From positions 57,600,001-57,664,000 of the forward strand of contig NC_086097.1 in assembly GCF_963921235.1 (NCBI RefSeq): a stretch of DNA of 64,000 bases, given 5' to 3'. This stretch comes from Mobula hypostoma (Eukaryota). The notes below the pieces were generated by a model. That model had not been told where the DNA came from. It saw only the letters and a list, made by a program, of their open reading frames with translations, and did no database searches. Shown piece by piece: positions 1-64,000 of the stretch (positions within the stretch are counted from its first letter, which is position 1; each line of letters opens with the position of its first letter). Both the position numbers and the translations under genes were made by a program.

Positions 1-1010
1 AAGTCTCACTAATGGTGTTCTTCTGATTGTCATAATTCCACATGCTGATCCATGGTCCAAGCTCATCCACCTTTCCTGCAATACTCCTTGCATTGAAATA
101 CAGTATATGCAACTCAGAACATTAGTCTCAGCATGCTTGACCTTTTGATTCCTGACCTCGTATGTAGGTTTAACAACATCTTTCTCCACAACCACTCCTC
201 CATCTGTTCTGGCGCTCTGGATCCCATCCCCTTGCAACTCAACTAACCTGCCTGTGCAACACACGCAAAACAGTGCAAACCATCCCTTCTGTAAAGAATC
301 CAACCTTCCCTAGAAGAGTGTCCAATGATGCGAAAATCTGAAGCCCTCCGTCCTGCACCAACTCCTTAGCTACATGTTAAACTGTATGATCTTCCAATTT
401 TTGGTGTCATTAACACATGACATGGGTAGCAATCCTGAGATTACAACCCTGGAGGTCCTACACTTTAAATTAGCACCTAACTTCCTGAACTTACTTTGCA
501 GAACTTTGTCACCCATCCTTTCCATGTCATTGGTACCGACATGGACCATGACCTCTGGCTGTTCACCCTCTCACTTTAGAGTGCTGTGGACCCAATCAGA
601 GATGTCCCTGACCCAGTCACCCAGAAGGCAACAAACTATCGAGCAATCTTGTTCTCATCCGCAGAAACTTCTTTCTGTTCTCCTAACCAATGAATTCTCT
701 TATCACTACAGATTGCCTCTTCTCCCCCTTCCCTCCTGAGCCACAGATCCAGACTCAGTGCCAGAGTCCTGACCACTGTGATTTTCCTCTGCTAGAACAT
801 GCCCCCAACAGTATCTAAAGTGGTATACCTATAGTTGAGGGATACAGCCACTGTGGTACTCTGCACTAGCTGCCTATTGCATTTCCCCCTCCTGATGGTC
901 ACCCAGTTACCTGTGTCCTGCACCTCCCTGTATGTCCTGAGTATCAACCCCTCAGCCTCTCAAATGATCTGGAGTTTATCCAGTTCCAGCTCCAACTCCT
1001 AAACACGTAT
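1..1010 (-). mobile_element. Degenerate CR1 LINE 5' region (ORF1 esterase to ORF2 start)
   Basis: Visibly similar to 42350-43320, which encodes an SGNH-type VHVxTND motif on the minus strand. Confidence 0.7.
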
Positions 1011-1011
1011 T

Positions 1012-2198
1012 TAGAACATAGAACATAGAATAGTACAGCACAGTACAGGCCCTTCGGCCCACAAAGTTGTGCCGACCCTCAAACCCTGCCTCCCATATAA
1101 GCCCCCACCTTAAATTCCTCCATATACCTGTCTAGTAGTCTCTTAAACTTCACTAGTGTATCTGCCTCCACCACTGACTCAGGCAGTGCATTCCACGCAC
1201 CAACCACTCTCTGAGTAAAAAACCTTCCTCTAATATCCCCCTTGAACTTCCCACCCCTTACCTTAAAGCCATGTCCTCTTGTATTGAGCAGTGGTGCCCT
1301 GGGGAAGAGGTGCTGGCTATCCACTCTATCTATTCCTCTTATTATCTTGTACACCTCTATCATGTCTCCTCTCATGCTTCTTCTCTCCAAAAAGAGTAAA
1401 GCCCTAGCTCCCTTAATCTCTGATCATAATCCATACTCTCTAAACCAGGCAGCATCCTGGTAAATCTCCTCTGTACCCTTTCCAATGCTTCCACATCCTT
1501 CCTATAGTGGGGTGACCAGAACTGGACACAGTACTCCAAGTGTGGCCTAACCAGAGTTTTATAGAGCTGCATCATTATATCGCGACTCTTAAACTCTATC
1601 CCTCGACTTATGAAAGCTAACACCCCATAAGCTTTCTTAACTACCCTATTTACCTGTGAGGCAACTTTCAGGGATCTGTGGACATGTACCCTGAGATCCC
1701 TGTGCTCCTCCACACTACCAAGTATCCTGCCATTTACTTTGTACTCTGCCTTGGAGTTTGTCCTTCCAAAGTGTACCATCTCACACTTCTCCGGGTTGAA
1801 CTCCATCTGCCACTTCTCAGCCCACTTCTGCTTCCTATCGATGTCTCTCTGCAATCTTTGACAATCCTCTACACTATCTACAACACCACCAACCTTTGTG
1901 TCGTCTGCAAACTTGCCAACCCACCCTTCTACCCCCACATCCAGGTCGTTAATAAAAATCACGAAAAGTAGAGGTCTCAGAACAGATCCTTGTGGGACAC
2001 CACTAATCACAATCCTCCAATCTGAATGTACTCCCTCCACCACAATCCTCTGCCTTCTGCAGGCAAGCCAATTCTGAATCCACCTGGCCAAACTTCCCTG
2101 GATCCCATGCCTTCTAACTTTCTGAATAAGTCTACTGTGTGGAACCTTGTCAAATGCCTTACTAAAATCCATATAGATCACATCCAGAGATCACATCC
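1012..2198 (-). mobile_element. 5'-truncated CR1 LINE (RT and 3' tail)
   Basis: ORFs 1372-2181 (GVPQGSVL, FADDTK) and 1079-1390; short tandem tail (TAGAACA)n at 1012-1030. Confidence 0.95.
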
Positions 2199-4131
2199 AA
2201 TTTAAATTTGTATTTGTATTTGTAAGTTACACCTTACCATTTTCACTGTATGTGTTCAGCTCATTGAGGAAACTGTCATACTCGGTTCCAATAATTAATG
2301 CATTTGTGTTATCTAACACGCTTGACATCAGTCTAAACTCTCTTGTGGCCATCAATCCTGACAATGCCAGCAATGTCAACACACAAGGGAGGTATGAGAA
2401 ACTTAACAAAACAGGTCAACCTAAAAATCCATTTATGGAAAGAGCCTTAGTGGAGTATATTTTTTGGAAGGAAAGAAGATTAAATTCAAAAATGATCCAA
2501 CCACCTTCCTCCCCTCCCACCAGCTCGCATGTTATAGAGTAGATGTCCTGGGTCCTTTCCCAAAGGAAAGTATGTTGTACATTGCAAGTAAGAGGACATT
2601 GTAGCTGCATTTTAAACTGCATTTGTCATAAAGTTACTGGCTCTGCTGTTTTCAAAGAGCAATATATCAAACTACTGGCTATAGACACTTGTTTATGGTC
2701 TAAGGGGTATGTCTTTAAGAACTAACAGAATCAGTAAATGCAAGGATGTGTTACGTGGTCTTCAAGGCCAGCAGCATGGTATGAAAACCATTCAAGTTGA
2801 CTGCTGAACTCCATCGGGAATTCCTCAGGTACGCTGAGAGATGGGTAAATTGTATGTATGACAGTTGAAACTACTTACAAAATAGCTGCTGACCATCCCT
2901 TCGGTAGTTCTGTCCAATTGCTTTAAACATGTTAGAGAATTTTCACAGCAGCACTTGACTTTAAGAGAGTCAAGAGAGGATAAAAACTGTTCTTATGTTG
3001 TAAAGCAGATTATTAAATGCCCTCTATACCTGTGGAAATTCCTGTTTTTGTAACCAAGTTATTCACTTCGTATTGTAAAATAGGATTTATAATAGCCCAA
3101 TATGATTCTTCAACTAACCATAGTCCATGCCCAAACATGTGTAACTTACACAGTGCAGTTAAAGCTAATTAGATATATCACGGAGGAAATTTGTTGCAAT
3201 AATAGTGGGACTGAGGCTTTATTAAACTGTCTTCTGCAATGTGAGTTATGGAATTTCTTTGATCAGGAATGTTTCAAAACTTCTGATGGGTAATTACACT
3301 GATCTTATGAAAAGCTATGCATGCTAAAATTTCTGGAATCTAATCAGCATGGCATAACATTAAAATCTAATTATGGCCATTGAAAATCACTAAGCAATTT
3401 GGATAGAAGAAAATGAGGATCGAATACAATCAAGATTCTAAAAGTGATTATTTTTGTTAAAAATGTGCCAAAAATAAAGTTTGATGCTGTGAAGCAATTG
3501 TCTTTGCATGTTTTCAAAAGTAAATTTATGGAAATGTTTCTCTTTTCAGATAGGTATTTTGAAAATATTGAGTTCAAATAATGACAATGAAAAAAGGCTA
3601 TAAAATACAAGAAATAGTGACATTAGGATGTCCTGTGCCTCAAGTCCCTATATAGAAATCTAAAGATGTAGGAAAATGACCTCTAAGGTCTCTTCTATTT
3701 CATCAAGACAAAGCTAAGGGGGCTTTGGTTTATACAACTTGAGAATAGCTCAAAAAATTTAATTCATGATCGGTAATCTGTCATTGTAAAACTGATCCAT
3801 TTTTGGCAACGTGCATATTTTCTCAAAAGAAGACAGCATAAGTATTACATAATAGCTGCACCAACCCTACCAATAAATTCATGGCCTGTTTACTTTTCTT
3901 TCCAAGCTATGTCCTTTCCAATGTATTTTTAATGAACTTATGATGCCAGAGCAAATGTTGACTAAAATTTGATGCACATTTTAATCATGCCTCCTATATT
4001 AATACAGATGTTGCTTCATGTTTGCAGTAATAAATTTTTGTCCAAAGTATTCTAGTAAAAAATGCGTTCATTAACAGCACTAATTAAGGCGATTGTTAAT
4101 CTGCTTTAAATTCAGTTGTAGCTTTGCTAAT

Positions 4132-5372
4132 AGTGAATTCTGGTTAATTGGGTCATCGGTTATTCAGGGCAGCTGCTTATTTGGGACAACTTTTAAAAAA
4201 CAAAAAATCAATTGAGAAAATAGTTGGGATCCCCTTGGTTTTGTTTGGAACACTATGCTACTTAATTGGAGCAGGACATGTTGCCAAACAGTTTCTAACT
4301 AGTGTTAAACGTGTGCACTTGTATGGCCGTAGACATCACATTATGTGTAGAATGAACAGTTTTTAAATAGCATCAGTTGCTTACATTTGTATTCAAAAAG
4401 GAGTGATTTTTTATCACTGATAGTTGGTGGGAAATAAGTAGTAAGACATTTCAGAACTGTTTTGCTCACTGCATTTTCAAGCATTCAGGCTTGGAATTGT
4501 TTGTAACAACCAGGACTGAAATGACATTATATCACTACTCCAACAAGTTAGGAACTTTGAAGATTTGGAGGATGCAATCGTGAAGTGTATTATGTGAAGG
4601 CAGTCATTATCTACTCTGGGTGTCTGCACTGATTTTGTTCATTTACATTCAATCAAAAGAAGATGCATTAGATGAATTTCTCTGTCAAAAACTTTTAGGC
4701 ACTAATACAGTTTTATAGTACTGTAGTTTTCTAATTTGTTCTGTATTTCATTTAAATACGTAATTTGTTGCTCAGTTAAACAGTCTTTTGTATACCTTTT
4801 TAACTATTTCCATGAAACTTGGGCTAATTGGGATGGCTGCTTAAGGAAGCTGGGGCAGCAGGCTGAGGGTAGCAGACACCAACAGAATCAACAAACTCAT
4901 TCGTAAGGCCAGTGATGATGTGAGGATGGAACTGGACTCTCTGATGGTGGTGTCTGAAAAGAGGATGCTGTCCAAGTTGCGTGCCATCTTGGACAATGTC
5001 TCCCATCCACTACATAATGTACTGGTTGGGCACAGGAGTACATTCAGCCAGAGACTCATTCCACCGAGGTGCAATACAGAGTGTCATAGGAAGTCATTCC
5101 TGCCTGTGGCCATCAGACTTTACAACTCCTCCCTTGGAGGGTCAGACACCCTGAGCCAATAGGCTGGTCCTAGACTTGTTTCCTGGCATAATTTAAATAT
5201 TATTATTTAATTTTTATGGTTTTATATTGCTATATTTATACTCTATTCTTGGTTGGTGCAACTGTAACAAAACCCAATTTCCCTCGGGATCAATAAAGTA
5301 TGACTATGACTATGACTATGACTTAAACGGGCCAAAATTACTGGTCCCGATGTGTCCCAATTAACTGTAATT
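4132..5372. mobile_element. Degenerate Tigger/pogo-like DNA transposon interrupted by a LINE fragment
   Basis: Imperfect terminal inverted repeats gaattctggttaattgggtca and tgtcccaattaactgtaatt. Confidence 0.55.
4848..5322 (+). mobile_element. Rex1/L2-like LINE 3' fragment
   Basis: ORF 4920-5162, AATAAA and a (TATGAC)n tail. Same family as 34160-35017. Confidence 0.85.
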
Positions 5373-5583
5373 GGCAACAAACCATCATAAGTTAGACTGC
5401 TGCATCTCCGATCTTCGGTAAGAATTTATGTCGCAATTTGTTAGAATAACAGCAGATGTGGGTAGTTTGGGAGATGCAGGATTTGTTACTATTTCAGCAA
5501 TCCAGTATTTCATCACACAGTATGCTATATGATTTTTGATACTTTGAATTATTTTTATAGTACGAGTGGTTCTTTTTTTTTAG

Positions 5584-5714
5584 AAAAGAATGGAAGAGAG
5601 TCTGAAGCCAGCTATGGACCTCTGACCTTGGGGGATCTTGAAGTATACCCAGTCTCGGCACAACAGGTGAAAGTTGTGCCCTGGAAGACTCTTGTGGTGG
5701 GCAATCAGGGACAG
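5584..5714 (+). CDS. KIAA0586: Internal coding exon of a TALPID3-like ciliary/centrosomal gene (phase 1 to 0): (E)KNGRESEASYGPLTLGDLEVYPVSAQQVKVVPWKTLVVGNQGQ
   Basis: Poly-T acceptor ttttttttttag and donor CAG|gtaatg. Only one frame is open. SEASYGPLTLGDLE resembles human TALPID3 SCASHGPMSLGELE as recalled. Confidence 0.8.
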
Positions 5715-7054
5715 GTAATGATCCAAGAAGCCTTAAGCCTCTTATTCCTGTTGTAATTGGATATTTAAACAAGAAATAAGTATTATTTGGAGCAATTTGA
5801 AAGTCATTCAGAGATTTAGGATTTAATGTACTTTCAGCATACAATGAACAGGCAAAATTTAAATAACGCTGTGAAATGTTAGCAAATGCTTTTCTCTCTT
5901 AACCTTGATTGTGCATTTTATGGTGGCTAAAAATTCTAAATAGACCGGAATAAGAAGCAGAAAGACATTGAAAGTTAGAGCTGGGTGGGGGTGGGGGGGT
6001 GTTGCTACAAAATATCCTATCTGACATGATTTTTATTAATTTGTTTTGTGGACATGGATGACTTCTATAATAAAATTTTATTGTAACACAAAAACTTACA
6101 GAAACTTCATTTCCGATGAAAGTCACTCCATGAAATCCCATTTGTGCTGAAATGCCCATCATTAGTCCCTTTTCAATGCAAAAAAGTGCACAGATTTGTG
6201 AAAACAAGACCCATGAATGTGTTAGCTTTTTGGTTGCAAGACATTTGAAAATTGTGGCTTATAATCTGACATTTGTAATATGTGGTAATTCATTTTACTG
6301 GTTCCCTGCTGTTACAAGTATTTCGCCCTGGTTTTTAATTCTTTCAATATTAGGGTTAGGGTTATGTTTGTTTCAAAACATCTATTGAATCTCTCACTGT
6401 TTTTTATGTCTACGTTGAATGAAAAGCATTTGGTCTCATTAGGTTTAAGAGGATTCCTGTTTGGGTCTAATAGTTAGGGCATCGTGTGTTAGTTATAAAT
6501 TGTGCTGGCAATGCTGCATAAAAGGTAATAGACAGAGAGTCAATCCATGTTCTGTGCAAACAGTTCTACTGCATTGAGATTTGTATTGACTGGAGGACTC
6601 TAGGTTGTAGAATCAGTTTAAACGTGCACAAAGGCCTTGACTTGACTGCTTTCACTTTTTGTGGAGCAAATGGAAGAAGTCTGGTAGGTCACAGGTTAGG
6701 TTATTGGGGTTCATTTGAAAGGGAATTGTCATGGCATCGACTGGAGGGCTGAGGGAAGATCAGCAGCATAAGTATTCAAGAGTCTAATAATAATAGGATA
6801 GAAGCTATCCCTGAGTTTGGTGATTCATGCTCTTAGGCTTTTGTATCTTCTGCCCGATGGAAGAGTGAAGAAGAGAGAATGTGGGAGAAGTGGAAGGGGT
6901 CCTTAATTATGTTGGCTGCTTTCCCAAGACAACAGGAAGTGTAGAGGGAGTCAGTGGAGGAGAAGTTTGTTTGCGTTTGGAGTGAGTTGTGTTGACAACT
7001 TTCTGCAGTTTCTTCAAGGATTTAAAGTACATTTATTGTCAAAGTATGTATGCA

Positions 7055-9647
7055 TTTGATAAAGTGAAGCACAATAAGTTATTTGAAATATTACAGAAAA
7101 CTCTAGATCTAGATTCAAAAGACCTCCGCCTAATCAGAAATCTGTACTGGGAACAAACTGCCGCTGTAAGAGTAGATGGAGAAGTGAGTCAGTTTATGAA
7201 AATCAAGAGAGGTGTTAGACAAGGGTGTGTTTTCTCCCCTGATTTATTTAATGTGTACAGTGAAACAATATTACAAAAAATAAGAGACATCTTGGGAATC
7301 AAAGTTGGCGGTGAAAACATCAATAATTTAGATATGCAGACGACACTGTGTTAATTGCAAGTATGGAGGAAGAACTACAAAACTTAATTGATATAATTGT
7401 TGAAGAAAGTGCAAAAATGGGTCTATCTATCAATTGCAAAAAGACAGAATATTTGGTGATATCCAAAAAAGAAGGAGAATCCTATCTGCAGGCTGAGAAT
7501 AAATGGGGAAGACATAAGACAAGTAAAGAACTTTTGCTACTTAGGAAGCTGGGTGACATCAGATGGCAGGTGCGACTTGGACATCAAAAGAAGAATAGGG
7601 ACGGCAAAAGACACCTTTACGAGAATGAAGAGTATACTGACCAATACTAAACTAGGCATGACAACCCACCTCAGAGTACTGAAATGTTACGTTTATCCTG
7701 TTATGTTATATGTCTCAGGATGTTGGACAATATCTAGTAATATGAGGAAACAAATTGTAGCAGCAGAGATGTGGTTTTTGAGGAGGATGCAAAGAATATT
7801 ATGGACGAAATCTAGTGTTGAAATTGCGGGGGCCCTGGCAGAAATATTTAAAATGTCGCTGTCTAGTGAAGTGCCGGAGGATTGGAGAGTGGTTCATGTT
7901 GTTCCGTTGTTTAAAAAAGGATCGTAAAGTAATCCAGGAAATTATAGGCCGGTGAGTATAACGTCAGTAATAGGTAAGTTATTGGAGGGAGTACTAAGAG
8001 ACAGAATCTACAAGCATTTGGATAGACAGGGGCTTATTAGGGAGAGTCAACATGGCTTTGGGCGTGGTAGGTCATGTTTGACCAATCTATTGGAGTTTTT
8101 CGAGGAGGTTACCTGGAAAGTGGATGAAGGGAAGGCAGTGGATATTGTCTACATGGACTTCAGTAAGGCCTTTGACAAAGTCCCGCATGGGAGGTTAGTT
8201 AGGAAAATTCAGTCGCTAGGTATACATGGAGAGGTGGTAAATTGGATTAGACTTTGGCTCGATGGAAGAAGCCAGAGAGCGGTGGTAGAGAATTGCTTCT
8301 CTGAGTGGAGGCCTGTGACTAGTGGTGTGCCACAGGGATTGGTGCTGGGCCCATTGTTATTTGTCATCTATATCAATGATCTGGATGATAATGTGGTAAA
8401 TTGGATCAGTAAGTTTGCTGATGATACAAAGATTGGAGGTGTAGTAGACAGTGAGGAAGGTTTTCAGAGCCTGCAGAGGGACTTGGACCAGCTGGAAAAA
8501 TGGGCTGAAAAATGGCAGATGGAGTTTAATACTGACAAGTGTGAGGTATTGCACGTTGGAAGGACAAACCAACGTAGAACATACAGGGTTAATGGTAAGG
8601 CACTGAGGAGTGCAGTGGAACAGAGGGATCTGGGAATACAGATACAAAATTCCCTAAAAGTGTCGTCACAGGTAGATAGGGTCGTAAAGAGAGCTTTTGG
8701 TACATTGGCCTTTATCAATCGAAGTATTGAGTATAAGAGCTGGAATGTTATGATGAGGTTGTATAAGGCATTGGTGAGGCCGAATCTGGAGTATTGTGTT
8801 CAGTTTTGGTCACCAAATTACAGGAAGGATATAAATAAGGTTGAAAGAGTGCAGAGAAGGTTTACAAGGATGTTGCCGGGACTTGAGAAACTCAGTTACA
8901 GAGAAAGGTTGAATAGGTTAGGACTTTATTCCCTGGAGCGTAGAAGAATGAGGGGAGATTTGATAGAGGTATATAAAATTATGATGGGTATAGATAGAGT
9001 GAATGCAAGCGGGCTTTTTCCACTGAGGCAAGGGGAGAAAAAAACCAGAGGACATGGGTTAAGGGTGAGGGGGGAAAAGTTTAAAGGGAACATTAGGGGG
9101 GGGCTTCTTCACACAGAGAGTGGTGGGAGTATGGAATGAGCTGCCAGACGAGGTGGTAAATGCGGGTTCTTTTGTAACATTTAAGAATAAATTGGACAGA
9201 TACATGGATGGGAGGTGTATGGAGGGATATGGTCCGTGTGCAGGTCAGTGGGACTAGGCAGAAAATGGTTCGGCACAGCCAAGAAGGGCCAAAGAGCCTG
9301 TTTCTGTGCTACAGTTTCTATGGTTCTATGGTTCTATGGAAACGAATATCTAACGAGGATGTCATGAACAGTGCAAACACAAAAAGAGACATGATGTATG
9401 AGATCATGAAAAGGCAACGTAACTTCATTGGAGATGTGATTAGGAAAGAGGAGTTAGAATGCACAGTAATTATGGGAAAGATTGAAGGGAAGAAATCAAG
9501 AGGAAGACAAAGACAAATGATGATGGAGACAGCAGCCAGAGAATTGGAAATGAATACCAATGAATTGATCCACTTGACCTGAAACTGGAGTGTCTGGGCC
9601 ATGGCAGTCAAAGCTCAAACTGGGCATGACACCTGATGATGATGATG
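7055..9647 (+). mobile_element. 5'-truncated RTE-clade LINE, split by CR1
   Basis: GVRQGCVFSP RT motif; GKIEGKKSRGRQR C-terminus; (TGA)n tail; TSD atgtatgca at 7046-7054 and 9648-9656. Confidence 0.9.
7812..9337 (+). mobile_element. Young 5'-truncated CR1 LINE
   Basis: 395-aa RT ORF 7952-9139 and (TTCTATGG)n tail. Near-identical to 29008-30530. Confidence 0.95.
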
Positions 9648-11108
9648 ATGTATGCAGTACACAACCCCGAGATTCGTCTTCCCACAGCTAGCCACGAAAC
9701 AAAGAAAACCATGGAACCCATTTAAAGAAAAACATCAAACTTCCAACTCGCAAAAGAAAAGAACAAATTGCACTAATGCCAAAAAAAGAGCAAAAAACAC
9801 AGAATACAAAACACCAAACCACAAAGACATCAAAAGTGTCCAGGCGTTTTCATTCAGCTCAGTTCAGTTCAATCCAGTGCCACATCGCTTGCTATCTGTA
9901 GGCTGCAGCAGCTGCCCACCCCAATCAAAATCGCACAAAACAGCAACAAAAAAGAGCAATCAGAAAGCAAAAACAAATCATAACATGAACAACGAAGTCC
10001 AATCCACAAACCGCATCAATTAAACCTACCCAAGGCCCAGAACTCCAGCAGCATCAAACGAGAGGCAAAGACAGACCATTAATACGCAGGCATTTTTCTC
10101 TGGGACAAGTGTGAGACCGGTCACATGCAGATAGATGGCACTGAACACCCGCCCACCTTCCGTCCTTAACCTCACTGTATATCAATCTTCCTTGAAGCTT
10201 TAATCAGCGGGATTGGCAAGAAGTGGAGTCTATCATAGGCTCAGACCCCATCTCCAGGCTTCTTTGCCTCCAGGCCATACACTTTACTCAAAACCTTATC
10301 GAACTCCCTCGGAGACAGAAAAGCTCCAAATTGCTTAACCGTCCTGAAAATGCACCACCAAAATGTAGATCGCGGTCTCCAACAGTAGCACAACCACATT
10401 TGAAAGAGAAAGATGAAATAAACAAAGTGAAAGAAGTACTTCCATAAACTGTCTGAAGGATGTTGCCCTTGTTAGTTGGTGCCATCTTGTTCCGAATTTC
10501 TCTTCTTGAGGTCTTGGGCGTTTAAAGCTGTGATGTACCTCAGTAGGATTTTCTATGGAAAATCTAAGACCCCCACACTGAGCAAAAATTAATAATTTGG
10601 AGAAGACCTTGGGCACGGGCAGTTTTAAGCTCCAGACTGGCTGGTTTGTCCAAAATTGTTTCCATCATCGTAGCTGTTATTGACATTCTCTGTGATGTAA
10701 CATGGAACTTTAAAGACATAATATATGGAGAATGTGGTTTTGATACTCCAGTATATTAGTGAGATGGATTTTCAACTTTACTTGAGTGATAATCTCACAA
10801 AATGGATAACCTGCTCTTTAAGAAGTAGAATCAATGAATATGAGGCAAGTTCTGTAAAGGTTTGGTAATCTGCTGTGTGTAATATATCCAGAACTCTGTA
10901 GACAAAAGAAATCAGTCTAAATATGTTCACTAGGAAATGCAGTATTCTTATAATTTTCAATCCATCAGTTAGGAAAGATATATGAACAAAGAACCCAAGG
11001 TGAAGGTGCAGTAAATAAGTTCTGTGCAATCCAGTTTCAGAGATCTGCTGTAGTTCACTGGAAATTCACACACTAAAAGTAATGCAATTCGAAAAGGTAG
11101 CACACTTT

Positions 11109-11576
11109 AGAATCTCAGAATCAGGTTTGTAATCACTGACACATATCATGATACGTCTTGTTTTATGGCAGTAGTACAGTACAAGATGTAAAAAGTTACA
11201 GTGTTACAATTCAAAATGAATGAATAAATGGTGCAAAAGAGGTAGTCAGGTAGTGTTCGTGGACCATTTACAAATCCAGTGGCTGTTAGAAAGCTGTTCT
11301 TAAATTGCTGAGTGTTGGTCTTCTTGAGATACCACCTTCAGAAAGTCCTCAGTGGTGGAGAGGCTTGTGCTCATAATGGAGTTGCTGAGTTCACAACTCT
11401 CTGAGGCCTCTTTCAATGCTGTGCATTGAATCCTCCATACCAGGTGGCGATGAAAACAGTTAGAATGCTTTCCATGGTACATCTGTAGAAATTAGTGTGT
11501 CTTTGGTGACCTACCAAATCTCCTCAAATTCCTAATAACGCTTAGCCACTGGTGTGCCTTCTTCATGATTGCATCA
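11109..11576 (-). mobile_element. Old Rex1/L2-like LINE 3' fragment
   Basis: (CTGATT)-type tail on the minus strand; similar to 18720-19575. Confidence 0.65.
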
Positions 11577-12240
11577 GAAATCCATATTAGTGAGCCAAGT
11601 TCTACATGGAACAAATCTAAATAATTTTTTATATAATCTATTCATGATGTAATAATCTCACTTGACTTTAAACAAGTCTCCAGTTCTGGGGCAGGGGCGG
11701 TTCATCTCATTGAAAGGGTGTTCTACTGATTTAACTAAATGTAAGGGAATAATTCCAAAGTTGACCTGTACTTCAATGAAAAGTGTAATGCTCTCTGCAG
11801 TTCTCTATTCCTATAATTTTAGATTCCTTGCTGTGCAATTACATTATGTACATAATTAAGCTACATTACAGAAAATTTTGTATTCTTATTATCTTGTCAA
11901 TGAATCAACCATTTTACCCTCTTAACTCCACTGCAATAATAATGGAACATGATAATCTAACCTGACTTGATGACATTCTGATCATGCTTTTATTCAGACA
12001 GTCAAGCAGTAGATTTTCCTTTTGTTATACATTGCAGTGTGTGCGTGTATGTGTGTATCTTCAATCTAATGTGATTTTTTTTTAAAGTGAGGATATTATT
12101 TAGCCTGCATAAATGAACAATGTATGAGATTGACATGTAAAATATCCAAATCAGAATTGAATTCTTAATAAAAACCACTTTTTTATTCAGAGTGTTTGGA
12201 AAAGTGATTTAGATCACATTATTTTTGGACATTGATTTAG

Positions 12241-12325
12241 GGTGATGATGTAGCAGTAACAGAGCAGAAACAAACAACTGCACGAGTGATACAAGTGGAA
12301 AGTAGAACCAAGGATTTATGGCCAG
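12241..12325 (+). CDS. KIAA0586: Internal coding exon (phase 0 to 1): GDDVAVTEQKQTTARVIQVESRTKDLWP(G)
   Basis: Acceptor atttag and strong donor CAG|gtaaga. Phases join the 5584 exon and the last exon in frame. Confidence 0.72.
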
Positions 12326-12542
12326 GTAAGACAGTTTATTTTTTCTTATATTGACTAAAGTTCTGGTAGTAATAATAAATAATCTTACGTGCATAGAAAG
12401 CTTTAAAAGTATTGAGCAAAATGCAGGTGAGTATGAAAACTTCTGGATTTATTTATTGCAGAGTTCAGAACTATGTAGTTACTATTGCTGCATTAAATCT
12501 TATCTATTCTTGTCTTGTCCATACTGCACCAACTGCTGCCGC

Positions 12543-12678
12543 TGGGCTATAAACGTGCAGGAGCAATGTGTGGTTAAGTGCCTTGCTCAAGGTCACAACA
12601 TGATGCCTCAGCTAAGGCTTGAACTGACAACCTTCAGATCACTAGTCCAACACCTTAACCACTTGGCCACCTGCCAAC
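12543..12678 (-). mobile_element. tRNA-derived SINE fragment (CORE-like)
   Basis: A-box TGGCCAAGTGG, B-box GTTCAAGCC, and ccttgagcaaggcacttaacc on the minus strand. Confidence 0.75.
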
Positions 12679-14024
12679 ATTCCCATAACAGTCCTCCGTC
12701 TTTCTGTTGTTTCCCCATGACTCGCCTGCTCTCTCCACCTTTTGCCATGACACAGCTGCTGCTCCCCTTGGGCTTTGTTTCTCCTTCTTATCATATGCTA
12801 AATGCCATTGTCATTTGTTCTTTTTCTCTTACAAATCATCCTGCTCTCCATAAAGGCCAACTGTTACCATGTTGTCTTGACTTTAATGTTGGCACTCACC
12901 TCCAACATCCCCTTGGTCTCCAAAGTTCATGAGCATGTCACCACCACCCATTTCTCTGCTCAATATTTAAAATTCCCCTTCACATGGCACTGCAGTAGCC
13001 CCAAGTCAAATTATGAACAATATCCTATTGGAGATATGCTTAATATGCAAATATGCTTAAAGTGTCATGTCAACCCCAATGTATCTAACAACATTTTTGA
13101 ATAACAAAGCAGGTACATGATCTTATTCTTTATTCATAATAAAAACTGATTCTGATAATTATCTGGGTAGAATGTAGTCTTGCATAATCTTTATTTTCTA
13201 ACTGCATTCTTCAAAAATGCAGAAAGCCTGTGTCAGCATGTCTAATATATACAGTAATTTGTATACAGATTTAAAACTGCTGTGATATGATTCTTATGTC
13301 ACATGGTAATTCATTTAGATATAAGCAAAACTTACAACTCTGGATCATGAAGGATGAAAAGTAACTTTACAATGGAGACAACATCCTCAATATACCAAGC
13401 TCCTAAGTTAGAATATGTAATAAGCACATTTGATTATATTAGTGATAACTTTTGGGAATGGATTTCATTACATACTGTCTAATTTTTCGTTTACTATCCA
13501 AATCCAGATCATTTAAGAATCAATAACTGATTGCTTTTTTTACCCATTTATTCTCTAGTTTTCTACTGTATATGAAAATCAATTCCAGTGATCCCATTCC
13601 CCCAGAATTTCCATTCACTTAACTAAACCATGTCGGCTGGAAATAGAACTGAACTCTTTTCTGGGCTTCTTAACTCAAAACCACACCAAAAGGGAATCTA
13701 CTTACAGATCCAGTTAGAGGTTCAATCTATATTCAATTAAGAATGTCAAAATTTCAAGTTATTTCTCAGTGCTGGATGATTGAATCAATTAACTTCACCT
13801 CTGCCTCAGTATAGTGTAAGGCCGCTGATCTTATTTTAAGTGTAGGTGAGCTGTTGTGTGCAACATGTACATGTTGCAGAAAATCCTACAAAAGGTAGTG
13901 GATATGGCCCAGCCATCCTGGATAAAGCCCTCCTCACCAGGGAACACATCTACACAGAGTGTTGTCACGGGAAAGCAGCATCCATCATCAGAGACCTGCA
14001 CCACCCAGCTCATGCTCTCTTCTC

Positions 14025-14828
14025 AGTTGCTGGTGAACGCAGCAGGCCAGGCAGCATCTCTAGGAAGAGGTACAGTCAACGTTTCAGGCCGAGACCCTTC
14101 GTCAGGACTAACTGAAGGAAGAGTTAGTAAGAGATTTGAAAGTGGGAGGGGGAGGGGGAGATCCAGAATGATAGGAGAAGACGGGAGTGGGAGGGATGGA
14201 GCCAGAGCTGGACAGGTGATTGGCAAAGGGGATATGAGAGGATCATGGGACAGGAGGCCCAGGGAGAAAGACAATGGGGGGGGAACCCAGAGGATGGGCA
14301 AGGGGTATAGACAGAGGGAGAAAAAGGAGAGTGAGAGAAAGAATGTGTGTATAAAAATAAATAACGGATGGGGTACAAGAGGGAGGTGGGGCATTAGCGG
14401 AAGTTAGAGAAGTCAATGTTCATGCCATCAGGTTGGAGGCTACCCAGACGGAATATAAGGTGTTGTTCCTCCAACCTGAGTGTGGCTTCATCTTTACAGT
14501 AGAGGAGGCTGTGGATGGACGTGTCAGAATGGGAATGGGATGTGGAATTAAAATGTGTGGCCACTGGGAGATCCTGCTTTCTCTGGCAGACAGAGCTTCT
14601 TGACTCCATCCCTCCCCTTCCTGTCTTCTCCTATCATTTTGGATCTCCCCCTCCCCCTCCCACTTTCAAATCTCTTACTAACTCTTCCTTCAGTTAGTCC
14701 TGACGAAGAGTCTCAGCCTGAAATGTCGACTGTACCTCTTCCTAGAGATGCTGCCTGGCCTGCTGCGTTCACCAGCAACTTTGATGTGTGTTGCTTGAAT
14801 TTCCAGCATCTGCAGAATTCCTGTTGTT
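14025..14828 (-). mobile_element. Penelope-like element 3' part with an inverted terminal-repeat copy
   Basis: GIY-YIG C-terminus (ORF 14394-14609); inverted arms; TSD catgctctcttctc at 14011-14024 and 14829-14842; inserted into an older LINE fragment. Confidence 0.9.
14074..14109 (-). ncRNA. Minimal type-I hammerhead ribozyme motif (GUU site)
   Basis: Minus strand reads agtc-CTGACGA-agggtctcggcct-GAAA-cg-TT-gact. Confidence 0.7.
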
Positions 14829-15694
14829 CATGCTCTCTTCTCGCTGCTGCCACCAGGAAGAAGGTACAAAAGCCGCAGCACCCACACCACCAGGTTATTA
14901 CCCCTCAATCAATAGGCTGTTGCAACAGTGGGGATAACTTCACTTGCCCCAATCGGTGGACTGATCCCACAGCTCACTTTCAATTCCTAAAAAAGGGAAA
15001 GAATGTGGGACTGGCAGAAGGTAATATGGCTTTCCATATAATAGGAGGGACAAATAGCAGTTCTAGGGAAATTGTTGTATTAGAAGTAGGCTACACTGAG
15101 CACACAGCATCGAAACAGATCATTTGGCCTAACCAATCTGTGCTGGTTACTTTGCTTCCCTCAAGCCATCTTCTATTCTTTTTAATGTCAGCCTATCAGC
15201 ATTTCCCTTGTTTTCATGTGCTCTTGAATACTTATCCAGACGCAACATGAATGCATCTAAACTGTTTACCTTAGCCTCTCTCGGTGCTAGTGAGATCAAC
15301 ATTCTCATTGCCCTTTTGATGATGCTTTCAGTTCACTCTGTAGAATCATACAGCACAGAAGTAGTTCCTTCAGCCCTCTATGTCCATGCTGACCATTCAA
15401 GTACCTGTCTATACTCTTCCCACTTATTAGCAGTTTGCCTTTGCTTATCTTTAAGACAATTGAATGACTTGCCAAATGCTTCTTAAATTTTGTAAGGGAA
15501 CTTGCCTCCACCCCTTTCTTGGATTGTGTGTTCCAGATTGTAGCCACTCTCTGTGTGGGGGAAACAAGACATTTCTCAGATCCTCTCTAGATATCTTACT
15601 TGCTTAGACCTATGCCCTCTGGTTTTAAACACCTCTGTTTGGAAAAATGTTTCATATCATCCACCTATCTATTCATTTCAAGATTTTGAAACCT

Positions 15695-16033
15695 TTACTT
15701 CTTCTCACCTGCCTATTACTTGCCCCTGGGTGCCCTCCTCTTTCTCTTTCTCCTATGGTTCACTCTCCTCTCCCATCAGACTCCTTCTTCTCCAGCCCTT
15801 GACCTTTCCCGCGCACATGGCTTCATCTATCACCTTCCAGTTAGCCTCTTTCTCCTTCCCCTATCTTTTTATTCTGGCATCTTCCCGCTTCCTTTCCAGT
15901 CCTGAAGAAGGGCCTTGGCCTAAAATGTTGACTATCAGTTAATTTCTATAGATGCTGCCTGACCTGCTAAGTTCCTTTAGCATTTTGTGTGTGTTGCTTT
16001 GGATTTCCAACATCTGCAGACTTTCTCGTGTTT
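15695..16033 (+). mobile_element. Older PLE terminal-repeat fragment with a mutated hammerhead core
   Basis: agtcCTGAAGAagggccttggcctAAAAtgttgact followed by the family 3' end. Confidence 0.7.
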
Positions 16034-16536
16034 ATGATTTGTACCTGAATCAGGTCTGCTCCAAGAAGAGCAAACCTATCCCTTCTCATAATTGAACCAT
16101 TCCATTCCAGGGAACATCCTGGTGAATCTCCCTGCAACATCTCCAGTGCAATCACATCCTTCCTATAGTGTTATGGCTAGAACTGCATTCAAAAGTCCAG
16201 CACCAATGTTTTTATAAAGTTGTTCAAGACTTTATTATATTATATGATTGGACTAATGAAGGCAAGCATCCCAAATGCTTCTTCATCATCCAACCTACCT
16301 GTGCTGCCACCTTCAGGGTTCTTTGGACTTAGACTCTCAGGTCCTTTTGCTCCTCAGTGCTCCCTCCACTCATGGATACATATATGTCCATTACCCTAGT
16401 TAGACAGGAAAAATATCACTTGTGATCTCATTGAATGGTGGAGTAGACAAGTAAGGCTAACCTAAGTTTCTTACATTTTACCTTATTTATTTTACCAAAA
16501 TGTAATACCTAACACCCATGTTTAAATGCATTCATT

Positions 16537-16726
16537 TAAAGAAGGTGGGGGAGGGTTGGACCACCTTCTTTATAGGGCCTCTGCCCCTTCCCTCTTCAGT
16601 CCTGACGAAGGGTTCCGGCCCGAAATGTCGACTCATCATTTCCATGGATGCTGCCCGACCTGCTGAGTTCCTCCAGCGTGTTGTGAGTGTTGCTTTGACC
16701 CCAGCATCTGCAGAGTATTTTGTGTT
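16537..16726 (+). mobile_element. PLE terminal-repeat fragment of a second subfamily, with a short 5' inversion
   Basis: 12-bp hairpin taaagaaggtgg/ccaccttcttta at the 5' end; hammerhead; cagcatctgcag tail. Confidence 0.75.
16598..16633 (+). ncRNA. Minimal type-I hammerhead ribozyme motif (GUC site)
   Basis: agtc-CTGACGA-a-gggttccggccc-GAAA-tg-TC-gact. Confidence 0.7.
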
Positions 16727-17106
16727 CTCTTAACCGCTTACTGCTGTTATCTGTTTTGTGTCCTGAAACCAGACAACTATTCACTCTGCTGCGTGCCTCA
16801 AAACTTTTACATGGGACCTTATCAAAAGATCTTGAAATAAAGATAAAAGTACATTTACAGAATTACTCACATGTATTTGCAGTTCTGTGTGGTGGGGGCA
16901 GAAAGCACAAAAGAAACTGCAGTCGTGGAACAAAGTATTTCTGAATGAAGACTGGTCAAAACACATAAACTTGTTAAAATGTCATTATTTTGATTCTCTG
17001 TATGTTTTGGATTATTTAAATTTGATATTTAACTGTGAGCATCAAACAAATGGCCTATAGGATATGTTCCAGTACAGTATGTGTAAACTGAGACAGTTTC
17101 AAAGGG

Positions 17107-17324
17107 CCATACATCAAAGTTGCTGGTGAACGCAGCAGGCCAAGCAGCATCTATAGGAAGAGGCGCAGTCGACGTTTCAGGCCGAGACGAACTCCTGACG
17201 AAGGGTCTCGGCCTGAAACGTCAACTGCGCCTCTTCCTATAGATGCTGCTTGGCCTGCTGCGTTCACCAGCAACTTTGATGTATGTTGCTTGAATTTCCA
17301 GCATCTGCAGAATTCCTGTTGTTT
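17107..17324. mobile_element. Palindromic PLE-derived mini-element 1
   Basis: ~80-bp inverted arms with 1 mismatch; TSD acagtttcaaaggg at 17093-17106 and 17325-17338. Confidence 0.92.
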
Positions 17325-18394
17325 ACAGTTTCAAAGGGATAGCTTCTGCCTTGTAGGTAATGTTTTTGTTTGAGTTCTGTATTTTAGCTACAAATTATTG
17401 TCTCCACTCACACACTGAACACTGCAGGTGTGAGACTCTGTAAGTACAACATCCATAGGCCACGGTGAATACATTTATTTTCATAAGAGTTAGACGGATT
17501 AGAATCTAGCTCATGACAAAAGGCATACTGCTGGAGATTCCCCATTTTCTTTCTAAAATTAAATTGTTTATTAAAAAGAAGTTTAGTACAGCTTGACTGA
17601 TTTAATGCAAAGGAGAATTATTACTGTTCAAACCATAAATTTAATTGTGTTTTCCATTTTCCCTGTTCATTTAAAGCTTATTAATTTATCCAATGCAAAA
17701 ACAAAAAAACAGGCTAGGCAGTATCTGTGGAAAAGGAAATAGAGTTAAAGTTTCAGGTTGACTAATATTCATTAGAATCATCAACTCTTTTTCTTTCCAG
17801 AGATATTGACTGACCAACTCTCTGTAGCATTTTCTACATTGTTCTAGCATCCTCAGCTTTTTATTTTTATATATTGCTGTGATTTATGTGTTAAATAATT
17901 CAAAACTAATGACAGCAATGGCCCATGTGCTACCTAGGCACTAAGGGTTCAGACGACGACGAATGACAGCAATTCTGAAACGTATTGTTTTATCATTCAA
18001 AAAATTAGTTAGAAATTCATTTGTCAGGAACTTCTGCTGCTGGTGTTAGTAGGCATTCCAGAATTAAGCTAATGTTCCTTGATTTGCATTGATGCTATAT
18101 CTGGAACATTGCCCTACATAGGAAGGTCTGAAAATAAAGCATATGAATTCCACACCCATGTCAATATTCTTTGCCTGAAAAATCTTATGTCATCTTGGAC
18201 ATATCTCTGCTGGGTTGTAATAAACTGATACTGATTTGACGCTGTTTGTGTTGCACTAATTTCCTACGATAGCCACAGTCATGCAAATTTTTGATTCACA
18301 GAATTCAATCAGCTTTGCCTTTTTATATAATGCTTATTTTGACCAATTATAAGATGTCTTCACCTATTAGACAAGTGGATGCAAGATAGGGACT

Positions 18395-18702
18395 ATAGGC
18401 ATCTGTTAGTCTCGTGAGACCATGGATTTACACCTTGGAAGGTTTCCAGGACGCAGGCCTGGGCAAGGTTGTATGGAACACCGGCAGTTGCCTATGCCGC
18501 AAGTCGCCCCTCTCCACGCCACTGATGTTGTCGAAGGGAAGGGCACTAGGGCCGATACAGCTTGGCACCCGTGTCGTCGCAGAGCAATGTGTGGTTCAGT
18601 GCCTTGCTCAAGGACACAACACACTGCCTCCCTCAGCTGAGGCTCAAACTAGCGACCTTCAGATCACTAGACCGACGCCTTAACCACTTGGCCACATGCC
18701 AA
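18395..18702 (-). mobile_element. Near-full-length tRNA-derived SINE (CORE-like)
   Basis: Minus strand has ggcatgTGGCCAAGTGGttaagg...GTTTGAGCC and gtgtccttgagcaaggcact. Same family as 12543. Confidence 0.8.
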
Positions 18703-18719
18703 GACTATGTGAACTTCAA

Positions 18720-19575
18720 TTCGGAATAAGAATCACCCTTATTATCAGACATATGAATTTAAATTTGCTGTTCTACAGTAACAGTAGAATGCAAAGGCAA
18801 AATCTACAAATTACAAAAGTAAATAGTGCAATAAAATGAATAATGAGATAGTGGTCATGGCTTCATAAACCATTCAGAAATCTGAGGGCAGAGAGGAAGA
18901 AGCTGTTCCTAAAACGTCTTCAGGACCTTCTCCCTGAGGTGGTAATGAGAAGAGGGCATGTTCCAGATGGTGAGGGTCTTTAATGATATGTGCCACCTTC
19001 TTCGGGCATTGTCTCTTGAAGATATCCTCAATAGCATGCTTGGTCGTACCAGTGATAGAGCTGGTTGAGTCTACAACCTTCTGCAGCCTCGTGTGATCCT
19101 GTGCACTAGAGACTCCATAGCAGACAGTGATGCAATTCAATCAGAATGCTCTCCACCTACTGAAATCTGTAAGAGTCTTTGGTGACATACCAGATCTTCT
19201 CAAGGTCCTACCAAAGTAGAGCCATTGGTGTGCCTTCTTCTTGATTGCATCAGTATGTTGGGTTCAGCATAGATTCTCCAAGATGTTGATATCCAAGAAC
19301 TTGAAGCTATTCATCCTTTACACTCTTGACCCCTAGATGTGGACTAGTATGTGTTCCCCTGACTTCACCTTCCTGAAGTCTACAACTAATTTCTTGGTCT
19401 TGGTGACATTGAGTGCCAGGTTATTGTTCAGACCAACCAGCCAAACAACCTTGCTGCTGTAAGCCTCTTCATTGCTATCTGAGATTCTACCAACACTGTC
19501 ACTGGTGAATTTATAGAAGGAGCTTGAGCTTTACCTAGTCACACAGTTTCAAGTGCAAAGAGAATAAAGCAGAGG
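18720..19575 (-). mobile_element. Old Rex1/L2-like LINE 3' fragment
   Basis: ORF 18874-19140 (CITVCYG..LQKVV..IIKDPHH). Confidence 0.75.
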
Positions 19576-19730
19576 GAGGTATACCTGCTTTTCTGCTGAT
19601 TCTTATTAATTTCTAGGTAGTTAAGATCAAAAGTAAGTAATTGAAATACAAATTAGGAACAATGCAATTGAACTGGCCTGTAGCATTCATGAGTTTATGT
19701 TTATGTTAACATCTTTGAAATGTTCTTCTA

Positions 19731-19906
19731 CAAGTCCTCCCCAGTTTATGAATGCCCTGTGTATCTTCATTTCATAACATATGTTTGGGAGAGTGGTGAG
19801 ATGGATCGGCTACCTTTAATGCGAGGGGCCAGTTCATGGCGGCATTTCCAATTTATAAGCTGTTAAATTTACAAGCTGAGCCCAACCATAACGTAAGGAG
19901 GACCTG
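19731..19906. mobile_element. Tigger-like MITE
   Basis: TA-caagtcctcc ... ggaggacctg-TA: terminal inverted repeats plus TA duplication. Confidence 0.65.
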
Positions 19907-21629
19907 TATAGTAATGTTTGAAACACATAATTTTAATTATATTATGATTAAAAGATTCAAATTTATATCTGTGCATTAGTATTTTGTTAGAAAATTAAAA
20001 CCAGCCTAACAAAAATTTATTGCAGATTGTGGTAACTTTGTTTATTCATCCAATGGCGAATATTTTCATTTGCTATTTTCTGCATTACCACAAGATGGCA
20101 GGTGTAGTCAACCATAATGTTGGATATCACAAAAATTCCCAAACCCTGATTTGATTACCATGTGAACGGCAAGATGATTAAGATTTCTATGAGGTAATCT
20201 TTCATTTAAATTCTGATTCTTTGCTGTTCTATGGTTTTACTAATCCATCCTTCTAGTAAGGTAGTTGCTTGTCAGCACTTTGTTCGTGCTGGTATCTGAC
20301 ATGCGGCATTAGATTCTGAAAATACTACAGCTGACCCCTCTGCAATTCAACTGCTATTGAGCTTAAAATTTAATAAATTTTTATTAGCTTTTGTGAATAG
20401 CAGATAGATAATGTTGTCTACTATTGGTGCAACAGGCTTCTAAGTTTAGCTAGTAACTTTTCATAAACTATACTGGTATCTGTCCCCCACGTTTCCTTCG
20501 CTACATCGACGACTGCATTGGCGCTGCTTCCTTCATGTCTGTTGAGCTCGTTGACTTCATTAACTTTGCCTCCAACTTTCACCCTGCCCTCAAGTTTACC
20601 TGGTCCATTTCCGACACTTCCCTCCCCTTTCTAGATCTCTCTGTCTCTATCTCTGGAGACAGCTTATCTACTGATGTCTACTATAAGCCTACGGACTCTC
20701 ACAGCTATATAGACTATTCTTCTTCTCACCCTGTCTTTTGCAAAAATGCCATCCCCTTCTCGCAATTCCTCCGTCTCCGCCACATCTACCCTCAGGATGA
20801 GGCTTTTCATTCCAGGACAAAGGAGATGTCCTCCTTTTTTAAAGAAAGAGGCTTCCCTTCCTCCACCATCAACTCAAACACATCCCTCCCATTTCACGCA
20901 CAACTGCTCTCACCCCATCCTCCTGTCACCCTACTAGGATTAGGGTTCCCCTTGCCCTCACCTACCACCCCACCAGCCTCTGGGTCCAACATATAATTCT
21001 CTGTAACTTCCGCCACCTCCAACGGGATCCCACCACTAAACACATCTTTCCCTCCACACCATCTGCTTTCCATAGGGATCGCTCCCTACGCGACTCCCTT
21101 GTCCATTCATCCCCCCCATCCCTCCCCACTGATCTCCCTCCTGGCACTTATCCTTATAAGCGGAACAAGTGCTAACATGCCCTTACACTTCCTCCCTCAC
21201 TACCATTCAGGGCCCCAGACAGTCCTTCCAGGTGAGGTGACATTTCACCTGTGAGTCGGCTGGGGTAATATACTGCGTCCTGTGCTCCCGATGCGGCCTT
21301 CTATATATTGGCGAGACCCGACACAGACTGGGAGACCGTTTCACTGAACACCTACGCTCTGTCCGCCAGAGAAGCAAGATCTCCCAGTGGCCACACATTT
21401 TAATTCCACATCCCATTCCCATTCTGCTAAGTCTATCCACGGCCTCCTCTACTGTAAAGATGAAGCCACACTCAGGTTGGAGGAACAACACCTTATATTC
21501 CATCTGGGTAGCCTCCAACCTGATGGTATGAACACTGACTTCTCTAACTTCCGTTAATGTCCCACCTCCCCCTCCTATCCCATCCGTTTTATATACATAT
21601 ATTTAAAAAATATATATATATATATAAAT

Positions 21630-22480
21630 AATGTAGTAACTCCAAAAACATGTTCACTGTTTTCATGAGATTTGGTGGCTTTTAGCAAATCAGTCTTTAA
21701 AGGTAGTTCTGAAACTGCTAGCCATGGGTATTTCACCATCTGCTTCTGCAATACCATGCCAAAATATTTACCTCGAGCAAAAAATATTAATGTCTATTGG
21801 GTCAACCAATAAATAACACAATTACTATTGACAATCTAACAATGCAGCATCACATCTGTGTAAAAACTTTAAATCGGCTTATTAATTTAAATAGAGAAAG
21901 AGAGAACCTGTGGATTGCCGAATACCAGATGAATTGCGATAGTCTTTGGGGTAACTGTAAGGTCTGTGTTTCTGCTATCGCTTAGCTCGCACTTGTGCTC
22001 AGTAGCGGGTGTGGTTTTTGTTGTGCCAGTGGGGGGAGGGGAGATTGTTGCTCGCCGCCGCTTACGCACGGGAGGGAGAAGCTGGGGGTACTTTGGGGTT
22101 CTCACATTTAACTGTCATTCATTCTTCGGGGCATTTCTCTGTTTTTGTGGATATTTTGCAAAGAAAAAGCATTTCAGGATGTATATGGTATACGTTTCTC
22201 TGACATTTAATTGAACCTTTGAAATGTTATCTTGGTTCCAATCTTTAGAAATGTCATCAAACTTAAACATTAATAATATTTTGCTCTCCACATATACTGC
22301 TTGACCTGATGAAAGTATGCAGTAGTTTCTGATTTTAAGTCAGATTTCCAGCATCTGCAGTTTTGTTTTTTGCTTCATTATCTACTATCAAACATGAAAC
22401 AGGAAAGAAAGTGAAATAAAAAAGAAGAAAGGTGTCATGCTTTTGCAGAGATGGCAGGACACTCCAATGGGCACAGCAAT
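21630..22480 (-). repeat. Inverted duplicate (derived copy) of 24576-25426
   Basis: 851-bp reverse-complement match with a few percent differences; flanked on both sides by (TA)n. Confidence 0.95.
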
Positions 22481-22742
22481 ATATATATATATATATTTCT
22501 TTTTCTCTCTCTCCTTTTTCTCCCTCTGTCCCTCTCACTATACTCCTTGCCCATCCTCTGGGCTTCCCTCCTCCCCCTTTCTTTCTTCGTAGGCCTCCCA
22601 TCCCATGATCCTCTCATATCCCTTTTGCCAGTCAACTGTCCAGCTCTTGGCCCCATCCCTCCCCCTCCTGTCATCTCCTATCATTTTGGATCTCTCCCTC
22701 CCCCTCCCACTTTCAAATCTCTTACTAGCTCTTCTTTCAGTT

Positions 22743-22778
22743 AGTCCTGATGAAGGGTCTCGGCCCGAAATATCGACT
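22743..22778 (+). ncRNA. Minimal type-I hammerhead ribozyme motif (AUC site)
   Basis: agtc-CTGATGA-a-gggtctcggccc-GAAA-ta-TC-gact. Confidence 0.7.
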
Positions 22779-24279
22779 GTACCTCTTCCTATAGATGCTG
22801 CCTGGCCTGCTGCGTTCACCAGCAACTTTTATGTGTGTTAACTTTTCATAATGCTGATCTAGATCTCAGCACTAACAGAAAATGGATAAACAGGAAGAAG
22901 GCAGCCTAACTAATCTCATGCTCCTGTGTGTTTAGTTCTGGAGTGTATTTGGAAGTACTGCTGTAGCAAGTATTTTACTTATCCTTTTAATTGGGGAATA
23001 ACTAAGAAAGTAATATTTAAATGGAAAGAAGGTACACAATTGATGGATGAAAATGTATTTTTTGTGAACCTAGATGCCGTGCATTTAAAGTTGCTGATGG
23101 TGTTGATTGAAGAAGACTTGCAGATTAGGGTGGTGAAAGATCTTTTTTTTGTGTTTAGTAGAGTCACAATTCTCATTGTTTGCTTGAATCATCAGATTGA
23201 CAGAGGAGGTTTGGGTAATTTCATTAACAGTCCTTCTGACAATACTGTGTGCCATCACTGCAGAATGGCTCGTACTGAACAAAGGTCTATGTGAAACCCT
23301 TCACAATTTCAGGACACCCAGAAACATATTAGCTTTTGCAGCTAATTAAGTACTTTTGAAGTGCAGTCAATGTTGTAATGATGGAAACATGGCAAATTTA
23401 CACAGTGATAATGATCACATAATCTGTTCTGGTGAAGTTAATTGAGCATTAAATCTTAGCCAGCACACTTTGGAGAACTAATCTGTTTTCCTTGTAAAAA
23501 GTTCCAGTCGGATCTTTTATGTACACACGTATGGGAAACTGGAATCTTGATTAGCACTGTATTAGAGTGTCAGCCTAGATTTTTGTGCTCAAATCTGGAC
23601 CCTGAATACACAACTCTTGAACACAAGGAGTGTGAGTACTTCCAACGGAGACACGCAAAATTACAAGCTCATATTCAGAGGTGAGCTTGAACTCGTGCTT
23701 TTCTGGTTTACAAAGTTAAGCTGGAACAAGAGTTGCTTTCTTCGTACTTATTCGTTGTTGAAATTGTTTATCCTAGACTTTGGGATAAAATCACAACCAT
23801 CATAATTGTACTTCTTATATCCTACCTGCACATGACCCTTCAGGAAATAATCACCATCAAATGTCTATGAAAGATGGTCAACAGGTAATATGCTTAAGAA
23901 GATTGGGAAGGCCTCCCTTTATCAAGTTCCATTTTGCAACTTGCACTATATTTGTAAAATTCGTTGCTGGAGGATATCAGACCATTAATGTGGGTCAGGG
24001 CTGTGACTTGAGGAAATTCATCAGTTCTGTAGCTCCAGAAAGGGTACAGAAAAGGAGAATGTGATTCAGTAAAGCAGGAAAATGACTACCTCTGATCCTA
24101 ACTTATACTCAATGGTTGATTACACAGACCTATAAATTTCTGTTTATTTCATCAAATAATGTGTTCTTTTGGTTGGGTGAAAGAAACTATTGGATTGTCC
24201 AAACAAACTGCAATCTGACAGAGAGTTTCCTACTTTACAAATGTTGAATATTTTGCCTGCAAAATACTTGCTTTTACAA

Positions 24280-24587
24280 CACAGAGGGGCCATTCAGCTC
24301 ATCAGAGCAATTGAATCATTTTGATTCGCCCACTTTGTTTTTTCACTATGGCCGTACAGCTTACTTTGTTCCTCATTCCCATCAACTCCCTGTTGATTCT
24401 TTTGCCACTTACATATACTCTGAGTAATTTGAAGTAGCCATTTAACCTACCAACATGTCTATGGAATGTGCAAGGAATTGTGGAATATGCATCAAAAATC
24501 TTGCAAACTCAATGTAAACATTACCCAAGGTCAGAATTGAAGCTACCTTCATTGAGCTGTGAGACAACTGTGCTAATTGCTGTGCCC
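24280..24587 (-). mobile_element. Degenerate tRNA-derived SINE (V-SINE/HE1-like)
   Basis: Minus strand starts ggcacagcaattagcacagttgtctcacagct and has a CR1-like 3' tail. Confidence 0.55.
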
Positions 24588-25426
24588 ATTGGAGTGTCCT
24601 GACATCTCTGCAAAAGCGTGACACCTTTCTTCCTTTTTATTTCACTTTCTTTCCAGTTTCATGTTTGATAGTAGATAATGAAGCAAAAAACAAAACTGCA
24701 GATGCTGGAAATCTGACTTAAAATCAGAAACTACTGCATACTTTCATCAGGTCAAGCAGTATATGTGGAGAGCAAAATATTATTATTGTTTAAGTTTGAT
24801 GACATTTCCAAAGATTGGAACCAAGATAACATTTCAAAGGTTCAATTAAATGTCAGAGAAACGTATACCATATACATCCTGAAATACTTTTTCTTCGCAG
24901 AATATCCACAAAAACAGAGAAGTGCCCCAAGGAATGAATGACAGTTAAATGTGAGAACCCCAAAGTACCCCCAGCTTCTCCCTCCCGTGCGTAAGCGGCG
25001 GCGAGCAACAATCTCCCCTCCCCCCACTGGCAAAACAAAAAACGCACCCGCTACTGAGCACATGCGTGAACTAAGCGGTAGCAGAAACACAGACCTTACA
25101 GTTACCCCAAAGACTATCGCAATTCGTCTGGTATTTGGCAATCCACAGGTTCTCTCTCTCTCTATTTAAATTAATAAACCGATTTAAAGTTTTTACACAG
25201 ATGTGATGCTACATTGTTAGATTGTCAATAGTAATTGTGTTATTTATTGGTTGACCCAATAGACATTAATATTTTTTGCTCGAGGTAAATATTTTGGCAT
25301 GGCATTGAAGAAGCGGATGGTGAAATACCCATGGCTAGCATTTTCAGAACTACCTTTAAAGACTGATTTGCTAAAAGCCACCAAATCTCATGAAAACAGT
25401 GAACATGTTTTTGGAGTTACTACATT
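24576..25426 (+). repeat. Donor copy of the inverted duplication; contains a short non-autonomous element (24833-25165) of the same family as 54685-55062
   Basis: Continuous with the flanking SINE. ORF-track peptides mirror those at 21887-22214. Confidence 0.93.
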
Positions 25427-25478
25427 GACAATGTTGTGCTTCACTGGATTAAGATAGAGGAGAAGTAGTCTGGCATAA

Positions 25479-25966
25479 ATTGAATTGAATTAACTTTATT
25501 ACTGACATCCTTCATATACATGAGGAGTAAAAATCTTTACATTACGTCTCCATCTAAATGTGCAATGTGCAATTTATCGTAATTTATACTAAATAGCATG
25601 TACAACAGGATAGTCAATATAACATAGAAATACAGTTGTATCAGCATGAGTTAAACAGTCTGATGGCCGGGTGGAAGAAGCTGTCCCAGAGCCTGTTGGT
25701 CCTGGCTTTTATACTGTGGTATCGTTTCCTGGATGGTGGTAGCTGGAACAGTTTGTGGTTGGGGTGACTCTGATCCCCAATGATCTTTCGGGCCCTTTTT
25801 ACACATCTGTCTTTGTAAATGTCCTGAATAGTGGGAAGTTTACATCTACAGATGCGCTGGACTGTCCACACCACTCTCTGCAGAGTCCTGCGATTAAGGG
25901 AGGTACAGTTCCCATACCAGGCAGTGTTGCAGCCAGTCAGGATGCTCTCAGTTGTGCCCCTGTAGA
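25479..25966 (-). mobile_element. Rex1/L2-like LINE 3' fragment
   Basis: ORF 25641-25874 and (AATTC)n tail. Confidence 0.8.
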
Positions 25967-27535
25967 AACAGATGTTTATTTACCTTATAATTTTTGTACT
26001 GCAAGTTAGAGACTTCCATTTTCATTATAAGAAACGCTTTCAAATGGGAATAATGTAGCTTTAAGGATTTTCAATATATTTTTATTAGTTTTCCAAGCTG
26101 TGGTAAGTATTTCTTTAACAAATGCAGCAAAGGAATGTTAATGGAAGCTTTCCATAGAGCTCCCATCAGTGTCCTGTTTAAACTCTGGTGACTTCTCACA
26201 ATACCTGAAAACGTGTATGTATATATATCAGTGTGAGATTGTAGACTCCATATCAAATGCTGATAAAGGTTTATCCTGACTAAAAATCCACAATCCATAG
26301 GAACAGAACAGTCTTTTTGTTTGAAGTAGTCGAGATTGATACTGCTGTTGTCCTTTCTTGATTGACTAAGGTTATGGGCTAGTCATGTGAATGACTTGAT
26401 TGTTTCTTTGTACTGGCTTCATCTAAACCTCATCTGTTTTACATCAGTAAAACTTCACAGCCAAACACTCTGCCCTTCCTCAATCCTGACACTTGTAGGC
26501 CCCTCTATTATCAAAGTAAGAACAAAAGGACTGTTTGGGTTGGTCTTACAGTTGTGCTTTGCAGCTTGGAACTATTAACAGAAAACAAGCAACATAGAAC
26601 TTGAACCAGTGCATATTCACATTAGTTCCATATGTGCTGTGAACTCTTCCGTCAACAGGTTTGAGATTAAACACAGTGTGTTTGGGTCAACATATAAAAT
26701 CATTCAATGACTAATTGTTTTTTATATTTCAGTTCATAAGAGCTGCAGTTCAACATGCTTCTATCTTTGTTTACAACTTCCTTATTTGCTTTTGCCACTT
26801 CCTTAATTTTCTCAGACTGCACAGAGTTCAGCACAGAGCCAGGCTGCAAAGCACTGCTGATACCTCTCAACTCAGCAACAAAAAGAACACCTTGTGCAAT
26901 GAGATACATGGTCCAGGGTATGTGAAAGCATTACTGACTGATTTTTCATGATGGTGCATTGACAATTATATTAGTGGTGTTCCTTGCACTTACACAGATT
27001 GCAAAATATTGTCATTTGCTGCTTTCTGTTCTGCTCTTACCTTTAAATCTTCCACTTCTTGGTTCCTCTGGCTCGGTAAAGTTAGTTATAAGCATTCACA
27101 GTAAGCCCACAAGCTCCCACAGCAATCTCAGCTATAGTTATTCCCTGCCCTCCCCACCAACCCAACCTCTCATAAGTTCTTCATTCCTATTCTCTGTCTC
27201 CGTCTCTTTCATATCTGCTCCATGATTGGACATTCCCTACAAGTGTCTATGAGGTACCTTCCTTCTTCCTGAACTATGCTTCTGGTTTCCCCTCAAAACA
27301 GAGTCCTTGTTTGATTTCCCTCATTTCTGCCCTCATACCTCTCTTCTAGAAAGAACAAAGCTAGGATTATCCTCACTTCCCATTCCACTGTCCACTGGAT
27401 TCAGTGGATCACCCTTTGCAACCTCTGCCAATTTCAATAGTATTCCACCTCTAGAAATACATTTCCTCCTCTGACACTTCAGCATTTTTAATGGATCCAC
27501 TTTTCCACCCCTTATAATCGCACTTGCCCATCCAT

Positions 27536-28820
27536 CCATAAGAACTAGAAGCAGAATTAGGTTATTCGGCCCACTGAGTCTGTTCTGCCATTCCATCATG
27601 GCTGATTTATTATCCTTCTCAACTCCATTCTCCTGCCTTTTCCCTGTAGCCTTTGGTGCCCTGACTAATCAAACTCCTCCTTAAGTACACGCAGTGACTT
27701 GACATACACCGATGTCTGTAGCAAAAAATTGCACAGATTCACCATCCTCTGGCTAAAGAAATTTTCCCTCATCTCTGTTTTAAATGGACGTCCCTGAATT
27801 CTGAGGCTGTGCTCTGGTTCTAGACTCCCCCACTATAAGAAACATCCTCTCCACATACACTTTGTCTAGGCCTATTAATATTCCTTAGGTTTCAATGACA
27901 TTCCCCCCCCCCCATTACTTCTAAGCTCCAGTGAGTACAGGCCCAGAGCCATTTAACAGTCCTCATATGGGATCATTCTTGCAAACCTCCTCTGGACTCT
28001 CTCAAATTCTAGCATGTCTTTTCTTAGGTGAGGGGCCCAAAACTGCTTGGAATACTCCAGGTGCATTCTGACCAATGCCTTATTAAGCCTCAGCATTGCA
28101 ACCTTGCTTTTGTGTTCTAATCCTCATGAAGTGAATATTAACATTGCCTTTGCATTCCTTACGCCGACTCAAACAGCAAGTTAACCTTTAGGGAATCCTG
28201 CATGAGGATTCCCAAGTCCCACTGCACCTTTGAATTTTGAATTTTCTCCCCATTTAGAAAGTAGTCTATGCCCTTGTTCCTTCCACCAAAGTGCATGACC
28301 ATGCATTTCCCTACGTTATATTCCATCCACCACTTCTTTGCCCATTCCCCCGATCTGTCTTTCTGCAGACACCCTGCTTCTTCAACACTATCTGCCCTAC
28401 CTATCTTTGTATCATCTGCAAACTTGGCCACAAAGCCATCAATTCCTTCATCCAAATCATTGACATACATCCCAAAAAGAAGCAGTCCCAACACCAAACC
28501 CCTGCAGCACATTTCTAGTTACTGGCAGCCAACCCGAAAGGCCCACTTTTTTCCCATTCATTGCTTCCTGCCAGTCAGTCAATCTTCTATTTATTCTAGT
28601 ACCTTTTTCATAATACCGTGAGCTCTTATTTTGTTAAGCAGCCACATGTGCAGAACCTTCTGAAAATCCAAATAAATAACATCCATTGACTCTCCTTTGT
28701 CTATCTTGCCTGTTATTTCCTCAAAGAATTCCAAAAGATTTGTCAGGCAAGAAAACATTTAGAAAACCATGCTGACTTTAGCCGATTTTATCATACACCT
28801 CTGAGTACACTGAAGTCTCA
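27536..28820 (-). mobile_element. Degenerate CR1 LINE 3' part
   Basis: ORF 28159-28512 with KFADDTK. Confidence 0.88.
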
Positions 28821-28945
28821 TAACAAGCTCCAATTGGTTTTGTTCCTAACAACCTCACATGCAGTGAGTTCCAGATCACAGCCACTCCTGCACTACATTT
28901 TTTTTGCCCATCACTTTGAAATCTCTCGTCATTGAACCATTTTTT

Positions 28946-31900
28946 TTAGATTATGAGGACACGCTGTCCTCTTTTATTGTCATTTAGTAATGCATGCATT
29001 AAGAAATAGAAACCATAGAAACCATAGAAACTACAGCACAGAAACAGGCCTTTTGGCCCTTCTTGGCTGTGCCGAACCATTTTCTGCCTAGTCCCACTGA
29101 CCTGCACACGGACCATATCCCTCCATACACCTCCCATCCATGTATCTGTCCAATTTATTCTTAAATGTTACAAAAGAACCCGCATATACCACCTCGTCTG
29201 GCAGCTCATTCCATACTCCCACCACTCTCTGTGAAGAAGCCCCCCCAATGTTCCCTTTAAAGTTTTCCCCCCTCACCCTTAACCCATGTCCTCTGGTTTT
29301 TTTCTCCCCTTGCCTCAGTGGAAAAAGCCTGCTTGCATTCACTCTATCTATACCCATCATAATTTTATATACCTCTATCAAATCTCCCCTCATTCTTCTA
29401 CGCTTCAGGGAATAAAGTCCTAACCTATTCAACCTTTCTCTGTAACTGAGTTTCTCAAGTCCCGGCAACATCCTTGTAAACCTTCTCTGCACTCTTTCAA
29501 CCTTATTTATATCCTTCCTGTAATTTGGTGACCAAAACTGAACACAATACTCCAGATTCGGCCTCACCAATGCCTTATACAACCTCATCATAACATTCCA
29601 GCTCTTATACTCAATACTTCGATTGATAAAGGCCAATGTACCAAAAGCTCTCTTTACGACCCTATCTACCTGTGACGACACTTTTAGGGAATTTTGTATC
29701 TGTATTCCCAGATCCCTCTGTTCCACTGCACTCCTCAGTGCCTTACCATTAACCCTGTATGTTCTACGTTGGTTTGTCCTTCCAACGTGCAATACCTCAT
29801 ACTTGTCAGTATTAAACTCCATCTGCCATTTTTCAGCCCATTTTTCCAGCTGGTCCAAGTCCCTCTGCAGGCTCTGAAAACCTTCCTCACTGTCTACTAC
29901 ACCTCCAACCTTTGTATCATCAGCAAACTTACTGATCCAATTTACCACATTATCATCCAGATCATTGATATAGATGACAAATAACGATGGACCCAGCACT
30001 GATCCCTGTGGCACACCACTAGTCACAGGCCTCCTCTCAGAGAAGCAATTCTCTACCACCACTCCCTGGCTTCTTCCATCGAGCCAAAGTCTAATCCAAT
30101 TTACCACCTCTCCATGTATACCTAGCGACTGAATTTTCCTAACTAACCTCCCATGCGGGACCTTGTCAAAGGCCTTACTGAAGTCCATGTAGACAATATC
30201 CACTGCCTTCCCTTCATCCACTTTCCTGGTAACCTCCTCGAAAAACTCCAACAGATTGGTCAAACGTGACCTACCATGCACAAAGCCATGTTGACTCTCC
30301 CTAATAAGCACCTGTCTATCCAAATGCTTGTAGATTCTGTCTCTTAGTACTCCCTCCAATAACTTACCTACTACTGACGTTAAACTCACCGGCCTATAAT
30401 TTCCCGGATTACTTTTCGATCCTTTTTTAAACAACGGAACAACATGAGCCACTCTCCAATCCTCCGGCACTTCACCCGTAGACAGCGACATTTTAAATAT
30501 TTCTGCCAGGGCCCCTGCAATTTCAACACTCATCTCCTTCAAGGTCCGAGGGAACACTCTGTCAGGTCCCGGGGATTTATCCACTTTAATTTTCCTCAAG
30601 ACAGCAAGCACCTCCTCCTTTTTAATCTGTACAGTTTCCATGGTCTCACTACTTGATTCCCTCAATTCCATAGATTTCATGCCAGCTTCCTTAGTAAATA
30701 CAGACGCAAAAAACCTATTTAAGATCTCCCCCATTTCCTTTGGTTCCGCACAAAGCCGACCACTCTAATCTTCAAGAGGACCAATTTTATCCCTTACAAT
30801 CCTTTTGCTCTTAATATACTTGCAAAAGCTCTTTGGATTATCCTTCACTTTGACTGCCAAGGCAACCTCATGTCTTCTTTTAGCCCTCCTGATATCTTTC
30901 TTAAGTATTTTCTTGCACTTCTACACTCCTCAAGCACCTGATATACCCCCTGTTTCCTATACATTTCATACAACTCCCTCTTCTTCTTTATCAGAGTTGC
31001 AATATCCCTTGAGAACCAAGGTTCCTTATTCCTATTCAATTTGCCTTTAATCCTGACAGGAACATACAAACTCTGCACTCTCAAAATTTCCCCTTTGAAG
31101 GCTTCCCACCTACCAATCACATCTTTGCCAGAGAACAACCTGTCCCAATCCACGCTTTTTAGATCCTTTCTCATTTCTTCAAATTTGGCCTTCTTCCAGT
31201 TCAGAACCTCAACCCTAGGACCAGATCTATCCTTGTTCATGATCAAATTGAAACTAATGGCGTTATGATCACTGGAACCAAAGTGCTCCCCTACACAGAC
31301 TTCCATCACTTGCCCTAATTCGTTACCTAACAGGAGATCCAATATTGCATCCCCTCTAGTTGGTCCCTCTATATATTGATTTAGAAAACTTTCCTGAACA
31401 CATTTTACAAACTCTAAACCATCTAGACCCAATGATACAATGTTCCTCCAGTATGATATCACAGAAACACAAGACAGACCAAGACTAAAAAAACTGACAA
31501 AAACCACATAATTATAACATATAGTTACAACAGTGCAAAGTAATACTGTAATATGATAAAAAACAGACCACGGGCACGGTAAAAAAAGTCTCAAAGACTC
31601 TCGAAAGTCCAGTCATCTCACGCAGACGATAGAAGGGAGAAACTCTCCCTGCCATGAACCTCCAGCGCCGCAAACTTGCCGATACAGCACCCTGGAAGCA
31701 CCCGACCACAGCTGACTCTTGAGTCCGTCCGAAAACTTCGAGCCTCCAACCAGCCCTCTGACACCGAGCACCATCTCTGCCGAGCGCTTTGACCCTGGCC
31801 CCGGCAACAGGCAATAGGCAAAGCCGAGGATTCAGGGCCTTCCCCTCCGGAGATTCTTGATTGTACAGTAGCAGCGGCAGTGAAGCAGGCATTTCAGATG

Positions 31901-32017
31901 TTCCTCCGTGCTTCTCACGTCTGTCTCCATCAAATCAGGATTGTGCACGGTACCTACTTAACAAATATCGATATCATTTTGGAGCGGCCGCGCGCGCTGC
32001 GTCGTGCCGCCATCTTC
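28946..32017 (-). mobile_element. Non-autonomous GC-rich element, split by CR1
   Basis: Minus strand starts AAGATGGCGG and ends AATAAA..cataatcta. The two halves join across the CR1 at aat. Confidence 0.55.
29008..31430 (-). mobile_element. Young 5'-truncated CR1 LINE (endonuclease C-terminus plus RT)
   Basis: 548-aa ORF 29088-30734; upstream GSSDHNAI endonuclease motif; (TTTCTATGG)n tail. Confidence 0.96.
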
Positions 32018-32526
32018 TCCTCCCCTCCTTTGCTTATGGAAACAGCTTTTCTCTCTATGTAGGATTTTAAATAACGGATCATGAATCATTAAAGTACTAG
32101 AAATTCTAAGTGGGAATACTTTGTGCTAATTGCTCCATTTTCAATTCTGTTAGTAATTTTTCAAAAGCTGAAGTGTAACTTCAATTACATTCATTCATGG
32201 GCTGCACAGGTGTCAGGCATTCCCATGCTTAATCATCTATAAGTGACTTGTTACTGATGTCCTCTTCACCCAAGTCTTCCATCATCAACATCCTGAAAGG
32301 GGTCACCACTGACCAGAAACTCATCTGGTCAGCTGTGATCACATAACAACCCTCATAAATACTGTGGCTATAAAGATCAGATGAGAGCCTGAGCATCCCG
32401 TGACAAATGACTTGCATTACCTTTCCATCATCTACAAGGTTCAAGTCAAGAGCTGGATGAATGTAGTTCCTGCAACACTCGAGAAGCTCAACAACACCCA
32501 GGACAAAGCAGTTTGCTTTACTAGTA

Positions 32527-32753
32527 AACAACAGGAATTCTGCAGATGCTGGAAATTCAAGCAACACACATCAAAGTTGCTGGTGAATGCAGCAGGCCAA
32601 GCAGCATCTATAGGAAGAGGCGCAGTCGACGTTTCAGGCCGAGACCCTTCAGTTAGTCCTGACGAAGGGTCTCGGCCTGAAACGTCGACTGCGCCTCTTC
32701 CTATAGATGCTGCTTGGCCTGCTGCGTTCACCAGCAACTTTGATGTGTGTTGC
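32527..32753. mobile_element. Palindromic PLE-derived mini-element 2
   Basis: ~90-bp inverted arms; TSD ttgctttactagta at 32513-32526 and 32754-32767. Confidence 0.92.
32655..32690 (+). ncRNA. Minimal type-I hammerhead ribozyme motif (GUC site)
   Basis: agtc-CTGACGA-agggtctcggcct-GAAA-cg-TC-gact. Confidence 0.78.
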
Positions 32754-34159
32754 TTGCTTTACTAGTACCACTTATACCAACTGAATCATTTCCTTCCACC
32801 ATTGACAAATCATGACTAAACTGCACCATTTGTAAAATTCACTGGACTTATTAGTCAAGACACCTCCTATAGCAGCTCCCATATTGATGATTCCTACCAC
32901 TAAGTATGACAAAGGTAGCAAATGTATGGAAACACTAACATCTCCAGGGTCACTTCTAAGTTTTACGACATCAGGACTTCAAAATAAAGCATCACTACTG
33001 CTTTATCATCAATGATTCTAAATTCTGGAACATGCCAGTTAGCAAGACCTTCACTACTAGGGTTGCAGTATTGCAAGAAAGCTGTCTTCTCAAGGGTAGA
33101 TAAGGATGTACAATAAATATTTAACATTCCCATTTATATTCTGAAAAATTACTTAAAACATATTAGACTACATAATACAATTTATTACTGCGTAAATGCT
33201 GTAATACCTATTATCTGGTATTTGTAGCTGGACAGACCTTGAAGGAAGTGGTATGTAAGGGTGAGAGCAAAAGAAATTGTGTTTTTAACTTAGAAGTTTC
33301 TTAATTTTTAAAGGCTTTGAAAGGTGATTTGGAACTGGCCAAATTTAGTAGTACCAGCATTGCCCCCAATCCTTTGCAAAGATATATTAATTAGCTATAA
33401 TGTGCACTAAAGAGAGAAAGCTTGATTCTGGTTGACACAGTGAAACAAATTTGAGCAAGGCCAGAAATGAGCAAAGGATGTATGGTCAAGGAAGAGCCAG
33501 CTGGAGTACCTGTCGATTTGTATTGGATCTGGATCATTTATGGATCCAGCGATTGAAGTATTTAAACTGGTATGTGAGGGGAGAAAAGGAAAGCAGACGA
33601 TTTTGATCTTTCAGAGATTTCCAGTTCCCTGTCTTAACACCTTGATTAGATCAAGAGGATGTTGGAGTAGAACACTATTGTAAGCTACCAAGAATGAGCT
33701 GTCCACAGTCTATAATTATATTCTGATATTTATGGTAGCATTTGCAATTCCCAGGTAAACTGCTGGAATAGTGTTAAAATCTCACACCCACAACCTCATA
33801 GTATTTTTTTATTGAGCTTTTTCTTCCAAGAAATAATACCAGTTCTTCCTGTTTAATTTTGTAGTTTAAATCCCTCATGCCTGGAACTGATCCATTAAAA
33901 TTTTACTGCACCCTCTCTCAACATTTACATCTTAAATTCCGGTAGTGACAAGAATGAGGCATAGGACACCAGCTCAGGCATAACTTATCTGATTTCTTTG
34001 CTTTCAAATTGATATTAGTTTGCACAAATATTCTCTGTTGTTAACTCTTCAACAGTAATTCCAATAATGTTAACATAATTGTGATCAAATGTTTTATTGC
34101 TTAAAGGCATAGACAAAAAAATCACATTTCATAGATTAACTACTTCTAATCTGGTGAAT

Positions 34160-35017
34160 GGTCAGGGACAGAGCAATGTGCATCAGCAAGGGAGATGAGG
34201 TTGAGTACAGGGCTACGGTAGGAAACTTTGTCACATGGTGTGAGCAGAATTATCTGCAGCTTAATGTGTAAAAGACTAAGGAGCTGGTGGTAGACCTGAG
34301 GAGAGCTAAGGTACCGGTGACTCCTGTTTCCATCCAGGGGATCAGTGTGGACATGGTGGAGGATTACAAATACCTGGGGATACGAACTGACAATAAACTG
34401 GACTGGTCAAAGAACACTGAGGCTGTCTACAAGAAGGGTCAGAGCCGTCTCTATTTCCTGAGGATACTGAGGTCCTTTAACATCTGCCAGACGATGCTAA
34501 GGATGTTCTACGAGTCAGTGGTGGCCAGTGCTATCATGTTTGCTGTTGTGTGCTGGGGCAGCAGGCTGAGGGTGGCAGACACCAACAGAATCAACAAACT
34601 TATTCGTAAGGCCAGTGATGCTGTGGGGATGGAACTGGACTCTCTCATGGTGGTGTCTGAAAAGAGGATGCTGTCTAAGTTGCATGCCATCTTGGTCAAT
34701 GTCTCCCATCCACTACATAATGTACTGGGTGGGCACAGGAGTACATTCAGCCAGAGACTCATTCCACCGAGATGCAACACAGAGTGTCATAGGAAGTCAT
34801 TCCTGTCTGTGGCCATCAAACTTTACAGCTCCTCCCTTGGAGGGTCAGACACCCTGAGCCAATAGGCTGGTCCTGGACTTATTTCATAATTTACTGGCAT
34901 AAATTACATATTACTATTTAACAATTTATGGTTCTATTACTATTTATTATTTATGGTGCAACTGTAACGAAAACCAATTTCCCCCTGGGATCAAAAAAGT
35001 ATGACTACTACTACTAT
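34160..35017 (+). mobile_element. Rex1/L2-like LINE 3' part
   Basis: ORF 34287-34865 (YKYLG..SRLYFLR) and (TAC)n tail. Confidence 0.9.
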
Positions 35018-35019
35018 GT

Positions 35020-37345
35020 GACTGCAAAAGATGAAGGTGAGTGATTCCAGAGGAGCTTCAGTCTCATCCGATAGGTATAAGGCTCCTGCTCCTTGTGTGG
35101 ATGAGGGTGGAGGCTTTTGAGAGGATGTGCAAACATGGCACAGGGGGTTATTCATGTGGGGAGGGGGAAGATAAACATAGCAGGCACAGTTAGGGAACAG
35201 TTAATGTTCCTGTCACAAACACAAAGTCCCAAAAGTTGTGTCACTTGCCTGGTACTAGGATTAAGGACACCTCATGTTGGCTGAAGTAGAACTTGGAATG
35301 GGAGGGGGAGGATCCAGTGGTACTGTTTCACATAGGCACTAATGATAGATAGGAAAGAGGTTCTGTTGTGGAGCTCAGGGCAAAATTGAAAAGCAGGACA
35401 ATAAGGGTGATTGATAATTTCCAGATAACTACCTGAGCCACATGCAAATTGACAAATGGTAAACAAGAATAGAGAAGTAAATGCAGGGCTCAGAATGTGA
35501 TGTGATAGAAAATAGTCTTCAGGTTAACGGATCAATGGCACCATTGGTGGGGAAGGAAAGAGCTGTTTTGTCAGGATGGACTTCATTTGAATCATGCTGT
35601 GGCTAGTATCCTGGCAAATCTTGTAGGGCACAATCCTAATCATTACAGCTCAGCAGCACTGTGACCATTTTGATAATTTTGCACTAAAATTGACTTCTAA
35701 TTGTGTTCTTTCTTCTAAAGTTGTGTACAGTTATGTTTGATTTCTGGGTCTTGTGAATGTTGCCCATGATGCTGCTGCTAGTAAGTTTACCTTTGCAGTA
35801 TGCATACTTAACGGGAGGGGTAGGGCTTCAAAGAATGGGATTTGTAATAAATCAAGAGGTTATGTGAGATTGGAAGCATAGGATAATAAAGGGAAAAATT
35901 GACGAGTAAAATGTGACAGACTGGGCAGAAATAAAAGAATGTAGTATGGAACAAATCCAGAGTTTAAAAACTGTAAACAAAGCATCCATGCTTATATTTA
36001 GATACACACTGCATTTACAATTATATAGATGAATTGACAATACTGATATCAACTTGCATGTATGATCTAATAGCTACATATATTGGAGATGTAATTGCAC
36101 AGTGAGTAGGACTCAATATTCCAAGTTATTTAACGCTCCAAAAGAATGGGTCATAAAGCAATGGAGGCAAGGTAGAGTTGTTCATCCAAGAATACATCAC
36201 AATGGCATTGGGTTGTGATTTAGAGTCGGGAATGGTAATATATAGTCAGATTGGGTTGAAATCATGAATAGCAGAGGAAAGAAGACACAAATGAGAGTCG
36301 TCTACAAGCTCCCAAAGTGTGACCTCTTCAAAGGGTGAAGTATAAATGAGAAGCAAAGGCCACAATATGATAGTATTCCTGGTTTGAGACTGAACATCAC
36401 AAGACCAAAACCACTGCCTTCATTTTAAATAAGCGCAATGTCTCAGGTGGACTGGGAAAATAAACCAAGAGACAAGTCAGTAAATGAACAATGTCAGATA
36501 TTCAAGTAGCTAATCCATTAGCCTCAGCAGGAATTGATCCTAATTAGTTCAAAGAATTCCACAAGAAAGGTGTACAATCTGTGGTTAACAAAAGAGATCA
36601 AAGATCATGTTAAATTGAAAAGTGCAGCATAGAAAATGGAAAAGGATAGTAGTAAGCCACTGGGCTGAGATTTTTTTAGAATCTTGCATTGAAAGTCCAA
36701 AAGGTCATCAGAAGGGAAAACAGTGACTTTGAGAGAAAACTTGAATGTCATATTGAAATAAACAGTAAGAATTGTTGTGGATATATAAGTAAGGAGAAGG
36801 TGGCCTAGGCTGGTGTGCTATATTTAGAGACTGAGCTTGATGGATTAACAGCAGTAAGCAAAGAGTGGCAAATATGTTACATTTTTACATCACCATGAGG
36901 AGAGCTACAAATATGCTAATAATAGCAGAAGGGCTATAACGTATAGGGAGGAACTTGTGAAACCACAATCACGAGGGAGAAACTCATGGAGCTGAAGGTA
37001 GTCAATTTGCTTGGACCTGATGACCCATACCCGGAGGTTTTAAAGGAAATGGCTACAGGGCAGTGGACCTATTGGTAGAAATTTTTCAAACTTGCTAGAT
37101 TCCATGAAGATACCAGATGATTGTGAAATAACCTATGTGACTCCCTTGTTGAAAAAGGGAGGGAGACAGAAGCTGGGGAACTATAAGTCAATTAGTTTAT
37201 TTTCTATTGTTGGCAAGGTGCTGGAGTCAATAATGAAAGAAAAATTGCTGGTCTTTTAAGAAAGGTGAATGTAATCAAATCTGGTCAACAGAGACATGTG
37301 AAAGGTAAATGACAAATTTGCTCTAATTCTTTGAATATGTGGTTT
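35020..37345 (+). mobile_element. Old, heavily decayed CR1 LINE (ORF1 to RT start)
   Basis: Remnants VVLFHIGTND near 35318 and PLLKKGGRQKLGNY near 37143. Confidence 0.7.
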
Positions 37346-37799
37346 AAAAAGATAAAGCCCAGGAACTGGTCCTTCAGTTCAAATCATCTATGCCAATCAA
37401 AATAAACACCTAGACTCTAGTTTCATTTCTCTGTATTTAGACCATGTCCCTCTAACCCTCCTCTATCCATGTACTTGTTCAAACATGTTTTAAACAGTTT
37501 AATTGTAATTTGCCACTGCCATCCTGTGGCAGCTCGTTTCATATATTTACCATTCTCTGTGTGAAAACTTGCCTTCAGATTCCCTTTAAATATTTCCCCT
37601 CTCACCTTAAATCTAGGCCTTCTAGTTTGAGAATCCTCTACCCTAGGAAAAAGCCTGTGACTATCCAATCTATACCCCTCATAATTTTATAAACTTTGAT
37701 AAGGTGACCCCTTCAGTCTCATTTGTTCATGATAAACCAATCCAGCCTACTTAATCGCTCCTGATAACTCAAGTCCTCCAATCCAAGCAACATTGCTGT

Positions 37800-39078
37800 A
37801 ACACACATCAAAGTTGCTGGTGAACGCAGCAGGCCAGGCAGCATCTCTAGGAAGAGGTACAGTCGATGTTTTGGGCCGAGACCCTTCATCTGGACTAACT
37901 GAAGGAAGAGCTAGTAAGAGATTTGAAAGTGGGAGGGGGAGGGGGAGATCCAAAATGATAGGAGAAGACAGGAGGGGGAGGGATGGAGCCAAGAGCTGGA
38001 CAGTTGATTGGCAAAAGGGATATGAGAGGATCATAGGACAGGAGGCCCAGGGAGAAGGAAAGGGGGGAGGGGGGGAAACCCAGAGGATGGGCAAGGGGTA
38101 TAGTGAGAGGGACAGAGGGAGAAAAAGGAGAGAGAGAGAAAGAATGTGTGCATATAAATAAATAACGGATGGGGTACGAGGGGGAGGTGGGGCATTAGCG
38201 GAAGTTAGAGAAGTCAATGTTCATGCCATCAGGTTGGAGGCTACCCAGACGGAATATAAGGTGTTGTTCCAACAACCTGAGTGTGGTTTCATCTTCACAG
38301 TAGAGGAGGCCGTGGATAGACATATCAGAATGGGAATGGGATGTGGAATTAAAATGTGTGGCCACTGGGAGATCCTGCTTTCTCTGGCGGACAGAGCATA
38401 GGTGTTCAGCAAAACAATCTCCCAGTCTGCTTCGGGTCTTGCCAATATATAGAAGGCCACGTCGGGAGCACCGGACGCAGTATATCACACCAGCCGACTC
38501 ACAGGTGAAGCGTCGCCTCACCTGGAAGGACTGTCTGGGGCCCTGAATGGTGGTAAGGGAGGAAGTGTAAGGGCATGTGTAGCACTTGTTCCGCTTACAA
38601 GGATAAGTGCCAGGAGAAAGATCAGTGGGGAGGGATGGGAGGGACGAATGGACAAGGGAGTTCGCATTGGGAGCGATCCCTGCAGAAAGCAGAGAGAGGG
38701 AGGAGGGAAAGATGTGCTTAGTGGTGGGATCCCGTTGGAGGTGGCGGAAGTTACGGAGAATAATATGTTGGACCCGGAGGCTGGTGGGGTGGTAGGTGAG
38801 GACCAGGGGAACCCTCTCATATCCCTTTTGCCAATCACCTGTCCAGCTCTTGGCTCCATCCCTCCCCCCTCCTATCTTCTCCTATCATTTTGGATCTCCC
38901 CTTCCCCCTCCCACTTTCAAATTTCTTACTAGCTCTTCCTTCAGTTAGTCCTGATGAAGGGTGTTGGCCCGAAACGTCGACTGTACCTCTTCCTAGAGAT
39001 GCTGCCTGGCCTGCTGCGTTCACCAGCAACTTTGATGTGTGTTGCTTGAATTTCCAGCATCTGCAGAATTCCTCGTGT
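37800..39078 (-). mobile_element. Penelope-like element (GIY-YIG) with an inverted terminal-repeat copy, inserted in an old CR1
   Basis: ORF 38195-38521 GVIYCVRC..LYIG; TSD caacattgctgt at 37788-37799 and caacattgatgt at 39079-39090. Confidence 0.92.
38947..38982 (+). ncRNA. Minimal type-I hammerhead ribozyme motif (GUC site)
   Basis: agtc-CTGATGA-a-gggtgttggccc-GAAA-cg-TC-gact. Confidence 0.75.
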
Positions 39079-39119
39079 CAACATTGATGTGAATCTTTTC
39101 TGCACCCTCATCACCCTCA

Positions 39120-40960
39120 TACTTAAATTTCCAAGAAGGCAATTTACAAGGTGTCTCTTAAGAAGTTGTGCTCAAATTAAAAGTCCACTGCACTGGAGGA
39201 ATTGTGTTAACATAGAAAACTAGTTGACCCATAGAAAACAAAGAATTGAAATAAATGGTCCTTATCAGGCTGGAGAGATATAACTAATTAAATATTCCAG
39301 GAAGGAGAGAACAAAACGTAAGGTTTCCAAGTTTGCTGAAGAAATGAAAATAGGTGGAGGGGCATGTTATGATGAGGACTTTGTTATTCTCAGAATCAGA
39401 ATCAGAATCAGGCTTATTGTCACTGGCATATGTTAGGAAATGTGTTGTTAGTCCAAGACATAACAAATTACAGTAAGTTACAATAATAAATAAATCATGC
39501 AGAAGAGGAATAGTGTAGTGAGACAGTGTTCATGGGTTCATGAACTGCTTTCTGCACAGGATATAAATAAATCAAGTGATCATGTGAAATCCGGACAAAT
39601 GGAAGTTAATGTGTGCGAAGTGTGAGGTCACGCACTTGAATAAGAGGTATCATAAAGTGGGCTATCTAAATGGAGAGAGACTGCAAATGAGTGAGGTTCT
39701 GAGGGATCTAGATGTTCTAGTTCATGAATTACAGAATGTTAGTAGTCAGATCCAACAAATATTTAAGAAGGCTAGTGACATATTGGCCTTTATTGTGAAG
39801 GGGTTGGAATTTAAGAAAAGGCTACACAGTTGTGGTTCTCTTTCCGAAAAGACAATATAATTCCAGGGATAGAATCAGCTGAAAAATCTATCAAGAGAGG
39901 ACAGACTATTTGCTTCCATATTCCTTGGAGCTTGGAAAAGTAGAGGATGACCTTATTCATTCATATAAGATCCTAAGGGGCTTTACAGGCAAGATATTGA
40001 GATTTTTTCACTAGTGGGGTAACCATAAATAAAGGGGCATAGCTGGAAAATAAGGCCTGGGAATTCTAAACTGATGTCTATGAAAAGATTACAAGTTTGC
40101 CAGTGATACTAAAATTCACTACTCTCCTATGGTAATAAATCTCTGGAATTCTCTGCCCTCGAGTGGAACATGTTTCAGTAGAAGCCAGTTCATTGGATAT
40201 AGTTAAGGTGGAGATAGATAAATATTTGAAAGCTAAGGAATAATGGGGAACTGGCACAAAAGATCGATTAAAGCCAGCCTAGGCCAGCCAAGTTTATATT
40301 GAATGACAGGACGGACTTGAGGGGCCTGCTTCTTAAACTCTGGACCGCACCTGGACCCAACCAACGAGGCCCACCACGTTCCCGGAGACCCGCGGTCTGT
40401 GAGCAGTTTGGTCCCGTTATCTAAGAAAGGATGTGCTGACATTGGAGAGGGTTCAAAGGAGGTTCACGAAAACGATTCCAGGATTGAAAGGCTTGTCATA
40501 TGAGGAGTGTTTGGTGGCTTTGGGCCTGTACTCACTGGTACTCAGAAGAATGAGAGGGCTTTGAAACTTACTGAACATTAAAAGACCTCAACATAGTTGA
40601 TGTGGGGAGGATGTTTCCTATGGTGTGAGAGTCTAAGACCAGAAGACACAGCTTCAGAATAGAGGGACATCCATTTAAAACAGAGAAAAAGAGGGATTTC
40701 TTTAACTAGAGAGTGGTGAATCTGTGGAATTTGTTGCCACAGCCAACTGTGGAGCCAGGTCATTGGGTATGTTTAAGGTAGAGGTTGATAAATTCTTGAT
40801 TAGTCAGGGCATGAAGGGCTACGGAGAAATGGCAGGAGACTGGGAGAGGGGGAAATGAATTAGCCATGATGAAATAGTGGAGAAGACTTGATGGGCCAAA
40901 ATCTGCTCCTATAGCTTATGAAATATATCATGTATCATATATAAGACTATATATCTTTAT
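39120..40960 (+). mobile_element. Cluster of decayed CR1 3' fragments
   Basis: RT C-terminal remnants (ORF 39609-39860) and CR1 3' UTR ends near 40330 and 40920. Confidence 0.7.
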
Positions 40961-40964
40961 GGTC

Positions 40965-43450
40965 TTAATTATCCCTAATAAGTCCCTGTCTATACAAATA
41001 CTTATATATCTGGTCCCTTAGAATACCATCCAATAACTTTACCACTACTGATGTAAGGCTGACTGGCCTATAATTTCCTGTCTTATTCGTAGAACCTTTC
41101 TTCAACAATGGAACAACATTAACTATCCTCCACTCCTCTGGCACCTCACAAGGGTGTTTTAAACATCTCTGCTGGGGTCCCTGCAAATTCTGCACTAGCT
41201 TCAAGACAGCATACACTTTCTTTTCTGTAATCTGTATAGGGTCCATGACTTCGCTGTTGCATTGCCTCATATCTATAGACTCCGTGTCCATCTCCTGAGT
41301 AAATACAGATGCAAAAAATCGATTTAAGATCAACCCCATCTCTTTTGGCTTCACTCGTAGATTACCACTCCGATCTTCCAATTTTGCCCCTTGCTATCCT
41401 TTTGCTCGTAATATATCTGTAGAAGCCCTTAGGATTCTTCTTCACCTTGACTGCCAGAGAAACCTCATACCATTTTTTAGCCCTTCTGCCTTTCAAGTGT
41501 TCTCTTGCATTTCTTATACTTCTCAAGTCCCTCATCTGTTCCTGCCTGCCTTTACCTACTACGCACCTCCTTTTTCTTAATCAGGGTCTCAATATCTCTC
41601 AAAAACCAAGTTTCCCTGCACCTGTTATCCTTGCCTTTTATTCTGACAGAAACATACAAACTCTGTTCTCTCAAAATTTCACTTTTGAAGCCTTCCCACT
41701 TACTAAGTACACTTTTGCCAAAAATCAGCCTGTCCCAATCCATACTTGCCAGATCCTTTCTGATTCCATCAAAATCAAAGGACCTTACACAAACTTCGGT
41801 TAGTTGCCCTGTTTCATTCCCTAATAGGAGATCCATTTTCACACTCGCTCTAGCTGGGACTTCTGTGTACTGATTAAGGAAACTTTCCTGAACACATTTG
41901 ATAAACTCTTTCCCAAACACATCTGATAAACTCTTTCCCATCCAACCCTTTTACAGTAATGGAGTCCCAGTCAATACATAGAACGTAAAAATCACCTACT
42001 ATCTGAACCTTTTGTTTCTTGCAACAGCTTGTGATCTCTCTACAAATTTGCCCCTAAATCCCACAGACTGTTGGGTGGTCTATAATATAATCCCATTAAA
42101 GTGGCCATACCTTTCTTATTCCGCAGTCCTACCAATAAAGCCCTACTAGATGAGCTCTCCAGTCTGTCCTGACAGCATTGACGTAACATTTTCCCTGACA
42201 CATTTTCCCTGACACATTTTCCCTGTCCCCCTTTAATCCCTTCTGCTCTATCACATCTAAAGCAACGGAATCCCAGAACGTTGAGCTGAGAGTCCTGCCC
42301 GTCCTGCAAGCAATCCTCACTAATGGTTGCAATGTTATAATTCCACACATTGATCCATGCCCTAATCTCTTCCGCCTTTCCTACAATACTATTAAATATA
42401 TGCAGCCAGACCGCTAGTCCCACCATGCTCAACCTTTTGTATGTAGGCTTAGGAACATCTTTCTCCACCACCACACTACTATCTGTTCTGGTGTTCTTGT
42501 TCCCATCCCCCTACAACTCTAGTTTAACCCCCCACCCACAGCAACACTAGCAAGCCTTCCCACTAGGATATTAGTCCTCCTCTAGTTCAGGCGCCAACCG
42601 TCCTACTGTACAGGTCCCACCTTCCCTAGAAGAGAGCCTAATGATCCAAAAATCTGCAGCCCTCTGCACCATCTCCTAAGCCTAATGTTAATCTGTATGA
42701 TCTTCCTATTTCTGGCTCATTAGCACATGGCATTGGTTGCAATCCTGAGATCACAACCCTAGAGGTCCTGTCCTTTAACTTAGTACGTAACTCCCTGAAC
42801 CCACTTTGCAGATCCTCCTCACCCCTCCTCCCCATGTCATTGGTACTGACGTGGACCACAATCTCTGCCTACTCATCCTTCCACTTAAGGATGCTGTGAT
42901 CTTGATCTGAGATGTCCCTGGAATCATTTTCACAGACCTGGCATCCAGGAGGCAACATACCATCTGGGAATCTTGTTCTCGTCTACAGAACCTCCTTTCT
43001 GTTTCTCTAAACAATGAATCCTCTATCACTACAACGCACCTCTTCTCCCCTCTTCTCCCCGCTTCCCCCTTCCCTTCTGAGCCACAAAGCCAGACTCAGG
43101 GACCTCACTGCTGGGTCATCCCACCAATAGTTTCCAAAGCCGTATATCTGTTGTTAAGGGCAATGGCCACCTGGGTACTCTGCACTGGCTACCTACCCCC
43201 TTTCCACCTCTTGATTGTCACCTGTGTCCTGTAATTTGGAAGTTCTGTCTATCAGCTCTTTAGCCTCCTGAATGAAGGAGTTCATCCAGTTTCAGCTCCA
43301 ACTCTTTAACACGCTTTATTAGAAGCTGCAGCTGGGTGCACTTCTTGCAGATGTAGTCATCAGGGACACTTCGGGTCTTGCTGTCATCCCACATTCCGCA
43401 AGTACGGCATTCCAGTATTCTGCCTGGCATCCCCACTGGTCTAAATGTGC
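40965..43450 (-). mobile_element. CR1 LINE 5' half: ORF1 SGNH esterase, endonuclease and RT start, decayed
   Basis: VHVSTND (42638-42859), GLYYRPPNS and GNYRPVSLTS. Confidence 0.88.
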
Positions 43451-45889
43451 AATAATAAAGAAAGAAAGAATAAATAACAAAAAAAATCTAACTATGGCCT
43501 ACACCTCTCCTTGCCAAAGCCTCAACTCCCCACTCTATCGATGGCCACTCCACTTAAACCTAACTTCTTTTTATTGGACCTTGCCAAGTGCCTGATTATG
43601 TTCAATCCAATGTCTCCTTGGGAACTGAGATATGTAAAGTGTGCCAACTGCCCCCACTCGCTTCTTTTAAACTCTCTGTCCCTCTACGCATTCCGATGTC
43701 TCCTTGGGATCTGTGGCACACACAGAGAAAGGATAGATAGTCAGAGTATTTTTCCAGTGTGGAAATGTCAAATACTAGACAGCAAAAGCTTTAAGGTGAG
43801 ATGGGGAAAGGAGATTCCCAAAGCAAATTTTTTACACAGTGTGTGATAGGTGTCTGGAATGCACTGCTTGGGGAAGTGGTGGACGCAGATACAAAAGAAT
43901 ATCAATGTTTAAGGGGCACAGACAGACACATGAACAGGCAGGGAATAGAGGGATATAAACCATGTACAGGAAGATGGGATTGGCTTTGACTGGCATCTGA
44001 CTGGCTGTATTGTTTTATGGTCAGTGTTCTATGTGCTGTCATGGCTGATCTTTCAACTCACCACTATCTTCCTCCCCTCTTCCCCTATCTTTTGTTCTTC
44101 TTTAGTATTCAGACTTCTATTGATAAGAGCAAGGCCCTAGCCTACTCAGTTTTTTTCTCATATGGTAGATTAACCATCCCAAAAACTAGCTTGCAAATCT
44201 TAGTTGCACTCCTTTTATAGAAAGTACACCCTTCCTTAGGAATTGGTTACAATACTCCAGATATGGTCTCCCCAAGACACTACGTAATTGCTGTAAGATA
44301 CATCGAAAATGTAAATTTGTACTCAAATCCTCTTTCAATAAAGTCCAGTTCACTGTTTGCCTTCTTCACAGTCTGCTGGACCTGTGTGTTAATTTTCAGT
44401 GACTTCTGTACAGGACATCAAGGTCCCTTTGAACATCAACATTTCTCAAGCTCTCAATATTGAAATAAATATGCAGGTTTTCTGTTTCGTTTACTGAAGC
44501 TGAAAACTTTGCATTTTTCAGTTTGTTCTCCATCTGCCCTATTGTTGTCAGTCAGTATCCCTCTCTCTGTTTTTCACAGATTGGTCACGATGCATTGGCT
44601 TTAGAGTAAACATTGTGAGTAAAATTATAAAATATGTGTTTTGCACAGTCATAAAGCAAAGATCCAGTTACACAGGAGTGAAACTGGACTGAAAAAATTG
44701 GCTGCTAAGTATTAAAAGGAAATCTGGGGTTGGGGGCAGGGGGGAGGGGAGGAAATTGGATAAGGATGCGAAAAGTACAGCACTGCCAGGAAAAAAAACA
44801 ATATGGGGGGTGTGATTTAATGGGGCTTAATACAACTGTGCTACTAACCTGGGGAATGCAAAGCAGAAGTTAACAGAACTATAATAAAAGTGACCGTGTT
44901 GACTATAATTCATTTAAATGCTAAGCTGGCAGGAATCCTTCTTGGTTACACAGTGAATGTTTGTATTTGTAAGATATTCAGCAGTGTGCTCATTATTAAT
45001 TTGTGGAGGCCCTGTTGCATGGTTCATAATAAGTTGGTGTCCAGTAGTGCTGCCCTGACTGTCCATTTTGTCTTCATTTTTTTGCTTGTATTCGGCTTGG
45101 GCTTCTTGCCTCTCTCCTGTTTTTTCTCTCCCTTTGCTGTTCTTGCCCTTTGTTTTTAACTGCTTTCCCTCCAAGCTTTGCTTATATGGATTTCATTTTT
45201 GAAGTTTTCTTAAGCAGCATGTTTTTCATGGTTTCTTCTTGAAATTAATTTAATATGTTTTCATTTCCATATAATTTTCCTGTATTTATTTCATTTGTTT
45301 TCTCTTCATATATAACAGATGTTATGCATTTTAAGCAAAGTAACAGCAGGAGAGGCAGCAGCCAAGGCAGTGTTAGCCCCTTTGAGGCTCAGAGTGGAAA
45401 GTCATGAAAAGTCTATAAAAGGTTTTTGGAGTCGAGCCAAAAATACAGGAGGCAGTGGGAGACAATCTAAGAAGCAGGCAGGAAAGCCTAGGGCTACAAA
45501 TGCAGCCTAATGTTAAATCCTTTGCATATAATCATGATGCTGCACAGATCCCAGTGTGTTTATTGTTAAGTTTTGTCTGCACAATGCCAAGGCCAATATA
45601 TATGGTTTATACTACGGCCTAACTGCTCCCCGTGGATATAAAGAATGTGAATTCTTATTTTATTTTATTGAGATGCAGTGTGGAATAGGTCTTTCTGGCC
45701 CTTCGTGCCGCATTGCCCAGCAATCTCCCAATTTAATCCTACCCTATTTACAGGACAATCTACAATGACCAGTTAACCAAGCAATGTCTTTGAATTGTGG
45801 AAGGAAACTGGAACACCCAGAGGAAACCCACAGGGTCACAGGTAGAAAGTACATACTCCTTACTGGCAGTGGCAGGAATTGAACCTGGG

Positions 45890-46848
45890 TCAAGTCAAGT
45901 CAAGTCACTTTTTATTGTCATTTCGACCATAACTGCTGGTACAGTACACAGTAAAAACGAGACAACGTTTTTCAGGACCATGGTGCTACATGAACAATAC
46001 AAAAACTACACTGAACTACGTAAAAAACAACAAAAAACTACACTAGACTACAGACCTACCCAGGACTGCATAAAGTGCACAAAACAGTGCAGGCATTACA
46101 ATAAATAATAAACAAGACAATAAGCACAGTAGAGGGCAGTAGGTTGGTGTCAGTCCAGGCTCTGGGTATTGAGGAGTCTGATGACTTGGGGGAAGAAACT
46201 GTTACATAGTCTGGTCGTGAGAGCCTGAATACTTTGGTGTCTTTTGCCAGATGGCAGGAGGGAGAAGAGTTCATGTGAGGGGTGTGTGGGGTCCTTCATA
46301 ATGTTGTTTGCCTTATGGATGCAGGGTGTTGTGTAAATGTCTCTAATGGCGGGAAGAGAGACCCCGATGATTTTCTCAGCCTACCTCACTATGTACTGCA
46401 GTGTCTTGCGATCCGAGATGGTGCAATTTCCGAACCAGGCAGTGATGCATCTGCTCAGGATGCTCTCAATACAACCTCTGTAGAATGTGGTGAGGATAGG
46501 GGGTGGGAGATGGACTTTTCTTCGCCTTCACAGAAAGTAGAGACGCTGCTGGGCCTTCTTTGCTATGGAGCTGGTGTTGAGGGACCAGGTGAGATTCTCC
46601 ACCAGGTGAACACCAAGAAATTTGGTGCTCTTAACGATCTCTACGGAGGAGTCGTCGATGTTCAGTGGAGAGTGGTTGCTCCGTGTCCTTCTGAAGGCAA
46701 CAACCATCTCTTTTGTTTTGTTCACATTCAGAGACAGGTTGTTGGCTCTGCACCAGTGTATTAGCCGTTGCACCCTGTATGCTGACTCATCGGTCTTGCT
46801 GATGAGACCCACCACGGTTGTGTCATCGGCGAACTTGATGATGTGGTC
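45890..46848 (-). mobile_element. Rex1/L2-like LINE inserted in a tRNA SINE (~45660-46893)
   Basis: IIKFADDTTVVGLI (46528-46878) and (ACTTG)n tail. The SINE halves rejoin at ggtc. Confidence 0.85.
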
Positions 46849-47472
46849 GCTTGTACTGTAAAGTGTTGGGCTAACCACTATACTATCATGCCATCACTAA
46901 GTCATGGATTTGGTTAGGACTATATTATTAGATTATGTCTATAGTGTAACAGAATTATTTTAACCAGCATTTGGATGGACTTGGTAGAAGTACACTTTCA
47001 TTATGAATGGATTCAACTATTTCCAAATGTTCAGCAATTTGGGAACAGTATTATTGATAAACCTGGCTTTACTGGCATGCCAATTATTCATGTTTTAATT
47101 TCATTACTCTGTATTTTTAATTATCCCCTTGCTGTCTAGGTGTCAGTGATGGTTACCCTCCACTGATAAATCCAAGTATAGGTGACTGATATACAGCTGA
47201 AGCCTTGATCCCATCCTAATTTGTGTAATTTTATGTGAACTGTGTAATTCTGTGTGTACATAATAAAGAACTTCAGTTCCCAGTGGGCAATGTGGCTGAT
47301 TCACCCGGAACTGGAAGTGATATCGGTGAAGGGGACACACATGCTCTTGGCAGGCTAGAGGGTCCTGGAGTAAAATGTGGTCAAGCTGAAGCCATTTTGA
47401 AAATCTGTTAATAAAATAGTTCTAGTGTTTTTATCCATGCAAGTTTATCTTTGGTAAAAAAGATACGTAACA

Positions 47473-47485
47473 TGGTGTCAGAAGT
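47473..47485 (+). promoter_or_regulatory. Primer-binding site complementary to the 3' end of tRNA-Leu
   Basis: TGGTGTCAGAAGT directly after the LTR-terminal CA. Confidence 0.8.
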
Positions 47486-48130
47486 TGGTGTGAGGTCTAA
47501 CTATGAAGCGCAACTGAAAACCCAAGCGACTAAGAAAGAGATACTAGGTTCCAACGGAGAGAAGCTGCTGGCAAGAGAGTACGCTGTTTCGAAGCTCACA
47601 AAGAGATTGAGGTGAGAGCCCAAAAATCCCCTCAATGGATAACTGAAGTCCCCCGGCAGCTATGCAGTTTACTGGCAATTTAACTGATAACTGGAAATGT
47701 TGCAAACAGCAGTTCAATATATATTTAGCAGCAACCAGAGCCAGCGGGGCAAAGGAAAAATTAAAAGCGTGTATCTTTCTACACGTAAGATACTTTGGAT
47801 ATCTACAGCGGCTTTCAAGTTGATGAAACAGACTTAAATTTGGACACTCTGATGAGTATTTTGAGTATTTTGTCCCAAGTTAAAACATCATGTTTGAAAG
47901 ATATTAATTATTTTCCTGTGAACAGAAACAGGGTCTTAACTTTGACCAATACTTAGCTGAGCTTCACATATTGAGTAAGTTCTGTGAGTCTGGAAATTTG
48001 AGAGACTCACTAGTTAGAGAGAAAATAGTTTGTGGAATCCCAGATAATGTTCTCAGAGAAAAATTGCTCCATGAAGAAAATTAATGTTAGAAAAGGCTGT
48101 GAACATGTATGGGACAGCAGAGCCCCCACA

Positions 48131-50793
48131 AAAAAGAATGGCATCAAATCAGTAGAAAGATGGGACATAGGATCAGAAGATGTTGAATCCTTGTGGGTTG
48201 AGTTAAAAAATTGCAAGGGTAAAAGGATGTTGATGGCAGTTATATGCAGGCCTCCCAACAGTGGCTGGAAGTTGGGCCACAGGTTACAACAGAAAATAGA
48301 AAAGGTGTGTCAAAAGGGCAATGTTATGGTCGTCATGGGAGATTTTAACATGCAGGATGATTGGGAAAATCAGGTTGGTAATGGATCTCAAGAGAGTGAG
48401 TTTGTTAATTGCCTAAGGGATGGCTTTTTAGAGCAGTTTGTCATTGAGCCTACCAGGGGATCAGCTATACTGGATTAGGTGTTATGCAATGAATCGGAGG
48501 CGATTAGCGAGCCTAAGGTAAAAGTACCCTTAGGAACCAGTGATCTCAATATGATTGAGTTCAGCTTGAAATTTGATAGGGAGAAAGAAAAGTCTGATGC
48601 AGCAGTATTTCAGTGGAGTAAGGGAAATTACATTGGTGTGAGAGAGGAGTTGGCCAAAGTAAATTGGAAGGAGCTGCTGGCAGGGATGTCAGCAGAGCAG
48701 CAAAGGCGTTCATTTCTGGGAAAAAATGAGGAAGGTGCAGGACATGTATATTCCAAAAATGAAGAAATACTCAAATGGCAAAATAGTACAACCGTGGCTG
48801 ACAAGGGAAGTCAAAGCTATTGTAAAAGCAAAAGGAAGGGCATACAACAAAACAAAAATTAGTGGGAAGATAGAGGATTGGGAAGTTTTTAAAAACCTAC
48901 AGAGAGCAACTAAACAATTCATTAGAAGGGAAAAGATGAAGTATGAAAGCAAGCTAGCAAATAATATCAAAGTGGATAGTAAAAGTTTTTTCAAGTGTGT
49001 TAAAAATAAAAGAAATGAGAGTGGCTATAGGACTGCTAGAAAATGAGGCAGGAGAAATAATACCGGGGGACAAGGAGATGGCTGATGAACTAAATGAGTA
49101 TTTTGCATCAGTCTCCACTGTGAAAGACACTAACAGTATGCTTGATGTTAGAGTGTGTAAAGAAAGAGAAGTGGATGCAGTTACTATTATGAGAGAGAAG
49201 GTGCTTAAAAAGATAAAAGACCTAAAGGTACACAAGTCACCCGGACCAGATGAACTGCACCCTAGGGTTCTGAAAGAGGTAGCGGGAGAGATTGTGGTGG
49301 GCATTAGAAATGATCTTTCAAAAATCATTGGACTCTGGCATGGTGCCTGAGGTCTGGAAAACTGCAAATGTCACTCCACTCTTTAAGAAAGGAGGAAGGC
49401 AGCAGAAAGAAAATTATAGACCATTTAGCCAGACCTCAGTGGTTGGGAAGATGTTAGAGTCAATAGTTAAGGATGAGGTGATGGAGTACTTGGTAACACA
49501 GGACAAGATAGTACAAAGTCAGCATGGTTTCCTTCAGGGAAAATCCTGCCTGATGAACCTGTTGGAATTCTTTGAGGAGATTACAAGTAGGATAGATAAA
49601 GGCGATGCCATGGATGTTGTACATTTGAACTTTCAGAAGGCCTTTGACAAGGTGACACACATGAGGCTGCTTACCAAGTTAAGAGCCCATGGTATTACAG
49701 GAAAGTTACTAACATGGTTAGAGCATTGGCAGATTGGTAGGAGGCTGCGAATGGGAATAAAAGGATCCTTTTCTGGTTGGTTGCCAGTGACTAGTGGTGT
49801 TCCGTAGAGGTTGGTATTAGGACCACTTCTTTTTATGCTGTATGCAAATGATTTAGATGATGGAATAGATGGCTTTGTTGCCAAATTTGCAGATGATACA
49901 AAGATCGGTGGAGGGGCAGGTAGTGTTGAGGAAACAGGTTGGATGCAGAAGGACTTGGCCAGATTAGGAGAATGGGCAAGGAACTGGCAAATGAAATACA
50001 ATGTTGAAAAATGCATGGTCATGCACTTTGGTAGTAGAAATAAATACATGGACTACTTTCTAAACAGGGAGAAAATCTGAAAATCTGAGATGCAAAGGGA
50101 CTTGGGAGTCCTTGTGCAGAACACCTAAAGGTTAACTTGCAGGTCAGGCTGGTGGTGAGGAAGGCAAATGCCATATTAGCATTCATTTCAAGAGGTCTAG
50201 AAGGATGTGATGTTGAGGCTTTATAAGGCACTGGTGAGGCCTCATCTTGCTTATTGTGAACAGTTTTGGGCCCCTCATCTCAGAAAAGATGTGCTGGCAT
50301 CGGAGAGGTTCACATGGATGATTCCAGGAATGAGAGGGTTATCATACGAGGAACGTTTAATGGCACTGGGTCTGTACTTGCTGGAATTCAGAAGCATGAG
50401 GGGGAATCTCATTGAAACCTTTCGAATGTTGAAAGGCCTAGACAGAGTAGACGTGGAAAGGATGGTTCCCATGGTGGGAGAGTCTAGGACAAGGGAGCAC
50501 AGCCTCAAGCACCCTATCAAAACAGAGATGTGGAGAAATTTCTTTCGCCAAAGGGTGGTAAATTTGTGGAAGTTGTTGCCACATGCAGCTGTGGAGGCCA
50601 GGTCGTTGGGTGTATTTAAGGCAGAGATTGATAGGTTCTTGATTGGACATGGCATCAAAGGTTACAGGGAGAAGGCCAGCATCTGGGGTTGAGGAGAAGA
50701 GAAAAAACAAGGATTAGCCATAATTGAATGGCGGAGCAGACTCGATGGGCCAGATGGTCTAATTCTGCTCCTGTGTGTTATGGTCGTACGGCC
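48131..50793 (+). mobile_element. CR1 LINE ORF2 inserted in Gypsy gag
   Basis: MGDFN endonuclease motif, RT fragments and 3' tail. Confidence 0.93.
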
Positions 50794-52247
50794 TAATCTC
50801 AAGCTAAAGAGCTGCACAGGGCAGAACCAACAGTGCATGCTATGAAGACAGAGGGGCAGAGCACAAGGTGTTTCCCAAAGCAACAGCATAGTAAAGAAGT
50901 GGGATCAAGTGGTAACTGCAGTTAATTCGGAAGAGGAATCATTCCGTAAAGTGCAGCAAAGCTACCAAGAGAAAGGTGCACACAGTTGCTGAGGAGATGG
51001 AAGAACTCTTTGTAGATTCTCTGCAGACTGTTGGTGAGACAGAATGGATTGTTCCAGTGACTGCAAATGAGACAATAATTCCATTCAAGCTTGACACAGG
51101 AGCCCAGGTGAATCTGTTATCCATGGATGATTACAAGTCCCTCAAAGTAAAGAGCAAGATTTACCCAGTGAAGTTAAAAGTGACTGTCTATAATGGAGAG
51201 AATGTTACAGTAAAAGGATTTGTATAGTGACCTTGAAGCACAAGGGGCAGCGCCTAAAGGCATGGCTACTGGATGTAGAAAAGAGAATCCAGCCAATATT
51301 AGAAAAGTGTGAAAAGCTTAACTTTTTGTGAAGAGTTTTTGTAGGGGCTTAACAGACCAGCGATGACCAGGCAATACTCAATAAAGAGTACGCAGATGTC
51401 TTTGAAGGGCTCAGATGCTTACCTGATTTAACTCAAGAAACTTATAATAGCATTCAGGAGAGATCCAGAGGGGTTGTACAGGAGAAGCAGAAGAACTCTA
51501 CCTTCCAGAGACATCTGTACCAGCTACACCACCACGACAGTCAGGATTCCAGTGTGGAACAGAGTGATCATGATGAAGAAGTCGCCAGTTTTGCTACATC
51601 ACACAGCTGTAGTTTAAAATCTGTCTCTCATCGACTCCAGTTTAAGACTGGAAATCAAAAATATCTCCACGATTCTCTCCGAAGTTGAAGAGGAAAAATA
51701 AAAAAAGAAGATGGGTGAACACACAGGTCAGAACTATAGCAACAAGTCAGCACAGACCGACAGGAGGAGTTGCAGTCTATGATATACAGCGAACAGAAGG
51801 AGCTCCGTTAATTGAGACAGACTCAGTTGGAACTTGTGCAAAGATTCACTGATCACATGGATGTATTCCAGGGCTCCATTATGAGGCAAGAACAACAAGA
51901 ACAAAAGCAAAGGCGAACAGATAAAATCTTGGCAAAAGGATGTGAAAGAATTGAACACATAGATCAGAGTTCTCAAAAGGACACTGGTATTAATGCAGCA
52001 AGTGAAAGCAAGATATCAGTGGAAACAAATAACAATCCTAAAGGGTTCGTTAAGCCGCTACAGTGACAGATTGAGAGTGGCTGAGTGAATGGGGGACTGT
52101 ATTTGCTTATTACAATTGAAGTTAATGTAAAAATCTTAGGAAAACATTATTGTGCTTTGCAGACTTATGAGGACATTGTATTGTGTTTGTTTTCCTTTAA
52201 AGGGTGATGGTGTGTTATTATGTGTGTACATGGTAAAGAACTTCAGT

Positions 52248-52609
52248 CAACACATACAAAATGCTGGAGGAACCCAGCAGGTCAGGCAGCATCTATAAAA
52301 GAGTGTAAACAGTTAACATTTCCAGCTGAGACCCTTCATCACGACTGGTTGTGGGTTTGGGTGAGCATATGGTCGAAAGTCGGAAGGCAGCAGAGATTAC
52401 GGGGGGAGCAGTGAGAGAGGGTTTTACTGAAATCCCGTCAAAGGGAAGAGACTTTGCAGTGTAGCAGTAGTACAAAGATGAGAAAATCTGCAGATGCTGG
52501 AAACCCAAGCAACACACAAAATGCTGGAGGAACTCACCAATACGTTGACTGTTTGCTCTTTTCCTGGCCTTCTGAGTTCATATAGCATTTTGTGTGCAGA
52601 TTTTCTCAT
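52248..52609. mobile_element. Older rearranged PLE terminal-repeat insertion inside the 3' LTR
   Basis: TSD taaagaacttcagt at 52234-52247 and taaagaactttagt at 52610-52623; degenerate hammerhead at 52311-52346 (minus). Confidence 0.8.
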
Positions 52610-54102
52610 TAAAGAACTTTAGTTCCCAGTGGGCAATGTGGGTGGTTCACCCGGAACTGGAAGTGACATTGGTGAAGGGGACACATAGGCTCTTGGTGGA
52701 CTAGAGAGTCCTGGAGTAAAATGTGGTCAAGTTTAAGCCATTCTGTAAACTGTAAATAAAATAGTTACAGCATTTTTACCCATGCAAGTTTGTCTTTGTT
52801 AAAGAACAGACATAACATAAATGACTGGGCAAACATGGGTTGGTTTTATTGATATGTATATTCAATGCCATGGCCCAACAGTAAAGGAAATCTCCCTGGA
52901 ATGTAAGGAATTTAAACAATTTGATTGCATTACTCCCAATTTTAAGTTGCATTGATTGTGTTTAAAATGCTCTGTCCATTTTAGCTAGACTAGGATCAGT
53001 ATTCAAAATTGCTGTTGTCTTTTTCAATTTAGCTATCCCGTTTGCTGTAAAAATGAAGAAAATGCCTTTTAGTACTTCCTAGTTTACAGAAGTATACGCA
53101 GTATGTTACTGCTCAAGGCCAGGTGGGATGGGAAACGGAGTAGTCAGCTCCAACAACTGATGTGTTTATTTATTTATTAATTATTATTATTTTTCTTTTT
53201 CTCTTCTATATTACGTATTGCATTGAACTGCTGCTGCTAAATTAACAAATTTCATGCCAATGCCGGTGATAATAAACCTGATTCTGATTCTGAATTGCAA
53301 AACGTACAATGATGTTTGAATAAATCATAAATCCTTATGCACTACGTCTAATATATAAAATTCAGAAAACTTTTAAAATGCATTTCATCACCTGTGATAT
53401 AATTTGTATTTTATGCACAACAGGGAAATCAGTTTGTAAAATCAAAGTTAATGCAGAATAGCAGTTTTCATATTAACAAGTGACACATATCAAATGTATA
53501 TGAGCAAAATGCTTTTCTTGTAACATAACTAAGGAGAAAATGTGATCATCAAAGAAATGCAAATTGCATTGAGAGAGATGTTTTGAGGTGACCTATTCTA
53601 CTTCAGAGTGCCATCTGGCTTTCAAAAATATCTTGTAATGATGAACCACATATCAGCTAGACTTAGTATGCTCAAGGAACTGTTGGAAGGACAATCTGTC
53701 AATGATCCTTGAAAGTTGGATAATGTTGCGTTAAATGGCCCCAGGTGCTCCATTCAAGCTTAAGAAGATAGCATTTGTACTTCGAGAACACCATCTGTGA
53801 CAACAGGTTTGTTAGGTATTTAAAGTGTGTAGTTGAAAGCGATTGATGTCAAAGTCAGTAGAATCGAGTATTAAGAGAAAACATGTAAATAATATTGTTC
53901 CAAGTCTTTCAGAGTGGGAATGATGCACAATTTCTCACAGGTGCTAGTAATTTGCCTATTTGTTTGCAGGAAGTTGTAGCCTTAGATAATTTTTTTGATT
54001 TATGAAACATCTTGACAAGTGACAGCATAGCTTAGTAAAAGAGCTTTTAATGCCTTCAAGATTGTAGGTTTTTAATGGATCGGACAGTGATATAAACTTT
54101 AC

Positions 54103-54285
54103 AAATAAACAAACTGCTGGAGTAACTCAGCAATCAGACATCATCCATGACGGTAGAGAGATAGTCAATGTTTCAGATTGAGACCCTACATCAGGAACTC
54201 CCTGACCTGCTGAGTTCCTCCAGCAGTTTGTTTTTTTTCTCTCTCTTTGCTTCAGATTCCAACATCTGCAGTGTCTTGAATCTCC
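54103..54285. mobile_element. Old PLE-derived fold-back fragment
   Basis: aaacaaactgctggagtaactcagca and tgctgagttcctccagcagtttgttt inverted arms around a decayed hammerhead. Confidence 0.65.
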
Positions 54286-56221
54286 ATATAAACTTTGCAA
54301 ATATTTTTGTAATCAAAGTGTTTGGACCTTTGCTCTTGCACCTTATGTAGCCGTATTGAGCCTGGATCTGGAGTATTGAGCTCCTTACCTGATGAAAAGG
54401 GAGTGCAGCAAAGGTTCTCCAGGCTTTTCCTGGGATGCTGAGTCCATCATATGAAGAAAGATTGAGTAGGATGGACCTTTATCCTCTAGAGTTTAGAAAA
54501 GTGATTGGTCTCCTTATGTGACATGTTTATTTAGTGGACAACCAGATGACTTCGGGGAGAATGTTTCCTCTCTAAGGAGTCTACCACTAAGTGTCACAAT
54601 CTCAAAATACAGGTTAGGCCATTATGGAACAAACTGAGGAGAAATTTCTTCACTCAGCTAATGGTGAATCTTTGCATTATTTGGATGTTTGTGGAGTGAA
54701 ATGGGGACTCCTCTTTTTCCCTTATTAGGGAGAGAGAGAGAGAGCCTGTGGCATGTCGAATTACCCGGTGAACAAGTAGTCTTTGGGGTACTGCAAGTCA
54801 GTGTTTTTATTGATGCTTTGCTAAATGCCTAAGTGCTTGGTGGAGGGTGCAGATGCTGTTTTGCTGGTGGGGGGGGGTCGTCATTTGCTGCTGCTTATGC
54901 ATGGGAGGGGGAGCTGGGGGGGCTTTGGGGTTCTAACATTTAAGTGTCATTCACTATTTGGGGCACTCCTCTGTTTTCGTGGATGTTTGCGAAGAAGTAG
55001 AATTTCAGGATGTATATTGTACATTACTCTGACATTAAATGTACCTATTGAAACCTATTGAATTAATTACATTCAAAACTCAATATATTTCTGAATATCA
55101 GTCATCAGGAGATTTGCATGTAGGGTAGGAAAATGACACTGCGATAGAATATTGCATAAGATCATGTTGAATGGAAGACTAGGTTCAATGGACTGAAAGA
55201 CCTACTCTAATTTTTACACCTTTTGTGTCCCTGTTATGCTCTTATTTACCTCCATCATTTTCTGAATAAAAAATTATTCAGTCATTTTATTTAGTAATCA
55301 AAGTAGCAAGGTAAAATGGACAATCAAAAAGTAATTGAGTTAAGAGTAGAGTGCTTCCACCAGAACAATTGTATTAGCTGAAAGGATATTTAGGTGATTA
55401 ATTTGGTCAATCCATAATGGATAACCACAGATCTTATTTTTACAACTTCCAGGTGATCCATTATGCTCAGATGCAGGAACAAGGAAGTGCCTCCAAATAT
55501 TTATCTGTCCGCTTTCAGATCTCTGTAAAAAGAACAGTCTAGGTGCTTTTCTTAATGGAAGCAGAGATATGTTTGCTTATAAAAAATAAAATAATTCCAA
55601 TTTCTTGTTGCTGAATAGATAATTGAATTCAAGTGCAATTGAAAATGCTTCAGGAGTTTGATTTTAAAATTCCAGTTATTAATCTAATACTTTTGTACAA
55701 ATGCTACCATTCTGCATATTTATAATTCCGGCCAATTTTTCATTTTTCCATTCTATTTTTTTAATCTTTTCTACAATTAAAAGTATTAACTACTTTCAAA
55801 ATTATTTTGATAATACTTGAAATATCACAGCTTCCTGTCTCATCTTTGCGAAGGAATATGGAAGTCTTTAGGGTGTCTTGAGAAAGGAGGATGAAAGCAA
55901 GGTTTACTACCTTAAGTACTCCCTTTGAAGTTGGTTTTCTAAAATGAATACAGGTTGAGTACTCCTTATCTGAAAATCCAAACTCCGTAAACTTCCGAAA
56001 TCCAAAGTTTTTTTGGGTGTTAACGCGACAGCACAAATTTCACAAAACACTAGGAAGGCTCCCAGGTGATGCGCAGGTCTCTGCACACCACAGACATTTC
56101 TGAAAAGTGACCTTATAATGAACAAAAGTTAATGAAAAAAATGTAAAACATTGCATTAAGCAAAAAATGAAGAGCTTGAATGTGTATTTGTCAGCGTCAG
56201 AGTGAACATACTATATGGTGG

Positions 56222-56449
56222 CAACATACATCAAAGTTGCTGGTGAACGCAGCAGGCCAAGCAGCATCTATAGGAAGAGGCGCAGTCGACGTTTCAGGCC
56301 GAGACCCTTCGTCAGGACTCTGACGAAGGGTCTCGGCCTGAAACGTCGACTACGCCTCTTCCTATAGATGCTGCTTGGCCTGCTGCGTTCACCAGCAACT
56401 TTGATGTATGTTGCTTGAATTTCCAGCATCTGCAGAATTCCTGTTGTTT
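56222..56449. mobile_element. Palindromic PLE-derived mini-element 3
   Basis: ~95-bp inverted arms with a 4-nt loop; TSD atactatatggtgg at 56208-56221 and 56450-56463. Confidence 0.93.
56284..56319 (-). ncRNA. Minimal type-I hammerhead ribozyme motif (GUC site)
   Basis: Minus strand reads agtc-CTGACGA-agggtctcggcct-GAAA-cg-TC-gact. A second core lacking stem I starts at 56320 on the plus strand. Confidence 0.78.
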
Positions 56450-59400
56450 ATACTATATGGTGGGACAGTTGAGGAACAGTGGAAGACTTTCAAGGAGATT
56501 TTTCACGGTGCTCAAGAAAAGTATATTCCAGTTAAAAGCAAGGACAGTAAGGGTGGGGAGAGCCAGCCTTGGATAACTAAGGAAATAAAAGAAGACATCA
56601 AACTAAACGCTCGTGCATACAAAGTTGCCAAGAGTAGTGGGAAAGTGGAAGATTGGGAGAACTTTAAAAAGCAACAAAGAACCACTTAGCGAGTAATAAA
56701 AGAAAGCTAGATTATGAAAATAAACTAGCACAAAATATAAAAATGGATAGTAAAACCTTTTATAATTATATAAAGCAGAAAAGGATAGATAAAATAAATG
56801 TAGGTTCCTTGGAGGACTAGAAGTGTGAATTGATATTGGGTAATGAGGAAATGGCAGAGACTTTGAATGACTATTTTGTGTTGGTCTTCATGGTGGAGGA
56901 CACATCTAACAGGCCTAAGAGAGATGTTATGGATATGATGGGAGGTGAGGATCTTGATACAATAACTATCACTAAAGAGGTAGTGCTGAGCAACTTGTGG
57001 ATCTGAAGATAGGCAAGTCCCCTGATCCTGATGGAATGCATCCCACGGTACTGTAAGAAATAGCAGAAGTTATAGTAGTACCACTAAGCTTGCAATAAAG
57101 AAAGGGAAGCTAGATTATGAAAAGAAATCTAGCACAAAATATAAAAACGGATAGTAAAAGTTTTTATAATTATCTTATAAAGTGGAAAAGGGTGGCTAAA
57201 GTGAATGTAGTCCTTTGGAGAATGAGAAAGAGGAATTGATATTGGGTAATGAGGAAATGGCCGAGGCTTTGAATGACTATTTTGTGTCGGTCTTCACAGT
57301 GGATGATACATCTAACGTGCCAAAGAGAGATATTATGGATGCGATGGGAGGTGAGGACATGGATACAATAGCTATCACTAAAGAAGTAGTGCCAAGCAAA
57401 CTTGTGGGCCTGAAGATAGACAAGTCCCCGGTCCTGATGGACTGCATCCCAGGGTACTGAAGGAAATAGCAGAAGTTAGAATAGAGGCTTTGGTGATGAT
57501 TTACCAAAATTCTCTGGACTCTGGGCATACCCTGGCAGATTGGAAGCTGGTGAATGTAACACCACTGTTCAAAAAAGGATGTAGGCAAAAGTCAGGTAAA
57601 TATAGGCCAGTTAGTTTAACATCTGTAGGAGAAAATGCTTGAAGCTATTATTAAAGAAGAAATAGTGAGGTATCTGGAAGAAATGGATCCATCAGGCAGA
57701 TGCAGCATGGATTTAGCAAAGGCAGGTCCTGTTTGACAAACTTACTGGAGTTCTTTGAGGATATAATGAGCGCAGTGGATAGAGGGGAACAGATGGAGTT
57801 ATTTCTTGGATTTCCAGAAGGTGTTTGATAAGGTGCCACACAAAAGACTTATTCATAAGATAAGGATGCATAGAGTTAGGGGTGATGTATTAGCATGAAT
57901 AGAGAATTGATTAACCAATAGAAGCAGAGAGTTGGGATACATGGGTGTTACTCTGGTTGGTAATCAGTGGTGAGCGGCTTGTTGCAGGGGTCGGTGCTGG
58001 GCCCACAACTGTTCACAATATACGTTAACAATCTGGAAGAGGGGACCATATGTAATGTATCTAAGTTTGCTATTGATACTAAATTGAGTGGAAAAGCAAA
58101 TTGTGCAGAAGATATGGAGAGTCTGTAGAGCGATATAGAAAGGTTAAGTGAATGGGTAAGGGTCTGACAGATGGAGCGCAATGTTGGTAAATGCAAGGTC
58201 ATCCACTTTGGAAGGAAAAATGAAAGCAGATTATTATTTAAATGGTAAAAAATTGCAGCATGCTGCTGTTCAGAGGGACTTGGGAGTGCTTGTGCATGAA
58301 TCACAAAAGGTTGGTTTGCAGGTGCAGCAGGCTGTTAAGAAGGTAAATGGAATGCTGGCCTTCATTGCTAGAGGGATTGAATTTAAGCGCAGGGAGGTTA
58401 TGCTGCAACTGTGCAGGGTACTGGTGAGGCAGCACCTGGAGTACTGCATGCAGTTCTGATCTCCTTACTTGAAGAAGGATATACTGGCTTTGGAGGTGGT
58501 GCAGAGGAGGTTCACCAGGTTGATTACAGAAATGAAGGGGTTAGACTATGAGGAGAGATGGAGTCACCTGGGATTGTACTCGCTGGAATTCAGAAAAATG
58601 AGAGGAGACCTTTTAGAAACATGTAAAATTATGAAGGATGGATAAGATAGAGGCAGGAAAGTTGTTTCCACTGGTAGGTGAGACTAGAACTAGGAGACGT
58701 AGCCTCAAGATTCGGGGGAGTGGATTTAGGACGGAGATGAGGAGGAACTGCTTTTCCCAGAGAGTGGTGAATCTGTGGAATTCTCTGCTCAATGAAACCT
58801 CAGTAAATATACTTAAGACAAGGTTGGATAGATTTTTGCATAGTACGAGAATTAAGGGTTATGGGGAAAAGGCAGGTAGGTGGAGATGGGTCTGTGGCCA
58901 GCTCAGCCATGAACTTATTGAATGATGGAGAAGGCTCGATAGGCCAGATGGCCTACTCCTGCTCCTATTTCTTATGTTCTTGTACACCACTTAAATGTGT
59001 GCTGATCATGAAACAAGCAAAGATCTATCACAATGAACGAAAATTGAAGATATTTGAATATTCAGCAGGCTGGTTGCAGAAATTTAAGAAAAGGCACAGC
59101 ATTAAATTTTTAAATATTTGTAGTGATAAAGCGTCAGTTGATCATGAAGCAGCAGAAAAATACATTAATGAGTTTGCCAAGATTTGTCAGTGATGAAAAT
59201 CTAACATCAGAACAAGTCTATAATGCTGGTTGTTTTTATACCTTACATAAAACCTAAAAAAAAGTAAAACACAAATATAGTATAGTGTAACCTTTTAATC
59301 ACAACATGACATTGTAGTGGATGCTGAAAGACCTGTTTGTTGTTTGTTGTTGTTCAACAGCTGAGTCCAATGCCGCTATGCTGCTTTTGTTACCCTCCAC

Positions 59401-61109
59401 ACATTATATTTGCATTATATTAATAGTATGTAATAATTTTTACTGTTAAGTACAAATGTGTGATATGTATAAGACTGCTTAAATTCAGAGTCAGAAATGA
59501 TGGTGCTCCCAAGCTAGTCAGTATATACTCCAAAATCCAAAAACAACTGAAATTGAAACACTTCTGTCCTCAAGCATTTCAGACAAGGGCTACTCAAACT
59601 GTAATACTATTGTAACATGAGGCAATATCCATACTTTGTGTTTTTTTTTGTTTTTATTAAATTCAAAAATAGATCTTGTCTTATGGAATTTAAGTATCAC
59701 ATGAAATCCAAATACTTAAAATTAATTGTGACTAGCAACACAAATCTGGTGATTTGATAACAGCTCTTGCCCTTCTGGCATGATGTTTAATGAGTAAATG
59801 TCCATAAGAAGCTTTGTGCATTTTATGTGACATTTTTGACAAGAGTCAAGATTTTTCTAATGATCCACTCCCTGTAATTAAATGTTCAGCTCTACACTAG
59901 ATATTGACAAAAGACTATCATGGAATTTTCACTATCTCTGCAAAAACCACTGGGAAGCCAGTGTGGTCACAAGACAATGTCATTGCATTTTGCTGGATTA
60001 CTAACTGTTCTACATTGTCCAGTGTTAGTTCAGTGAAAAAAATTCTTTAATAGAAATGACAATGATGATGATAACAATAATAAAAATTTAATTACAGGAC
60101 CGTATGTTAGATATTGCAATATCGTCATCAGAAGCAATGAAGAGTTGGTTAAATAATATCTGAGCTACTTTCTGATACACTTGAAACAATTTTACATATC
60201 AAACACCTGGTGCTGATCAAATAAATGCTTGCTCGTAGAGAATATACTGTTTCTTCTCTATGTTGCTACACGTGCTGAATTATGGTGGCAGATAGTTGGT
60301 GATTTTGAATTTACAGAATGCTATATCTGAATTATTTTGACATTTCTTTTAACATAATACTGCTTTCTTTTCAGGACAGAATTTATGTTTTTTGGGTGTG
60401 GGAGATGAAATAATGAATGGTTAAAATTGTTACATTTTAAGAGCTCTTCCACTTAAAGCATTTAATGGCTGCAATGAAATCTAACATTTACAGCAGCACC
60501 ATACCCTAAAAATCATTGTATTGCCAATGAGAAAATGTGCCAGGGTTGCTTAGTTTTTCAGATGTAATACTGTCAATTTTTTTTTTTAATTCTTTGACAT
60601 CTGGCCCTAATGCCTGGCTCACTACTGCACATCAAAAGCAACTTTATGTCAGCTACCTAGACCATGTTCCATTCCATCTGGACCTAATGGGGAGTGCAGG
60701 ATGCAACAGCTGTGGGGCCAGCAGTTTATCCTCAAGCAATTACCCTACTGGCCATCCAGTCCCAGGAACATTGGTGCATGAATCAAGCCTGGAGACTGAT
60801 TTTTTGCACATGCTGCCCATCACACCAGACCCCATTAGGCCATAATGAATGACCATTTGCAAGACAGCAGCTCTCCTGGGAAAAATGACTATCAGATATT
60901 TGTTTTATCATCTTATGAACATATGTCAATGATGTAGAGTATTCATAATGCTCATGATCCTGATGTTCCTTTGATAATTTTTGGTGTGCATCTGCTGAGG
61001 TCAGTAATGATCTACTTCTCCTCTCTTTGGACAGTAAACAAGAAGTAGCAATCAGTTTTACATTGCTACCTTTCACAGATTTATTATACTGCATATTTTA
61101 CGACTGTTG

Positions 61110-61625
61110 TAGGACATAGAACAGTACAGAATCATACAAGCTCTTCAGCCTACGATGTTGTGCCAACCTTTTAACCTACTCCAAAATCAGTCTAACCCTT
61201 CCCTCCCAGATAGTCCTTCATTTCTCTTTCATCCATGTGGCTATCCAGCAGTATCTTAGATGTCCCTAATGCAGAGATTCCCAACCCCTTTTATGCCATG
61301 GACCAATACCATTAAGCAAGTGGTCCATTGGACTCCAGGTTGGGTATACCTGCCCCAATGTATCTGCCTCTAGCACCACCCCTGACAGTTTGTTTTATGC
61401 ACTTGCTGGTCTCCATATAAAACCTATCTCTGATATCCCCCCCTCTACCTTCCTCCAATCACTTTAAGAGGATGTCATCTCATATTAACTATTGCCATCC
61501 TGGGAAAAAGCCACTGGCTGTCTACTCGATCTATGCCACTTATCATCTTATACAGCTCTCTCAAGTTGTCTCTCATCGTACTTTGCTCCAAAGAGAAAAG
61601 CCCTAGCTTGCTCATCCTTTTCCTT
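61110..61625 (-). mobile_element. Old CR1 3' fragment
   Basis: LGLFSLEQ..GIDRVDSQ in ORF 61475-61762; similar to 1012-1400. Confidence 0.8.
61272..61352. mobile_element. 81-bp hAT-type MITE
   Basis: CAG..CTG termini (cagagattcccaacc and ggttgggtatacctg); 8-bp TSD ccctaatg/ccccaatg. Confidence 0.7.
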
Positions 61626-61852
61626 TGATCTGTTATGTGATATTCAGGTGAAAATGGCCAAGAAAACCTTATACATTTTCTCCATAAACTGGGCTCAATC
61701 TCAGCCATCAAGTAGGCGTACAATGATCGTAGAGCTAAGGAATTCTCATTTATTTCACGCATGTAGATAAGAAAATGAGCATCATCCTAAGTATGTTTAG
61801 TTTTTCATTTATATGGAATCTGATATGTTCTTTTTCTCCCTTTATTCCTAAG

Positions 61853-61992
61853 GTACAGAAGTTGAAGGGTCTCCTGAACCTCAGGCGGGTCCTTTGAAAA
61901 TGTCTGTAACTCTGCCCTCCATGAATGAAGACCAATCTGGCAGCATAAGCACAATAGATGGTGATGATACTTCCGGGGCTGAAATATTTTGA
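61853..61992 (+). CDS. KIAA0586: Last coding exon: (G)TEVEGSPEPQAGPLKMSVTLPSMNEDQSGSISTIDGDDTSGAEIF*
   Basis: Long polypyrimidine acceptor ending cctaag; TGA at 61990-61992. KMSVTLPS...SGAEIF matches the recalled human C-terminus KMSVMLPS...SGADTF. Confidence 0.85.
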
Positions 61993-62214
61993 AGCTTGGC
62001 AGCATTTTCTTATAAAGCACTTCTAATACTTTCCATTTTTCTAACAATTGTTTAAAGACAACATAGATTAACATTTTAATATGCAGTTTTGATAACCTAT
62101 TTATCTTGCAGTCTCAACTTATAGCTACACTGCTAAATTATTTTCTTAAATTGAGGATTATGATTTATCATGTTAGAATCTATGTTTATAATTGTGTTTT
62201 GGTCACTTATGAAT

Positions 62215-62220
62215 AATAAA
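62215..62220 (+). promoter_or_regulatory. Candidate polyadenylation signal AATAAA
   Basis: About 220 nt after the stop in AT-rich sequence, followed by T/GT-rich sequence. An ATTAAA also lies at 62275. Confidence 0.45.
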
Positions 62221-63745
62221 TTTGGAGTTTTTTATCAATGGAAAGATTGATAATATTAGTCTTTGTGGAAAAGCATTAAACTTTAATATAATGTGTGTTA
62301 GTAGATTTCCTTTATTCTGTCTCAGATCAATATATTTTTAGTAGTAAAGTACCAATACCAATCGCCACTTAAAGATGGTGAGAAAAGCAAACAGATGTCT
62401 GTTGCTGCTAACAGTTCACACATTCTGTCGACAAGCTGGCAAAAATTTATTCAGGAAACATGTTCATCTTACAAATCATTTTAAATTCATTAATTTTTTG
62501 ACCAACAATCATTATTACAAAAATTGAAAGTTCCTGAATATCTGTGCATCAGTAAAAAACTAGTACACTAAACATGACCAAAGTACTTCTTATTGCCATA
62601 GTCTATTCTTTTATAGTTGGTGTAGCTTGCAGACTAATTGCACTCAGATACGTTTTGTTGCTTTAACATTGGAAGATGCACCTTGTATCAAGTACTGACC
62701 ATAAAAGAGGCTTTGTAGCATATGCATAGATTTGTCCAGCATAACTTCGGACACTGCACATAAGAATTATATATGCCTTTATTCAGACATTTTGCAATGC
62801 ATTGCAAAACTGGTGTGCTTGTAATCTTCCTGTATTCTACAAACTGTTTTCTCAATTAAGATCATTTGAGCATTATGCAAAGTAATGCTGTTGATAAATT
62901 GCATATATTGTAGGATGAAGAAGAAAAGTAAAGTTTTAAACTAGATTGAGAAGATGATTTTAAAAACATTGTTATACAAAGCTTACGACTTGAAACATCA
63001 TTCAAAATTAATCAGAGGAACTCTTCAGAATTAAGATAAAACGAACTAACTTCATTAAAATTGTAAGAACAGCCAACAGGCTCCGATTTCAGCATTCAGT
63101 AACAAAGCTGACATCGTCACTGCAGCCAGCGTTGTTATTTCATGGAAAATCATTGGCACTGGACACCCATATTCTCTTAGAAAACTTAGGAATAATGCAG
63201 AAGTGATTTTAATTTTAGATTTTAGTAATACAAAACTTTCATGACTAATGAAGAAAATTCTAATTTCACAGTACAACGTGCAAAAGGATCTAAAAATTCT
63301 CCACGATGCAGCTTCTCTCTCAACAGAACCATAAATATGGAAGATAAATGACAACTAGCAATATCTGTTTACTGTGTTTTTATAATGAAGATATGAAAGA
63401 GGAACATCGGACCTGATAAAATAAAAAAACAACTTCCAGTACAACATGCTACAGCATTATTGTGATAGATACAATTTCTTCCATATCTTTGCATCATTTA
63501 TTACAAACATCTCGCAAGCCGATAGTCGAAATAGGAAGAAAAGGGTATTTTTATTGACAATTTCACCATTCAAGGGGATGGTTCATTGAACAAAAGTCTG
63601 ATGGAATAATGAGAACTTGAAGGGAAACCAACCACTGTTTAGTGGTTATTCTATAGAGATTTTGAACCAGTGTTTTCTTTGAAGATAAGCAATGTTTGCA
63701 GGATATAGCAATCTGCAGATCCTCAAATTGATACTCTAAGAATTA

Positions 63746-64000
63746 TGCTCAGTGGCTATTTTATTAGTAGGTATCGTTAATGCAGATATCTAATGAACCA
63801 ATCATGTAACAGTAACTCAATGCACAAAAGCATGTAGATGTGGTCAAGAAGTTCAGTTGTTGTTCAGACCAAACATTAAAATGGTGAAGAAATGTGACCG
63901 TGGAATGATTTTTAGTGCCAGATGGGGTGGTCTGAATATCTCAGAAACTTCTGATCTCATGGGATTTTCATACACAACAGTCTCTAGAGTTTACAGAGAA
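63746..64000 (+). mobile_element. Tc1/mariner element 5' end, cut by the window edge
   Basis: TA plus ctcagtggc..ttattag terminus; HTH peptide GMIFSARWGGLNISETSDLMGFSYTTVSRVYRE. Confidence 0.8.

Follow-up and report, generated by a model that had tools for sequence, protein, structure and literature searches.

Several short repeats in this ray DNA carry what looks like a hammerhead ribozyme, which raises the questions of whether the motif belongs to a Penelope-like element (PLE) and whether it cuts the RNA from which that element inserts. Within the 64-kb stretch analysed (the window), the repeats comprise 15 arms in 10 insertions. We hold with high confidence that their motifs are minimal type-I hammerheads in the end repeats of an endonuclease-bearing (EN+), likely Neptune-type ray PLE, and that the copies are likely dead insertions derived from uncut RNA. 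The motif is the PLE minimal hammerhead already described, and the finding, although real, is of an ordinary kind.

The motif spans 36 nt: a 4-bp stem I, CUGANGA, one extra A, a 4-bp stem II, GAAA, a palindromic stem III that has no loop, and UH. It is present at all 12 positions given in the initial annotation, where minus-strand copies were listed by their low coordinate, and the minimal type-I architecture proposed there is supported. The remaining three arms are partial; those starting at 17188(-) and 32650(-) have no CTGANGA, and that at 56316(+) has an intact core and has lost the 5′ strand of stem I. The motif arms are real, but they belong to 10 insertions and not to a dozen or more independent elements. 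The six copies proposed to be intact, at 14074(-), 16598(+), 22743(+), 32655(+), 38947(+) and 56284(-), all combine an intact core (CTGANGA, GAAA and UH) with 4/4 pairs in both stems; no other arm does. Among the 13 arms that span the motif, nine have an intact core and eight have fully paired stems I and II (six of these with an intact core). Of the copies said to be damaged, those at 15898, 37896, 52346 and 54198 are each damaged in the core, whereas those at 14696 and 17191 are affected in a stem only.

The unpaired nucleotide that separates position 9 from position 10.1 is A in 13/13 arms. Stem III (15.2-16.2), which has no helix III loop, was initially given as ACGU. This is correct for 4/6 intact copies and 6/13 arms, but the others read ATGT (four), ACAT (two) or ATAT (one), as CpG decay would give, and four pairs remain possible in a dimer for 11/13 arms. 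At 10.1-11.1 the typical G-C pair occurs in only five of 11 distinct rows because 11.1 is U in about half (five G-U, one unpaired). In the four public sequencing runs compared with the window, out of 23 that all consist of assembled contigs, and whose RNA status is a guess, T at 38970 makes up 10-67% of the depth. A strict pattern matched six times in the window and a loose pattern seven times, with 0 expected and 0 found in 100 dinucleotide shuffles for either. Scanning with the strict motif gave 0 matches in viral contigs and one in metagenome contigs (L001, a contig with ten ORFs of at least 50 aa).

Table 1. Hammerhead motifs and insertions in the window (TSD, target-site duplication).
Feature	Position	Strand	Description
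Hammerhead	14109-14074	-	core and stems intact, N17 = U
Hammerhead	14696-14731	+	core intact, stem II damaged
B-type (diverged family) hammerhead	15898-15933	+	G12 lost; arm to about 16032 with tail; TSD search negative
B-type (diverged family) hammerhead	16598-16633	+	intact, stem III ATGT; arm to about 16726; TSD search negative
Hammerhead	22743-22778	+	intact, stem III ATAT
Hammerhead	32655-32690	+	intact, stem III ACGT
Hammerhead	37896-37861	-	damaged: U4 and G12 changed
Hammerhead	38947-38982	+	intact, private GTTG loop, stem III ACGT
B-type hammerhead	52346-52311	-	C3 changed, both stems damaged; arm to about 52248; TSD search negative
B-type hammerhead	54198-54163	-	damaged: A9 changed
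Hammerhead	56319-56284	-	intact, stem III ACGT
Insertion I1, family A1	14025-14828	both	minus arm 14596-14025: 3′ end of EN ORF, 3′ UTR, hammerhead, no tail
Insertion I1	14598-14828	+ arm	hammerhead and tail; head-to-head with minus arm; TSD 14011-14024 / 14829-14842
Insertion I4, subfamily A2, short fold-back	17107-17324	both	minus arm without tail, starting at 17188 in stem II
Insertion I4	from 17193	+ arm	tail; intact core, broken stem I; TSD 17093-17106 / 17325-17338
Insertion I5, family A1	20468-22838	+	5′-truncated PLE; frameshifts, stops; TSD 20454-20467 / 22839-22852
Insertion I5, RT C-terminal half (FLRYIDD)	about 20469-20876	+	followed by linker
Insertion I5, GIY-YIG	about 21241-21557	+	
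Insertion I5, 3′ part		+	3′ UTR split by 851-bp insert, then hammerhead, no tail
Insertion I6, subfamily A2, short fold-back	32527-32754	both	minus arm starts 32650: without CTGAN, tail
Insertion I6	from 32646	+ arm	no tail; TSD about 32511-32526 / 32752-32767
Insertion I7, family A1	37800-39078	both	minus arm 38815-37800: CX4CX2C linker and GIY-YIG frame 38815-38198, 3′ UTR, hammerhead, no tail
Insertion I7	38813-39078	+ arm	hammerhead and tail; TSD 37788-37799 / 39079-39090
Insertion I9, B-type	54108-54285	both	minus arm 54196-54108: damaged hammerhead, no tail
Insertion I9	from 54198	+ arm	without hammerhead, extends to tail; TSD 54090-54107 / 54286-54303
Insertion I10, subfamily A2, short fold-back	56222-56449	both	minus arm starts 56319, no tail
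Insertion I10	from 56320	+ arm	tail; intact core without the 5′ strand of stem I; TSD 56208-56221 / 56450-56463

The proposed location in PLE end repeats is supported by reverse transcriptase (RT) and GIY-YIG remnants that lie upstream of the motif in the same orientation. ORF remnants occur in 3/10 insertions, and the remaining insertions share the end-repeat sequence. FLRYIDD lies in the 20457 frame and GVIYCVLCSRCGLLYIG in the 21241 frame, giving RT followed by a C-terminal GIY-YIG with a CCHH motif; the Pfam matches to GIY-YIG are weak and below cutoff (E 0.005 and 0.0004), and tblastn placed the RT-to-EN order collinear with a 949-aa RT and GIY-YIG protein (P0012, which matches RVT_1 and GIY-YIG). 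The best named protein homologues are from Mobula (86%) and Hypanus (71-79%). Upstream of GIY-YIG the element carries a linker, CKRNKCYTC (CX4CX2C), of the CX2-5CxxC type that is given for Neptune/Nematis and as absent from Poseidon (PMC8557442), and it is because of this motif that the element is likely Neptune-type. Across 58 window frames, Pfam returned mobile-element domains, two weak matches (Pox_A32 and TBPIP) and no clear host gene. The 64-kb window contains no full-length element and no full ORF between tandem pLTRs. A conserved reading frame through the end repeat was rejected, as families A and B differ by indels whose lengths are not divisible by three.

The initial annotation held that the motif is kept across diverged subfamilies with the loops CUCG, UCCG and GUUG, and named conservation of the core over its flanks as a check. 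Between families the core is indeed kept better than the downstream sequence (41/44 versus 142/236 positions; Fisher P 8e-6, with positions treated as independent and gaps as mismatches), the rest of the motif is kept at 76/100 and the upstream flank at 30/93 (three arms). The GUUG loop, by contrast, marks no subfamily: the arm carrying GTTG at 38963-38966 is 92-96% identical to other family-A arms, and in public contigs C accounts for 97%, 97% and 89% of the depth at 38963 (runs X1, X5 and X23), so that from sequence comparison the loop is a private mutation. Among copies, non-CpG changes number 1/90 in the core versus 15/782 downstream (P = 1, on small numbers), as neutral decay of the copies would give. 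We infer that purifying selection on the motif acts in active source elements and not in inserted copies. In the alignment, 94.5% of stem cells are paired versus 12-44% in slid controls, a value not above the shuffle control. Both sides have changed in 2/10 pairs, and no covariation measure beats shuffles (31-254 of 500 shuffles reach the observed value).

The ends of the insertions speak to how they were made. TSDs of 12-18 nt flank 7/10 insertions, versus 1/300 random site pairs. In all 5/5 family-A insertions with two arms, one arm ends at +132 to +134 (tail) and its partner at +85 to +100 (no tail); among the 24 of 643 loose contig ends listed, these end points recur in public contigs at 39078 and 39044, and none lies at the cut site. 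In 4/4 runs, contigs lose their match at the two edges of the motif, 38947 (85, 95, 4 and 491 contigs) and 38984 (106, 113, 3 and 707), in line with its better conservation between families. No arm starts at the cut site (+33; 0/15), whereas 8/15 start at the motif upstream edge, between -8 and +15; two of these eight are B-type, including 52346, whose start is a homology limit because it has no TSD. The templates were therefore likely uncut. A similar picture has been reported for Poseidon of Anolis carolinensis (PAc; Frangieh et al. 2024, PMC11167929), in which the hammerhead is followed by a pair of 3′ end points separated by 30-40 nt (tail), two RT start sites match the two arm ends seen here and copies hold sequence 5′ of the cut site, as from uncut templates. 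PAc differs in its start codon at stem II, no conserved counterpart of which was seen in the ray copies, and Poseidon is described without the CX4CX2C linker of the ray element.

These features suggest a mechanism in which the endonuclease would make a staggered target cut of about 14 nt, and each target end would serve as primer for reverse transcription, which would begin at either the tail or the no-tail site, both of them internal and downstream of the hammerhead. The two cDNAs would then join head-to-head; a template whose 5′ end lay only a little upstream of the hammerhead would yield a fold-back of about 220 bp. Canonical EN+ PLE insertions (Craig et al. 2021, PMC8557442) share with the ray copies 5′ truncation, an adjacent inverted 5′-truncated copy, a 30-40 bp tail at one end, a TSD and, at the C terminus, GIY-YIG with a CCHH motif; unlike them, the window has no partial tandem or full ORF, and three of its insertions are fold-backs of about 220 bp.

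Would such copies cut? In a monomer fold model the core bases G5-G8 pair with 15.2-17 (probability 0.52-0.98), and a crude model makes two closed monomers more stable, by 2.7-7.2 kcal/mol, than two open ones joined by stem III. The lone motif RNA is therefore predicted to be an inactive hairpin and would cut only weakly. An inverted partner able to pair over the motif exists for 4/6 intact copies, and RNA of the five family-A two-armed insertions, with their inverted tail and no-tail pairs, would mask the ribozyme. Efficient cleavage as dimers, as initially stated, runs contrary to published activities: a minimal hammerhead showed no monomer cleavage and low dimer cleavage (PMC4209133), and the Poseidon hammerhead of Anolis carolinensis is reported to cut only with protein (PMC11167929). 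By analogy with these PLEs, cutting would be weak, by paired copies, and probably helped by the element protein.

An efficient role has nevertheless been modelled (PMC4209133) and was the view of the initial annotation: tandem precursor copies would pair through stem III and cut after GUC, giving unit-length or circular RNA for reverse transcription. The core is kept between families, which implies selection on catalysis somewhere in the cycle, and a circular or tandem template would also leave sequence 5′ of the cut site in the arms. Such variants are said, in the title of one paper, to cleave as dimers. Against this stand the absence of any arm starting at the cut site, the predicted self-blocking of the monomer and the low rates reported even for dimers (PMC4209133). 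The anole element cuts both ways: core mutants abolish cutting, but uncut RNA was the main insertion substrate, the hammerhead was dispensable for insertion in vitro and, in the data reported, no RNA-seq ends fell at the cut site (PMC11167929). We regard efficient processing as unlikely. A still less probable reading is that the motif has lost catalysis in the ray lineage and persists as a signal for protein binding or for promoter/splice function at the transcript's 5′ edge. Between-family homology and many arm starts do fall at the motif 5′ edge, about half the rows have G-U in place of G10.1-C11.1, and a Drosophila virilis intron is reported to end at the 5′ end of helix I (PMC4209133). A pyrimidine tract and AG precede or overlap stem I in families A and B, but this is weak evidence because pyrimidines abound throughout the 3′ UTR; the four public contig runs showed no spliced read, and the joint retention of all catalytic core positions, the UH site and the palindrome goes beyond what a binding or splice signal by itself would require.

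We give equally little credence to the three short fold-backs (17107, 32527 and 56222) being copies of an element of their own, a non-autonomous palindrome or a retrozyme that spread as one unit. They do form their own young subfamily, A2, whose arms differ from the family majority by 0-2 changes and share diagnostic bases, and it occurs in the window only as short fold-backs. Single contigs in other public runs also link the tail back to where the hammerhead begins. Animal non-LTR retrozymes also carry a type-I hammerhead in short PLE-related repeats, with a mean unit of 363 bp in one chondrichthyan genome (PMC7229834; bioRxiv 10.64898/2026.07.22.740005). Retrozymes, however, are head-to-tail tandems, whereas the ray copies are dispersed, inverted and flanked by TSDs; the window has neither tandem units with a type-I hammerhead nor any head-to-tail pair of intact motifs. 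The arm starts at the three junctions all differ (+15/+3, +10/-8 and +1/+5); each fold-back was thus formed separately, and a single master palindrome was rejected. Long ORF-bearing insertions show the same tail/no-tail geometry and TSD length, and the fold-back RNA is predicted to form a hairpin, at -175 to -204 kcal/mol, in which the ribozyme would be buried.

The motifs resemble the minimal hammerheads in pLTRs of metazoan PLEs, including fish Xena, Poseidon and Neptune (Cervera and De la Pena 2014, PMC4209133). As far as that source describes them, the two have in common type-I topology, a 4-bp helix I, the extra nucleotide between 9 and 10.1, a palindromic 15.2-16.2 without loop 3, the position in PLE repeats and truncated elements that occur mostly as single or opposite-strand copies; the ray motifs differ in host, in a 4-bp helix II and in an 11.1 that is often U. 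We found no ray or shark PLE hammerhead in the literature searched, beyond which some supplementary sequence lists might name a chondrichthyan, and no shark or skate terms occur in the one supplement of PMC4209133 that yielded matches. In kind little is added, since PLE minimal hammerheads are already described from fishes, coelacanth, frogs and reptiles, but a likely Neptune-type ray family joins the record, at a high density of 15 arms in 64 kb. Young TSD-bounded copies, fixed tail and no-tail ends, and starts near the upstream edge rather than the cut site all bear on the role of PLE hammerheads. More speculatively, and in our estimation improbably, the fold-backs may record PLE insertion directly. 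A dimeric RT-endonuclease would hold two uncut RNAs with 5′ ends at the hammerhead upstream edge, which the palindromic stem III might pair with each other, and each nicked strand would be tied to a different priming site, so that every two-armed insertion would consist of a tail and a no-tail arm; the hammerhead would then be an RNA dimerisation or assembly checkpoint and not a template cutter. Were this true, a test could draw on the very large natural sample contained in a ray genome.

Finally, the covariance-model search suggested initially did not return the motif as a hammerhead: none of the five Rfam matches at E<=1 is one. Four are sub-threshold matches to mir-3926 on fold-backs, which arise because fold-back copies are hairpins, and the other, mir-1290, is also below its gathering score. 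Fold-back copies can be mistaken for microRNA precursors and, if transcribed, would make long double-stranded RNA.

The 36-nt unit reported at twelve positions by the initial annotation was found at all twelve, and three additional arms (repeat copies of the element end) were identified. With stem I (4 bp) read as AGTC...GACT, its 5′ strand is followed by CTGANGA and a single additional A; stem II (4 bp, loop of 4 nt) then precedes GAA, after which come the four palindromic bases of stem III, N17 and the second (3′) strand of stem I. The 15 arms fall in 10 insertions. Among the 13 arms that span the motif the core is intact in nine, and core plus both stems are complete in six, the same six that had been listed as intact. 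Scanning the window with a strict pattern gave six matches and with a looser pattern seven, against none in 100 shuffles for each; the recommended covariance-model search (Rfam) returned five matches at E ≤ 1 in the window, none of them a hammerhead. Stem III, described earlier as ACGU, has this sequence in four of the six intact copies and differs in the remainder. Across the 13 arms it reads ACGT (6), ATGT (4), ACAT (2) or ATAT (1), variants that would be expected from CpG decay.

The arms divide into family A (six nearly identical A2 arms from short fold-backs, plus five A1 arms that retain long stretches of upstream sequence) and four diverged B-type arms. The motif is indeed shared by diverged families, and one of the four B-type arms carries the TCCG loop; however, the GUUG loop marks no subfamily. 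It is private to the 38947 arm, which is 92–96% identical to other family-A arms, and in contigs from the public sequencing runs X1, X5 and X23, C accounts for 97%, 97% and 89% of depth at 38963.

Comparing the four B arms with the family-A majority, 41 of 44 core, 76 of 100 other motif and 142 of 236 downstream positions match, together with 30 of 93 upstream positions, scored in three arms because an inverted arm lies upstream of the remaining one. The core is thus conserved beyond its flanks between families, as had been anticipated (core versus downstream, Fisher P = 8e-6, with positions not independent and gaps scored as mismatches). Because contig matches stop at both motif edges, 38947 and 38984, in 4/4 runs (four organisms), the motif forms an island of homology among families, with the proviso that insertion ends, rather than homology limits, may account for some loose ends on the upstream side. 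Constraint on inserted copies within family A was not detected (non-CpG changes 1/90 in the core, 15/782 downstream, P = 1; small numbers). No measure of covariation exceeded the shuffle control; both-sided changes occur in two of ten pairs, one of which comes from an unrelated motif in the metagenome contig L001. This minimal hammerhead, at 734–772(−) upstream of a 163-aa frame, has the same core, a compensatory terminal stem I pair and a 6-bp stem II.

Assignment to the minimal hammerheads of Penelope-like elements (PLEs) holds, since all but one of the tested sequence features fit and remnants of a PLE reading frame precede the motif in the same orientation. The longest ordered stretch runs from RT (FLRYIDD) through a linker, a GIY-YIG domain with cysteines inside the motif and a 3′ UTR to the hammerhead. 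The frame pieces are collinear with a 949-aa protein having RVT_1 and GIY-YIG domains; Pfam recognises GIY-YIG only weakly and below its cutoff (E 0.005 and 0.0004). In the second, open frame the linker reads CKRNKCYTC and agrees with the CX2-5CxxC finger, which PMC8557442 assigns to Neptune and Nematis, not Poseidon; from this motif the host element is likely Neptune-type. Of 12 homologs, the nearest seven belong to Mobula hypostoma (up to 86%) and Hypanus sabinus (up to 79%), which makes a myliobatiform ray the likely source of the window. PLE-frame pieces also occur inside four ray or skate proteins named as a kinase-domain protein, mucin-2, a chitinase-domain protein and a neuromedin-U receptor (P0004, P0006, P0007, P0011), reflecting either exon capture or annotation error.

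Flanking repeats of 12–18 nt with at most one mismatch were found at 7/10 insertions versus 1/300 random site pairs. All five two-armed head-to-head family-A insertions pair one arm ending at +132 to +134 (A of AGTC = +1) with another ending at +85 to +100, and one B-type insertion has an identical layout. Both ends recur as contig loose ends, at 39044 (26 contigs, X1) and 39078 (77, 87 and 210 contigs). A tail with an inverted partner is known PLE structure (PMC8557442), and the tail has been linked to two RT start sites (PMC11167929). The three fold-backs of ~220 bp were formed separately, because each has its own junction.

None of the 15 arms starts at the cut site (+33), while eight start between −8 and +15, 52346 by homology limit only; two motif-less repeat fragments start further downstream, at ~+54 and ~+64 (16598 numbering). 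The simplest reading of these ends is that templates were uncut and that, for short copies, the template would start near the upstream motif edge. Arms that cross the cut site might also derive from a circular or tandem template. Head-to-tail pairs are absent within the window. Single contigs of X5 and X23 connect the tail region with the beginning of the hammerhead (39066 joined to 38948, and 39070 to 38946; region 38816–39085), making them candidates for short tandem units in other genomes. The boldest reading, in which the motif serves RNA dimerisation within a two-template insertion complex, seems improbable.

Minimal variants reportedly cleave as dimers, according to one paper's title. 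The earlier expectation of efficient dimer cleavage was overstated, given low published rates, a predicted closed monomer and the lack of an intact head-to-tail pair in the window. In the folding model each of the six intact monomers pairs G5–G8 with 15.2–17 (probability 0.52–0.98), which is predicted to close the core, and opening two monomers to form a 4-bp stem III carries a net cost of 2.7–7.2 kcal/mol in a crude model ignoring tertiary contacts and magnesium. Four of the six have an inverted partner, and fold-back hairpins reach −175 to −204 kcal/mol in the model, so the ribozyme would be buried. These predictions agree with the weak activity published: PMC4209133 reports that monomers did not cleave and dimers cleaved little, PMC6765202 gives very low rates for dimers too, and in PMC11167929 cutting is assisted by protein, is not required for insertion and leaves no RNA-seq ends at the site. 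If transcribed, the fold-backs are predicted to form ~80–100 bp of near-perfect dsRNA; two of three give a sub-threshold Rfam score for mir-3926, and they carry a risk of false microRNA annotation.

Families A and B both show a pyrimidine tract and AG at the 5′ edge of stem I (14676–14697 and the equivalent site in other arms), a possible 3′ splice site. TACTAAC lies upstream in two of five A1 arms and TACTAGC in the others. An intron ends at helix I in D. virilis (PMC4209133); no spliced read was seen among contigs of four runs.

Every testable sequence feature fits the PLE minimal hammerhead as described in PMC4209133, except for a consistent G10.1–C11.1 pair. That paper already covers Xena, Poseidon and Neptune of fishes, coelacanth, Xenopus and reptiles, and type-I hammerhead retrozymes are described in one chondrichthyan (bioRxiv 10.64898/2026.07.22.740005). 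No ray report of a PLE hammerhead was found in the literature searched, some supplementary sequence lists lying outside reach. In kind, the motif is already known.

The window also holds two copies of an 851-bp segment in inverted orientation, which share 97% identity, are separated by 2.1 kb and look like a local templated duplication; one copy lies inside a (TA)n tract of the PLE 3′ UTR, and a 330-bp repeat within the segment recurs elsewhere. More decayed B-type pieces without a hammerhead lie beside the 52346 arm. Two RVT_1-bearing LINE copies, 98% identical and oppositely oriented, represent a young family amid many older LINE fragments.

Positions of hammerhead arms and other features in the window
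Feature	Position	Strand	Source
Complete arm	14109	−	
Complete arm	16598	+	
Complete arm	22743	+	
Complete arm	32655	+	
Complete arm	38947	+	
Complete arm	56319	−	
Additional arm	17188	−	
Additional arm	32650	−	
Additional arm	56316	+	
Fold-back	17107–17324		
Fold-back	32527–32754		
Fold-back	56222–56449		
B-type two-armed insertion	54108–54285		
Decayed B-type pieces	52474–52600		
PLE, RT to hammerhead	20468–22838	+	
Second GIY-YIG frame, open	38815–38198	−	
Short PLE-frame piece	14596–14397	−	
851-bp segment	21630–22480		
851-bp segment, inverted	24576–25426		
330-bp repeat, further copy	54731–55053		
LINE copy	7866–9325	+	
LINE copy	29020–30475	−	
Gag-type aspartyl protease fragment	50916–51224	+	Pfam
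Tc5 transposase DNA-binding fragment	58807–59190	+	Pfam

Follow-up and report, generated by a model that had tools for sequence, protein, structure and literature searches.

Independent hairpin insertions of a young Penelope-like element in Mobula hypostoma share a 5' limit beside a hammerhead motif

The hairpins described here are insertions of minimal size from a young Penelope-like element that encodes reverse transcriptase (RT) and a GIY-YIG endonuclease, and the data showed that they are separate insertions of independent origin. We consider it somewhat better than an even chance that they are dead-end products, in which both ends of the staggered target cut were primed, both cDNAs ran off a short RNA whose 5' end lies slightly upstream of the hammerhead, and the two cDNAs were then joined head to head. 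The window, that is, the whole stretch of DNA that was analyzed, comprises 64,000 nucleotides of contig NC_086097.1 and contains three such hairpins (Table 1). Their exact 14-bp target duplications, nearly perfect arms and restriction of the tail to one arm were as originally described. Element positions carry negative numbers that run backwards from the final base of the tail (-1) in a natural copy, L062, and on this numbering the CTGACGA core occupies -130..-124.

Table 1. Insertions of the Penelope-like element in the window and their parts
Feature	Position	Strand	Remarks
Hairpin 1	17107..17324	.	both arms of terminal repeat, 4 inserted letters between
Hairpin 1, tail-less arm	17108-17188	-	-40 to -120
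Hairpin 1, tail arm	17193-17324	+	-132 to -1
Hairpin 1, CTGACGA core	17195-17201
Hairpin 1, target duplication	left 17093..17106, right 17325-17338	+ (left)	14 bp
Hairpin 2	32527..32753	.	exact junction found 58 times in genome
Hairpin 2, tail arm	32527-32650	-	-1 to -125
Hairpin 2, tail-less arm	32646-32753	+	from -143
Hairpin 2, arm overlap	32646-32650		5 bases
Hairpin 2, target duplication	left 32513..32526, right 32754-32767	+ (left)	14 bp
Hairpin 3	56222..56449	.	blunt join
Hairpin 3, tail-less arm	56222-56319	-	to -134
Hairpin 3, tail arm	56320-56449	+	-130 to -1
Hairpin 3, target duplication	left 56208..56221, right 56450-56463	+ (left)	14 bp
Older diverged two-armed insertion	54104-54285	.	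target duplication with one mismatch; long arm on - reaches hammerhead 5' side, short tail arm on +, ~75 bases
Longer two-armed insertion, older subfamily	14025..14828	.	15-bp duplication; tail-less arm ends at -633, tail arm starts near -222
Longer two-armed insertion, older subfamily	37800..39077	.	12-bp duplication, one mismatch; tail-less arm ends at -1051 and includes GIY-YIG coding end, tail arm starts near -257
One-armed tail-less 5'-truncated copy	20467..22839	+	from -1532; 13-bp duplication; split by unrelated ~850-bp repeat at 21630-22480

Pairing of the arms was interrupted by one mismatch in each hairpin (80/81 bases in 17107-17324, 83/84 in 32527-32753 and 93/94 in 56222-56449), and the arm 5' ends lay at -120/-132, -125/-143 and -134/-130, respectively. 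The fold of hairpin 56222-56449 was -199 kcal/mol (z = -27.7), and none of 200 shuffles was as low. An older analogue had been proposed at 54103-54285; a two-armed insertion is indeed present there, but it is lopsided, and only about 40 bases pair owing to the short second arm. The three diagnostic bases thought to mark the short hairpins were as described for the copies in the window, but the rule fails genome-wide, because 41 of 104 arms with all three bases extend beyond -154, the longest to 3 kb.

Long copies of the parent are 98% identical and carry an open reading frame (ORF) for RT and GIY-YIG. In L067, a 693-aa open frame forms a single ORF with RT and, at its C terminus, GIY-YIG. A profile search of the parent ORF gave an RVT_1 match with E = 1.7e-5, below the curated cut-off, and a GIY-YIG match of 23.9 bits on the C-terminal piece, above the 22.6 cut-off. 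A three-cysteine motif precedes the GIY-YIG region as a zinc-finger-like linker; by the definition in the accessible text of PMC8557442, such a linker between RT and endonuclease is a Neptune feature, and Nematis also has one. The open frame begins near the tail, and 374 tail-to-ORF read-through copies represent partial-tandem pseudo-LTRs, whose upstream repeats vary in length. The tail-less ends cluster at -31 to -39, matching an optional tail of 30-40 bases.

Genome-wide, head-to-head junction matches numbered at least 4,980, a count that takes in just arm pairs reaching -125 with up to 19 letters between them, compared with 24 for the reversed control. Loci were sampled by pattern anchoring, because two unselected 100-kb blocks gave too few hairpins (one in all); the samples come mostly from the initial 26 Mb of a single contig, and the ends of 30 loci, in a set with older copies, were read by eye. 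Exact arm matches across the genome numbered 12,201 for the young and 33,712 for the older type. Most of the 50 junction matches listed differ from one another, one junction accounting for up to 5 of the 50. The junction of hairpin 2 was present in 58 exact copies, which have the tail on either arm (13 vs 11 of 24) and belong to several subfamilies. The recurrent junctions sit on microhomologies. The original prediction was that the hairpins are not copies of a master MITE and that each is built anew at integration, and both points were supported by the variety of junctions and by the occurrence of both tail sides and several subfamilies at one junction.

Cut-and-paste transposases leave short, fixed duplications of 2-10 bp at MITEs, and a MITE master has fixed ends and a fixed interior. 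Here the junctions vary, and the target duplications, found in 34 of 36 two-armed insertions, measure 11-17 bases as called (about 13 bp) and are unrelated in sequence. Recurrence of some junctions, including the 58 exact copies of one and the up to 5 of 50 of another, would suit a true miniature element, propagated by the copying of entire hairpins from a single master or a small number of masters. However, the differences among most listed junctions, and the position of the recurrent ones on microhomologies, with either tail side and in several subfamilies, make this explanation highly improbable, and a master hairpin is refuted for the one junction tested. The hairpins also lack the ORF-start sequence that the anole Poseidon enzyme requires downstream of its start sites in vitro (PMC11167929), which would tell against whole copying if the requirement transfers to this element.

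The two arms of an insertion were compared with each other. One tail arm was combined with one tail-less arm in 35 of 36 two-armed insertions (p = 1e-9), the exception being L072 with two tail-less arms. The arm length classes agreed (22 short-short, 10 long-long and 4 mixed; p = 1e-5), and ends agreed more within insertions than between them. In 19 of 87 pairs the two arms had different bases at sites that distinguish subfamilies, a rate roughly sevenfold that at other sites, and arms of different subfamilies were paired in L126, L141, L042 and L068. Among joins without inserted letters, 11 of 13 overlap by at least 2 bases, and a four-base palindrome at -98 gave rise to seven loop-less hairpins. 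Paired arms matched far better than random pairs (22% vs 76% discordant) and had 9 rare variants in common, as would be expected if one cDNA primed itself, folded back and copied itself, after which an endonuclease trimmed one arm to leave a single tail. The near-equal length of some long arms (632/622 and 442/448) and the resemblance of L033 to a three-base-loop snap-back point the same way, and self-priming was proposed earlier for rotifer elements (accessible text of PMC3846280). However, the tail was on the shorter arm, and the tail-less arm was the longer, in 13 of 24 copies of one junction; a tail-primed fold-back cannot yield such copies, and a tail-less fold-back cannot supply the tail. 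This result and the mixed-subfamily arms exclude self-priming fold-back as the sole route, and the original idea that a single strand folds back fails for many copies. Self-priming also leaves the pile-up of ends in one-armed copies unexplained, and we regard it as improbable.

The arm 5' ends pile up between -120 and -153, most often at -134/-133 and at -148. The end rate per base was 0.031 at -130..-138 and 0.021 at -139..-153, and fell to 0.0005-0.0016 upstream; six ends lay at -148 and none from -149 to -166. The apexes thus cluster beside the hammerhead rather than spreading evenly, in agreement with the original prediction. Short ends were commoner in the young subfamily (51/92) than in an older one (6/28) (p = 0.002), which supports the proposed role of a young subfamily in part, but hairpins also occur in others. 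The pile-up was equal in one-armed (19/38) and two-armed copies (32/54) (p = 0.40). The end position did not differ between tail arms (median -135) and tail-less arms (median -131.5; p = 0.11), so the stop is set by position and not by distance, and a distance-limited early stall was rejected. Some insertions continue from the pile-up with a jump to +68..+303 or beyond; all six of these that reached -120 stopped in the pile-up a second time, and stops could repeat within one insertion, for example -135/-135 or -145/-145. The first stop predicted the end of the other arm (r = 0.84, permutation p = 0.011, n = 8), but first and second stops inside the pile-up were only weakly correlated (r = 0.36, n = 6). 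Full-length copies, a selected set having crossed the site once already, stopped at the second crossing of the ribozyme in only 1 of 27 cases, compared with 51/92 short ends in the young subfamily.

The putative hammerhead was recognized by comparing the sequence with the minimal motif in the literature, and the CUGANGA and GAAA core, helix II, a short helix I and a palindromic helix III region are all present by inspection. An Rfam search gave no hammerhead match, just sub-threshold microRNA hairpins (weak mir-3926 matches). The mode at -134 coincides with the base that opens helix I, which would be consistent with the earlier suggestion that the folded hammerhead stalls the enzyme, and also with a template end made by self-cleavage. 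Matches at the predicted cut site were also somewhat more frequent than at a control position (65 vs 44), and 10 of 16 purine-flanked matches examined were true ends. However, an enzyme that travels from 3' to 5' reaches the ribozyme near -99, and the ends lie beyond it, on the 5' side of the motif; second crossings were not stopped (1/27), the pile-up is the same in one-armed copies, and ends at the cut site make up about 0.7% of arms (3/100 in an unbiased sample). In addition, ribozyme-dead RNA was inserted normally in vitro (PMC11167929). Stalling or template switching at the ribozyme was therefore not borne out, and we rate this explanation lowest among those for the pile-up, as very doubtful. 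A small class of insertions may end at the predicted cut site, and such ends would be at most a weak hint of self-cleavage.

The lowest-energy fold over the motif is a competing hairpin, whose predicted stem runs precisely from -149 to -118 and makes the CUGACGA core inaccessible. It is therefore conceivable, though unlikely, that two primings took place on a long RNA and that the self-complementary sequence at -149..-119 caused the growing cDNA to come off the template by folding or by pairing with its partner, structure rather than an RNA end then setting the pile-up. The wall of ends at -148, the use of the complementary words of the stem by recurrent joins, and the attraction of joins to palindromic words elsewhere are all in line with this. 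Against it, full-length copies ran through the stem on the second pass in 26 of 27 cases, the stem does not exceed shuffled sequences in strength (z = -0.26), subfamilies with a nearly identical stem differ in their share of short ends, the pile-up does not depend on a second arm, and ends agree better within insertions than between them.

The pile-up also overlies a motif at -149 that we take to be branch-point-like, a pyrimidine tract and two AG acceptors (-137 and -133). If the template were a splicing intermediate, the enzyme might stop at the branch or at bound splicing factors. The wall at -148 is one base 3' of the invariant A of the branch-like word, two independent insertions show an exact join between acceptor -137 and the GT at +175, and an intron of D. 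virilis ends at the 5' end of helix I (accessible text of PMC4209133). However, the exact spliced join was found in just 2 loci, for which reason splicing was rejected as the main source of ends. Most ends are scattered over -120 to -147, and repeats within one insertion occur at -134, -135 or -145. Moreover, four contig runs aligned to L062, which are not known as RNA, gave no clear splice joint and no massed molecule starts among the matches listed. This explanation thus appears improbable, to about the same degree as self-priming.

The run-off explanation, which we favor, would proceed as follows. Both ends of the staggered target cut would prime reverse transcription, one cDNA beginning at the tail start and the other at an internal start about 36 bases upstream; both would run off the 5' end of the putative short RNA, and microhomology would join them head to head. 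In its favor are the strict pairing of tail and tail-less arms, the agreement of ends within insertions, the repeated stop after a jump, arm pairs that appear to come from two templates and the overlaps at joins, together with the two start sites and two-strand priming of the anole element in vitro. The RNA 5' end might mark where transcription begins or where an exonuclease halts at the base of a helix, and long and full-length copies would come from templates without an end there (tandem or circular RNA). As the pile-up coincides with the predicted hairpin, structure may also act directly. A transcription start that also serves the full-length RNA was rejected, because full-length copies do not end there (1/27). 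No cap signature was found before -134 among 100 matches listed (G 34, A 29, C 37). A TG excess in 10 of 12 loci suggested a cap-derived G plus one added base, but this was not upheld genome-wide (489/3,821; 12.8% vs 10.7% expected), and by eye no convincing polymerase III boxes were found. Against the run-off explanation, a short arm is combined with a long one in four of the 36 insertions, and neither arm of L072 has a tail.

More tentatively, and with more doubt than confidence, the hairpins may record, across the genome, the action of the Penelope integration complex. A single complex would prime the two ends of the target, using two fixed starts on a repeat-ORF RNA of about 300 bases, whose 5' end at the foot of the hammerhead, or of the competing anti-hammerhead stem, would give strong-stop-like cDNAs. 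Long copies and retrozyme arrays would then arise solely from templates without that end, namely tandem or circular RNA, including back-spliced circles (minor-type donor +175 to acceptor -137).

In L1 twin priming, both target ends prime and microhomology joins the cDNAs, which gives a 5' inversion inside the target duplication; the second priming takes a variable internal place and copies upstream sequence, and nothing is duplicated. In contrast, the second start here would be fixed, and the terminal repeat is duplicated. The anole Poseidon system in vitro (Frangieh et al., 2024; PMC11167929) resembles the scheme proposed here in its two start sites, which bound the tail, the priming of both target strands, a predicted dimer, an uncut RNA template and raised RNA coverage at the repeat-ORF junction. 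Its main text does not treat 5' ends or arm joining. The Poseidon ORF starts inside the hammerhead, whereas the open frame here begins near the tail, and the protein here has the cysteine linker of Neptune type. In the accessible text of Craig et al. (2021; PMC8557442) and Arkhipova et al. (2013; PMC3846280), inverted pseudo-LTR insertions likewise have a head-to-head inverted 5'-truncated copy, a target duplication, a 30-40-base tail at one end and short overlaps or palindromes at the join. However, those inverted repeats flank an ORF-bearing unit in low-copy families, whereas both arms are minimal here and there are thousands of hairpins, which makes the rules countable (strict tail pairing, a shared 5' limit and arms from two templates). 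The self-priming model described there misfits the 13 of 24 copies mentioned above. A minimal type I motif in the terminal repeat, which the repeat here also appears to have, was described by Cervera and De la Pena (2014; PMC4209133), whose accessible text reports Schistosoma motif pairs on opposite strands, 100-700 bp apart, and many solo motifs. That text gives no account of pair formation; here the cut site gives <1% of ends. A literature search with few subscription papers, and without Repbase or supplements, found no description of the hairpin class or of a 5' pile-up beside a hammerhead. The two-armed architecture is thus already known, while the rules and the short template were not found in print.

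The origin of tandem and inverted Penelope-like structures is called open in PMC11167929 and in the accessible text of PMC8557442 and PMC3846280. If the proposed mechanism is true, the hairpins show how this poorly understood class inserts, in a family young and large enough for insertion events to be counted. The rules can be tested in vitro: each insertion would use one tail start and one internal start, its arms would share a 5' limit and occasionally stem from two templates, microhomology would make the join, and the ribozyme would not have to cleave. Repeat finders may misfile such hairpins as MITEs or, given the weak mir-3926 matches, as microRNA precursors. Roughly 5,000-18,000 near-perfect stems of about 90 bp, the upper figure being a rough extrapolation from 6/22, could form double-stranded RNA when transcribed.

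Non-LTR retrozymes comprise at least two tandem units with whole hammerheads, whereas the units of the hairpins lie in inverted orientation and often break off within the motif. Only two 310-base arrays, L235 and L259, were of the retrozyme kind, and they fit the short tandem type I hammerhead units from Penelope-like repeats described in the accessible text of PMC7229834 and bioRxiv 10.64898/2026.07.22.740005. Back-splicing is not proposed in that text. Both arrays carry an exact GT..AG join, a feature of their sequence pointing to back-splicing.

The three hairpin insertions of the original prediction were present in the window, each with an exact 14-bp target duplication, a tail confined to one arm, and near-perfect arms (80/81, 83/84, and 93/94 bases paired in hairpins 1, 2, and 3). 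In the numbering used here, -1 is the final tail base of L062, a natural 3,002-base copy of the Penelope-like element; negative numbers run back from it, and plus numbers run into the ORF start. The hammerhead of the terminal repeat was not called by Rfam. In the 3.48-Gb assembly, a 33-base word carrying the three diagnostic sites first noticed had 12,201 exact matches, and its older variant had 33,712. Long young copies were 98% identical and coded for reverse transcriptase (RT) and GIY-YIG domains separated by a cysteine linker, which is the layout described in PMC8557442 for the Neptune and Nematis clades. The parent unit was about 3,520 bases, with the tail continuing directly into the ORF start, and this exact read-through was kept in 374 copies.

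Positions of insertions, element features, and tandem arrays (window coordinates; negative numbers, L062 numbering; G000 entries, contig coordinates)
Feature	Position	Remark
Hairpin 1	17107-17324	apex -120/-132
Hairpin 2	32527-32753	apex -125/-143
Hairpin 3	56222-56449	apex -134/-130
Longer two-armed insertion	14025-14828	target duplication found
Longer two-armed insertion	37800-39077	target duplication found
One-armed copy	20467-22839	target duplication found
Older analogue of hairpins	54104-54285	target duplication found
Hammerhead core CTGACGA	-130..-124	
Predicted hammerhead cut	between -103 and -102	inferred from the published minimal motif (PMC4209133)
Helix I	5' foot at -134	
Predicted stem	-149..-118	hides hammerhead core
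L235	G000:C2:157815500-157818600	rolling array of 310-base hammerhead-bearing unit
L259	G000:C50:58410984-58414010	rolling array of 310-base hammerhead-bearing unit
L236	G000:C2:122541700-122544300	262-base tandem unit, -154 to +109

Genome-wide, the pattern for two-armed junctions (both arms reaching -125, with at most 19 letters between them) gave 4,980 matches, compared with 24 for the control, and the junction sequences were mostly different among the 50 listed. The exact junction of hairpin 2 occurred 58 times; of the first 24 copies, 13 carried the tail on the short arm and 11 on the long arm, and several subfamilies were represented. The varied junctions, together with both tail sides at one junction, ruled out the MITE reading, as the original prediction had held, and recurrence of junctions tracks microhomology rather than descent.

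Arm 5' ends were examined at the first 100 matches to the young pattern on contig C1, which came from 80 loci; this pattern is blind to arms shorter than -102 unless they occur as partner arms. Tail-less arms in this sample mostly started at -31 to -39. Among the 92 arms that reach -120, 51 ended within -120 to -153 (four window arms left out). When the window arms were counted as well, the per-base end rate was 0.031 at -130 to -138 and 0.021 at -139 to -153, 0.004 at -102 to -119, and 0.0005-0.0016 farther upstream, with modes at -134/-133 and -148 and no ends at -149 to -166. The pile-up was equal in one-armed copies (19/38 vs 32/54), and therefore the apex is merely two such ends joined. 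Tail and tail-less arms shared the end position despite starts 35 bases apart. Visual inspection of the first 30 matches to the older variant put 6/28 ends in the zone. Older terminal-repeat relatives, about 75% identical, lie at window 15876-16036, 16576-16726, and 52238-52534, and their matches also start near the hammerhead 5' side.

The ribozyme, at which reverse transcription had been proposed to stall or switch template, did not account for these ends. Only 3/100 arms stopped at -102/-103. Purine-flanked matches genome-wide numbered 65 at the predicted cut vs 44 at the control position, and 10 of 16 examined cut-site matches were true ends; cut-site ends make up about 0.7% of arms. As a roadblock the ribozyme was not upheld either: 1 of 27 full-length copies with an upstream repeat reaching -120 ended in the zone (P = 4e-7; nine other upstream repeats, being too short, were not counted). 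PMC11167929 describes normal in vitro insertion of ribozyme-dead RNA of an anole element. Away from the main pile-up, seven loop-less perfect hairpins (L340, L347, and five more pairs) had the apex on a palindromic word at -98.

Second passes were analyzed in 50 read-through loci. A second class of these ran from the tail to the pile-up, jumped into the ORF start, landing at +68 to +174 in most cases, at up to +303 in others, and at +1160 once, and went through the tail again. All six second passes reaching -120 stopped in the zone, three others having ended earlier, and the second pass often halted at the same base as the first (-135/-135, -145/-145, -134/-133). The first stop was predictive of where the partner arm ended (r = 0.84, P = 0.011, n = 8; L241, whose ends fall outside the zone, was left out). 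Inside the zone, the correlation between first and second stops was only weak (r = 0.36, n = 6). Read most simply, the template would be a short RNA that crosses the repeat-ORF junction, with the arms ending at its molecule-specific 5' end; in PMC11167929, RNA coverage of the anole element is elevated at this junction. A cap signature at the arm ends was looked for and not upheld, so the end may come from a start site or trimming alike. The modes -134 and -148 match the 5' feet of two mutually exclusive helices, helix I and the predicted stem, respectively. Position -134 also fits an initiator word, and -149 a branch-point word. The main rival is that the predicted stem would act directly on the cDNA and set the ends.

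The arrays L235 and L259 show that an endless template gets read through the zone. They are independent, with their own target duplications and 5 differences in 310 bases, and their unit join is exact, from +174 (before GT at +175) to -136 (after AG at -137). The donor word at +175, in which a first base of G or A was the sole variation in 39/40 unjoined copies, resembles a minor-spliceosome donor. These retrozyme-like arrays likely arose by repeated rounds of reverse transcription on a back-spliced circle of the element. The L236 array had a short inverted arm, an apparent target duplication, and a join that, with its one-base overlap, was not a splice join. At four loci (L291, L301, L306, and L312), identical 3-4 inserted letters before -134 matched the core immediately downstream, as though the enzyme had slipped back and re-copied at the template end. 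Contigs of two organisms (L062:1565; runs X1, X5, and X7) linked -134, through two letters, to an ORF place 1,856 bases away, either as an internally deleted form that they have in common or through a jump that has recurred.

The joining of arms was analyzed in 36 two-armed insertions for which each outer end was visible; this sample excludes L043, L048, L099, L105, and the three hairpins of the window. A tail arm was combined with a tail-less arm in 35, and 34 had a target duplication; one-armed copies comprised 20 with a tail and 20 without. Arm length classes were concordant (22 short-short, 10 long-long, 4 mixed), and the 22 short-short joins included 11 with a 2-4-base overlap, 9 with inserted letters, and 2 that were blunt or had a one-base overlap. 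Arm comparison at 109 loci gave 87 comparable pairs, of which 19 were discordant at one or more of the three subfamily sites, compared with 76% in random pairs. Nine rare variants were common to both arms of a pair, the arms differed about 7 times more often at subfamily sites than at other sites, and in L126 a young arm was joined to an older one. The concordance, the excess at subfamily sites, and L126 thus suggest that most pairs share one source, or underwent later homogenisation, and that a minority derive from two RNAs. This is consistent with two primings, one at each cut end of the target, which would make the two arms; priming at both cut ends was seen in vitro for the anole element (PMC11167929). 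Self-priming of one cDNA, a proposal in PMC3846280, is inconsistent as the sole route with arm pairs from two RNAs. L064, L070, and L110 carried ORF pieces of 30-70 bases between their arms, which points to template jumping at the join.

The hairpin class is real, and its mechanism differs from that of the original prediction. Known Penelope architecture likewise has head-to-head inverted repeats, one tail, and a target duplication (PMC8557442 and PMC3846280), and opposite-strand hammerhead pairs were already noted in 2014 (PMC4209133). In the part of the literature covered, we found no published account of the high-copy minimal hairpin class, of the 5' pile-up adjoining the ribozyme, or of the paired starts. 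Two copies of a LINE-type RT fragment also lie in the window (7814-9337 and 29006-30530), separated by 20 kb and oppositely oriented; they share 97% identity across 1,529 bases. An approximately 850-base repeat occurred at 21630-22480 and, in opposite orientation, at 24576-25426 (96.6% identical); at a TA run, one of the two interrupts the long Penelope-like copy.
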